A stretch of 64,000 nucleotides of DNA from Laetmonice hystrix (taxonomy: Eukaryota), in contig OZ249448.1 in the NCBI GenBank assembly GCA_965235115.1, forward strand, positions 22,010,001 to 22,074,000, given 5' to 3'. Of the stretch, positions 1-64,000 are shown one piece after another. Each line of letters starts with the position of its first letter. Within the stretch, counting starts at the first letter, position 1. The notes below the pieces were generated by a model, which had not been told where the DNA came from, searched no databases, and saw nothing but the letters and a program-made list of their open reading frames with translations. Position numbers and translations under genes: made by a program.

Positions 1-87
1 ACCCTACTTATATGCCCTTTTTACCATTAGGATTTCGACTGTCGCTATAGGCCACCCCATTCTGACTGTGGACCTAGGACACCCCTT

Positions 88-102
88 CTGGATCCGCCCC
101 TG
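88..102. mobile_element. Terminal motif of a MITE-like family (ctggatccgcccctg); probable right end of an element truncated by the window start
   Basis: Its reverse complement caggggcggatccag matches 14/15 with caggggcggagccag at 59891-59905, which is followed by a poly-G run. Confidence 0.4.
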
Positions 103-239
103 TTGATAGAGTCTTTGGCTTTGTGCAGATTTAATAAATAAATTGGAAAGAACTTTCCTCGATGTCCGATTTGTGTAAAAACATTATAGGCCACACGATT
201 TGGATACGACAATATTCAAGCGTCAAGGAGGAGATAGCA

Positions 240-421
240 TGACATCACCACCCCTTACAATGTGGAATGGACTCGTCCACACGTAAACACCCTGCGACCG
301 GCAAAGTGGCGCGCCGCGAGCGAGTCGACAACTCGCCAAAAGTTGAGGCAAAGCAAACCGTTGACAACAAACTTTTCCAGCCATGCCCACTTGGATAATT
401 ACGTAACAGAAACCCGCAGAT
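240..421 (+). promoter_or_regulatory. Putative promoter/5' UTR of the smoothelin-like gene
   Basis: CpG-rich stretch (ggcgcgccgcgagcgagtcg) directly upstream of the exon-1 ATG at 422. No TSS can be fixed from sequence alone. Confidence 0.4.
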
Positions 422-478
422 ATGGATGTCGAGTTTGCCGCCTATGCCGGGAAGGACGAGCGCACTCTACGTGCCTTG
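422..478 (+). CDS. Exon 1 of a smoothelin-like/Ig-domain protein (MDVEFAAYAGKDERTLRAL)
   Basis: ATG at 422, 19 codons, then a consensus donor TTG|GTGAGT in phase 0. Joined to 33426 it reads ...GKDERTLRAL|LDTTGEFSERRKIRAALRDL. This resembles the vertebrate smoothelin N-terminus as recalled (MADEALAGLDEGALRKLLEVTADLAERRRIRSAIREL). Confidence 0.8.
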
Positions 479-3451
479 GTGAGTGCCTTAAGGTTCCTTA
501 AAGTTAAAGGTGCTCTCAACGGCAGCACTTTTACTGCACTCAATGAATGAAATTGACGGGAGATCGGGCGTTCGGCTGACCTAGATCACCTGCCGGGGGC
601 GACTGTCGGAGGGGACCGCGTGTTTCCTTTCAAAGTTGACGGCACTCGGTGCGGGTCGATGCCGGTGAATTGTTGCGTGGTAGGGCCGGTGCTATTTCCG
701 CGTCGGTGACTGGAAAACTAGGCTACCGTTTAACGGTCCAGATTGTATTGACATGCTGGCAAACTGCAGAATGCCCTTTCTCCGAACTTTTCCTCAGCTT
801 ATTAAGATATGTTTGAAGGTGATCATTTGAATGTCAGTGTCGAGGGATCATCGGATGGGTAGGCCTCTATCAGTCAGTCGGCCTATGCACACTCTGCATG
901 TTGGCCTGTTGTAGGTCTATAGAAATCTAGGCCTTGTATTCTGAGACAATGCAGATTCCAAGACAGTGACAGTTCAATGTGACAAGTCACTGTTATTGTA
1001 AAAATCCCAAGAAGAAGGCACTGTAACTCTGACTTCATGATGTGCTGACTAACCTAAGCAGTAGTTGACTGGTAATTGTGGAATGTCATGAGCTCACCAG
1101 ACTGCATCTCCCTTCATACCTCAAGGTAGAGGTAGGAATTAATTGTATGCTCAGTGGAGAGGGTAATAATAGGCCTAGGGGCCTATATAGATATGTGGGA
1201 GGAAACATAGGGCCTACCCCCATGGTAGTCCTACATCTATACTGTTTATTAGTATGATTTAAAAGGTGAGCCGTCACCAGTGGTTTCTCACCAGTCAGTC
1301 GTCGTGTAAATCCGGATATATTGTTGTTGGGACAAAAAGAGGCATAGATCCAGGCCTAGGCTATAGGCGCCACACGGATCCAGCTTGGCGTCAGGGGGTG
1401 ATCGTTAGGTGGGGGCGGGATGGGGAGTGCTGTGGATGTTTGGGTTAAACTTCAAAGGCAATCCTACCAGGTGAAAAGGGTTTCCAAGGGGACGGGGTTG
1501 CAAACCCCATCAGTAACCCTCCTCCCCTCCCCCTACCTTAATACTTTAATTGAAAGTCGGAGGTTTGCAAATAGAAAGGGGTGTGTGAGAAACCGGGGGC
1601 AGAATCACACGAGTTTCTGACAATTTAAACGTGGTATATGGGGTCCATGTTATATTGGCTATATTGGCTATTTGCTTGGTCTGATTATAATACAGTTAAC
1701 CATCCATAAGTTGGAGGCCCCTTATTGTATCAGGGAGTATTACATACAATGGCAACATGTCGGATAGGACTGTCAACATATATAGTAGCGGCCTTCAACT
1801 ATAAATAAATGATAGCCTGCAAAAATGATATAATGCATCCAAGGTCAGGCCGGTATATAGGGATAGGTTCTTACTGAGGTACTTTTAGTAACTGTGTCCT
1901 CGAATACCATTGCAGGGATTGCCGCACTATGAAAGCTGCCAAAGATTGAAAACCACAGGCATTTTCATTCGCGATTATTATCTCTAATTGCCGTTCTGAA
2001 GGTGAGCAAACTCTGCTATAAGTAACCCGGATAAATTAGGAGTCGAGGCCTCTTTGTCGTGAGCTGGCAAGTTGAACTCAAAGTACCCGCTGGAGCCGAG
2101 TCACAGTGTACCACAAGTATAGGAGGCCTACATCCTGGGTCACATATAGGAAGGACTGTGTGAATTATGTCTCTTGAATGCGACATGATTCAAGACATGA
2201 AATGAGTTCACATTCTTCAGTTTCCGTCCTGTTTCGTTCTTAGAACTTTATAACTTATACATAATTACCATAATATGTGTGGGAACAAAACAAATTTTTT
2301 GATTAGCAAAAATGTGTTTGTTTAACTAAGTTTATTTATCAAAGATTGTTTGTAGCAATTTCAGGTCAAACTTTGTGTGGCAGCAGCGTTTATTCTTTTA
2401 TGTAGCTTACACCTGTTGGTGACATGTTAAATGACATGTTTAGTGACATGTTATGGGTGCCGACATGTCCAGATGTCACCCATCTAGTGACACAGCTGTA
2501 GTATATGTACACAAAGGCTGCCCACTACTCTCGCACTAGTTCCTCCCGATTGTAATGGCTCGGTTCATTTTGAACCAGCTTAGTATTTCCGATTTTAATG
2601 TAAAACCCCACCTGTGATGTTTAGTGTGAGAGGTTTATAGTTTACTAGAGTAGGCCCTATATGTGAGGGGTTCTAAAGCATTTATCAATTGATATAGTTG
2701 TATATTGAGTACCGCTACATTAACGTTTCATGTATCCCCATTTATATAAGTATATAAGGTTATATGTTCCATTACAAGTTTCATGAAATGAGTAATAGAG
2801 CAGTAAATTAAATACAAATTTATAAAGAGGGTGGGTGGGTGGGGTGGGAGGGGGTCTCCCCATATAGTGACATTCCACTGACGTACGTGAGCGTTCCTGT
2901 TTTGTCAGGTGTGGTAAATGTTTTACATGTCGGTGGTTGAGAGAACTCAATATGTCGACTCGGGCACGTTATATTCTAATGTTGACTTTCTCCACCGCCT
3001 GTTCGTGTATGTCACTGTGGTTACATATGGACCTCACAGGAGACGGGTGACTGGGGGAGAAATGCAAATTTGGGAGATATTAGTATGAAATACGTGGAAT
3101 TCCTCCCCAAATAACCCCAGAAAACAAACCTTGGCCTTCAGTGGAAGGTTTAAGAGTTTATTTATTGCGAGTGTTTAAACAATGGCCGAGCATGCGGTAA
3201 CTGATACGAGTGTGGCCCGCGGCCCAGGACCAGCCCAGGGCCAGCCCAGGGCTCGCACTTATAGACAGTGAGTGACTGGAGTGGAAGTGATGCCCCATGC
3301 CATGTGTCAACCTCCCTCCAGTCTGCAGGTGGGTCAGGTCCTGCTGAAGTGTATTCAGATTTTAAAAAAGTCGATTTTATGACTGGCCATGAGTCATGTT
3401 ATATGTTGTGGAGAAGAGGTTAATAATTGTGAAGGCAGTAACAATAGGATT

Positions 3452-6175
3452 CTCACTGTGCGAGGGTGTCATATCCTGACAGATGGTCACTGTGACTGTC
3501 ACCCTGACAGATACCATGGTCACTGTAAGGAGTGCCACCCTGACAGATACCATGGTCACTGTGAGGGTTGTCACCCTGACAGATACCATGGTCACTGTGA
3601 GGACTGTCACCCTGACAGATACCATGGTCACTGTGAGGACTGTCACCATGACAGATACCATGGTCACTGTGACTGTCACCCTGACAGATACCATGGTCAC
3701 TGTAAGGAGTGCCACCCTGACAGATACCATGGTCACTGTGAGGGTTGTCACCCTGACAGATACCATGGTCACTGTGAGGACTGTCACCCTGACAGATACC
3801 ATGGTCACTGTGAGGACTGTCACCATGACAGATACCATGGTCACTGTGAGGACTGTCACCATGACAGATACCATGGTCACTGTAAAGACTGCCACCCTGA
3901 CAGATACTGGTCATGGTCACTGTGAGGACTGTCACCCTGACAGATACTGGTCATGGTCCCTGTAAGGACTGTCACCCTGACAGATACTGGTCATGGTCCC
4001 TGTAAGGACTGTCACCCTGACAGATACTGGTCATGGTCCCTGTAAGGACTGTCACCCTGACAGATACTGGTCATGGTCCCTGTAAGGACTGTCACCCTGA
4101 CAGATACTGGTCATGGTCACTGTGAGGACTGTCACCCTGACAGATACCATGGTCACTGTGAGGACTGTCACCCTGACAGATACCATGGTCACTGTGAGGA
4201 CTGTCACCCTGACAGATACCATGGTCACTGTGAGGACTGTCACCCTGACAGATACTGGTCATGGTCACTGTGAGGACTGTCACCCTGACAGATACTGGTC
4301 ATGGTCACTGTGAGGACTGCCACCCTGACAGATACTGGTCATGGTCCCTGTAAGGACTGTCACCCTGACAGATACCATGGTCACTGTGAGGGTTGTCACC
4401 CTGACAGATACCATGGTCACTGTGAGGACTGTCACCATGACAGATACCATGGTCACTGTGAGGACTGTCACCCTGACAGATACCATGGTCACTGTGAGGA
4501 CTGTCACCCTGACGGATACCATGGTCACTGTGAGGACTGTCACCCTGACGGATACCACTGTCACTGTGAGGGTTGTCACCCTGACAGATACCATGGTCAC
4601 TGTGAGGACTGTCACCCTGACAGATACCACTGTCACTGCGAGGACTGTCACCCTGACAGATACCATGGTCACTGTGAGGACTGTCACCCTGACAGATACC
4701 ATGGTCACTGTGAGGACTGTCACCCTGACAGACCATGGTCACTGTGAGGACTGTCACCCTGACAGATACCATGGTCACTGTGAGGACTGTCACCCTGACA
4801 GATACCATGGTCACTGTGAGGACTGTCACCCTGACAGATACCATGGTCACTGTGAGGACTGTCACCCTGACAGATACCACTGTCACTGTGAGGGTTGTCA
4901 CCCTGACAGATACCATGGTCACTGTAAGGACTGTCACCCTGACAGATACCATGGTCACTGTGAGGACTGCCAGCCTGACAGATACCATGGTCACTGTGAG
5001 GACTGTCACCCTGACAGATACCACTGTCACTGTGAAGGTTGTCACCCTGACAGATACCATGGTCACTGTGAGGGTTGTCACCCTGACAGATACCATGGTC
5101 ACTGTGAGGACTGTCACCCTGACAGATACCATGGTCACTGTGAGGACTGTCACCCTGACAGATACCATGGTCACTGTGAGGACTGTCACCCTGACAGATA
5201 CCATGGTCACTGTGAGGGTTGTCACCCTGACAGATACCATGGTCACTGTGAGGACTGTCACCCTGACAGATACCATGGTCACCATAAGGACTGTCACCCT
5301 GACAGATACCACTGTCACTGTGAGGACTGTCACCCTGACAGATACCATGGTCACTGTGAGGACTGTCACCCTGACAGATACCATGGTCACTGTGAGGGTT
5401 GTCACCCTGACAGATACCATGGTCACTGTAAGGACTCTCACCCTGACAGACCATGGTCACTGTGAGGACTGTCACCCTGACAGATACCATGGTCACTGTG
5501 AGGGTTGTCACCCTGACAGATACCATGGTCACTGTGAGGACTGTCACCCTGACAGATACCATGGTCACTGTGAGGGTTGTCACCCTGACAGATACCATGG
5601 TCACTGTAAGGACTCTCACCCTGACAGACCATGGTCACTGTGAGGACTGTCACCCTGACAGATACCATGGTCACTGTGAGGGTTGTCACCCTGACAGATA
5701 CCATGGTCACTGTGAGGACTGTCACCCTGACAGATACCATGGTCACTGTGAGGACTGTCACCCTGACAGATACCATGGTCACTGTGAGGACTGTCACCCT
5801 GACAGATACCATGGTCATTGTGAGGGTTGTCACCCTGACAGATACCATGGTCACTGTGAAGACTGTCACCCTGACAGATACCATGGTCACTGTGAGGACT
5901 GTCACCCTGACAGATACCATGGTCATTGTGAGGGTTGTTACCCTGACAGATACCATGGTCACTGTGAGGACTGTCACCTGACAGATACCATGGTCATTGT
6001 GAGGGTTGTTACCCTGACAGATACCATGGTCACTGTGAGGACTGTCACCCTGACAGATACCATGGTCACTGTGAGGACTGTCACCCTGACAGATACCATG
6101 GTCACTGTGAGGACTGTCACCCTGACAGATACCATGGTCACTGTGAGGACTGTCACCCTGACAGATACCATGGTC
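3452..6175. repeat. Minisatellite, 36-bp unit ctgacagataccatggtcactgtgaggactgtcacc (~75 copies; 30/34/40-bp variants)
   Basis: Direct reading. The frame-breaking variants and open frames on both strands indicate non-coding DNA. Confidence 0.97.
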
Positions 6176-8130
6176 AGAGGGGCTCAGGGAGGGCTGCAGC
6201 AATGACAGTTGGAGGACATTTGTTTGGTCTGTAACTTGCTTTCCCAATTTTATTGCTTAATTTGGGATAATGAATTTGAAAATGCAGTTCCTGAAGCTAC
6301 TTGCTCATTTGTTCCTTGCAAAGTCTGTTGTAATCGTGACTGTGTCAGCGGGTATTTGTGTCTCAGAGTTACTGTCACCCTGGGGTAATTCGGAGGGTAT
6401 TTTTGTCCAAGTTGACATCCTTCCCTGACATGTTGTGTTGACCTCTGACCTGACCCTGGTCTTAGCCCCTGGAGTTAAGGCAGTCATTAAAGATGTTGGG
6501 GGGGGGGGGGGGTGTTGGTGGCGTGCCAGGCTAACAACGTCTGTGCCACAAACTAACGACAAATACCAGAGTAGGGTGACACATGGTGGTCACCCCAAAC
6601 TTCCTGCCCATGGCCCCACTCAGGCAATCCCCCTACAGTGTCAGCAGTATAACATGACAAGTATTTATGATATCATTGTAGTATAAACATAACGGAGATA
6701 TAGGTAGATACAGGTAGTAGGTGTTGATTAGTGCATGGAACCCTCCCTCCTGGGGTCGACACTCAGATTCATTCACTCCATCCCATTCACTTTGGTGTAA
6801 GCTAGGAGACCCAACTTGGCAAATTTAAAAAGCATAGTTCTTCATTCGACGTCTTACATTTTCCAGATAATTTTGTCCTTTCCATCAAAATATTACTCTG
6901 TGAAATACATACCCCGGTAGACAAATCATGTTGAGCCACCGAGGCGGCACCTGTGTCAACAGTTGTAGATACTAAACGAACCTTTGATTGGAATCTGTTG
7001 GGAGCCATACTGTCTGTCTACCTTTGACAATACCCCATACACTTAGTGTACATTGTCACTCCTTTGAGGAGATTAATATTCTATACCTTTGTTTATCACT
7101 AATCCTACTTCTAAGAGGTGCTCCTATTATCTGACATGTTAGTCAGGGTCGCTACAGTATCAAAGGCTAGGCACCAGGCAGGTCTCAAAAGGTCATGATA
7201 TTATCAGTGTCAGGTCATGTCAAACTTGAAGACGGACACCTGAGAGATGATGAAGTAACGTTCCCGTAACCATCGCGGGGAAAACTTGATGGACTTCTGC
7301 TGCTGACCAACATAATATCCATCATGATCCACCGTAACGTTTTGTTAATTACAAGTAACTTTGTCCTATATTAAACTAGTTGAGTGTAAGCGAAATGCAG
7401 TGCTATCCGATAGAATTCATTCTCCCCACATAAATGTGGACACTTGCTTTTGTGTTCTATATGTGCACTCTCTTATTTTGACCTGTTCAGAATTTTTTAA
7501 TTGGACCATTGAATGACACGCAGACAATATTTGACTTTACTTGTTCATGTATTTTTTTACTTGAATTATGAAAGACCTGGCGGATTTCACACCACTTTAC
7601 CTATTAAGTCAGTAATATGTAAGGAATTCCCGTGAGATATTTTTACAAAAATGGTATTTGTAGAGTTGACATAACTGAACCTTCAGCCAACAATAAATCT
7701 TGGAACCACATACCAATAATATGTAACATAAGCTATGCAGAAGCTATGGGTGCAGAACTGCATGGAAAGTACGCTTCAAACGCTATTATGATGTCCGGGA
7801 TGAATTGTGTGTCAATTTCACGGCAAGTTTGAGAGATTTATCCCCTCCAAGGCGAAGTCTTAAGCAATAGTTTGTGGAGAAGGTCATCAAATGACTATGT
7901 TAAAGTATGAACCTGATGTTTGTGACTGTAGATGATGGTTCACACTTCAGTGGCGTGACTGAGAAAGGGGCGGAAAGAAATGGCTGAGAATTAGGAGGAG
8001 GAAAAACGGTTTGACATTAAAAGTCAGGGTTCGTGTGAAGTACATAATTTGTATTCTTGAATTCAAGGAATTACTGTGGCATGTATAGCGGCCGGGGTAT
8101 GTGCAAATGTCAGCTTGCAGACATAAAGAT

Positions 8131-9888
8131 ATTTGAGGTGTGACATTGTCTGAGTTCCGGTATGTCAGTTGGTTCTGGTATCTGAGGTGTGACAGTGTCG
8201 GAGTATGTCAGTTGGTTCTGGTATCTGAGGTGTGACAGTGTCGGAGTATGTCAGTCGGTTCTGGTATCTGAGGTGTGACAGTGTCGGAGTATGTCAGTGG
8301 GTTCTGGTATCTGAGGTGTGACAGTGTCGGAGTATGTCAGTTGGTTCTGGTATCTGAGGTGTGACAGTGTCGGAGTATGTCAGTCGGTTCTGGTATCTGA
8401 GGTGTGACAGTGTCGGAGTATGTCAGTTGGTTCTGGTATCTGAGGCGTGACAGTGTCGGAGTATGTCAGTCGGTTCTGGTATCTGAGGTGTGACAGTGTC
8501 GGAGTATGTCAGTTGGTTCTGGTATCTGAGGTGTGACAGTGTGGGAGTATGTCAGTCGGTTCTGGTATCTGAGGTGTGACAGTGTCGGAGTATGTCAGTT
8601 GGTTCTGGTATCTGAGGTGTGGCAGTGTCGGAGTACGTCAGTTGGTTCTGGTATCTGAGGTGTGGCAGTGTCGGAGTACGTCAGTTGGTTCTGGTATCTG
8701 AGGTGTGACAGTGTCGGAGTATGTCAGTTGGTTCTGGTATCTGAGGCGTGACAGTGTCGGAGTATGTCAGTCGGTTCTGGTATCTGAGATGTGACAGTGT
8801 CAGAGTAGGCCCTATGTCAGTCGGTTCTGGTATCTGAGATGTGACAGTGTCAGAGTATGTCAGTTGGTTCTGGTATCTGAGGTGTGACAGTGTCGGAGTA
8901 TGTCAGTTGGTTCTGGTATCTGAGGCGTGACAGTGTCGGAGTATGTCAGTCGGTTCTGGTATCTGAGATGTGACAGTGTCAGAGTAGGCCCTATGTCAGT
9001 CGGTTCTGGTATCTGAGATGTGACAGTGTCGGAGTATGTCAGTCGGTTCTGGTATCTGAGGTGTGACAGTGTCGGAGTATGTCAGTCGGTTCTGGTATAT
9101 GAGGTGTGACAGTGTCGGAGTATGTCAGTCGGTTCTGGTATCTGAGATGTGACAGTGTCAGAGTATGTCAGTTGGTTCTGGTATCTGAGGTGTGACAGTG
9201 TCGGAGTATGTCAGTTGGTTCTGGTATCTGAGGTGTGACAGTATCGGAGTATGTCAGTGGGTTCTGGTATCTGAGGTGTGACAGTGTCGGAGTATGTCAG
9301 TTGGTTCTGGTATCTGAGGTGTGACAGTGTCGGAGTATGTCAGTTGGTTCTGGTATCTGAGGCGTGACAGTGTCGGAGTATGTCAGTCGGTTCTGGTATC
9401 TGAGATGTGACAGTGTCAGAGTAGGCCCTATGTCAGTCGGTTATGGTATCTGAGATGTGACAGTGTCAGAGTATGTCAGTCGGTTCTGGTATCTGAGATG
9501 TGACAGTGTCAGAGTAGGCCCTATGTCAGTCGGTTCTGGTATCTGAGGTGTGACAGTGTCGGAGTATGTCAGTCGGTTCTGGTATCTGAGGTGTGACAGT
9601 GTCGGAGTATGTCAGTTGGTTCTGGTATCTGAGGTGTGACAGTGTCGGAGTATGTCAGTTGGTTCTGGTATCTGAGGTGTGACAGTGTCGGAGTATGTCA
9701 GTCGGTTCTGGTATCTGAGGTGTGACAGTGTCGGAGTATGTCAGTCGGTTCTGGTATCTGAGGCGTGACAGTGTCGGAGTATGTCAGTCGGTTCTGGTAT
9801 CTGAGGTGTGACATTGTAGGAGTATGTCAGTCGGTTCTGGTATCTGAGGTGTGACATTGTAGGAGTATGTCAGTCGGTTCTGGTATCT
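8131..9888. repeat. Minisatellite, 43-bp unit tctgaggtgtgacagtgtcggagtatgtcagttggttctggta (~40 copies; 50-bp variant with taggccc insert)
   Basis: Unit starts at 8181 and 8224, with degenerate flanks on both sides. Confidence 0.97.
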
Positions 9889-12793
9889 AAATTTGACATT
9901 GTTAAGTAAATGTCAGTCTGTTCTGACACTGTAACAGTTTCGGATTATGTCGGTTGGTATATTTGAGGTCAGTCTTATCAAGTTAATAAACTCCTGACAA
10001 CAGGAACAAGTACCCCTGTCAATAAGCTATCAGGGCCGTCAGAAAACGTTATTACTGCCGTGACTCTAGGATACGGAGGACAAGTCAGATCTTGACATTG
10101 ACCTCGATATTTCAATTATAGTTTCTGACAGTTGGCCTCATCATACATATTGATATTCCTGATACCACGACAGTGGGAAGAGCCATGTCAAGGAATAAAC
10201 CGATAAACAGGGGGGGGGGGTCGAAACAGGGGGTCAGGGGGACCATGTCCCCAAGTCTTACAGGTAGGGGAAGAGTTATCATTTATCTAGCCGAATTGGC
10301 CGCTGCTGGCTGACTTGACCCTCCCACCTTTGTATAGCGTCCGACACTCCTGATATATGGATGTGTTGATGATGAACATGATTTATTAGCAATCCTTAGT
10401 ATGATAATAAAAGGAACTCCCAGCTCCTACCTCACCGCTGACACACAAAGGGAAAGCTGAAGATAGCTGTGGACGTAGGATGAACAGTTTCTGGTAGGAC
10501 GGACCTCACCCTACCCTTACACTGGTATCTCAGTGAACATGGTGAGAAATGTTGAGCGGTCGTTGGTTTTCTTTCTAATATTTTGGGAGGTTAATTGTTG
10601 CAGCAGACAAAACCCATTGAATGCCAAGTGTGTGCAGCCATGTGAGAAACACAACACGCTCCAGTGGTCCGTGACTCCACCGTCTGGTATTGTCGACCTT
10701 TCTTTTATTTAAAAAAAGAAAAGAAAAAGGATTTCCCCTTATCCTAGATTCTGGATATGTAAACTCGGTGTTATACATGGTAATTCTCGTTTTCTTTTGA
10801 TAATGTACATCAGGAAAATAATCCTAGAGCAGCACAGGCTGAGTTAGAGCTGACTTAAAAAAACACTTTTATCAACTATCTATAGAAACAGCTGCAAAAA
10901 AATAATTTGAGAAACAGGTGCAGGTGAGAATCCCTGTGACCTGAACACGTGGGATCCCATAATGTGACCCCATCGTGACCTCTCCAGGGACTGCAAACAA
11001 TCCAGAGAGCGTCCGCAGACAATATTGACAAAGGTGGAAAAAATGCTGGATGGAAGGTTGAGAAAAGTAAACTGGCGTATCTGAGCCTGGGTTATGGTAT
11101 TATCTGGGAGAATGTTTCAAATATCTCCACACAGGTGTTTTTTTCCAGACTATACGGTAGTATTAGACCTACCGGTACACCACCTCTGGTGGGAACCCTT
11201 TGGGGTTGTTATGGCCCTGTGAACGGTTTAACAACAGCTATGAACACTCTAAACTAACATTGACGTACAGACAAATCCTAAATATGTTACTGGTCTGTGG
11301 TAATGTTGTGACCGGTCACAGAACATAAATCATTACTACACCTGGCATGAAATGACCCGTATTAGATCAAGATGCCAGTTTAGTTAACATTTAGGTTTTA
11401 CCATTTTCCCGTGTCCCTTTGGCCTTACTCTGGTATTAGCTCCACCGGAGCAAGACATAAAATTGGTCTGATCATCTGGGGCCCGTCTTACTAAGAATGT
11501 CACTCCCCCATATCTGCAGGCACATCCTCAAATCTGTTTCAATGGAGGGAATTTTTAGAAAGACACCTCACAACGGGGATATCCCTGATCTGGGGACATG
11601 GTGGGGGTTTAGCTGGGGATCATCGTTTGTCAGACGGGCTCCTGGTCTCAGCAACGAGACTAGTCAAACTTCTCTCATAAACTTTCTGATCAGCGGTTCT
11701 CCCAGACATTCCTAGCATGTAATATTATGTGTCAATATCCCGGGAGATAAAATGATTTGACTAAATTCACCATAATGAGTATGAGTAATCGAGATTACTC
11801 AATAATATATCAGCTACAACCAACCCAAAACAACTGTTTGGTGACACACACGAACACTGAACGCCGGTAGCAGTTGGTTCCGGTTGGCCCTGCTGGAGCA
11901 CCACCCTTTGTGTTCAATCGATAAAATCGATAGTTGTGATGATCGTGCCATGATCAGTACTGTACGAATCCCTCCTGATCACAGGAACAACTTCCGGTAA
12001 TTGGTACAGAGGGCGCCACTGTCTGTCATTGGTTTACTTCGTGGAAAACGTCGAGAATTCGATAGGAGAGAATTGGATAAAGTCCTAGAAGTTCTGACAT
12101 ATCGGAAATGGAAGAAACTATACTATTCACTGCCAGAAAATGTATGATACATGTTCAGACTGAACTCGAACCTCACCTAAAAACTAAACTGGCTGAAAAT
12201 TGTAATGAGTCAATTAATGTGACACTACCTTTAGAAGAATTGGCCCAGTTATTGTATGCACTCAGGTGACTTTGTACTTTGCATGATTGATTACAATTAA
12301 AGCAATATTAAAGCGATTTAATTAAGGCATTTATAAGGGTCAACTCTTTGTGGAGGAATGTATATACCGTGATAATTGCTTTGATGAACACACAATTATA
12401 ACATTTCGTGTTTGCTTAGTAATGAGAATTTACCTTTATGTGTTTGCAAACCTAGTGACCAGGCTGTTACTGGTAAAGGTCTGACTCCTGCATTTAAAAA
12501 AAAAACATCGGCATGCAGTCCCTGATCAATTGCCGCCGTCGGTGTTGAGGAAATGTTTTACTTTGGTTGTTTGAAATCCGAGAAAAATAAGTCTGTGATA
12601 AAAGTGGCTCATAATGTGAACACGATTTAGACGACAAGAACTCGTTCGTTGTACCTTGTGACACTTTGCCAACAAGAGATATTGTCTGGGATTTTTTTGT
12701 TCCAACAAAGGAAGAATGAAGCACAACTGGTTGCTGCCTGCGAGCTTGTCTCCACTGGTTGTCAGTTGTGTGACTGTTTTCTGACTCGTGCTG

Positions 12794-14344
12794 CACAGAA
12801 AAAATTCAGGGTTAGCATGTTAGACATGTACGTTTCTCAAAGTTCGCCTTTTTATATTTTCTAATAAAGTTTTGAAATATTCGTCAAATTGACTAACATT
12901 CGCAAAAAGGTTGGTCATCATACGATACAGAGCGCCACCAAACAGGACTTTGAAGCATAATTTCACAAGAACGCCGCCATGATGGATAATGCAGCGCTTC
13001 CAAGGTAAATGAATTTTTTTCTGAAATAGCATTTTGTTTTGTCCCCCAGTTTGTGATTTTTGTGTCATGTGTAGAAGATATGTTCTGGATCATAGATTCT
13101 ACCTCTTTCTTGTGGTTTGAAATCAGGTGCCCTTGAAATAGATCAAAAAGTCTCACTCCCATTTAAAAATGGTGGCGCCAAATTAGCGGTTATACACGTA
13201 ACCAGTCGGATAGTGACGAGAGTGGAATGCCACCGAGCCAGAGGAAAGGAGGGTGGCGCTTGGGTTTGAATGGGGGAGGGAAGCACGCCCCCTTTGTTTT
13301 TTTTAAATTTTTCCATGTCTGGTGTAGGCCTGTTTATCCAGTCTAATTTACTAGACCTCCAATTACTGGGTCAAATTCAACAGGAACAGCAGCCCACTGA
13401 GCCAGACTAAGGCCAAAGACCCTTCCTTGCTAAGGTTAAGCACCGACGCCCCACTCTCACATGCTATAGGAGGTAGCATAGATTCACAGGAATCCCCCCT
13501 TCGCCTCAGCGATTTTGATTTTGAATGTTGACCCCTTAACAAGAGTGACCTAAAATTTAAATATTTCCTTCCAGTTTGTTTGGTCATCTTTTAAAAGTAA
13601 TTTAATTGTAATGTTATACAAACTTGACTGTTGAGCTCATTCATTTTTCATTTTTTTCAGGGAAGAGAAACAGAAGAGCACACATTTCTGATGGACACCG
13701 AAAGCTTCAACACAGAGACGGAAAACGGAGAAAACAACCTGAATAAATTTAAGTAGGGGATCATGATTGTATACATTCAATTACTTTTTAAATATTACAT
13801 AATAGCCATGTTAACTGTCCATGGTATTTGAGAACTACTTTACAAAGAGAAAATAAGAACTATGCAAGGTAGACACGTCAAGTTTTGATGGATTTGTCTG
13901 ATAAAAGTATGAATAAAGGTTATTTTCATATAAATGGTATTGAACTCTTATAATTTATACTTGTATCTTGATAGAAATATACGTTGATCCCACTACTTGT
14001 CGTTCATTAGCATGTAATTATTTAACAATAGTTCATTTTTCAGTTTAAATAACAAATATATTGAACCTTGTCAAAGTCTCATATGTAATAATGAAATCAA
14101 TTCTCCTTCTAGTTTGACACAATGTTAGTCAGTATGACCAAGATACTTCGTCATAGTCATAGTTAAAGTCACCCTTAGTCACAATAAGCAGGTCACTGGT
14201 GCTGGCGAACCTTGTTAGACTGTTAGTCAAAATGGCTAAGAATTTTAAAAAAGGTTCGGACATTTCTCCATCGTCAAAAACGCGAACATTTTGCTGATTT
14301 TTTAGCGTTTTTGACTAACATTCTAACCCTGAATTTTTTCTGTG
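12794..14344. mobile_element. Non-autonomous CMC/EnSpm(CACTA)-like DNA transposon, 1551 bp
   Basis: 30-bp TIRs with one mismatch: cacagaaaaaattcagggttagcatgttag (12794) and ctaacattctaaccctgaattttttctgtg (ends 14344). CAC...GTG termini, TG dinucleotide on both flanks (2-bp TSD), and subterminal gactaaca/tgttagtc repeats. No transposase ORF. Confidence 0.8.
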
Positions 14345-15937
14345 TGTAGTCTCTGACAGCTCCAGGGCTTGGCGAGCTTCCAATGCTGGCCTGATGAGTA
14401 TCAGCGAATACTCAGGTGTAGCTGATGGGACGAGGTCAGTTTTTGCTGCCGGGTCGCAGTGAAGGACTCGCCGTGAGATATTTTACAGGGCCCGCGTGTA
14501 TGACCGGTCGGTCAGGGAGGGCAGGAAACGAGTGGGTGGCTCACACGTAGAAATCAATATATAGGCCGAGAGTCTATAGGCCCATAGGCCTAGAGTCTAA
14601 AGGCCTAATTGTTGGAACATAGCTTTCTATAATAGGCCTATACCTAATTGTTAAAACACTGGCGGCACATTCTTTGATTCTCCGAGCGCATACAACAATA
14701 GGAGTTCCATCACCCATATCATATGTAAAGGCCGTGTGGTATCTCACCCGCGGCGCGTCCCAATTGTTAGACCCAATCATCGGAAAACAATAGCAATTTA
14801 GAAATTTATTACTCCCGCATACGTAAAAGTGGTTTCGGACTAGGCCTATATATGCCGCTGTAGTAAATTATGAAATTAAACAAACAAAGGAATAACTAAT
14901 TTACTAAGTACAGTGTTTCACAAGCTCGTACTTGGCCTCCGTCTACCCGTCAAAACTCTGATATCCTCCCAGACGGCTTTCCTCGAGTCGCCAGTTGACC
15001 AAGTTACTCTTTTTTTGTGAGAGAGAGACTTCTTTGAAATGCACTTGACTTTTCTTAGAAAACCAGGAATTTCGTCGTGTCATACATTATACCAGAAACA
15101 AGACTCCCACCCCTTGCATGCATCACCGACTAACACATGTAACACGCAGCCACAACTGCTGTATTAATATGCCCCTTTAAGGAAGCACGCTAGGATTCTG
15201 TGAGGGTAGCTTCTAAACCATTGAGAAAAACAGGTTAACGCTGTGGCGGTCATAGATTTATACTGACTTTTTGCGTTTTCAGCATTTCAACATTTTATCA
15301 GGTTTCTCACCACGGACGCTGTAATCTGTGTCCTCAGGATGACATGGAAGGCCATGGTCAGGTCTGTGTCTGACTGTGTCTGTCTGTGTCTGTGTCTGAC
15401 CGATCAGCAGCATCAGGTTATCATCTCTGACTGAGCCCAGCCGGTTTGTGTTTTCTGTCCAGGAAAAAGTGTTGTCAGAGCCGCACACATTTCCTCAGTG
15501 ACGAGGAGTGACGGCCTAGTTCTAGTGAATCGTTTCACTATCCAGTGTAACAGGACGGGGGATGGAAACGGTTCCTGTGCGAGTTATCCCAACACCAAAT
15601 CTTTAATCCACCGACGTTTGTATTAGTTGGGCATCACATAATGGCGGATTATCTGAATTCGAGCATGGGTCAAGAAAGCGATTTCCTACCCCGAGCTTAT
15701 AGCTGTGATGTTGTTACCGATGTCAGAATGAAAGATGCTGGTATATGAAGACGTACACCAACTTATCCGTACGGTACAGCGTCAAAGTTTCTATTGTCCC
15801 TCACAGCCAGGGTCAGGCTGACCTCGGAATCCTACCCGGGAGGCCTACAGGAAACTCGTGGGGTTATGTAGTTCTGAAAAAGTTTGTCAAGGACGAGGAC
15901 CAGATAGCGCTGGATTATAAAAAAGGGCAGCTGTGAC

Positions 15938-16519
15938 CTGTGACAGCTGGCCTAGGTGGATGTGTGGGTGGGCTGTGGCAGCTGGCCTAGGTGGATGTAT
16001 GGGTGGGCTGTGAGAGCTGACCTAGGTGGATTGGGTAGGCTGTGAGAGCTGACCTAGTTGGATTGGGTGGGCTGTGACAGGTGGCCTAGGTGGATTGGGT
16101 GGGCTGTGAGAGCTGGCCTAGGTAGATTGGGTAGGCTGTGAGAGCTGGCCTAGGTGGATTGGGTAGGCTGTGACAGGTGGCCTAGGTGGATTGGGTTGGC
16201 TGTGACGGGTGGCCTAGGTGGATTGGGTTAGCTGTGACGGGTGGCCTAGGTGGATTGGGTGGGCTGTGACAGCCTGGCTGGTGGATTGGGTGGGTTGTGA
16301 GAGCTGTGACAGGTGGATTGGGTGGGTTATGATAGCTGGGCTGGTCCATTGGTATGAGTTGTGATAGCTGGGCTGGTGGATTGGGTGGGTTGTGAGAGCT
16401 GTGACAGGTGGATTGGGTGGGTCATAACCCACCCAATCCACAACCAATGATTGGTATGAGTTGTGACAGCTGGAATGGTGGATTGGGTGGGTTCTGACAC
16501 AGCTGGCTTTGGTGGATTG
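15938..16519. repeat. G-rich minisatellite, ~32-bp unit ctgtga(c/g)agctggcctaggtggattgggtggg
   Basis: Direct reading. It degenerates toward the 3' end and contains a fold-back at 16408-16441. Confidence 0.9.
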
Positions 16520-17049
16520 CTGACATCTGTGCTCGGTGGACAGAGATGGACTCAGGGGCTGAACCGTTTATTGGGGACCCATTCTGGCTGATATCCAGGT
16601 CCTCGCAGTTGAAATTAACCATAGGCTTACATCATGTACCACATCGTACACATATTGTCGGAAGTGCTTCAAGGCTGTCCGTTAGTATGCGAGGCACGTG
16701 GTACTCAGCCTGGCTACGTGAGTGCTCGACTGTGTCTTGTTATCTTGTCATGTAGCAAGGACAGGTCAGACTCAAGCAGGCAGTAACATTTATATTCTTG
16801 TCAGGATATTTCATTCCCGTCCTTCCTGGTCCGAGGACAGAATCGGTGTGGACTGTGTCTCAGAAGATGATTCTGTTTGAAAGGATCTCTGTAATGTTAT
16901 TATGGACTGAAGCTGAGACCCTGCCTGGTCCCTCTTTACTGTAGCCCATGGTTTTGTGCGTATAGGGCAGCTGGCCAGCAACATTGAAAATTATATGTTT
17001 GATAGATTCCAGGCAGGTTTGTTTGACATTGAAAACTGAACTGTGAATA

Positions 17050-17420
17050 GTATAGATTACATTTGGTATAAAGTCGGGGCTATCCTTGTCTCCTTTGACA
17101 GAAGAATTCCGTGGAATCAGTTAAGAAAAGACAAGATCTTTGGATGGAGTCAGTCAAGAAGAGAGAAAGCCTTTGAAATCTATAGTCACGGTGATAAGTT
17201 GTGTATGAAGGTTCCATTTGGATGAACTTGGGTCGTAATTGCGACTTTCAAAACCACACCTTCTGATGTCGGTGAATAAGAAAGGCCCTTCAAGTATCTC
17301 ATGAAGATGGAATGACAGAAATGTTGATGTTTCAGATGTTTTGTGTTGTTCAAAGGAAGGTTAAGATTAGCTGGTGCGACTATACCTGGATGTGGTTACA
17401 GATAGTAGTCCCCACTGGAG
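17050..17420 (-). mobile_element. Decayed non-LTR retrotransposon (CR1/L2-like) reverse transcriptase fragment
   Basis: Minus-strand frames, with stops and frameshifts, give ordered pieces HFCHSIFMRYL / LFTDIRRCGF / ITTQV / TFIHNL / L*ISKAF. This follows the RT order ..IMxHL..LxxxQHGF..SxTTQL..xHD...LDxSKAFD. Confidence 0.5.
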
Positions 17421-19664
17421 GCGGTAGGCAAGTCTGTGTCTGGTGGCAGTCAGTGCCACACTAAAGACCGTTCAGAAATAGGATCCTAAGATATTGATTT
17501 ACGTCATTTTGATGAGGGCGGTCAGGTTATGAACATCGATATATCACTTTGTGGCGGAACCGCCCCGACATGTCGAGTGCTTGTTTCTTTAGTTGTATGT
17601 CCTCAGGGGACCATTGTCTTGGTTTCCGTTATGCTGTAATCGACTTTGATGTATATATTGAGGCTATGTAAACATTGCCAGCAGGTTGCGAATACCAGAT
17701 GACAGCCTTGATGTGTAGGTTAAGTTAATCTAGCCATAACTTCAGTCTTTTATTGTGCTAGGGGACTGACATTCGGTGGTCGTTGGCCGGTAGGGAGGAG
17801 TCGGTGTTCTGAGTATTATATTAATACATTTTAACAAAGGCGATGTTGCAGTCGTAAAAGTTTGGGAAATAGCGAGTACAGATAGGCTTTCGTCGATTAT
17901 TTTCTCTGCTGGAAACAATGCCTGTTCTAAGAACCAAGGAAAAAGTACCTTCTTGAACCTGATGATTTTTTTTTACTTTTTTTTTCTTGAATCTTCTTGC
18001 TTTTCTTTGGGGGGCAGGGAGCTGTGGTACACATTTAAAGACAACGATAAAAATGAAACTGTAGATACACAAGAAGGTCATAGGCATACTGTTACATCCC
18101 TTACAAATAATAGGAATGAAACAAAAATGGTGACAAAAAATAATTAAATACATGTGCATAGATGTCACCCTAAGCTATGGGCTGACGTGCAGCTTCAATC
18201 GCCGTAAGAAAATGACTAAGGGCCAATCTTAGAAATTATGACCGTTCAAAATGGTATGAGGTCAAGCGTTGGTCTGACCATCTTTGTTTACTTTCCGAGA
18301 AATTCGAGGAGTGGACAGGTTAAGTTGGCGGCGTCAGTTCCCACATTCACCGAGTATATACGGCGTTCTCATCGAGCCAGACGTCAGCATTCAGACACTG
18401 CCGGGACGCTCCAGTCGGTGTCCCAGGGTCACATGGAACGTTCACGTCTGTTTACCAACCTTAGTTCCGCCATACGACCCATCCTTTAATGCTACATTAC
18501 ACACAGTAAATGACATGCTCCCTGGTAGGTCTTAAGTTATGCCAGTTTGCGTGGGCGTTTTGGATCAAGAAAAGGAAATGGCTCACTGTATGTGAAAGGT
18601 GAGGGAAAGACATTTTGAAACTCAGACGTAATTGTCAGGTTGACCATGGCATGCAGAGCTAGGCGGATGTTAACCTGGAAACCGACGCCAGGGTGAAGGC
18701 ATGTGGCCCTGACAGAGTTGGCACTTGATCACATAGTCCTAGAACACACATAACGTGAGCACACAGCGCCCGAGTTCGCCTCACCTTGAACTCTTGAGGC
18801 ACAACCAGAGCGCCACCTATCGGGAGGGGGAGCAGATTGCAGAGGGACTTTGCATCAGGTCGGCGGTCCATAGTTGGAGTTTTGACAGGTGCGATGGGGG
18901 TTGTCCCTCCCCGCCCACGTTTGATTCCACTGCAGTTTCCATAATCACTTAACTCAGGCCTATAACTGACAACTGATCTCAGCACACGTGGGAATTGACC
19001 CTCTCAGATTTACGGTTGACCTCACCATACGGCACCTTCTGACACAGAACTCTCGCATCCCCCCTTAACTCCCCTTCTTTTTTACCCCGCCCCAAGAAGC
19101 CACCAGAATGGCAGTCGCTGATATTAAACATTCTATTTTAACCGTAAGCAGCTTATGCGCTTATACAGAATAAATTGTAATGACCTCAGTTTTGGGCCCA
19201 GAACAGACGGGACAGAATCATGACCGGATCTTACCGAGTCTCTTCATAATTTGGTAAAAGTTAGGTAAATACAAAAAACGTACAAAGTAGCATTTAACGC
19301 CAATAACGGTCGTAAGAAGCAGTCATTGCGTTGGTCTGTGAAGGATGCCGCTGGCAGTGAAAAGCCTGAAGAAGAGGGGCGCCAAGTGTTTGTAGTTGGT
19401 GCCATGTAAGTGTCAGGTGAGTTGTCACCTCTGGCTCCCACCTGACACCTACTCCTGGCCTTGTGTGCCACCAGTCGGCCAACGTTAGGTCTCTCAGCTC
19501 CCGGCCAAGGTTGGACGGTTGGGTGACCGTTATGTACTGTTGGTCTGGCACTCCCACCACGCACCGTCCGCCGGTCGCAGTGTGTTGTGCCGGGAGGCGG
19601 TCACCAGACGGCACTGCCACCGGCGACAAGACAGGAACGGCGGCCGTGTGCTCCCGACACGTGA

Positions 19665-20567
19665 CAGACGGTCACCTCGGCCTGCCGGTCACCCTGCCCA
19701 GGTCCCGGGGCAGACGGTCACCTCGGCTTGCCGGTCAACCTGCCCAGGTCCTGGGGCAGACGGTCACCTCGGCCCGCCGGTCACCCTGCCCAGGTCCCGG
19801 GGCAGACGGTCACCTCGGCCTGCCGGTCACCCTGGCTGGGTCCTAGGGCAGACGGTCACCTCGGCCTGCCGGTCACCTTGCCCAGGTCCCGAGACAGACG
19901 GCCACCTCGGCCTGCCGGTCACCCTGCCCAGGTCCCGGGGCAGACGGTCACCTCGGCCTGCCGGTCACCCTGCCCAGGTCCCGGGACAGACGGTCACCTC
20001 GGCCTGCCGGTCACCCTGCCCAGGTCCCGGGGCAGACGGTCACCTCGGCCTGCCGGTCACCCTGCCCAGGTCCTGGGGCAGACGGTCACCTCGGCCTGCC
20101 GGTCACCCTGCCCAGGTCCCAGGGCAGACGGTCACCTCGGCCTGCCGGTCACCCTGCCCAGGTCCCGGGGCAGACGGTCACCTCGGCCTGCCGGTCACCT
20201 TGCCCAGGTCCCGAGACAGACGGCCACCTCGGCCTGCCGGTCACCCTGCCCAGGTCCCGGGGCAGACGGCCACCTCGGCCTGCCGGTCACCTTGCCCAGG
20301 TCCCGGGACAGACGGTCACCTCGGCCTGCCGGTCACCCTGCCCAGGTCCCGGAGCAGACGGCCACCTCGGCCTGCCGGTCACCCTGCCCAGGTCCCGAGA
20401 CAGACGGCCACCTCGGCCTGCCGGTCACCCTGCCCAGGTCCCGGGGCAGACGGTCACCTCGGCCTGCCGGTCACCCTGCCCAGGTCCCGGGACAGACGGC
20501 CACCTCGGCCTGCCGGTCACCCTGCCCAGGTCCCGGGGCAGACGGTCACCTCGGCCTGCCGGTCACC
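19665..20567. repeat. GC/CpG-rich minisatellite, 46-bp unit cagacggtcacctcggcctgccggtcaccctgcccaggtcccgggg (~19.5 copies)
   Basis: Direct reading. The unit length is not a multiple of 3. Confidence 0.97.
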
Positions 20568-22336
20568 GGGTCCCGGGACTGTCGGCCACCACAGCCGGTC
20601 CGGTTGGGGCGGGGCCACTGACTGGACGGCCTTAAATACTCCAAGAGAATAAAGGTCTGGGAAATAAACAGGATGCCATTATATCTAGTCTATCCATCTA
20701 AGGAGAAAGTATATGTTTACACTGAAGTCTTGCAGGGCAGGTCTCCAGGGTCGAGTATGGTCTCTGCCTTAGTAAGCCTACATTATATACCCGGTACAGA
20801 GAAACCCGGTACGTGTACCTAGAAACTCATCATTGTCTGGTGGATGATGTTAACCAAAACTAAATTAACGACAAACATTTTGAGGTGGAAGGAAAGAAGA
20901 GAAAGAAAAACATAACAATCGTAGTTTATGGGCGAGAAAAAGAACAAAAGACGTTCGGATCTCGAACTTCCAATCTCAGGTGTCTCAGTGACCTCAAATG
21001 CTCATCCTAAGTTACCTTGGTTTGTTTTTACGTTACCTTAGTTTATTTTTTTAATTGAGCTAAAGGAGCCAATAATTAAGTACTGCCCGAAGGTTGACCA
21101 TGAGTTACCACGGGGCTAATTATAACTCTCGGTCAATGTCCTTCAAACTATTCGAAAAAAATAACCTCGGGGGCACTGCCAAAATACCTTTGCTGCAAAC
21201 TTGCGGTTTTTTGCAGACATAAACATATTCCAGAAATGCAGCGTCCCCGAGGAAAAAGAAAGAGCACTATGATGTAGTTAGTCTGCCACTGTCTGGAATG
21301 TGCATTGTTCTGTGAGTGCAATACCTGTCATAGAGCGAGCAGAATGTTTGAAAAGTTTCCTTGAAAATGTTCATTAAATACTCCTCACTACGTGTCTATA
21401 GCTGGGTTCTGTCGGCAAGAGCATCACCGACCACATTGTCAATAAAACATACAATGATTCACATTCCTCTGAAAATCCAACTACAGATCCAGAGGTCCTG
21501 GTCGGTAAAAGGTAGACAGTATCTACTATTAGATATACCGTTAGATACTTCCCATACACTTGATATCATTGAGACCTTTTGTATGCACAAACCTCCGCAT
21601 CCCATACTTTCATATAAAGGCCATACATGATATGAGGTGTTTGAAGTCGCAGTGAACACAGCTCGGACCGCGACCGTGTATAGATCAGTAATGTGGCCCC
21701 AACGTTTTGATGACCGTACAACCATTCTACACATTCTGCTATTGGTGTCAGGGTCATACTGTCTAAAAGGATGTGCAACAGCCCGCACCACCAAACCATA
21801 AATCATAAACGTGTGTCATGTTCTGAATGCTTGCAATATAACCTGTACTCATTCAGACTGGTAGAGTACCTTGTGATTATTCATAAATGGTATAATAATC
21901 ATATAGCACTTAATTTTCCATCATTGCAACAACTCTGTCTCACGTGCCTTTACTGTTTCAGGCTCGGCATTTAATTTGTAGTTAAGCTATTATTTCAGGG
22001 GTTTAAATGAATTTAACTCTAGATAGTGGACTACATAGAATCTTTGAATGAAAACTGAATTAAAATCCATAATCCTGGTTAAATGCACCATCCACACAGA
22101 AGCTAGAGAATATTTGATTGTGAGAGTTGTATTTAATACCATTGGCCACTTTCAGCCTGTCTGGGGCCGTTTTCAGTGGTAAGTATGGATGTTTTCAGTC
22201 AGACTTTCTGAATGTGATTACCCCATCATCTCCATGGTCTGTTTGTAGCACTGTTTATTACCACTGTAATATTTAATCTTTGTCTGGTGGTGAAATGATG
22301 ATTGCCTTGACATAGTTTGAGGGACTTTGTTGGTGT

Positions 22337-24322
22337 GTATGCCACGGGTTCCTCCTGTATGCCAAGGGTTCCTCCCGTATGTCAAGGGTTTCCTCCCGTA
22401 TGTCAAGGGTTTCCTCCCGTATACCGAGAGTTTCCTCCCGTATGTCAAGGGTTTCCTCCCGTATACCAAGGGTTCCTCCCGTATGCCAAGGTTTCCGCCC
22501 GTATGTCAAGGGTTTTCTCCCGTATGTCAAGGGTTTCCTCCCGTATGTCAAGGGTTTCCTCCCGTATGCCAAGGGTTCCTCCTGTATGCCAAGGGTTTCC
22601 TCCCGTATGTCAAGGGTTTCTCCTGTATGTCAAGGGTTTCCTGCCGTATGTCAAGGGTTTCCTGCCGTATGTCAAGGGTTTCCTGCCGTATGTCAAGGGT
22701 TCCTCCTGTATGCCAAGGGTTTCAAGCCGTATGTCAAGGGTTTCCTCCCGTATGTCAAGGGTTTCTCCTGTATGTCAAGGGTTTCCTCCCGTATGTCAAG
22801 GGTTTCCTCCCGTATGTCAAGGGTTTCCTCCCGTATGTCAAGGGTTTCCTCCCGTATGCCAAGGGTTTCAAGCCGTATGTCAAGGGTTTCCTCCCGTATG
22901 TCAAGGGTTTCCTGCCGTATGTCAAGGGTTTCCTGCCGTATGTCAAAGGTTCCTCCTGTATGCCAAGGGTTTCCTCCCGTATGTCAAGGGTTTCCTCCCG
23001 TATGTCAAGGGTTTCCTGCCGTATGTCAAGGGTTCCTCCTGTATGCCAAGGGTTTCCTGCCGTATGCCAAGGGTTTCCTGCCGTATGTCAAGGGTTTCCT
23101 GCCGTATGTCAAGGGTTTCCTCCCGTATGTCAAGGGTTTCCTCCCGTATGTCAAGGGTTTCCTCCCGTATGTCAAGGGTTTCCTGCCGTATGCCAAGGGT
23201 TTCCTGCCGTATGTCAAGGGTTCCTCCTGTATGCCAAGGGTTTCCTCCCGTATGTCAAGGGTTTCCTCCCGTATGTCAAGGGTTTTCTCCCGTATGTCAA
23301 GGGTTTCCTCCCGTATGTCAAGGGTTTCCTCCCGTATGTCAAGGGTTTCCTCCCGTATGCCAAGGGTTCCTCCTGTATGCCAAGGGTTTCCTCCCGTATG
23401 TCAAGGGTTTCTCCTGTATGTCAAGGGTTTCCTGCCGTATGTCAAGGGTTTCCTGCCGTATGTCAAGGGTTTCCTGCCGTATGTCAAGGGTTCCTCCTGT
23501 ATGCCAAGGGTTTTAAGCCGTATGTCAAGGGTTTCCTCCCGTATGTCAAGGGTTTCCTGCCGTATGTCAAGGGTTTCCTGCCGTATGTCAAAGGTTCCTC
23601 CTGTATGCCAAGGGTTTCCTCCCGTATGTCAAGGGTTTCCTCCCGTATGTCAAGGGTTTCCTGCCGTATGTCAAGGGTTCCTCCTGTATGCCAAGGGTTT
23701 CCTCCCGTATGCCAAGGGTTTCCTGCCGTATGTCAAGGGTTTCCTCCCGTATGTCAAGGGTTTCCTCCCGTATGTCAAGGGTTTCCTCCCGTATGTCAAG
23801 GGTTTCCTCCCGTATGTCAAGGGTTTCCTGCCGTATGCCAAGGGTTTCCTGCCGTATGTCAAGGGTTCCTCCTGTATGCCAAGGGTTTCCTCCCGTATGT
23901 CAAGGGTTTCCTCCCGTATGTCAAGGGTTTTCTCCCGTATGTCAAGGGTTTCCTCCCGTATGTCAAGGGTTTCCTCCCGTATGTCAAGGGTTTCCTGCCG
24001 TATGTCAAGGGTTCCTCCTGTATGCCAAGGGTTTCCTGCCGTATGCCAAGGGTTTCCTGCCGTATGTCAAGGGTTTCCTCCCGTATGTCAAGGGCTTCCT
24101 CCCGTATGTCAAGGGTTTCCTCCCGTATGTCAAGGGTTCCTCCTGTATGCCAAGGGTTTCCTGCCGTATGTCAAGGGTTTCCTGCCGTATGTCAAGGGTT
24201 TCCTGCCGTATGCCAAGGGTTCCCTCCCGTATTCCAAGGGTTTCCTCCCGTATGTCAAGGGTTTCCTCCATATGTCAAGGGTTTCCTCCGTATGCCAAGC
24301 GTTTCCTCCCGTATGTCAAGGG
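22337..24322. repeat. Minisatellite, 21-bp unit ccgtatgtcaagggtttcctc with 20-bp variants (~95 copies)
   Basis: Direct reading. A 645-bp higher-order duplication is shown by identical minus ORFs at 23026 and 23671. Confidence 0.97.
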
Positions 24323-24732
24323 TCAGCTGTGGTAAAGAGAAGGCCCTGCGGTTATGTTCTCTCAGTTACAGCCTACTTCCTCCCGTCACAGCCTTATTCT
24401 CTGGGTTAGCCCTGGATCCTCATGATAAAGTCGGTTTGGTACTGACAAGCAGTGAGTTCAGTTTACGACTGCTTGGCGCCCAGAGTGGCGATCAGAGTAT
24501 TTGGTTGATTTACTTGGTTCCTCGGATTGCACTCAAGTCGTTCAGTTACGGCATGGGACCTTCCGTTATCAGGTTCCTTGGCTGGAACTGCACTGACCTG
24601 CATGGAGTGATTATTGAATGTTTTGAGCTCCTCTGAAGCATGACCCGGGTTTGTATTCCACATGGGTGCATGAAAAAGAAATATACTGAGAATGAGCGAC
24701 TAGTTTTTTTTGGTGTTTTGTTTGTCTTGCAG

Positions 24733-24850
24733 CCCAGCCTGTTTTCGTAAATTGCCTTTATTTTACATACTGGGTTGTATTATCAGCGATGAGGTTCAGA
24801 GATTCGGAGGCCTCCTCTGATCTGGAAGATGTTGTTTCAGGCATGTTCAG
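24733..24850 (+). other. Candidate non-coding (5' UTR) exon upstream of the giant exon
   Basis: Strong acceptor gtgttttgtttgtcttgcag, followed by a weaker donor CAG|GTAGTC. Confidence 0.3.
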
Positions 24851-26920
24851 GTAGTCTGCTCCTGCAGATGGTTATTGTGTCATCTATCCCGAAAAATGGG
24901 ACATGGTACCCTTGACCTGATTACGTCAACACCGTCTCTTTGTCTCCTCATGATAGGGTTAGGGTAAGAACAATGTGATTAATGCACGCCCCCCCCCCCG
25001 GCTTCGTCATTGCCAAAAAAAGTTCACTTCAGTTTCCAAAGTCCTGCACTTGTGTAGAACGTGATATCAACTGAGGTTAGGCATCATCATCAGAAAGCCC
25101 TGTGCAAGCTAAGATGTTCATTCCAGCTTAAAACAGAAAGTTAAGAAAGTGTTCCTGGGCCTTGGAAGTATCATGTCTATAACTATGATAACTATCACCT
25201 CTGAGTGCCTGCCCTGGGCCTGAATAATGAATCTGTGCATTGCTCATGCATCACTTACGAAGATCAAAGCTCAGGCAGGAATGCCACGCTAATTAGCAGT
25301 CGCATTTGGTAATTAGGTCACCAGTGCCATGCTTTGAGGGTCAGAGGCATTCTTCACTGTCACAATAATAAGGAAAAAGTGTTGATATCAGATGTAACAT
25401 AAACAGTTGCGTTATTATATATTGTGCTGTTGACCTGTGGAATGGGTCAGCAGAAGAATAAAATGTACAAGTGCGTTACTACATTCTGATGTGTGCACAT
25501 GGTTATGTATCTTTTTGAAAATAATAAAAAAGAGACGCACAAATAACTTATTACCGTGTTCTGCTATGAACAGGTTGGGTTCAGCCTCAAAACCGTTTCG
25601 TAAAGTTTAAAATCGTGATAAATATTTTGTCTCAGAGCTGCAAAGAATTTCTACATTGGCCTGACGTGTATTCTTTAAGAATGTATCGAATGTAGGGAGC
25701 CTACTCACTGTGATTGTTACCATCTGCCTATCCATGCCCAGTGAATTAAGAAAGGTTCCTTCTATCTGAAATAGCTACTAAAATAAGGATTTGGATTACA
25801 ATTTTAATTTGGCAGTACATCATTTGTTGACAATGCTCGTGATTAATGAAACCCTAAGCAAAATGATATCATATTGATAATAGGTAGGGTAAGTGTCAGT
25901 TTACGGTGCACGAAGTAGGATTCTTTCAGTTTCCAGAAACGTGACCCGTAAATAATCATATTGTGCCAGAATTTTTAGGCTAATTTGGAGGGTGGGTCAC
26001 CCATATTTCATACACAGTACATGGAATAACTTTCTCCGTGGTCCACTCCTTGCATGCGGAAGGTGACAGCCTGTACACAACAGCTGTTACTCTAAGTCAA
26101 TGTCACTGATTCACACAAAACCGGCCTCAGCCAAGTCGTCCCCTCCCACGAGGACCATTCCATTGTTTCATAGATAGGGCGAATATCTTAGAACCGGAGT
26201 TCCCCCTGACAGAGTAACATCCTTCAGGAATTAGTGAATTAAACTGTTATAATTGGTAATAATAATAGTTTTCGATTATGAAAAGGTGAATGTCAGGAAT
26301 AGCAGAAGAGGATGAGATAGAGAGTGTTTTGGAAGGATATTAACATTGCACCTTATGGCTGGCCCTACCTGTGGAGGCTAGGTGGGCCGGCCCAGTTATC
26401 TCACCTGGGGCCAGGTGAGCAGAAGGGGCCATGTGAGTACCAGGTTGTCAGGTGGGTCCATACCACGGTGACCAACTATCCTTTCAGTCTGAGCACCTTA
26501 ACCAGCGCTACATCCATGGATTAACATTACACGGGCTTTAGGAGCACACCAACCGACAACATATAATGTGATGGAAGGAAACCAATCTACTGTCAATCCA
26601 TGGGTGATCTCCAGGAGGATTGTGTAACTGAAACATGTGGTGGAGTAGTTAATATCAACCCATTCACTCGGACTGCAGAGCTGTCTCTGTTTCTACTCTT
26701 TCTCCGTTGTTTTCAGTTGTAGTGTGATTTGCAACAGTATACTGAAGCTGAAACTTGATGGTTCTCATCGCACATTTCAGAAAGATAGGAGTGTTATAAT
26801 GCAAATGAAGATGAAGAACCTTCTCGATTTAATCATGTGGTTCTATTCAATGAAGTAATAACCAGGTGTTTTTGTGGCCGGACTCAAACCAACTCCAGCA
26901 AGCTCTCCTAAAGTTTAAAT

Positions 26921-29900
26921 ATGCCAAGTCATGGTGAGCATCATGGTTCCATTACTAGCAACCATGACAACGAGTCCAATCACCTTACCAGAGATGACAT
27001 TGGAAGCTGGGCTAAGATTAACTGCCGGTATTCGCCAACTCCTCCTGGGTTGGAATTCCCAGGACTGCACACATACACATCTGTCAACCCTGAGATAGGT
27101 TCTTACAGTGAGCCGTACGAGAGTCACTATACGGAACCATCACCTCGCAGACACAGCAGTCGTGTGGACCTGCAACCTGAGTCACTGTACCCTGACTCCT
27201 TGCCGTCTTACAAAGACTTGGAAAAGTTTTATTCAGTAGATGATGCTACGGAGCAACCATCACCTCGCCAAGGCAGACACAGCAGTCGTGTGGACCTGCA
27301 ACCTGAGTCACTGTACCCTGACTCCTTGCCGTCTTACAAAGACTTGGAACAGTTTTATTCAGTAGATGGTCCTGTTGACTTAGAGGCAGAAGGAAACGAA
27401 GCTTTGACTGGGTTGTCATTCTGTACTGGCCAGTTTAACAGGGGAGCTCAGTCAGCTCATCAGGAGGACCTGTTATTGGTTGATTCACATCCACTAACAT
27501 CAGCTGCTGGTGCACTGTTCAGGCAAAGGTCCAGTTTGGATCTGGGCCAAGGTGACAGCTTTAATCCTTCATCACCAGACTTCCACAATGGACGTAAAAC
27601 TCGACATCATCGTTATAAAAGTCAAATAGTTGACAATTGCGCGGGTGAGGCGCTGCAGTCAAGACTCAGTGATATAGACGTGATCGATGACTTTCGTTGT
27701 CAGTCTCAAGTTGATGTTGGCCAGCAGTATATAGATGTGAAAGGTCTGGGTAACTCCTGTCATTACCTGCCACAAACTTCCACTGATGACGATACAAACA
27801 CTCATGTCACACAAGACTCGAGAAGATCAGAGGATTCCAGTGGATTGCACAGACATGGTTTGAGTGGCAGCTGTGCCAACATCTTCCTTGACTCGTCATC
27901 TGGAGGAGATGAGTTTATTTTACCCATGGATTACCCCTCTGCACTCAGACTGACCAGTGAGGACGGTCAGTTTGTTGTAGAGGTCCGACGAATGAACCAG
28001 GAATTGAATCACCCGGGATCTGTCACATGTGACCTCATGACGGATGAAAGTGTACCTGGGGAATGTTACCAGGTGCGACCACAGAGCACTGGATCAGACA
28101 CCCGGCAAAGTTCAGGCCAGGCGGCAGAAGTAGCGGAGCAATTCTTGCCTGGACTCAGCAGTCATAAGGCCCTTCAGCATGATGTCGCCAACAGTGAGCG
28201 AATGGCCTTCCGAGAGAATGTACCAACCCCACCACCAAGAGGTCAATCAAGGTCCTTTCATTGTATACCAGAGGTTCTGAGAACTGAAGAAGGACGCTGC
28301 TGGAAGAGACACAGTAGCTTGTCTTTATATCAGGAGGAACAAGATGCCATAGAAGACCACTATGACGAGAATGTTAGACCTCAGGAGGCACCACCAGACT
28401 ATGACAGACTTCCTCGTGAGAAAAGAACGCTGGAAAATTTAAGGCTGAACAGGAGAAGCAGGTCACTAGGCAGATATAGAAGCAATCCTCTTGAAAGTTC
28501 AACAGCTTATTTAAGCAGGAGTGCAAGAGATATTCCTACCAAGTCCCAGCAAATGTCACGACAAGAAAACAGAAACTTTAGTCCAGAGTTTACAAGGAAA
28601 AAGCTTTCTTTAGAAAGGAGTAGATCAGGTCAGGGAGACAGAAAGGGCCTTGGAAAAGACATGGAGAGGTCTCAAAGAGGACCTTCCAAGTTCTCAAAAG
28701 AGGACCGTAATGTTGAAGAAGTCAGAGATGATTATAGAAGAAGCGTCATGAAACGTGATTGGACAAAAGGACATCAAGTTAGAGACAACTACCTCGCTGT
28801 CCCTGGACGAGCTGCAGAGGAGGCTCGACTTTACACTACAAACAGAAGGGAACGGTCTCCACAGAGAAGAGAATCCCCCAGGGCGAGCCGAACTAGGGAC
28901 ACCAGGAGACACCAGTTGGAAGATGAAACGCTACTTGGAACAACACCACCCTCAAAGAGGTACACTCACTTGCACGGCCATGAGGACCGTGATGGCCGCC
29001 ATGTTTTTTTCAGGGACAAAGAAGATGACGGATTTCCACAGAGGATAAATAATGGGCCTGATTTTATCCACAGGGATATCCTTTATTCTCAATCTGACCT
29101 TGGTTATGGGAGTCAACTGTGGGATTCAAGTTCTCCCAGTAGGGAGTACAAGACTCTGGAGGAGGATTGTGAATGGTTTGCTCCAAACAGACTATCACAG
29201 GCTGTTCAACAAAGGCCGAGAAGGAAGAGGAGCTACTCAAGTAATAGTCATTTAGAAAGGGACTTAGATGGTCACAATGGTTTCAGTGGACAGACACGTA
29301 AGGAAGCATTCCAGAGGAGAACCCCATATGATGACCATTATATGGAGATGACTTCATCAAATTATGGGCCTCCCCCACGACCCCCATCTCCGTACACAGA
29401 GATGGAGCTCCGCGAGTATAGAACCCCTTACTTCAGTTCACAGAGGGAGACTCCTCCCAAGGAGGAGAAGATGAGCCTTTTCCAGGCCACTCCCATCCAG
29501 ACTGGAAGCTTACATGATGTGAGACAAGAAAGAGTGACAAGACCTTGGCATAAAAGAGAATTCCCATCATGTGAGAGTGCAGAGAACAGACGGTTTAGAA
29601 GGAGCCCAGAACGAACGCCAAAAAGGGTTGACAACAGTGCATTCAGCAAAGCTGTACGAGAAAGTGGATATTTCAGAGAGATTGGTGACAGAAGTGCTGG
29701 TACTTATAACAGGGATCCCTCCCATGATGTAGATGGACGTGGCAGTTTTCATACAAGGCAGGCCAGTAGGCATGGTGATGAGACGAGGCATGGTGGTGAT
29801 ATGAGGCATGGTGATGAGATGAGGCATGGCAGCAGGAGGCCACTTTACCCAGATGAGGAAATAGTGAACCGAGGGATTGACCCTTGGAAGGACGACCTGT

Positions 29901-31894
29901 CGTATATTGAGAGACCCTCTGAGGACTCCAACATCCAGTGGCTGTGGAAAGAACTCGAAGACGGATACAGGAAAGTCAATGGTGAACGTTTTGACCATCA
30001 AATAACATCTGACCGCTACGAGAGCAAGGCGTTTGACGGAGGGGAGGGAAGACAAGAGTTCACTTCTCCGGAACCAGACCCGAATGGAGAAAACTGGATG
30101 GAGTACTCGATGTACAAAGGAAAGAAAACCAACCAGAAATCATACGATAACCACTACAAGTCAGATACAGGATCCGTACAAGGGACCGTAGGACCACCCA
30201 ACCATGGTACTGGGTATAGAAAACCTGCGAGACAGCCACACAAATCCAATATTTCTGATGATATTAAAAACAAAAAAGATATGCCGGGCGTCAGAAATTT
30301 TTCATCTGCTAGAAGCTCAGCACCAGCTGCTCCAAGAAGACGGAGCAGGAGGTCAGTGAACTATTTGGACGGTCCATGGAAGGTTGGGAAGGAATGTGAG
30401 TTCATTATCGACTTAAGAAACCTAGAGCAGACTGACAGAAGACGCTGTCTTAGTACCCCAAATCTGTTCTTTCAAGATCAACCTTCTCAAGAGCGTTTGT
30501 CAAGAGGTAGGACCAAAAAAGTCCAATTTGAGAGTGATATGAAACCATCTACGAGGTATAGTGAGCAAGAGAAAAAGATGAACTCTGACAGAAAGAGTTT
30601 AAATCCTAGTGAATGCGGCCAAGGTGTTGCATCAGCAAAGGAGAATTCCCAATATGGCCATGTTTCTGCTCCGAGGGACATTCCTACTCATAGCGTCAGG
30701 ACTGAACATAAGGGATATCTCTCTGATGGTGATAGTCGAGAAAACAAAGACGATATTGGTAAGTTCCTAAACATGAAGCACAGTATCTCGGAGCAGATGG
30801 CACCATTTGAGAGAGACAGTTCGGGAAAAGTGGTTCCCGACTTTTACATTAGTTACGAGATAACTGAAGGGAAAAGACCCTCTGGTCCCGCAGACATGAC
30901 CGTATCAGAGGATGAGTCTAAATCTCCAGGAATTGGAAGCTGTTGTGAAGAGGACACACGTAAGACCACCACTCTTGCCCCAAATGTCATGAAAGAAGAC
31001 GACGGACAGGAAGTCCTCATTGACCTTGACATGGATTGCCAGACCAGTAAAGCCTCTTCCATCCAGTATGAATACCAGGAACCTGAGCTAGGTTGTGGGA
31101 ATCCTGCCAGGTTTTTAGACAGCGTTGGCCATGAGGAAGAGGACAAGGGCAGCTCGGAGAACAGTTTTGGAAGTCACTGGACCGGGGACACTGTGAGCTT
31201 AGGTCAGATGATTGAAGACAATGACATAACCCTGGAGGATGTCAGGACTTCCACCTTGGAGCAGCCTCCAGAAGCCGGGGACCTCCTGGAGAGGAACCTC
31301 CTCTTCCCAATGGATGATATCTACATCACGATCGAGATGCTGGAGGAGGGATGGGAAGATGGTGAGGAGGAAGCAGAGCTGGATGCAGGTCACCCAGGTG
31401 TGACAGAAGGCGATGAGGTTGACCAGGAGTACACAGACATCCTGTACGACCTTACCAGTTCATCATTCCATCCATCACTCTCTGTGTACGGCGCCGTGAG
31501 CTCGGACGTCCTGGCACATGGAGGTTCTACCAGTGACCCGCAGTGGACCCTTGGGGCGGGCTGCCTTGATTACCCCGACCTCACACAGACAAGGGAAGGG
31601 AACCAAGGAGGACTAAGGGAGGTCCTCACCCAGACACTGGAGGACCTCGCACAGACACGGGAAGGAGACCCAGGAAGGCTGGGGGAGGACCTCGCACAGA
31701 CACGGGAAGGAGACCCAGGAGGGTTGGAGGAGGGCCTCGCACACACACAGGACGGACAGCCAGGAAGGTTGCAGGAGGACAGCCCGGAGAGGATACCAGG
31801 AGACCCATGTGATGCCGACCTGGAGGTTTTAGTGGAGGTACCTGTACTCAACACTCACGTGGTCATGCAGTGGATGCAACACTCCTGGGTCCTG
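26921..31894 (+). CDS. Giant alternative first coding exon: ~1,640-1,660 aa, S/R/E/D-rich, probably intrinsically disordered
   Basis: Uninterrupted 1701-codon non-satellite ORF. Acceptor ...gttttcag ends at 26716, and an in-frame TAA at 26909 precedes ATG 26921. Two phase-0 donors: GAG|GTACCT (exon end 31837) and CTG|GTGAGT (end 31894), both in frame with 33426. Confidence 0.8.
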
Positions 31895-32419
31895 GTGAGT
31901 CGCCTGGGGTCAAGAGGTCATCCACCATCCTCCCGCTTGCCATGTTCCCCACTTTCTGTCTCTTTCTTACGGACCTACCCTGCACTTGAACTTACATGTA
32001 ACTTACTATTGAAAGCCAGAGCATGACAGCCTATATCTTACGGAGAGTCAGAATGCTGAATTTTAAAGATTATTATTTAAGTACTCGAAAGAAAATATAG
32101 TGATACCTGAAATTGACAACCGATTGTGTTCCATGGACCTTTCAATTGAAAAATATAGGGAGAATGCCGGTACTTTTTTGCGCCTTTTGTCCAGGTGTTT
32201 CCACGGAGGGAAATGCGGAACAACCACTGCCAGATTGATGGAGGAAACAATCAGAACCCGCGTCTCATACTGATACCCTACACTCAAACACTCCTTAACC
32301 TTTGATCCTACAATGGGGAACCCTCAGATAACATTACAAACTTCAAACCAACTATCGTGACCTACTTCTGAATGAGACTTTCCCCACCCTGTTATTGTTA
32401 GAAAGCCAACCAGACCATC

Positions 32420-32895
32420 GCTTCACTTCCACAACAGTTTTAGGAAGAAAGGCCTGTTGTACCCTGTCAGTGTAAACTATTATTGGTCGCCTCAAGGGTT
32501 TAACAGAAGTGGTATGCCTGGTATATGGTAGCAGTGTCATGATTGTGGATTGGTTGGTAAACTCAACGTTTCAAAGGTCACACCCTGACAAACACAAACC
32601 AATTTTGTCCCCAGCAATTATTATTAGAACCTGATGATACACAAGACACTAAACTTCACCATTACTTCACCACCGATCGTTCCACCCTCGCCACCACTTG
32701 GTTTATTTTTCAAATAGAAAATGAACATGAATTGTAGGCCCTCAATGCCTGCTGTGTTCTAAGTCAGTTGATTGAGCTGGCTCGGATTACGAATGATGGC
32801 AGTGACCACCATTGATCCCAATGCTGTAAGAGTTTCCCTGAGATGTTTTATTGTTGTATGATTCCAGAGGATGTTTAATAAACCTGCATGTTGTG
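32420..32895 (-). mobile_element. Decayed LINE RT/3'-end fragment in intron
   Basis: The minus strand gives HAGLLNIL, SYSIGING..SEPAQ..GP and TDRVQQAFLPKTVVE. The last resembles the CR1/L2 C-terminal motif (Y)xxSFFPRT(I/V)xxWN. Confidence 0.35.
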
Positions 32896-33425
32896 GGACC
32901 ACGAGGTCCGTGTTGTTTTCCCGTTACAGCTCAGTGTGTAAGGTCATGTTTGTAATGTCTGCTAGGGTAATTGTGTCATCTCCCCTGGAGGGTACAGACC
33001 AGTGCCCTCTTCTGACCCTGTGGGGTTCCGTCTAAGGGAAACAGCATGGTAAAGCTGAGGGCATGATTGAGTTTGAAAGCATGGGTTTATCTGTGTTCTT
33101 ATTCAAATTCGACAACTGTGTTTTCAACTTCCGCCATTTTCCATTCACATAATCCTGTAGAGCGTTATATTACACTGAGCCATAGACCTTGATAAAGGTT
33201 CCTCTGAAGCGAACACACAACATTAACATGTGCACTGTCAGGACGTTTAAATTTACTCATTGAAACGAGTGATTTGATTTCCGTGGTTACAACTTGATTA
33301 TTATCCTCATCCCAAGTCGTGACCTAGAAGTTAATCAAGTTATGACTGCTGTCACCATTAATAAGGAAAACCATATTTTAGCGATAGCATTTGAATAATT
33401 TTTTTAAAAACTTTCTCCCGCACAG

Positions 33426-33740
33426 TTGGACACGACCGGGGAGTTCAGTGAACGGCGGAAGATTCGAGCAGCCTTACGGGACCTGATTGATAATTCCACG
33501 TCTGTATACAAGAAGAGTAGACGTGACGATTTGAACATTGACATGGAGGCCATCAAACGTCACAGTAATATCATGGAGGCATTCCCTAACACTGCCGACA
33601 GACGGGCATCGTTTCAGTTCCGTAAACGACATGGTATGTTGTTAACAAAGGAAAACATTCAGAACAGACTGGAGAGTATCAGGAACTCACACGCCAACCC
33701 GTATGAAGACATTGCCGACATGGAGGAGCTCAACAAAAAG
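33426..33740 (+). CDS. Exon: second half of smoothelin motif 1, linker, first half of motif 2 (LDTTGEFSERRKIRAALRDL...EDIADMEELNKK)
   Basis: Acceptor tttctcccgcacag, donor AAG|GTATGG, 315 nt, phase 0-0. Confidence 0.9.
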
Positions 33741-35855
33741 GTATGGTGTCATTTAATGCCTTTTAATGTGGTTCAACTTTTACTTTAAAATGGTTTTGAC
33801 AGTTGTATGAAGATGAGTTTCTGATACTGAGATTTGCATCCCATTCATGACACTTACTTGATGACCAAATGATGACCAAATACGATTTTATGTGAATGTT
33901 TGTCAGTTCATGAGGTGCCAATTCGTGAGAATTTTGAATATGAATATGTGGAGAGATGAACTGCCATAAGATTATTATATGATTATATGAATATAATCAT
34001 ACGATGAGCATATCACAATTCGTTTGTTTAAAAAGCACTTTTGGAAATATTATTTGTAAAACATGTAGTTTCATGAGATGGAGTAAAGAAATGGCAGTGT
34101 ATCACGAGATTTGATCTATACCTGATGTTTTCCCCCAGGTGTTTTCAGGGGTATGACTAATTGTATGGGCTTTCTTCAAGAAGTCGTTAAGTTTGTTCCC
34201 CAATTTATTTTTAAACAAAATTTAAACCTCAATCCCAGTAGGATATTTTTTAATGCTTCAACTGATAATTAAGGACGCAAGTGTGGCGGTTATGGTTAAA
34301 GAAAAAAAGAAGACATTGAGAATATTCCTAACGGCAGGGTTCTGAGGCCACACAGCCGGATTCTGCGGAACAAGCAGTTTTTGTGGCGGTCCGCCTTTGA
34401 CACAATATGTTAACGTTTGATGTTGTATAAGGCCATGTAGTCTGACATAGTGGGTATACCACAGTACCACTGGCCTGCTGTGTACACTGGATGACATTAT
34501 ATATTGGTAGGCGTTGTCTGTCTCATGTGTCAGACCACATTGATCAGTTTATACGGATGACACCACAATATATGTGTTATGGTTTTCCCTCTGTTGACAT
34601 CGGCAGACAAAGCCCCAAGTATTTGTTAGTGCACTAGTCGTACAGGTAAGTACGAGCCATCATGTTAGAGTTCACGTTTCTATTCTTCTGTGTCACTTAA
34701 TATAGAACTTTCTGTGGTTTGCCATTTAAGTATTTCAACAAAAAACTCATCTTTCTCCCATTTTTAACTCAATAACGTCACCATTGGCAATAATAATCTT
34801 TTCTATCAGCAAACATCGTAGTGAACTTTTCCCCCTCGAGTAAATCGAAGGGGCTGTTGGTGTGTGACGAACAGACTTACCTCAACCCATCCCCAAACTT
34901 TTCCGGTTCTGATTTAGCATAACACAAAGAAAAAAGCAACCTTTTGGTGTCAGTCTACACGACCGACTGTCACATTATTTTTCTCCGGAATAAAGGAAGA
35001 CACAACTATGGTCCAGATCTTAAAATAACAATAATATTTAGGATTTTGGAGGGAAGTTAAGTTATTATCTAAGACTGGGTTTACTAGATGTGTTTTTCAC
35101 CTGTTTCTGCACTCCATTGACTTTGTGTGTGTTTGTGCATGTGTGACACGGTCCCTGTTAGCAGGCATGTAGCTGTGTTGTTTAATAAGGTTGATAAGTT
35201 TGTTGTGTTCCCATAACAACCCGTGGGACAGTGTTCAGGGTCGGTCCAGGTAAGTCTATCCCACAGGCGTGTCGTGATGTTTGTGTGTAAACATGTCGTC
35301 AATAGACTCCAATGGTGGGATGCAGTCGTTGGGAGAAGCACAGTTCAGGGTACACAAAGCGCCATTATAGATTAATGTCCCAGCTATAACCCCTAGCACC
35401 CACGCCACCCACCGCCAACTGTTTGTTTATGTTTGCTATGTGATCACATCATGGTGGTTTCAACGTGACACGCTCATCCTGACTTCAAACCTTTTGTAAT
35501 CCGCGGTTCTATAAAACCTTGTTCATCACAGAAACATGGGCCTGTCTGAGACACCTTCACGGTTGGATATAGTTTAGGGTATCCCTCACCCTCACCCTCA
35601 CCCTCACCTCATTCCGGCACAGCCATGCCCACCTCCAGGTGACATTAGTTATCCTCTTGGTTTCCCATCATTTAATGCTGTCACATTCACAGATATTGTC
35701 CCATTCAGCCTTCCCCAGAGCGGGGACAATCACTGTAACCATAGCAATGACCGTAGGGGGCGTTACATAGGTAACCTGTCCCCCAGCCTCACCAAACGGG
35801 CCCAGTGTTAACGTCAGGTTACTATACCTGGTACCGCTGTCATTTATTCTCATAC

Positions 35856-36511
35856 TAATACAGAACCGTAGAAAGTATACTACCACCGGCCCAGTCTCAG
35901 TCAGTGGTGGTGACTTATAATGTAATACAGAACGGTAGAAAGGATACTACCACCGGTCCAGTCTCAGTCAGTGTTGGTGACTTATAATGTAATACAGACC
36001 GGTAGAACGTATACTACCACCGGTCTCAGTCAGTGGTGGTGACTTATAATGTAATACAGAACGGTAGAAAGTATACTACCACCGGTCCAGTCTCAGTCAG
36101 TGGTGGTGACTTATAATGTAATACAGAACGGTAGAACGTATACTACCACCGGTCTCAGTCAGTGGTGGTGACTTATAATGTAATACAGAACGGTAGAAAG
36201 GATACTACCACCGGTCTCAGTCAGTGGTGGTGACTTATAATGTAATACAGAACGGTAGAAAGGATACTAGAACCGGTCCAGTCTCAGTCAGTGGTGGTGA
36301 CTTATAATGTAATACAGAACGGTAGAAAGGATACTACCACCGGTCCAGTCTCAGTCAGTGGTGGTGACTTATAATGTAATACAGAACGGTAGAAAGTATA
36401 CTACCACCGGTCCAGTCTCAGTCAGTGGTGGTGACTTATAATGTAATACAGAACGGTAGAAAGGATACTACCACCGGTCCAGTCTCAGTCAGTGGTGGTG
36501 ACTTATAATGT
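35856..36511. repeat. Minisatellite, 67/62-bp unit (atactaccaccggtccagtctcagtcagtggtggtgacttataatgtaatacagaacggtagaaagt), ~10 copies
   Basis: Unit starts at 35881 and 35948. A 5-bp deletion variant alternates with the full unit. Confidence 0.95.
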
Positions 36512-36627
36512 GGCTGAACATGGCAGGATCCGCTGAGAATCAGGGTGAAATAAATAGCTCGGGTGAACGGGTGGATCCTGAGGTCAGGCAAGTGGGTTAA
36601 CAGTCCATAAAGGGCGGTCAGTGGTCA

Positions 36628-36756
36628 GGGCCCAGTTCGTAAAACATATAATTTTGCTTAAGCTTAAGATTAACGCTTCTGGTTGTCTGGTCTGCTTAGA
36701 CTAGCCAAGAAGCGTTAATCCTTAGCAAGATCTGTAGGTTTTTACGAACTGGGCCC
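36628..36756. mobile_element. 129-bp hairpin MITE (possibly PIF/Harbinger-like)
   Basis: 17-bp TIR gggcccagttcgtaaaa / ttttacgaactgggccc, plus an internal inverted repeat gattaacgcttct / agaagcgttaatc. The TSD is not clean. Confidence 0.7.
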
Positions 36757-38243
36757 TAGAAACCTTGTGTTTATATGTGCTAGGTAATTAGGTGTGCTCT
36801 GTCTGGAAACTGGTATAATCAGCAGAGCTGAATAGGTACTCGATTGTCCATTTCTGGAGGCTGTCTACATCCATCTGACATCCATCTGTCCCCAGCTCCA
36901 CAAATTTGTTCCCTACTCCACTAGACTATATCCTCAACTCCACCGTATTGTTCCCAAATCCACCAATCTGTTTACATGCCAACAGTTAAAATATGTTCTC
37001 CCTATCACCCAGACCTTTCCTGCAACCTAACCCTCTAGATACGGATACGACATAATTGGTAATAGGAACAGCAGATAAACAGATACTTATCTGTAGTCTA
37101 TCCTGGGGGGAACTATAATTATCCGTGCACCGTTTTCCGGGAGGCATTGAAACGCGAGTCGTTAAACCATTTTACCTGTCCTTAAATTACCTGTCGCAGT
37201 GAATCCATTTCAACTGGGTGAAAACGGGATCAATTGTAGGCGCGAATTGCCTTGTGTCTGTCATGTTTTATACCCAGACAAAAAGCCACGGGTCGGTCGG
37301 TGCGGAATCCCTATAGGTTACTACTGGTGACGTTAATACGTAATGATAATCCACAGATTTCAAAATAAAACGTCTAGTTACTTCAATGTTTAAGTTGTCA
37401 GGTGTATGACAGGTCACCTGAATTTTTCTATAAACAAAGCAAACCAAAAAAAGGTGACTAAATGTAATGTAGTGTCAGCCAAGAGTTGCATAGAAAGATG
37501 AGAATTTGGGAGTTTGCTGACCGAAGTGTGGGGAGTGTCACGTTAGTGCAGATTTACTTACCATTGGTAGGGGTCCATGGTGTGTTGTTGATTTGGCTGT
37601 TGGTGAAGTCTGCCATTGTACTCCATGCTTGGTGCATCCTGTCAACAAATAAACAAGTTAACTGGTATGTAGAGACGCAGTAATGTGATGAAATAGGAGA
37701 CTGTTTGTGAGATGTTTTTAAGATATTACTTGAGTGTGTTTTAGAAGAAGATTAGACTTGCAGTGTCAGAGGACTTTCTGTTCGAGATCCTTAGTGACTA
37801 TTTTAACACCGAGTAGTGAGTTGTGTCCCCTTTACTTCATCCTCCAATTCCTGAAGTTCATCCTCTCATTATCCGTTAGTTTTCTTCCCCCTTTTTGTCC
37901 GTTGATTAATCAAAGAGTAGCAGACACGATGGACATGATTCTTTCCCGAGAGCACATCGACACAAAGTCTATTAGTACAAATACATTCTGAATTGCCGTT
38001 TTGTGTGTGTGTGTGTGTTGGAGAAACCCCCCTGATAATGTGAAGCCAGCTTATCATGTTAAGGACGCTGTGGTCCCATTGTTGAAGCCTGTTGTTATCA
38101 GTGTACAGTGATAACGTATTGAAGCGGATGACGTAATACCGATGACGTAATACCGATGACGTAAGACCGCAGTCCGGTGTGATCCGGTTGGCCAGCGGAC
38201 TTAGCGTGTCCCAGTGATTGAAGTGTCCTTTCTCTTGTTACAG

Positions 38244-38319
38244 TTGAAGGAAGCCACCGAGGTGGAGGAGAGGGTCCAGATCCGGACTGCCATCAGAAAG
38301 CTGAGAGAAAGTCAGAACG
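38244..38319 (+). CDS. Exon: second half of smoothelin motif 2 (LKEATEVEERVQIRTAIRKLRESQN)
   Basis: Acceptor cctttctcttgttacag, donor ACG|GTGAGT, 76 nt, phase 0-1. Confidence 0.92.
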
Positions 38320-39868
38320 GTGAGTCTATACCTTCCTACCCCAGCCCTTTACCTCTATACCCCTTACCATCTCCAGTAATATTCCTTGATATACCTTGAT
38401 ATAGTTTTACCCTGATAGGGCGATGACCATAGAGGGGCGCTGTCCTCAAACTCACGGAGAACCCGCGTTGTTTGTTGAGGGTTCCTGGCATTCTCACATG
38501 GAATAATACCCCTCGATCAAAGGTCAGTCTAAGGTCATCTGTATGTAGACTTCGACACCTTTCTGTTGAGAGCCAGACCTGGTACATGTTTGATAAATAT
38601 CTTAATATTTATAACATGAATTGTAAATGGAATGCACAATACAAACACCCTGAGACGCCTGGGGTATGTATGGTTGATCCCTAACGCTGAACCCCGGGCG
38701 TTTGTCCAGCGTTGTCAAGGAAACAGCCATGTTTGAGAACGGGTTCCTGGGACGCGGATCATAATTCACGCTTGACCAACTTCTGCCACGGTCATCGACC
38801 ACCTGAGGCACGGTACAGGGACCGCTGGTGAAGGCATTCAAAGGTCTGTGTACAAGGCTGCATTGCTTACCTGAACTAATAACCCTAACATATTGAGGCC
38901 TGCTTACAGGTATTTCCAACCCTGACGGGGTACTGACGGCTGAGGGGTTATTATGTACAAAGGAGACTGAAAGGGGTGTTCTATGGTATGCCATGAGGGC
39001 ACAGTCAATGCGGCATAGTTGTCTGTAACTGTTATTGGTCTGGAAGACATAATCTGTGGTGTGGGAAAGGATCGGGTTGCTCTGACTGTTACAGTGGCTG
39101 TTGTATAGGCTTGGCAGGTTGGGGTGGGGACCTATCTTAAAGTGGACGTTCCAATTTATTTAACTTTTGATTTATTAACCATTTGGACGCACCTTTTTTA
39201 AGGTTTGTCCCAACTTCCAGAAGATTTGACCGTTTTGTGCTTTTTCAAAATTGATAATGGGCACCTGCCTGCAGTGAGTAAAGTATCCGTTATCAGAAAC
39301 CAGCTAGCAGGAACTTCACTAATCATAGCTGATTACTGGCGCATCCAGGGGGCGAGGCTTAAACCCCCACCCAGCAAACTTGTAAAATTGACATTTTCTG
39401 GGGATACGACACTGTTGCACCTCTGTCAGAAGGGCGTGGTGGGTGACTGGGTTCACTAAGAGGTCGTCATTGCCATCTCTGTAAGGAGATCGTTCAGTAT
39501 CTCTGTAAGGAGATCGTTCAGTGTGTTTCGGACCGGGATCAGGTTTATAGGGATGCCATTATAAATAATGTCAGTGACACGTCCGCCTCTTTGCGGCTGT
39601 CGCCATGTTTTGACATATCCCCAGGCCTTCAGACACAGGAGGCTGGCACTTTAATAAGTCGTAAAGTTGTCCTTGTAATGGTACAGTGGAGGAGAGTGAG
39701 GGATGTCCTTGATAGTGGACAGGAAGGGATTGAAGGTGGTGTGTGTGTGTGGGGGGGGGGGGGTCGTCCTTTAAATCGATAATCACTGCGAAACCGCAAG
39801 GAAAATCGCCTCAGGAGACGACGCTGGGTCGGAAATCTGAGGCTGTTTCCAGTAGTTTATTGGAGTCT

Positions 39869-40854
39869 GACATTAGGCACTGAGTGACACGTGAAGGACT
39901 TGGTGTCCCGACATTAGACACTGAGTGACACGTGAAGGACTTGGTGTCCCGACATTAGACACTGAGTGACACGTGAAGGACCTGGTGTCCTGACATTATA
40001 GACACTGAATGACACAAGAAAGACTTGAAGGACTTGGTGTCCCGACATTAGACACTGAGTAACACGTAAACGACTTGGTGTCCCGACATTAGACACTGAG
40101 GGACACGTGAAGGACTTGGTGTCCCGACATTAGACTCTGAGTAACACGTGAAGGACTTGGTGTCCCGACATTAGACACTGAGGGACACGTGAACGACTCG
40201 GTGTCCCGATATTAGACACTGAGGGACACATGAACGACTTGGTGTCCCGACATTAGACACTGAGGGACACATGAACGACTTGGTGTCCCGACATTAGACA
40301 CTGAGGGACACATGAAGGACTTGGTGTCCCGACATTAGACACTGAGGGACACATGAACGACTTGATTGGTGTCCCGACATTAGACACTGAGGGACACATG
40401 AACGACTTGGTGTCCCGACATTAGACACTGAGGGACACATGAACGACTTAATTGGTGTCCCGACATTAGACACTGAGGGACACATGAACGACTTGGTGTC
40501 CCGACATTAGACACTGAGGGACACATGAACGACTTGGTGTCCCGACATTAGACACTGAGGGACACATGAACGACTTAATTGGTGTCCCGACATTAGACAC
40601 TGAGGGACACATGAACGACTTGGTGTCCCGACATTAGACACTGAGGGACACATGAACGACTTGGTGTCCCGACATTAGACACTGAGGGACACGTGAAGAA
40701 CTTGGTGTCCCGACATTAGACACTGAGGGACACATGAAGGACTTGGTGTCCCGACATTAGACACTGAGGGACACATGAACGACTTGGTGTCCCGACATTA
40801 GACACTGAGGGACACGTCAAGGACTTGGTGTCCCGACATTAGACACTGAGTGAC
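39869..40854. repeat. Minisatellite, 41-bp unit gacttggtgtcccgacattagacactgagggacacatgaac (~24 copies; 45-bp variants)
   Basis: Direct reading. Each unit has an internal gtgtccc/gggacac stem. Confidence 0.96.
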
Positions 40855-42044
40855 TCCAGAAGAACAAGAGCCGACAGTTGTTGCTGATTGATGTGTGAGA
40901 CTGACATCCAATCTTAGAGCCATGAAGTTCTTCCCTCATTAATGCCGCATTCTATGCATGCATGACACCTCTTTAATGAACAGATATGCATACAATTAGC
41001 ATAATTATCTGACCTCAAAATGCGATGGGAGCCACAAGAACGGACGCTGCTGTAGTATCCTACGTATGACCATAGACCTAGAGTATGACCTCAGCCAGCG
41101 GCCTGTCATAGATTACCTTAAAGGTGTGAATAACCTGGGCATTATCAGGATGAAGTAAGAATGTAGACATAGAATAATTGTAACGATTCGCCAGAAAAAC
41201 AAATCTGTAACACATGAATTTCGCCTTTTTTCCTGACAACCCCCCGGGCGGCTTTAACATGAACAGTCTGAAGGAATCCTTTGTTCTCAGTCCTTGAGGA
41301 CGAGTTTATACATCCTGTTTCTAGGGTCTTAACTGTGTTAACGAGGTGTGCTAATTAGCGCTGTTAATGAGGGGCGGATTGATGACATGACGTTAAGTTG
41401 TCACGACGACAGGTGGGTGTATTTCCTGCCCACAAAGATCCCCGTGGGAAACGGTCCAGGGAGCAGACGCTGATGACAGGACCTCCCCGGGGTTCTTACC
41501 CCCACCCCACCAGGGGGGCAATGGCATCAGGGATGGTATTAAAGGGACTTGGGTGTATATCTCATCGTGGTTGTTAGAGCTTTTGATTGTGTCAATCCCA
41601 GTAGTTTCTGTGGTTGGAGCCGACAGTCCAACCAATACGACCCTACAGCTAGGTGCTGGACAAACACAGGCGTCTGGGATTAAATGTCGGTTGTAGCAAT
41701 CAGCTGATGCATCTTGGCTCTTACCAGGTTGTTGTTAATTCCTGGAGGGAGAGGGACTTATGTTGGTAATGTGAATGGGGAGTGGTAGGTTCTAAGAAAG
41801 GCAGGACTGTGTACATCGCGGTGTTCTAGTTTTATTGGCAAACTGTTCTTTACATATTGGTGTTGGTCTTGAAAAACTACATGTCATAGATGAGAAACAC
41901 AAAAAGTCGGATTCCAAGGATACTGGTACTCAGTGGTTCCGTATCAAAACGAGTGTGTATTTGAACAGGCTAGTAACAAGGAATTTAGTGTGACCGATGT
42001 ATTTGGGACATAATATAAAATAGTTTTGGTATATTTTGATCCAG

Positions 42045-42214
42045 GAGATGAGAAAGAAGAGACAGTGCGACGATCAGCTGACCAACCCGAACAATCGGTG
42101 GCCACCAACAATGGGACGATCCAACACGGCGGCAGCGACCTGAACGGTGTCGCCAGGGGGCGCCCCACTCCCGACTACAGTGAGATCAGTGACATCCATC
42201 AACTTGAGGACATG
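42045..42214 (+). CDS. Exon: linker and first half of smoothelin motif 3 (GDEKEETVRR...SEISDIHQLEDM)
   Basis: Acceptor atattttgatccag, donor ATG|GTGAGC, 170 nt, phase 1-0. Confidence 0.88.
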
Positions 42215-42239
42215 GTGAGCATTTCAGTATGGAGTTAAC

Positions 42240-45011
42240 AATTGGAGGACTTAAGGTATGGCCAGTGATTATAGGAAGGTACTGGAGGACTTGGTGAGTG
42301 GAGTCAGATACTGAAGGATATAGTGGGGGTGGAGTCATGGACTGAAGGACATGGGGATGAACTAGAGGACTTGGTGAGTGGAGTCAGATACTGGAAGACG
42401 TAATAAGTGGAGTTAGCAACTGGAGGACTTAATGTATGACCAGTGATTATAGGAAGGTACTGGAGGACTTGGTGAGTGGAGTCAGATACTGAAGGATATA
42501 GTGGGGGTGGAGTCATGAGACTGGAGGACATGGGGATGTACTAGAGGACTTAGTGAGTGGAGTCAGATACTGGAAGACGTAATAGAGGAGTTAGCAACTG
42601 GAGGACTTAAGGTGTGGCCAGTGATGATAGGAAGATACTGGAGGACTTGGTGAGTGGAGTCAGATACTGAAGGATATAGTGGGGGTGGAGTCATGAGACT
42701 GGAGGACATGGGGATGTACTAGAGGACTTAGTGAGTGGAGTCAGATACTGGAAGACGTAATAGAGGAGTTAGCAACTGGAGGACTTAAGGTGTGGCCAGT
42801 GATGATAGGAAGATACTGGAGGACTTGGTGAGTGGAGTCAGATACTGAAGGTTCTGGAGGACTTGGTGAGTGGAGTCAGATACTGGAAGACGTAATGAGT
42901 GGAGTTAGCAACTGGAGGATTTTGGCCAGTGATGATAGGAAGATACTGGGGGACTTTGTGAGTGGAGTCAGATACTGAAGGATATAGTGGGGGTGGAGTC
43001 ATGGACTGGAGGACATGGGGATGAACTAGAGGACTTAGTGAGTGGAGCCAGATACTGAAGGTTCTGGAGGACTTGGTGAGTGGAGTCAGATACTGAAGGT
43101 TCTGGAGGACTTGGTGTGTGGCGTCAGATACTGAAGGATAAAGTGGGGGTGGAGTCATGGAATGGAGGACATGGGGATGTACTCGAGGACTTGGTGAGTG
43201 GAGTCAGATACTGAAGGTTCTGGAGGACTTGGTGGGTGGAGTCAGATACTGAAGGATATAGTGGGGGTGGAGTCATGGACTGGAGGACATGGGGATGTAC
43301 TAGAGGACTTTGTGAGTGGAGTCAGATACTGAAGGATATAGTGGAGGTGGAGTCATGGACTGGAGGACATGGGGATGTACTAGAGGACTTAGTGAGTGGA
43401 GCCAGATACTGAAGGTTCTGGAGGACTTGGTGAGTGGAGTCAGATACTGGAGGATATAGTGGGGGTGGAGTCATGGACTGGAGGACATGGGGATGTACTA
43501 GAGGACTTAGTGAGTGGAGTCAGATACTGGAAGACGTAATGAGTGGACTTAGTAACTGGAGGACTTAATGTATGACCAGTGATGATAGGAAGATACTGGA
43601 GGACTTGGTGAGTGGAGTCAGATACTGAAGGATATAGTGGGGGTGGAGTCATGGACAGGAGGACATGGGGATGTACTAGAGGACTTAGTGAGTGGAGTCA
43701 GATACTGGAAGACGTAATAGAGGAGTTAGCAACTGGAGGACTTAAGGTGTGGCCAGTGATGATAGGAAGATACTGGAGGACTTGGTGAGTGGAGTCAGAT
43801 ACTGAAGGATATAGTGGGGGTGGAGTCATGAGACTGGAGGACATGGGGATGTACTAGAGGACTTAGTGAGTGGAGTCAGATACTGGAAGACGTAATAGAG
43901 GAGTTAGCAACTGGAGGACTTAAGGTGTGGCCAGTGATGATAGGAAGATACTGGAGGACTTGGTGAGTGGAGTCAGATACTGAAGGTTCTGGAGGACTTG
44001 GTGAGTGGAGTCAGATACTGGAAGACGTAATGAGTGGAGTTAGCAACTGGAGGATTTTGGCCAGTGATGATAGGAAGATACTGGAGGACTTTGTGAGTGG
44101 AGTCAGATACTGAAGGATATAGTGAGGGTGGAGTCATGGACTGGAGGACATGGGGATGAACTAGAGGACTTAGTGAGTGGAGCCAGATACTGAAGGTTCT
44201 GGAGGACTTGGTGAGTGGAGTCAGATACTGAAGGTTCTGGAGGACTTGGTGTGTGGCGTCAGATACTGAAGGATAAAGTGGGGGTGGAGTCATGGAATGG
44301 AGGACATGGGGATGTACTCGAGGACTTGGTGAGTGGAGTCAGATACTGAAGGTTCTGGAGGACTTGGTGGGTGGAGTCAGATACTGAAGGATATAGTGGG
44401 GGTGGAGTCATGGACTGGAGGACATGGGGATGTACTAGAGGACTTTGTGAGTGGAGTCAGATACTGAAGGATATAGTGGAGGTGGAGTCATGGACTGGAG
44501 GACATGGGGATGTACTAGAGGACTTAGTGAGTGGAGCCAGATACTGAAGGTTCTGGAGGACTTGGTGAGTGGAGTCAGATACTGGAGGATATAGTGGGGG
44601 TGGAGTCATGGACTGGAGGACATGGGGATGTACTAGAGGACTTAGTGAGTGGAGTCAGATACTGGAAGACGTAATGAGTGGACTTAGTAACTGGAGGACT
44701 TAATGTATGACCAGTGATGATAGGAAGATACTGGAGGACTTGGTGAGTGGAGTCAGATACTGAAGGATATAGTGGGGGTGGAGTCATGGACAGGAGGACA
44801 TGGGGATGAACTAGAGGACTTAGTGAGTGGAGTCAGATACTGGAAGACGTAATAGAGGAGTTAGCAACTGGAGGACTTAAGGTGTGGCCAGTGATGATAG
44901 GAAGATACTGGAGGACTTGGTGAGTGGAGTCAGATACTGGAAGACGTAATGAGTGGACTTAGCAACTGGAGGATTTAAGGTATGGCCAGTGATGATAGGA
45001 AGGTTCTGGAG
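42240..45011. repeat. Compound purine-rich tandem repeat built on ctggaggacttggtgagtggagtcagatac subunits, with a 1135-bp higher-order duplication
   Basis: Direct reading. The ORF pairs 42838/43973 and 43440/44575 are both offset by 1135 bp. Confidence 0.95.
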
Positions 45012-45511
45012 TGTTTCTGAGACCAATGGGTGGTCCTGCCCCTGTGCACAATGTGACTGTGGAGACATTGGTCGATATCACTTTTGTCTGTAAAGTGAAA
45101 GCTTGGGCCGGTGTACGGCCACCTGCTGCCATCTGGCGGACACCTTTGTCGTCTACCTGGACGGGGGGTCAGGAGTCGAGGCGGGGAAGCTCACGTGAGG
45201 AGAATGGACTGGGGCGCGTGACTCCCTCGGGTCTATTGTTATAATGTAGGACAACCATCCTTTCAAGTTTTCACAGTGGTAGGGTTTTGTTATTACTGTG
45301 GATGGAAAATATAATGAGGTGAATACCCCGACTGTGAGACTCCCTAGCCCTTGTATGACTGCTGTCTGCTCGCATTGTTTGATCTCCACCGACATGGTGT
45401 ATTACAGCAAGAAAAAACTGGTAACAACGTAGTACGCAGGTCATTGTTGGGATATATGGAGAGAAAAACAAAAATAAAACGCTACAAGTTTGGTTCTGTT
45501 TATTGTTCCAG

Positions 45512-45593
45512 TTGTTAGACACAACAGACTATTCTGAACGCAAGAAGATCCGGACTGCCATTCATGATCTCCGCAAGGAACGACTAGCTACGA
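45512..45593 (+). CDS. Exon: second half of smoothelin motif 3 (LLDTTDYSERKKIRTAIHDLRKERLAT)
   Basis: Acceptor tctgtttattgttccag, donor CGA|GTAAGT, 82 nt, phase 0-1. Confidence 0.92.
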
Positions 45594-45734
45594 GTAAGTG
45601 AAAGAAACGTTGTTTTTCACTGATTTTTCTCTCTTTCTTTGGTTACTAGATATGAATGTCAAAATCTAATTCGTGCAAGCCTCGTACTAACCATAAAAAA
45701 CGAATTCATATGACCTTTATTTATTTGACTGTAG

Positions 45735-46732
45735 TATCAAGAAGACTTTCTCGCGCGGAGGACACCGTGACCGTCCCAAACAGTGAACGCCAGGAGAGCC
45801 ACCTGGTGGTGAAACTTAGGGAGACAGCGCCATCTGACGATAGTACCCGACAGATCAACCACGCCGAGGATACCGACCACCGTCAGGTGACTAGGATCGG
45901 CTCCTCCAGGGTGGTCACGACTAACAGGAGGAACGCTCAGGAGGAAACGGCTAGTAAAGTCTCCAGTGACGTCCTGGAGAGGATGTCATCAAAACCTACT
46001 GACAGGGGTGTGTACCCCTGGAGCAGTGCCGCTAAACAGGAGAACGGCCTCGGAGACGCTACAGAGGAGGGGGATGACGATGTCTCACCCACGGAGCTAA
46101 ACTCAGAGGATCATGGGAAGGACAGCACTGAGCCACCCAAAGAAATGGACTCGGAGGATCATGGGAAGGATAGCACTGAGCCACCCAAGGAAATGGACTC
46201 GGAGGATCATGGGAAGGATAGCACTGAGCCACCCAAAGAAATGGACTCGGAGGATCATGGGAAGGATAGCACTGAGCCACCCAAGGAAATGGACTCGGAG
46301 GATCATGGGAAGGATAGCACTGAGCCACCCAAGGAAATGGACTCGGAGGATCATGGGAAGGGTAGCACTGAGTCACCCAAGGAAATGGACTCGGAGGATC
46401 ATGGGAAGGGTAGCACTGAGGTCTCAAGCATTGAGATAAATTCAGAGGATTATGGGAAGGGGAGCACTAAGTCGTCAACCAGGGAGATGAACTCGGAAGA
46501 TTATGGGAAGGGTAGTAATAATGTCTCAACCGTCATGGGGATAAACTCAGGGGACCATGGGGAAGTCAGTACAGATGTCTCGCCCATAGAGATAAACCCA
46601 GAGGATCATGGGAAGGATAGCACTCATGTCTCATCCCTGGAGGAGCTGACCTCAAAGGATCATGGGAAGGAAAGCCACAATGACCCGCCACCGGAAGTTA
46701 CGTCAAAGCCGAAAACAGCCATGGATGACTTG
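45735..46732 (+). CDS. Exon: low-complexity linker with 16-aa repeats, ending ...KTAMDDL
   Basis: Acceptor tttatttatttgactgtag, donor TTG|GTTAGT, 998 nt, phase 1-0. It lies within ORF 45656-46759. Confidence 0.88.
46094..46690 (+). repeat. Coding tandem repeat, 48-bp/16-aa unit EMDSEDHGKDSTEPPK (~12 copies, degenerating 3')
   Basis: Unit starts at 46094 and 46142. All length variants (48/51/54 bp) preserve frame. Confidence 0.92.
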
Positions 46733-46902
46733 GTTAGTGGTGTCCTCACATTTCTATAGATGTGTTTGAGAAATTTAAAAAAGAGAGAAAAGTTCTAAGG
46801 TTGGTACACTGTATGATAATGGAAGCAATGGGAATTCATTGCAGGTGTTTATGACTGTATGGATGGCTCATGAGGTGAACACATTATTGTCCTTGTTTTC
46901 AG

Positions 46903-46932
46903 AATGGAAGACTGGCTGAATTGGAAAATGAG
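46903..46932 (+). CDS. 30-nt microexon NGRLAELENE (first half of smoothelin motif 4)
   Basis: Acceptor ttgtccttgttttcag, donor GAG|GTAAGC, phase 0-0. It gives MDDL|NGRLAELENE|LDDCKEF. Confidence 0.8.
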
Positions 46933-47134
46933 GTAAGCGGTCAACAGTCTAGACCTAAAAACAAGTGATGAGATGGCCAAACTAAAGTTGGTATCATCCA
47001 CAACATTTCTCAGTCATCTACAGCAAAAGGCAGAACGTTGTACTGTAAGAGAGCTTTAAGCAAAAAATGTCTTTACGTTATGAGGTCAATGTTATTGTGA
47101 GGTCAATGTTTTAACCAATGGCCCAGACTGTCCA

Positions 47135-48145
47135 CCCTGTCAGATGACAACCATGGTAGTGTTACCATTAACTTTGCCCTGTCAGATGACAACCATGGTA
47201 GTGTTACCATTAACTTTGCCCTGTCAGATGACAACCATGGTAGTGTTACCATTAACTTTGCCCTGTCAGATGACAACCATGGTAGTGTTACCATTAACTT
47301 TGCCCTGTCAGATGACAACCATGGTAGTGTTACCATTCACTTTGCCCTGTCAGATGACAACCATGGTAGTGTTACCATTAACTTTGCCCTGTCAGATGAC
47401 AACCATGGTAGTGTTACCATTAACTTTGCCCTGTCAGATGACAACCATGGTAGTGTTACCATTAACTTTGCCCTGTCAGATGACAACCATGGTAGTGTTA
47501 CCATTAACTTTGCCCTGTCAGATGACAACCATGGTAGTGTTACCATTCACTTTGCCCTGTCAGATGACAACCATGGTAGTGTTACCATTAACTTTGCCCT
47601 GTCAGATGACAACCATGGTAGTGTTACCATTAACTTTGCCCTGTCAGATGACAACCATGGTAGTGTTACCATTAACTTTGCCCTGTCAGATGACAACCAT
47701 GGTAGTGTTCCCATTAACTTTGCCCTGTCAGATGACAACCATGGTAGTGTTACCATTAACTTTGCCCTGTCAGATGACAACCATGGTAGTGTTACCATTA
47801 ACTTTGCCCTGTCAGATGACAACCATGGTAGTGTTACCATTAACTTTGCCCTGTCAGATGACAACCATGGTAGTGTTACCATTAACTTTGCCCTGTCAGA
47901 TGACAACCATGGTAGTGTTACCATTAACTTTGCCCTGTCAGATGACAACCATGGTAGTGTTACCATTAACTTTGCCCTGTCAGATGACAACCATGGTAGT
48001 GTTACCATTAACTTTGCCCTGTCAGATGACAACCATGGTAGTGTTACCATTAACTTTGCCCTGTCAGATGACAACCATGGTAGTGTTACCATTAACTTTG
48101 CCCTGTCAGATGACAACCATGGTAGTGTTACCATTAACTTTGCCC
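47135..48145. repeat. Near-perfect minisatellite, 42-bp unit ccctgtcagatgacaaccatggtagtgttaccattaactttg x24
   Basis: Only three single-base variants were seen. The array runs directly into the 3' splice site at 48155. Confidence 0.98.
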
Positions 48146-48155
48146 TTTTCTCCAG

Positions 48156-48231
48156 CTTGATGACTGCAAAGAGTTTGATCGTCGGCGTGAGATACGGGCA
48201 CAGATTCGTGATATTCGCTCACAGATCCGAG
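48156..48231 (+). CDS. Exon: second half of smoothelin motif 4 (LDDCKEFDRRREIRAQIRDIRSQIR)
   Basis: Acceptor ctttgcccttttctccag, donor GAG|GTGAGA, 76 nt, phase 0-1. Same length as exon 38244-38319. Confidence 0.9.
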
Positions 48232-48396
48232 GTGAGAACATTTCCCGTCCAGAAAAAAACCTTCCTTCTTGTTCAGTTCATTGTGAATTAATGTCCATGT
48301 ATTCGATAACCATTTAAAAGGACCCAAGTAATGACTAAAGTAAAAAATGTGCTGACTAAATAACTGGGTGTTTCATTGCCGTTTGTTTGAATGCAG

Positions 48397-49074
48397 AGAA
48401 TACGATCAAGATGTCGTCACGTCACACGAAGGTTGATCTTGGGAAACCACCTTTGTCTAGGATGTCATGTTTGACTGACACCTCACGACCTCCAAAAGAC
48501 GTGTCGTTGACCAGATCCTTCTCAACCAAGGAGCAAGGCCGCAACTTCTTAGCTCGTAAAATACAGTCACAAATCGTCCGGTCCAATTCCACCCGGGAGA
48601 AAGGGACCAGGAATAGTGCTCCTCCTGGAACTCTTCAATCAAAGGAGGTGACGAATGCTGCCGCAGTAGGAAGTCCATATAAAGTAGATAGTAGCCGAAA
48701 TCAAATGTCGGATTATTCTTCATTCAGTGCCATAAAAACCAGACGAATCAAAAGAGGAGACGTGAAACCAGTAGATGACTTCATCCACTTGTCGGCGCCA
48801 GCCATCCAACCAGAACCTCCGCAGGACCACCTCAGTAAGGACAAGTCGAGTTCTAGCGATGAAATGTTGGATTGTGTGGATGCTAAGATTATTGTAGCAA
48901 GTCTAACTGAGCACCAGCGTAAGTCTGTGAGGAGTAGCGAGGGACGCAAGGAACCACGGCGGGTGTTAACCATGGGGGACCGAACCCTCAACATGTCCAA
49001 GGCCAGTAGTGGTTACGGTAGCGTGTCCGGGTCGTCCGAGGAGGAAGAGAAGGAAGAGGACGAACAGGATGCAG
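48397..49074 (+). CDS. Exon: S/R/K-rich linker ending in an acidic tract
   Basis: Acceptor gtttgtttgaatgcag, donor CAG|GTGAAA, 678 nt, phase 1-1. It lies within ORF 48387-49115. Confidence 0.85.
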
Positions 49075-49212
49075 GTGAAACTCTTCAAAATATCAGCCAA
49101 CTAATGGATAATTAAAACACATGGTTTATTTCATGACTTTATTATTGTCTGCTCTTGGTGGTTATGTATAGATTATGTGGTAAAGCTAATCTATGATTTT
49201 TACCTCCAACAG

Positions 49213-49491
49213 TTGTGCCAGAAATTCTGCAGTCTCTCTCTGATATGACCTTCACTGATGACGAGCCAGTGACCTTGACCTGCAAAATTTCGGGAGGACC
49301 AAAGGTCAAAGTTCTGTGGTACAAGGACTCGAATCTGTTGAAATCTTCAGAAAATGTCCAGCAGAGTTTGGATGGAACTGAGGCGAGATTAACCCTAACT
49401 GACGTGTGTGAGGAGGACTCCGGAGAGTATAAGTGTGTCGTCACAACCTCAGCGGGTTCCAAGGAGACTGCTGCCTACGTCACCATCACAG
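49213..49491 (+). CDS. Exon: I-set Ig domain 1
   Basis: Motifs VTLTCKISGGP..V.WYKD and DSGEYKC. Splice sites ccaacag and CAG|GTAGGC, 279 nt, phase 1-1. Confidence 0.95.
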
Positions 49492-50211
49492 GTAGGCTCT
49501 CTGACCTCTGACCTCAGGTCAGGATAGGGTCGATTCCTATCATCAGAGATACTTGTTTCAACCCGCAGTAAGGCTGAGGTACTTTTGGAAGATTGTACTG
49601 GAGATTTGATCATGTACTGAATATACATAAGACTTATAACTAATAATTATAAGTAAAGTTAAGCTAAACTACCTACTTAAGGAATATTACCTTTCGCTGT
49701 GGTTTAAGATGTATAAAGTTAGGATTTAGTGTTAAAGATGTAGTTTAGATGAAGGTATTTTTAAAGTTGTTAGCCCGAAACATCACCTGTAGTATACAGA
49801 TCCATGTTCTAGTGTAGTTCTGCTGAGTCTGATGGTGTTCAACAGTCAAGGTATTGAGTGCTAACAAGATTAAAAATTGACGTAAAATTTTAACGTCTGA
49901 ACCCAAACATCAACAAAATTTAAAATTATTTTATTTGAAAGATTTTATTAGATAAATTTAGTACGATGATGCGCCGTGACGGTGCATTGGTTTGGGTTCA
50001 AATTCATGTTTTTTGGGGCTCTGATATAATGGCCTATGTTTGATAAAGCCATTTTTGACTGTATGCACTCTCAGGTAACAGAGAATTCCCCCACCCATCA
50101 AACCATCAACCCACCTGGGTCACAACTAAGGTACTTTAGTGTGGCCGATCGCGTCTTTCTGTCAAAACAAATCGAGGTACAGGATATTATTTCCTATCAC
50201 CTTGGTTACAG

Positions 50212-50505
50212 AAAACACCAGTATGGTGGCTCCCTCTGTTGAGAAGCCTCTGAGTGACGTCATCGTCAAAGACGGTGCTGACGTGACGTTTGAGTGTCAC
50301 GTCAGTGGTAAGCCTCCTCCCAAGCTGACTTGGTTCAAGGGTAGTCAACTCCTCAAGGACAGTCCAGATTTCCGGCAGACTTACCAGGACGGCGTGGCAC
50401 GGATGACAATGGAAGATGTCTTCCCAGACGACAACGGGTCATACATCTGTGTGGCTGTGAACGAGACGGGGGAGTGTCAAACTACGTGTACCCTCACCGT
50501 CCAAG
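50212..50505 (+). CDS. Exon: I-set Ig domain 2
   Basis: Motifs VTFECHVSGKPPPKLTWFK and DNGSYICVAVN. Splice sites ttacag and AAG|GTGGGC, 294 nt, phase 1-1. Confidence 0.95.
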
Positions 50506-50675
50506 GTGGGCAGTCGGGAGGTGGGACCTGGCTAGTACGGGATAAACTACGTGTACCCTCACCGTCCAAGGTGGGCAGTCGGGAGGTGGGACCTGGCTAG
50601 TACGGGATAAACTACGTGTACCCTCACCGTCCAAGGTGGGCAGTCGGGAGGTGGGGCCTGGCTAGTACGGGATAA
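50480..50675 (+). repeat. 65-bp tandem triplication spanning the 3' end and donor of the Ig2 exon
   Basis: actacgtgta occurs at 50481, 50546 and 50611. Each copy contains CCAAG|GTGGGC. Confidence 0.95.
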
Positions 50676-50990
50676 TACTTGTTTTGCAGAGACAGGGCCT
50701 CACGTGTCATCTAGTCCAGGGTCTAGTTCCACTGGAGTAGAGGTCTCCGTAACAGTTGGATAACTCCTAAAATGACCCAAACTCTCCTCTGTAGATATTC
50801 CTACATTCCCACCTGTAGTTTCTCTACCTAGCTTTAAGTCGCCTACCATAAGTTACCTTCTATTAGTTCTAATGCACCTGTAGCTATTATGTAGTACCAC
50901 CGTAAGATCCTATGTTTCCCGTCATGTGACCCACAGCGTTCTCTCAGTTTTCACCCGCCTGATGGAACATGTTTCTGTTCCCACTCACAG

Positions 50991-51290
50991 AGGAGGTGAC
51001 AGAAGGTGTGGAGGCTCCAGACATCGTCACAGTCCTTGAAAACATTGAGGCGGTAGATGGCGACACTGTCACCTTTAAGTGTCAGATATCCGGCGTGCCC
51101 AAACCGATGCTCACCTGGTACAAGGATGATAAACTGCTACCAAACTGTAGCGACTTCGAGCAGACGTACGACGGGAAGACAGCCATGTTGGTGATAGACG
51201 AAGTGTTTGAGGACGACACGGGAGAATACAAAGTCTTGGCTAAAAACTCGGCCGGTGACGCTTCCATCGCTGCCCTCCTCAATGTCCGAG
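50991..51290 (+). CDS. Exon: I-set Ig domain 3 (F-strand Cys replaced: YKV)
   Basis: Motifs VTFKCQISGVPKPMLTWYKD and DTGEYKV.AKN. Splice sites ccactcacag and GAG|GTATGT, 300 nt, phase 1-1. Confidence 0.95.
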
Positions 51291-51731
51291 GTATGTATAT
51301 AACACTTCGCCAACTTATAAAAGTCAACACTGAATGGAACATAGCCTGCTGTAACCTAAACTATAATAAAAATTAACTTTCTATGTTTTAAGGATGTTGT
51401 TCCAAAATGGTACAAAAGCATGAACTTCCCTGTTACTTGTATTGAGGTGACTTCTTGCTTGAGGTGCAAGGTGGTTTCTGAAAGCATCGGCTTGCATTGC
51501 CTGCTGGCTTAGGCTGCCGCCTAGTGTGAGCTATAAGTCATACCCTGGTACTGGGTCCCAACATGGACAAGATTAGTAAACGATTACGGATACATCTTGG
51601 CAGTGATGGTAAAGACATGGGGCTGGGTTGGCCAAAGGTGGCATAGGTTTCAGGGATTATAAAAAGAAACTCTCCATCCTCAGATATCAGATAATGTCTG
51701 TAAAGAGAGACCGGGACATGCATGCTTGCAG

Positions 51732-52046
51732 GGACACCACAGACCCCTGAGGTATTGCCACCTGCGAAACCCAACTTTACCTCCATCCTTCCGTCCCAAC
51801 TGACTGTGATAGATGGCGACTCCGCACACCTCGAGTGCCGACTGACTCCCAGCCCCCGCCAGACGGTAATCTGGTACAAAGACTCTAAGATTATACGGCC
51901 AGGGATCGGCTACAAACAAACGTTTGACGGGACGCTGGCAAAGTTTGACATCAGGGAAGTATTCCCGGATGACGCTGGAAGATACGAGTGTGCAGCCAAA
52001 AACGATTTTGGAGAGGATAGATGTAGTTGTCAGGTTAACGTTAAAG
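51732..52046 (+). CDS. Exon: I-set Ig domain 4
   Basis: Motifs AHLECRLTPSP...VIWYKD and DAGRYECAAKN. Donor AAG|GTAGGA. The acceptor cttgcag has a weak pyrimidine tract. 315 nt, phase 1-1. Confidence 0.9.
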
Positions 52047-52463
52047 GTAGGACAAAGGCTCTTGATATTATTTACAGCAGCCAATCAGTGTCTTGATTAC
52101 CCGATATGTGACAACAGCTTGAAATGCTACTGGATTGGCTGAAAATACTTGCTGAATATCTAAGTTAGTTGTTGCGTCGCATGCTAGGAATTGAAATAGG
52201 GGCTATCCCATGCTAGACCTATTCTAGTGAAAATGTTGGGTTTTCTGGCAGACATGCGTAAACGGTTTCCTTGAAGAACATTGGTTGAACTTGTGCATGT
52301 TATTGGCAGGTGATTAGCGGCATGGGTGAGTACGGAGAATGTGGTGCTAATAATAGGCCTTCAGGTGTATGAAGAAATATTTAAATGTACGTATACGAAA
52401 GGTAGACTGAATTTGGGAAAACTAGAGCATGAAAATCATGATATGTTTCTATTCTAACAACAG

Positions 52464-52690
52464 AAGAAAGAAGAGAACGGAACTTCGATGAGACATACAA
52501 GAATCTGAACTCAGCGAAATCGAAGCCGCTAGGTGGCAGCACGAGTCTGAGTCGCGTCCATTCGATGAACGTGAGGCTGCAGGATGAGAAAAATCGCCTC
52601 CGACCTCCAGGGGGCGCCAAGGGTTTGAGTCGGGTTCAGTCACTGAAGGCGAAACTGGACAACAACATGGATCAGTGGACCAAACATGAG
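52464..52690 (+). CDS. Exon following the Ig array (EERRERNFDETYKN...SLKAKLDNNMDQWTKHE)
   Basis: Acceptor ttctaacaacag, donor GAG|GTGAGT, 227 nt, phase 1-0, no stops. Confidence 0.85.
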
Positions 52691-52984
52691 GTGAGTCGGG
52701 ATAGCTGTCTGATCATCATCGCCATCATACCCGCAATCTTTGTCTCATTTCCTCGTTCAGGGTATAGAAAATGTTCAGGGATCAAAGATAGATTCTCTAC
52801 TAGTCGGTGCCTTTTAGATAATGGTTTCCCCGCAAATATAATGAGAGTTAGCAGTCAGAAGGGTCATATTTTGAACTTTTGAACTACGGTAATTCAGATC
52901 AGTGTGCTTCCTTAGTTTTCCGATCTCTCGGTGTGGGAACTTGGCAGTGAGAGTTCGGCAGCGGGGAGGTTTGAGACATTTCCA

Positions 52985-53275
52985 CTCTGTGGTGTCGGAA
53001 AGAGACGTGTCGTTGTGGTGTTGTACGCTAGGTGGCAGTGTGTGTGTGGGTGGCGTACCAGGGGTTGTGGAGGGGTACTTGCCCGGCCCCCAGACCGTCC
53101 CAAGACACCACAGTGAAGGGTTTGCTGCATGTCTGCCCTCTGGTGTCAGAAAGAGAAATGGCGTGTAGTTGTGGCGTTGTACGCTAGGTGGCAGTGTGTG
53201 TGTGGGTGGCGTACCAGGGGTTGTGGAGGGGTACTGCCCGGCCCCCAGACCGTCCTGAGACACCGCTGTGAAGGG
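52985..53275. repeat. ~155-bp imperfect tandem duplication (2 copies)
   Basis: ttgtacgctaggtggcag occurs at 53021 and 53177. Confidence 0.85.
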
Positions 53276-53304
53276 AGTACGTTGCCGTGCCGTCTGAGGC
53301 CAAG
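53249..53304 (+). CDS. Candidate 56-nt exon (TVLRHRCEGSTLPCRLRP+R)
   Basis: C-rich acceptor gcccccag and strong donor AAG|GTAAGC. Phase 0-2 would link 52690 to the long frame of the 56993 exon. Confidence 0.3.
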
Positions 53305-55960
53305 GTAAGCACTCCGCCCGCCGAGTGTTCTCTCTCAGCCTTGTTCAACACCCTCACCTCCCAAACAATTTGGCGGGAACCATAGCCAGGTCGTCTGCAA
53401 TCTGGTTACGTCATTTTTGACGGCCTTAAACGTATGGCGATTATCATAAATACCTTGAAAAGGGGACGTATCTTCTGTGTGTAGGAACGTTTTCTGCATA
53501 GATTTGCAGTCTGTGTAATTAATGTGGAAACTTCATGTGTCAGGCAACTCCCGGAAAAACAGCGTTCCCAGAATAAACCCAGCGGTCATTTGGCTGCAAC
53601 CGATACACATAGATTCTACATATTTCTTAGAACGTACCAGAGCCAACGTTTTAGACGTTCAAGAATTGTGAATTGGCGTGTTAAGGTCTCAACATAATAG
53701 AAAACCGACGTCACTTCAGCCTGGTTGGTATTTTGCAGTTTCTTCCAGTTCCTTACTGACTTTACTTGTAAGTTTCATTCTGACCTTTTATCTGCTACAT
53801 TCTGACATTTTTTGGTTCTTTTATTTGAAGTTGAGAAGTCTGATTTAGAATCAGAACACCTGAAATAACGTTGCCAATTTTCATAATTAGTTCACGTCAG
53901 AGTGAGTTACTACAACCCGACTTGGACCGACCGTGTAGAATTAACCCTATCTGTGCTGTCGGTCCATGCTGGAAAAATGTGGAGAAAAAGAAAGTGCTTG
54001 CACCCCCCCCCCCCCCGCCAATACGGAGATTTACGTTCATGTTCTCCTTGCGTCCTTACGGCTCAAGCCATCGTCCAAGGAGACTGGCTCTGTTAGCCAT
54101 GCGCCCCTGGCGAGGGTTCTCCGAATCTGTGGGCTGGGGTGTGAGTTATTACAACTACATCAGGGAGAACATTTGTGGAGGCAGGGGGAAACCGTAGCAC
54201 ACTCCAGTAGATCCCGTCATCAGCAGTGATACTGGTAGTGATTCTAGGTAAAGCCTTTTTTTTTGGTTTCTGGCCAGCCTTGTATTGGTAGAGAGGTAAT
54301 TTCTCTGACATGTTTTAGTCCAAGCAGATGGAAGAAGTTGACACAACAAGAGTAGAGAAAGTCATCAGTTTATGTGGCTGCAGGTGATGGGAATCGGAAA
54401 CTAAACGCACATGGGACGGACGCAGGGTGGTGGTGTAGGGGTACCCATGGGTTGCCATGGAGATATGTTTGGGTCACATGGAGGCAGTAAGGTAAGATGT
54501 AAGTTGGTGGGTTTTGTATGGGTGTGTGTATATGTTTGGGTGTATGTTGGGGGTGTGGGAAGAATATGTAGTGGATTGATCCACTGAGGCATGCCGACAT
54601 CGGTAGATGGGGGGCAGGGGTGGCAGTGAAAACAGTGGCTGGCTTTCTTTTTTGAAAAGGCTGGCGTGCGATGTTGAGACGGACTTACCTGGACGGAAGG
54701 AGCAGTGGGGCCGGGTCAGGCTGGCGGAGGGTTGCTATGGTCTGAGGGGGACGCGGGTCGAGGGAGGAGGCTGAGTCAGCAGAACCTTAGTGTTACCTGA
54801 GGAGGGAGGGGGAGGGAGGCAAGGGGACTAGGCCGGGAGGAGTCGGACCGGCCTCCGGGAGGGAGGGGCGGGGCGGGCGGGGGTGGGGGAGGATACCAGG
54901 TGCCCGGAGTTGTTGGGGGTCATTACAACCAGAGATACCGAGCGGATAGGAGGTGTAGGTGGGGTAGGACGCCGGTAGGGGTACGGAGGAAGGGTTGAGA
55001 TTCGCTGGTTCGCAAGGCGAATGGGGCACGGGGGTAGGGTCGGTGTATGAGGTCGGCATGCCATGGTCAGTGACTAGGACAGATTTTTCCGCCACTGAAA
55101 ATAAGTGGCGATGGTTATGTACTCCTCGGTGCTACTTCACCTGAGCTACACTACTCTACCTGGGACCTCTGCCTTCTCGCCAAACCCTGGTCTATATCTC
55201 CCGATCAGGCGGGAACTGTACCCCCTTCAGCCAAGTGGGAGGGGGCCGGCGCAGTCACCCCCACCAATATTCTTCACCCCCTGAGAAATTCCAGAAGCAA
55301 AATGATATTTTCATAGCTGTGGAAACAGCCCATTAGTGGGCGGGTTTGGCTACAGACCGAACTCCCCCAACTGTCAACGTACGGTAATGTACCATAGTAC
55401 CCCGTACCAGTGGCTGTCAGTCTCATACTGTACCTGTAGCCCCTCACCTTCACTCTACATCCGTACCTGTGTGTTTCACCCCCACTGTCCCCTTACAACA
55501 GTACCGACTAGCCCGTCTGGGTTCCCCGTTCACAGACTAAGCACACCAAGGGTTCAGAGAACTAGGCAGCCTCACAGAACCAGGCATCTGTTAGAAACTT
55601 TATCCGCTTGGAGTCGTGCTAAAATTAGTCAGTGCGAGTGTAGGTGGCCTATAGAGCGTTGCCTGTATATAGGGCTCGGCGGCCCATCAGACAACACGGA
55701 ACCCAGCAGACTGGTGGGCGGGTCCATCTGTGACTCCCATGGGGGTGCTAGGTGGGGGTAGGGGGTTGATCCCAGTGATAGGGGTCAAGGGACTGGGTCA
55801 CTTTGTGATTTGGTATTTCTGTGTGGAGTGGTTCACTTTATGTTGTCATTCGCGGCTGACCATAAAATATCGTATTATGATGGGGCACAGTGTCTGATAG
55901 GGGAGAAACTGCCATTGGCAATGAAAGGAGGCGGGACAGGTGGATAACACTATCAGATAG

Positions 55961-56445
55961 ATAACACTGCCCCAATCCACCTGGTGTCCCAGGAATAACT
56001 TCCAGCTAACATTCTCCCAATCCACCTGCATGGTGTCCCAGGAATAACTTACTGTCAGCTAACATTCTCCCTATAAACCTTATGTCTGAGGAATAAATTA
56101 CTGCTAGCTAACTTACTGTCAGCTAACATTCTCCCTATAAACCTAATGTCTGAGGAGTAAATTACTGTCAGATAACTTACTGTCAGCTAACATTCTCCCA
56201 ATATACCTAATGTCCAAGGAATAACGGTCAGCCAGCATTCTCCCAATACACCTGGTGTCACAGGCATAACTGTCAGCTAACATTCTCCTAATTCATCTGA
56301 TGTCCCAGGAATAGCTTTCAGCTAGTATTCTCCTAATCAACCTAGCGTCCCAGGAAAAACTGTCAGCTAACATTCTCCCAATCAACCTGATGTCCCAGGA
56401 ATAACTTTCAGCTAGTATTCTCCCACTAAACCAAGTTTCCCAGAA
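55961..56445. repeat. Degenerate ~45-bp tandem repeat (ctgtcagctaacattctcccaat..cctgatgtcccaggaataa)
   Basis: About 10 diverged copies by direct reading. Confidence 0.85.
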
Positions 56446-56992
56446 AGGGGTGTCAGTTACCATTAGATTTGTAGCATAGCTGTCAGTGAATATGTTACCA
56501 TTATTAGTGTCCCCATAGAATCTGTCAGTGGATACTGTCCCAATACGACCTTCCCTCCTTGCATGATGTAAAAAGGCGAGGTGCTGGCGGCGATAACAAC
56601 GTGATATATCCGTCCTTTATCAAAAGAAACGCTCGGGGTTAAAAGCTCCTAATCACCAGAACACCTAATTCATTGATCGTTGCCATGGAAACATGATACG
56701 AAGTTGTGAAGGTGGTAGGTCGCGGAGGGGGTCGCTCCTGGAGTTCCCCTCAAGCGTCTTCATAACCTACTCTGTTTCACATGGCGTTCCGACTTGGTGT
56801 CAAATCGATCGAGGTAGTTACTGCCCCTGCGCCCTTTGTACTCCCACCCCCGTAGTACACACGCGTGCATGCTTTCACCCGAGCACGCACCCACACGTGA
56901 ACACGGTACTTAGGTACACATGGATACCAAATTGATGTTTGACAGTCATTGAGGATTGATTGGTTAGATTAAAAAAAGTTACACTTTTATAG

Positions 56993-57398
56993 GTGTTCTG
57001 GTGGAAAGAGAGATACGAGAAAAGCTGCTCTTGCTCTGCGGGCCGAGGAAGACTTGAAAACGAATACCAAGAATGCCAGCACTGTGTGGAGGAATTTACT
57101 AGAACAAACACCTGACGATCCAGGGTTCGGCGTACCCCAAACCCCAAACCCTCCGTCGGTCGGTCGGTCCTGCTTCACAGCTCACCAGACCCTCACTGAT
57201 CTATTACTGAGGGACACCGTCCCTCCCGGCCCCTCGCCCTGCCAGCCGGGCGGCGGGCCTAGCCTACCACCGGCAGATATGTGTGTGTATGACCGACCAT
57301 CACCCAGGCCAGCCTCCCTCCAGTACCCCTCCCCCCACCCTACCCCATCCTCCCAGTCTCATCCCAGCCTCCGGGACCCAGTAGATCCTCGATCTTAG
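56993..57398 (+). CDS. Candidate terminal exon. Phase 0 gives a 40-aa tail (stop ends 57115); phase 2 gives a Pro-rich tail (stop ends 57398)
   Basis: Acceptor acacttttatag. Phase 0 reads VFWWKERYEKSCSC...TRTNT*. Phase 2 reads CSGGKRDTRKAALALRAEEDLKTNTKNASTVWRNLLEQ...DPRS*. No AATAAA was found nearby. Confidence 0.4.
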
Positions 57399-58427
57399 TC
57401 TAACCACAAACCACAGGTTGGGAGCAAACGGATTGCTCCCCATGAGTTGGGATATACCCTCGGGAGTTCTCTGATCAAACGTTCACCCCATCCGTCCGTG
57501 CACCCGTGCGTGCTCGATACCGGCAAAGGTTGGTCATGTCTTATGTCACACTTCACGTAACCATAGCAAACACCACGAAATTCTTCCTAGAAATGTGGCC
57601 CGAGTCCGGCCGCCGGGGTGAGCACTGTGCCAGGGTGGGTGGAGTGGCCGGGGGAAGGCGGGATCAGCCCTGGGACCTGGGGATGAGCTCTACAGACATA
57701 CACACACACATACACGGGCAATCCAGTCAAATATTCAAACAGGCAAACACATGCATGCACTAAAATATATGTAAAATAGTTCAGAAAGTAGAGGGCGGCT
57801 ACCCGGAAGAGGGTACGTTTCCTATCTAAAAACAAAATCAGTTAATCACTTTACTTTAGGTGTTCACTGTCAGTGTCACACCTTAAAATAATGACATGAC
57901 TTGGCTATAGTTACTGCCCAGTGCCCACCCAGAAGAACATTTATGGTAGGGACCAGAACCCCGGGGTAAATGTTCCTTAAGGGGTAAGAGTCAGGTTCAG
58001 GGAAAGGGGTAAGTGTTGTTCCCCCGTGTTAACCACAAAATCGGAGTGGGTTGTTAGGGTTAGGGGTTGATTTATTTCTTCTCACCAAAACTCTTCTCGA
58101 TGTTAGCATGAGGGATGAACTCACATGAGTGGTGATTGACTCTGACAGCTGTAGACAGGTGTAGACAGCAGGGGATCAGGGAACGGCCCGCCCGGACACC
58201 ATGGGATTGTGTGGGGTGTACATCATACAGGGGTATCATATCGACACCCGGGGTGGGGGTGCGGGACCTAGTTATTGAGGTGGGGTGATATCATGGGTAT
58301 GGTAGAGGTTGTACTTAGGGTTAGGTATTGGTGGTACTGGGCGGAAAGAGGTCTGTATCCCAACCCCATCAACACGTGTCCTTCAAAATGGAACCGAGAG
58401 GAACCTGGTATGATACAATTGGGTTAG

Positions 58428-58468
58428 ACCATAGAGTCTATATTGAAGTTCAATATAGACTCTATGGT
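58428..58468. mobile_element. 41-bp perfect palindrome, probably a minimal MITE or excision relic
   Basis: accatagagtctatattgaa-g-ttcaatatagactctatggt. The core catag...ctatg (58430-58466) is flanked by a 7-bp direct repeat gttagac. Confidence 0.6.
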
Positions 58469-59605
58469 TAGACGTTTATACCTTACAGCCGGGTGTAGAT
58501 CTATAGATAAACACAACTAGCAGGACATATTATATGACATATAGATACCCCCACCATACTGTAGGGTGTGACCCTAAGATGTCCAGGTACCCCCATAACC
58601 AGGGTGTAACCTGTCGTCTAGATGGGGTATCTAGGTGGATGTAATATGATGTGGATCAAGATTCTCCAGCAAGACTCCACAAGGTCCTAGAAACGGTCAC
58701 CCTGGTGTTATAATGTACGGTCTACCACCCACGTCGATACCCCAGCAGGGGGACGCCAGGGGGGTACGAGGATAGAAGTTTTCGGTGTTCAGGTTTTCTA
58801 TCATGATATCGTTGAGATTCCTCAGATTCGTACAGATGACTGGACGCTGATGGGGTCACAGTTTTCCGACCTCGCAGGTTCCAGTTCGTTCACCTCTGTC
58901 ATCATGACAACTGTTATCAGATTAGTTTCAATGAGAAGTGAGATATCGGACATCATATTTCGGTTGGCACCTTGCCACTGTCCATAAGGTCAAATTGAGG
59001 TTTCTCAGGTTCACCAACGTCACCCTGGCTTATTCTGAGGCAGTTTAATTTATCATAGATCACACTATAACATGGGCATTAATTTGGTATACAGTTTCCA
59101 ACATGGGGTATTGGGTACTTTTTTACAGACCGACAATTTTTTCTGCTGATTAATCAAAATATATCCTGTATGATTTCCTCACACCACTCATCTCGCTCTC
59201 ACAAGAATGGCCTTTGGCCTAGTTACGGTTGACCTCTGACCTAAATATGGCTGTTTCTGACTTGGTTCAGCGTCAAAGGGTTATCTCTAATGTCAATATA
59301 AACAGACAATTCTCACCTCATCTTGTGATGTGTGACATTTAGATGCGAGGGAGAGTGTCTACATGGATGACCGACTGAATTAAACCTCAAGTCTCTTGTC
59401 CATCATTCATCTTTAGGTCAGATGGTTTCCAGAAATGTTCTTAAGGACAGAATTGACGGAGAGATTTTTATTAATTCCATTTTCAGAAAAAGCCAGGTGT
59501 TCAATGTTTGGTATACATGTATTCAATGTTTAGGAACAGAAATAGCTTACAAACTAGGGGTCTTGGCCTAACCACTGATAGTCGTAACGAAACCAGTGTT
59601 GGCTC

Positions 59606-59890
59606 TGTTAGAACATCGGCCAATTAGACTGACTCTGACCACTAGCTTGGAGTTCAGTGTGCCGTGTTAAGTTTATTAGAACACGGAACTTTTGGTTGAC
59701 TCTGGTACTTGGAGTTCAGTGACCAGTGTTAGAACACGGACGATTTTGACTGACTTGGAGTTCAGTGTGCTGTGTTAGAACACGTAACTTTTGGTTGACT
59801 CAGACAATTGGAGTTCAGTGAACTGTGTTAGAACACGGACCATTTTGACTGACTCTGACACTTGGAGTTCAGCGTGCTGTGTTAGAACAC
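59606..59890. repeat. Degenerate ~56-bp tandem repeat (ttggagttcagtg..gtgttagaacacgga..ttttg..tgactc), followed by a MITE-like insert at 59891
   Basis: About 5 copies. A further diverged copy (gttagaaacggaccatttggac) resumes near 60048, after the insert. Confidence 0.75.
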
Positions 59891-62800
59891 CAGGGGCGGA
59901 GCCAGGATTTTCAAGACCGGGGGGGGGGGGGGGGGGGTGCTCTGGAAAAAGGACACTTTCTCAAACCGCCCCACCGGTGAGTAGCCTAAACAGTCAAATA
60001 AAAGTGGCATAGACCTATAGGTCTATGCACATATCAACAGGGCCGTAGTTAGAAACGGACCATTTGGACTTAAACTCTACACTGCATGATCATTTCTAGT
60101 TCTCTCTGTATGATAACCTAACCCGACCTTGACCTGTTAAGCAAGGTGAAGGCTAGCCAATCCTTCCCATACCCCATCGTCATCGCCTGCCAGTACTAAT
60201 TTCAGCTCTAGGACCTCGCACAAACCGACTTTTTTTTCTCTTGTTCCTGACATATTGTGAGTATTGTCACTCGAAGCATCTGGCAGCTTTGTGATGTTAT
60301 GTAAACACACCAACTCTACGACCCCACCATCCCCCTCTCGCCTCAGCTCTCTCACGTATAGCAACATATATACACCCAAGGTATATAAACATGTAGGGGA
60401 AGAGATTGCCTGTTTGCCATGGCAACCATATGCAAGAGGCCTGACGATAAGTGAGGGGCAGTATGTTGGGTAACCATGGCAACCATTCCGCCTGTAGAGA
60501 AGCAGTGATGATGTTGTAGGGTCGGGCGTGTGCTGACCAACTCCTGCGGCGGAATTCGTTCTAACTGCAGGCCAAACTAAACCGTGCACACAGGTTCACG
60601 TATTTATCTTTAACTGCTTACCAATATAAAGAGTTAGAAAAAATTATTATCTGTGCAGAAATAATGACGACTGGCGCATATCCTCATACATCTTTAAGGC
60701 AGTGATTATTATCAAAAGAGTAATAATAGTGTTATTATCGGTGAGAATTTGCATACAAATAATGTAAACGTTGTGATTCACATACTGTCAGCCAGACAGG
60801 TAATTGGTCCCATATTTGAAACCAACCCAGTCTTAGGGGAACATTAATCAAATCTTGTAACAGTAAAGATTCTAACGTTTCAATAGTTATGCTATGCCTG
60901 ATCTAATGTGTAATTACCTGTTAATTGGTGGTTGAATAGAAGTCCAAAGTTTCCGCAGTAGATGGTATTTATAAGGTCAAGTTGTATGACTAGATTCTAT
61001 AGCGGACGTGCCAGTGGTACACACAGTAAGAGTTTTAGTAAGGGCTAGATTGCAGTGGATTCTAACACTTTCCAGGCTGTACGCCATAGATTAGTAACCT
61101 AAATGTTTTCTTCTGACATAAGGACCCCTTTCTCAGGGCTCTACCGATAGAACGGAGTTAGTTCCTGCTGACCTCGCCAGGGGATACCCATGTCACAGTC
61201 TGGCCGGACCAGTGTTATCAGTCTGTAATTCTGGCTAACACTTGAAACAGTGCCTCATGTGCTTCACGTCTGCCAGGTTTAGTAGGGCCTTTATAGTACA
61301 CAGAGGGAAGGGTATGGGCCTAAAAAACGGTATCCCAACAAAAAGGTTAGATCTAGTTGTTGTGAGACGATCAGGGCCCCCGGCTGTGGTAAAGGCATAA
61401 ATTCGGATCTGAGGAGTTTTCCGATCAGAGTTCTACATGGATCGCTAGGTTCGACGTCCGTGACGTCATGTGTGGCCAAGGTCAGCAGACGGCATTTGTC
61501 GGTCAGCGGCGTTTTCATGGGGCGCCTCTACTGATAGGTTGTTCATTGACAACATTTGTAAGATGGGGGGGGGGGGGGGGGGGTGTTCATTGACAACATT
61601 TATAAGATGGGGGGGTTGTTCATTGACAACATTTTGTAAGATGGCCTTCAGTCCTCATTTCTCAGGTTATAGGCCTACTCTACCTGTGTTTGTAAATATC
61701 TAGCATCGACGGACGGTATAAAAAATATTAGTCAGTTTCCACAAATCGGTACTAGGCGCTTTCCTCCGCGTGTCCCTGGAATCAAGGTTGTCCCATTACA
61801 AGTCTGTTACTGGTAAACATAGCGGGCGAGATTACGTTTGTCCATAATAGCAGCTTCAATAGGAAGGTCAATAGGAAGGTAAGCTGGCAGCCTCGGTCTG
61901 AGATGGGGGATCGTCATGATAGTGAGAGCCCCCTGGTGAGAGGTCTGGTAAGATGAGAAAGGTCAAAGTTCGACCGAAGGTGGAACGTGGTTAACAACCG
62001 ATTTGCTAATGTTAAGTGTGGGATATTTAATCTTTACTTGCTTCGCCAACTGGAACATAACCTGGCACACTCGCACAGCCGGGTCTTTTTGTATATAATT
62101 GATTAACTTCCTTTAGAAACAGTGAGTTCTAAAGTTGATAAAAACAGTGAATGCGACCGGCCGTTTGGAGTAGGCAAACTATGAAAAAAAATCCTGTGTT
62201 CTGCATTAACATGTAGTTCATATTGTTTAAGGGTGGGGTATTGACAATTAACACTGAGCGTAGTTAATGTTTTTGATACATTGAATTGAAGCTAAATTTT
62301 CCGGAAAACTTCTAAAGTGAATTTGATTAGAGCATACTCTAGTGTTGCGGATCTATCCAAGAGATGCTAGCTTTGAAGTCACCCTCAACAAAAACAAAAA
62401 CAAAAAACTTTTTGACGCTCTTTTTAAGTAAGATGAAGTCTCTCACCAGTTCGCCCCACAATTTTTCACAAGTTGCCGTTCTATCGAGCTCAGTCGTCGA
62501 ACTTTGAATGTGACTTATGTTTCTAGGAAGGTGATGCTTACATGCCAGAGTGCAAGAGTGGACTTGTCAGATTCACTGCAACCTCTTCATGTTGTAGTTC
62601 AGTACTTTACCCCTAGGGGTCTCTGTCTTCTGTGGGGAGCTTGTCTTAGTTAGGTCAGATATATATATGTATAAATATATACACAGCCGGTGTGCATGAT
62701 CTTATGGCAGCAAGCCCCCTAGTTTGTAAGCTATTTTGAGAGTAAACATTACGAGCTGTAAGATAGGGAGTTGGTGGCAGTGTTATGTAGATAAACAGTC

Positions 62801-63985
62801 ATAGAGTCCGAATTACTCTTAACCTTTGCGTCTTATGTTTTTCAGTACATCTTAAATCAACTTGTTTAGATTTAAGGGCAACAGTTAGTTCTTAATGTTT
62901 CACATTCTTGGCGTTTTACTCGGTAATCTTCAGTGCCGCGTTTCAACCCAGCGTTTCTACGTCAGGCTGAATGAATTAAGTGAACGCTTTTTGTGTGACA
63001 GCTCTTCTGTCGATGATACCAGACTCTCACAGAGAAAACCATGGTAACCCGTGAAAACTGCCTGTGTGGCATAAAATAATCCTCACTCAGCTGATTCTGT
63101 AAACATGGAGCAGTACATCTGAGAACACCTGTTTGTTGGATGGAGGAGCTGCGGAAGGCGATGAGACGGAACGGTGGAGAAAAAAACTGGATTATGAGGG
63201 CTTTCTATATTATAATGCACACACCTGGCCAGGCAAAAGTGTACTGTGAAATGGATTTTAACAGATAATGTATATATTCCCTGATTATCTGATTTACTAA
63301 CAATGTGCTCATGACAGTCCTGCCAGATGACTGGAATAATTATGATCGTCGCTACCACTATACACTGAGAACACTGACGGATCGACTCATTGCTCTCTGG
63401 ATATGCTGAGGCACATTTCTCTCAAAACACCTGATGAATTATGTTATCATACCTGAGAGCACATGTTGATCTCCTTCTACCTGCACTCATTCTACCCTAA
63501 TCAGACCTCATGGATCACCTCTCCCCCCCGGCCTATTGATTATATGAAGGATTAACCCATTGCATTGCAACCCTCAACTTAAAGGCCGCTGTCCACTGGA
63601 TTTGCTGCGGGCGGCGGTCTTGCAATGCGATTATTTTACTGCAGTCATTTTTCACTGCGTTTCCTAGACGCAAGCAGATAATTGCCATGCCCTTGTCTAT
63701 TGCTGACTTGCGTGCGTGTGGTCGTGGGTGCAAGCACAGACTTTAACATTTAAATTTGGCGCCGACGTTTGGTCACGTGAATGTCACTTCTCCCTACGGG
63801 CATCTTCACCATCTTTCTGTCACTTGTGTATACGGTCGAGGGATTATGGTCACATGACAGAAACTCTTTCCCCTCCATTGACTTTATGACGTTGTTCTGA
63901 TTTATTTTAATACATATACCGTATGATGAAGTTTAATTATTTGTAAGCCTGTTGAGACTAAAATGTTATCATTTTCTGTTTACAG

Positions 63986-64000
63986 AGTGTTACTAGTAGT
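63986..64000 (+). CDS. Candidate start of a further exon running off the window (phase 0: SVTSS...)
   Basis: Strong acceptor atcattttctgtttacag ending at 63985. Only 15 nt of the exon are visible. Confidence 0.25.

What the first reader, a model, noticed from the sequence alone, without database searches (positions are those of the whole stretch)
422..52690. Unusual architecture: four smoothelin-type motifs fused to a tandem of four titin/MLCK-type I-set Ig domains
Seen: 14 exons from 422 to 52690, skipping the giant exon, join in phase without stops into ~1,299 aa. The order is motif1-motif2-motif3-(16-aa repeats)-motif4-linker-Ig1-4-tail. Known: smoothelins are actin-associated proteins with a short helical motif (LxxxxDxxERxxIRxAxRxL) and a C-terminal CH domain, and I-set arrays typify titin/palladin/MLCK-type cytoskeletal scaffolds. 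Inference: I do not know this combination from characterised smoothelins, so it may be a lineage-specific muscle scaffold joining the two modules.
Basis: partly seen in the sequence, partly recalled or inferred. Interest (0 to 1): 0.7.

Follow-up and report, generated by a model that had tools for sequence, protein, structure and literature searches.

The report
Worm smoothelin gene with four Ig domains
The stretch is the front three quarters of this marine worm's only smoothelin gene, a muscle actin-associated protein; its long form carries four titin-like Ig domains, as gene models of molluscs, other annelids, a ribbon worm and a bryozoan already show, so it is real but ordinary.

Summary
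A GT-AG exon chain on the + strand from 422 to 52690 reads without stops. It encodes four Smoothelin motifs, a 16-aa repeat array, a linker, four I-set Ig domains and a tail.

The chain is not a whole gene. It has no stop codon and ends on a consensus phase-0 donor. All other Smoothelin matches in the 627-Mb genome lie just downstream on the same strand. They are followed by the genome's only smoothelin-type CH domain, about 25 kb past the tail exon.

The same order, Smoothelin x3-4, I-set x4-5, Smoothelin, CH, is annotated as one protein in about 35 spiralian species. These include the annelid Owenia fusiformis, many molluscs, a nemertean and a bryozoan. They carry misleading names such as 'titin homolog', 'unc-89-like' and 'MLCK'. 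Owenia's 83-kb gene has the same exon plan.

So this is the worm's orthologue of a long smoothelin isoform seen across spiralians, not a lineage-specific new scaffold. I found no RNA run for this species, so the junction to the CH exons is inferred. I found no paper describing the architecture. Interest is low to moderate.

The parts
422..478 (+). First coding exon (19 aa, ATG at 422). It carries the N-terminal half of Smoothelin motif 1.
   Evidence: A stop lies just upstream of the ATG, and the donor is TTG|GTGAGT in phase 0. The N-terminus ...YAGKDERTLRAL|LDTT... matches the N-termini of Saccoglossus, Patella and amphioxus smoothelins. Owenia's first coding exon is also 57 nt.
26921..31894 (+). 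Giant open exon (about 1,658 aa to the donor at 31894; the ORF runs to 32023). Candidate alternative first exon whose end also supplies an N-half for motif 1.
   Evidence: 1,701-codon ORF with donor CTG|GTGAGT in phase 0 at 31894. It has no Pfam domain and no word-based homologue. A relative's genome has a 1,719/1,757-aa ORF about 0.9 kb upstream of the exon-2 homologue.
33426..33740 (+). Exon 2: C-half of Smoothelin motif 1, a conserved spacer, and the N-half of motif 2.
   Evidence: Pfam Smoothelin 33.5 bits. It is 64% identical to ORF P0001 of a related annelid genome, with the block ASFQFRK.HGMLLTKENIQNRLES nearly invariant.
38244..38319 (+). Exon 3 (76 nt, phase 0 to 1): C-half of Smoothelin motif 2.
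   Evidence: Pfam 19.8 bits alone; 41.1 bits once spliced to the N-half.
42045..42214 (+). Exon 4 (phase 1 to 0): spacer plus the N-half of motif 3.
   Evidence: Sites are. The spliced motif 3 scores 55.3 bits across the junction.
45512..45593 (+). Exon 5 (82 nt, phase 0 to 1): C-half of Smoothelin motif 3.
   Evidence: Pfam 28.3 bits.
45735..46732 (+). Exon 6: an acidic, disordered segment holding the 16-aa (48-nt) repeat array at 46082-46670. It ends with the weak N-half of motif 4.
   Evidence: TRF finds period 48 with about 12 copies. The donor is GACTTG|gttagt in phase 0.
48156..48231 (+). Exon 7 (76 nt, phase 0 to 1): C-half of Smoothelin motif 4.
   Evidence: Pfam 22.2 bits; 30.9 bits with the outside profile.
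48397..49074 (+). Exon 8 (phase 1 to 1): Ser/Lys-rich linker.
   Evidence: The acceptor is at 48397. No Pfam domain.
49213..49491 (+). Ig1, one phase 1-1 exon.
   Evidence: I-set 77.2 bits.
50212..50505 (+). Ig2, one phase 1-1 exon.
   Evidence: I-set 89.3 bits. The best PDB matches are titin.
50991..51290 (+). Ig3, one phase 1-1 exon.
   Evidence: I-set 81.9 bits. The best PDB matches are titin.
51732..52046 (+). Ig4, one phase 1-1 exon.
   Evidence: I-set 68.8 bits. It groups with mollusc Ig2 in a domain tree, support 90/89.
52464..52690 (+). Tail exon (phase 1 to 0). It has two LSRV[HQ]S[ML] motifs, no stop codon, and ends on a consensus donor.
   Evidence: The donor is GAG|GTGAGT in phase 0. 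A phase-0 acceptor lies at window-equivalent position 64172 (L001:172). Owenia has the same tail exon followed by a long intron and then a Met-containing exon.

Best explanation
The finding is the 5' three quarters of the long isoform of this annelid's single smoothelin gene. The gene spans about 79 kb (window 422 to about 15 kb past the window end).

Inferred full order: Smoothelin x4 (each split by a phase-0 intron), a 16-aa repeat region, a linker, four titin-type I-set Ig domains (one phase 1-1 exon each) and a tail. Then comes an 11.5-kb intron. After it follow a fifth Smoothelin domain, whose first exon also holds the start codon of a short isoform, a Lys/Glu-rich coiled-coil segment, a Thr-rich segment and the C-terminal smoothelin-type CH domain.

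Inferred function, from what is established for smoothelin, CH domains and tandem I-set arrays in titin, palladin and kettin: a filament-associated scaffold of muscle cells. The CH domain and the helical Smoothelin motifs would tie it to the actin-based contractile apparatus. The Ig tandem would add a semi-rigid spacer and a further docking or filament-binding module.

An internal start would give a short Smoothelin + CH form, as in vertebrate smoothelin-A and -B. Domain content, exon structure and orthology are shown here. Transcript continuity and function in this worm are inferred.
For: 1. All Smoothelin matches above about 17 bits in the 627-Mb genome sit in this one locus. Two of them lie 0.2 and 1.3 kb beyond the window end on the same strand.

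2. Exons encoding a smoothelin-type CH domain follow at L004:3717-5017. Pfam CH scores 41.3 bits. The only other CH exons found in the genome are 43-60% identical.

3. The tail exon has no stop and ends on a phase-0 consensus donor. The next Smoothelin exon (L001:172-270) has a strong phase-0 acceptor and is open from that acceptor through its ATG.

4. A search with the CH exon returned single proteins with Smoothelin x3-4 + I-set x4 + Smoothelin + CH in Patella, Mizuhopecten and Mytilus.

5. A second search found the Pfam trio PF07679 + PF12510 + PF00307 in about 35 spiralian species. These include the annelid Owenia fusiformis, the nemertean Lineus and the bryozoan Watersipora.

6. Owenia's 83-kb gene has the same plan. 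It has a 57-nt first coding exon and every Smoothelin domain is split at the same point. Four of its five Ig domains are single exons. A tail exon is followed by a 37.6-kb intron, a Met-containing N-half exon and a 25-aa C-half exon.

7. Mollusc and Owenia long proteins read straight through the conserved Met (...TMPSYETIDDEDELHKM...). This Met is the start of the short transcript in a related annelid.

8. An intron-less 2.9-kb contig from public run ERR7672905 (L009) encodes Smoothelin, Ig and CH in one 680-aa ORF. So Ig and CH are co-transcribed in at least one organism.

9. A smoothelin-like protein is enriched in scallop catch (smooth) muscle at both RNA and protein level (PMC5963113).
Against: No RNA run for this species is on record, so no junction is observed directly.

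A related annelid's short transcript (L008) has its own 5' UTR with an in-frame TAG four codons before the ATG. The downstream unit can therefore be expressed on its own. In that species the long form would need an acceptor at or after that TAG.

Reading through the donor at 52690 reaches a stop at 52880, and an AATAAA lies at 53572. An Ig-only isoform without a CH domain cannot be excluded.

I could not fully chain the exons between L001:5391 and the first CH exon; one small exon is missing.

One-to-one orthology of the Ig domains with those of molluscs is unresolved, apart from worm Ig4 with mollusc Ig2.
Confidence: 0.78

Rival explanations
1. There are two adjacent genes. An upstream Smoothelin-Ig gene ends just after the tail exon, by read-through to the stop at 52880 or in an unseen terminal exon. 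A separate, canonical short smoothelin gene (Smoothelin + CH) starts at the ATG just past the window end.
For: The short form exists as a transcript with its own 5' UTR and an upstream in-frame stop in a related annelid. A stop lies at 52880 and an AATAAA at 53572. No RNA from this species shows the junction.
Against: The tail exon ends on an 8/9 consensus donor, and the 63 read-through codons look non-coding. The phases of donor and downstream acceptor match. About 35 species, including an annelid with the same exon plan, have a single protein. An alternative internal promoter explains the short transcript without needing a second gene, as with vertebrate smoothelin-A and -B (established knowledge).
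Confidence: 0.15
2. One reading: a lineage-specific new muscle scaffold that fused smoothelin motifs with a titin/MLCK-type Ig array, distinct from smoothelin proper.
For: The combination is absent from the vertebrate, amphioxus, hemichordate, horseshoe-crab and insect smoothelins sampled. I found no paper that describes it.
Against: The same architecture, with a CH domain, is annotated in molluscs, Owenia, a nemertean and a bryozoan. The locus is the genome's only smoothelin locus. Exon 1 and the N-terminus are orthologous to those of ordinary smoothelins.
Confidence: 0.04
3. The Ig part is a decaying or unexpressed duplicate, or the one-protein models in other species are prediction chimeras of neighbouring genes.
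For: No expression data exist for this worm. Many orthologue names are automatic and inconsistent.
Against: All 13 exons are open with GT-AG sites, and the Pfam scores are high. Exon 2 is 64% identical to a relative's ORF, with a nearly invariant block. The intron-less contig L009 joins Smoothelin, Ig and CH in one ORF. Many RefSeq isoform sets agree with each other.
Confidence: 0.03

Closest known systems
Predicted long smoothelin of other spiralians: Owenia fusiformis (P0201/P0204, UniRef name 'Smoothelin'), Patella caerulea A0AAN8KHH4 (P0054), Mizuhopecten yessoensis OWF42675.1 / XP_021369460.1 (P0097), Mytilus, Crassostrea, Haliotis, Aplysia, Octopus, Lineus and Watersipora
   Same: The domain order is the same: N-terminal Smoothelin repeats, four (2-5) I-set Ig domains, a further Smoothelin domain and a C-terminal CH domain. 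With Owenia the exon plan is also shared: a 57-nt first coding exon, split Smoothelin domains, mostly single-exon Ig domains, and a long intron before the Met-containing exon.
   Different: The worm has four N-terminal motifs where most others have three. It has its own 16-aa repeat array and a giant optional exon. The tail and linker sequences are not alignable. Ig-by-Ig orthology is unresolved. None of these proteins has been studied experimentally, as far as I could find.
Vertebrate smoothelin (SMTN-A/B) and smoothelin-like proteins SMTNL1 and SMTNL2
   Same: They share Smoothelin helical motifs and a single C-terminal CH domain. The N-terminus starts with a Smoothelin motif. Long and short forms are likely to come from alternative starts. 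They are associated with smooth muscle. CH-exon identity is about 60-70% (the isoform biology is established knowledge).
   Different: Vertebrate, amphioxus and Saccoglossus proteins have no Ig domains.
Titin I-band/Z-disc Ig tandems; palladin, myotilin and kettin type actin-associated Ig arrays
   Same: They share tandem I-set domains with short linkers. The worm domains' best solved-structure matches are titin I65-I70 and Z1Z2.
   Different: Neither this locus nor the orthologues have kinase or Fn3 domains. The array has only four domains and sits inside a smoothelin. RefSeq names such as 'titin homolog', 'unc-89-like' and 'MLCK' reflect the Ig domains only.
Insect smoothelin genes (for example Drosophila kikkawai 'smoothelin isoform X10', and Stomoxys, Eupeodes and Glossina long isoforms named mucin-2 or titin)
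   Same: They have Smoothelin motifs, a C-terminal CH domain and very long disordered optional regions. These regions are comparable with the worm's giant exon of about 1,650 aa.
   Different: My Ig profile detected no Ig domain in them.

Membership tests
Smoothelin family (Pfam PF12510 with a C-terminal CH domain) | At least one Smoothelin domain above Pfam's gathering score | tested here: met
   Single exons score 33.5 and 28.3 bits against a cut-off of 23. The downstream exon scores 27.7-28.5 bits. Spliced copies score 31-55 bits against a profile built from other species.
Smoothelin family (Pfam PF12510 with a C-terminal CH domain) | A smoothelin-type CH domain encoded at the 3' end of the same locus and strand | tested here: met
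   Pfam CH scores 41.3 bits at L004:4040-4378, with the C-terminal piece at L004:4826-5017. Named hits to this exon are mostly smoothelin proteins or smoothelin-architecture proteins under automatic names. It is the only such exon in the genome.
Smoothelin family (Pfam PF12510 with a C-terminal CH domain) | The Smoothelin and Ig part and the CH domain lie on one transcript in this worm | not testable with these tools
   No RNA run holds the stretch. It is supported only indirectly, by matching phases and by orthologues.
Spiralian long smoothelin (Smoothelin repeats, I-set x4-5, Smoothelin, CH) | Domain order and number | tested here: met
   Worm: Smoothelin x4, Ig x4, tail, Smoothelin, CH. Patella, Mizuhopecten, Mytilus and Owenia show the same order.
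Spiralian long smoothelin (Smoothelin repeats, I-set x4-5, Smoothelin, CH) | Shared exon-intron plan with an annelid orthologue | tested here: met
   Owenia (L010) has a 57-nt first coding exon. Its Smoothelin domains are split between ...L and L..., with 25-aa C-half exons. A tail exon is followed by a 37.6-kb intron and a Met-containing exon.
Spiralian long smoothelin (Smoothelin repeats, I-set x4-5, Smoothelin, CH) | One-to-one orthology of the four Ig domains | tested here: inconclusive
   In the domain tree only worm Ig4 groups with mollusc Ig2 (90/89). The other worm Ig domains are unresolved.
Titin / MLCK / obscurin (unc-89) type Ig-kinase proteins | I-set domains of the titin type | tested here: met
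   The top PDB matches are titin 3b43 and 6fwx, at 158-224 bits summed over their domains.
Titin / MLCK / obscurin (unc-89) type Ig-kinase proteins | A protein kinase domain and/or Fn3 domains | tested here: not met
   No kinase or Fn3 hit appears in any exon or long ORF scanned. Neither appears in the full orthologues' Pfam lists. I did not scan every short open stretch of the introns.

The most novel reading that the evidence does not exclude
The Ig-bearing long smoothelin may be an innovation shared across spiralians that no one has studied experimentally and that databases mislabel as titin, unc-89 or MLCK.

Its exon design has two features. Every Smoothelin motif is split by a phase-0 intron, and all Ig and spacer exons are symmetric in phase 1. 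This design would let the cell make many in-frame isoforms with 0-5 Ig domains while always rebuilding an intact motif at each junction.

Such isoforms would form a tunable actin-filament scaffold of spiralian smooth and obliquely striated muscle, comparable in role to palladin or kettin.
Probability: 0.3. Interest if true: 0.5.

Novelty: new member of a known kind. Interest (0 to 1): 0.3.

Why it matters
For this genome, the result gives a corrected gene model. The Smoothelin-Ig chain and the downstream Smoothelin-CH unit should be annotated as one smoothelin gene with long and short isoforms.

More widely, smoothelin in molluscs, annelids, a nemertean and a bryozoan carries a titin-like Ig tandem. 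This tandem is missing in the deuterostomes and arthropods sampled. Automatic names hide the fact. It is a small point for the evolution of muscle proteins, and it gives a candidate thin-filament or dense-body scaffold to test in spiralian muscle. It does not open a new kind of system.

Tried and rejected
**RNA support.** They are almost certainly the source DNA. I therefore did not use read laying, since it could not show splicing.

**Giant exon.** A word-based protein search with the giant exon gave nothing. With only 100 words drawn from a low-complexity query, this blank says little.

**Choice of query.** I did not use an Ig exon for the single exhaustive representative search. Whole-protein scores would have filled the list with titin-like giants. 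I used the CH exon instead.

**Exon-2 search.** This search is limited to proteins of 69-220 aa. It found one ORF from a related annelid genome, ERZ26222911. That sample's DNA could not be served, so I could not compare the giant exon or the downstream acceptor with it.

**Downstream chain.** I could not complete the exon chain between L001:5391 and the first CH exon. The best acceptor there is in phase 2, so at least one small exon is still unplaced.

**Ig domain tree.** It did not resolve orthology, apart from one pairing.

**Literature.** Three searches found no description of a smoothelin with Ig domains.

**Tool limits.** Spliced proteins have no reference. I therefore analysed them only in local scripts and did not send them to Pfam or the large searches.
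Full report
**What is in the window**

The window lies at C18:22010001-22074000 of a 627-Mb, 35-contig assembly. Earlier notes of this scan describe the animal as a marine worm. The window holds no N.

On the + strand I rebuilt a chain of 13 exons from stop-free stretches and splice-site scans. Every intron is GT-AG. The chain stays in phase and translates to 1,289 aa without a stop.

**Domains**

- Pfam on single exons gives four Smoothelin matches of 33.5, 19.8, 28.3 and 22.2 bits, against a cut-off of 23.
- It gives four I-set domains of 69-89 bits.
- The linker, the repeat exon and the giant ORF have no Pfam domain.
- The two sub-threshold Smoothelin scores are an artefact of exon-wise scanning. 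Each domain is split by a phase-0 intron between its N-half (...ELxKL) and its C-half (LDTTxxxERRKIRxAxRxL).
- A profile built only from Smoothelin domains of ten other species scores the spliced worm copies at 41.2, 41.1, 55.3 and 30.9 bits. For three of the four copies the match runs across my predicted junctions, which also supports those junctions.
- The 16-aa repeat is a 48-nt array of about 12 copies at 46082-46670.
- The best solved-structure matches of the Ig domains are titin I65-I70 and Z1Z2.

**The chain is not a complete gene**

It has no stop codon. The last exon (52464-52690) ends on GAG|GTGAGT in phase 0. Reading on gives 63 hydrophobic, junk-like codons before a stop at 52880.

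A scan of the whole genome with the Smoothelin model found seven matches, six of them in this locus. Two lie just beyond the window end on the same strand. I fetched the flanks. The downstream exons are:

- L001:172-270, with a strong phase-0 acceptor. It is open from that acceptor through an ATG and reads ...AAKMPDTDKDIDSIDDEDVLHKM. Pfam aligns it to Smoothelin profile positions 4-26.
- L001:1296-1371, a 76-nt exon (MTDTTDFNLRKKIRARMRDVREAKS). Pfam aligns it to profile positions 29-49, at 28.5 bits.
- A Lys/Glu-rich exon, a Thr-rich exon and an optional phase 1-1 exon.
- Three exons of a smoothelin-type CH domain ending in a stop at L004:5018. Pfam CH scores 41.3 bits.

No other smoothelin-type CH exon exists in the genome; the next best are 43-60% identical. 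This is therefore the worm's only smoothelin locus. The donor at 52690 and the acceptor at L001:172 are compatible in phase.

**Evidence from other species**

No RNA run for this species is on record, so I turned to other species. An exhaustive search with the 49-aa CH exon returned many smoothelins. Local profiles and Pfam showed three mollusc proteins with the predicted full order, Smoothelin x3-4, I-set x4, Smoothelin, CH:

- Patella caerulea A0AAN8KHH4, 1,920 aa.
- Mizuhopecten yessoensis OWF42675.1, 2,458 aa. RefSeq names an isoform 'muscle M-line assembly protein unc-89-like'.
- Mytilus galloprovincialis, 1,618 aa (names).

A second search, with the Patella C-terminal 820 aa, listed the Pfam trio I-set + Smoothelin + CH in about 35 species:

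- Molluscs: gastropods, bivalves and Octopus.
- The annelid Owenia fusiformis (P0201 and P0204).
- The nemertean Lineus longissimus.
- The bryozoan Watersipora subatra.

Their names range from 'Smoothelin' to 'titin homolog', 'myosin light chain kinase' and 'serine-rich adhesin'.

Smoothelins of amphioxus, Saccoglossus, a fish, a horseshoe crab and insects have Smoothelin repeats and a CH domain but no Ig. The insect long forms instead carry thousands of disordered residues.

**Gene structure in Owenia**

The Owenia gene spans 83 kb. Mapping its protein back onto the DNA gave the following:

- A 57-nt first coding exon, exactly as long as the worm's 422-478.
- Every Smoothelin domain split at the same point (...QLQVL|LNDAP..., ...ILEKL|LEDTK...), with 25-aa C-half exons.
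- Single-exon Ig domains, except the first, which is split into two exons.
- A tail exon followed by a 37.6-kb intron.
- Then an exon that ends with the N-half of the last Smoothelin domain and contains a conserved Met, and then the 25-aa C-half exon.

The worm has the same arrangement with an 11.5-kb intron. The worm's N-terminus, MDVEFAAYAGKDERTLRAL|LDTTGEFSERRKIRAALRDL, aligns with the N-termini of Saccoglossus (..GGKDETTLRKLLDTT..), Patella and amphioxus smoothelins. So 422 is very likely the true start of the long form.

**Isoforms**

A 2.2-kb contig from public run SRR19644530 (L008) comes from a related annelid. Its CH exon is 88% identical to the worm's. It encodes a short Smoothelin + CH protein that starts at the Met corresponding to L001:211. 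It has a 251-nt leader and an in-frame TAG four codons upstream. The downstream unit can therefore be expressed on its own, as with vertebrate smoothelin-A versus -B (established knowledge).

That TAG is preceded by a pyrimidine-rich stretch and could itself be the acceptor AG. It therefore does not exclude a long form in that species, but I could not test this. Mollusc and Owenia long proteins read straight through the same Met.

A 2.9-kb intron-less contig from ERR7672905 (L009) encodes Smoothelin, one Ig and CH in one 680-aa ORF. This is direct evidence, in an unidentified spiralian-like organism, that the Ig and CH domains are co-transcribed and that the number of Ig domains can vary.

In the worm, all Ig exons, the linker and several downstream exons are phase 1-1. 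All N-half exons end in phase 0 and all C-half exons start in phase 0. Many exon-skipping products would therefore stay in frame. That is an inference, not an observation.

**The giant ORF**

The ORF at 26921-32023 (1,701 codons) ends with a phase-0 donor at 31894. That donor would also build motif 1. The ORF has no Pfam domain and no word-based homologue. In a related annelid genome, an ORF of 1,719 or 1,757 aa lies about 0.9 kb upstream of the exon-2 homologue on both contigs carrying it, probably haplotypes. Exon 2 itself is 64% identical to that homologue, with a nearly invariant block. The giant exon is thus probably a real alternative first exon, but this is outside the finding.

**Function**

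Function is inferred from family knowledge only. Smoothelins are proteins of the contractile apparatus of smooth muscle with a C-terminal CH domain. Tandem I-set arrays are filament-binding or spacer modules in titin, palladin, myotilin and kettin.

A scallop study found a smoothelin-like protein enriched in catch (smooth) muscle at both RNA and protein level (PMC5963113). I could not link that protein to the Ig-bearing isoform. I found no paper describing a smoothelin with Ig domains.

**Verdict**

But it is the front part of the smoothelin gene itself, it has a CH domain downstream, and it is already widely annotated in spiralians. It is a new member of a known, uncharacterised kind. I set interest at 0.3. 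The main remaining doubt is the missing RNA evidence for the 52690-to-L001:172 junction in this worm.

Noticed in passing
window 26921-32023 (+): A 1,701-codon disordered ORF lies inside intron 1. Its phase-0 donor at 31894 would rebuild Smoothelin motif 1. A related annelid genome keeps an ORF of 1,719 or 1,757 aa at the same relative place. No sequence homologue was found by word search.
   Followed up: partly
window 3483-6176, 8160-9888, 15938-16421, 19665-20567, 22337-24323, 35856-36511, 39869-40854, 42230-44939, 47135-48146: The introns of this gene are unusually rich in long, well-kept minisatellite arrays, with periods of 21-198 nt, up to 96 copies and 78-99% matches. The 42-nt x 24 array ends 10 nt before the acceptor of exon 7.
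   Followed up: partly
window 52464-52690 (tail exon): The exon holds two copies of LSRV[HQ]S[ML]. The equivalent mollusc tails carry four or five [RK]R[ST]ES[AM][RK]-type motifs. These look like sites for basophilic kinases, which recalls the PKA/PKG regulation of SMTNL1. This comparison comes from memory and was not tested.
   Followed up: no
window exons 38244-38319 and 48156-48231; L001:1296-1371: Three of the five C-half Smoothelin exons are exactly 76 nt and run from phase 0 to 1. A fourth is 82 nt. The C-half of motif 1 is fused into the 315-nt exon 2. Owenia's C-half exons encode 25 aa. The motif repeats therefore seem to have arisen by duplication of a two-exon unit spanning a conserved intron.
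   Followed up: partly
L002/L005 (C18:22102000-22113500, + strand): The next gene downstream has open stretches that look like a HAD-type hydrolase, a phosphotransferase-like kinase fold and an acyl-CoA dehydrogenase. This resembles an ACAD10/11-like fusion. I judged it by eye only.
   Followed up: no
L010:24149-33079 (Owenia fusiformis, - strand): Two unrelated genes on the opposite strand sit inside the 37.6-kb intron between the tail exon and the Met-containing exon of Owenia smoothelin. Their Pfam hits (NHL, Death) are only weak or faint.
   Followed up: no
proteins P0165, P0166, P0173, P0189, P0216: RefSeq names for the orthologues mislead: 'titin homolog', 'myosin light chain kinase, smooth muscle', 'muscle M-line assembly protein unc-89-like' and 'serine-rich adhesin for platelets'. 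None has a kinase domain in its Pfam list, and all carry Smoothelin + CH.
   Followed up: partly
L009 (run ERR7672905, contig of 2,905 nt): This contig encodes a 680-aa protein with one Smoothelin motif, a single Ig domain and a CH domain, but no second Smoothelin motif before the CH. It is either a short-Ig isoform or a species with a reduced array. The organism is not identified.
   Followed up: partly
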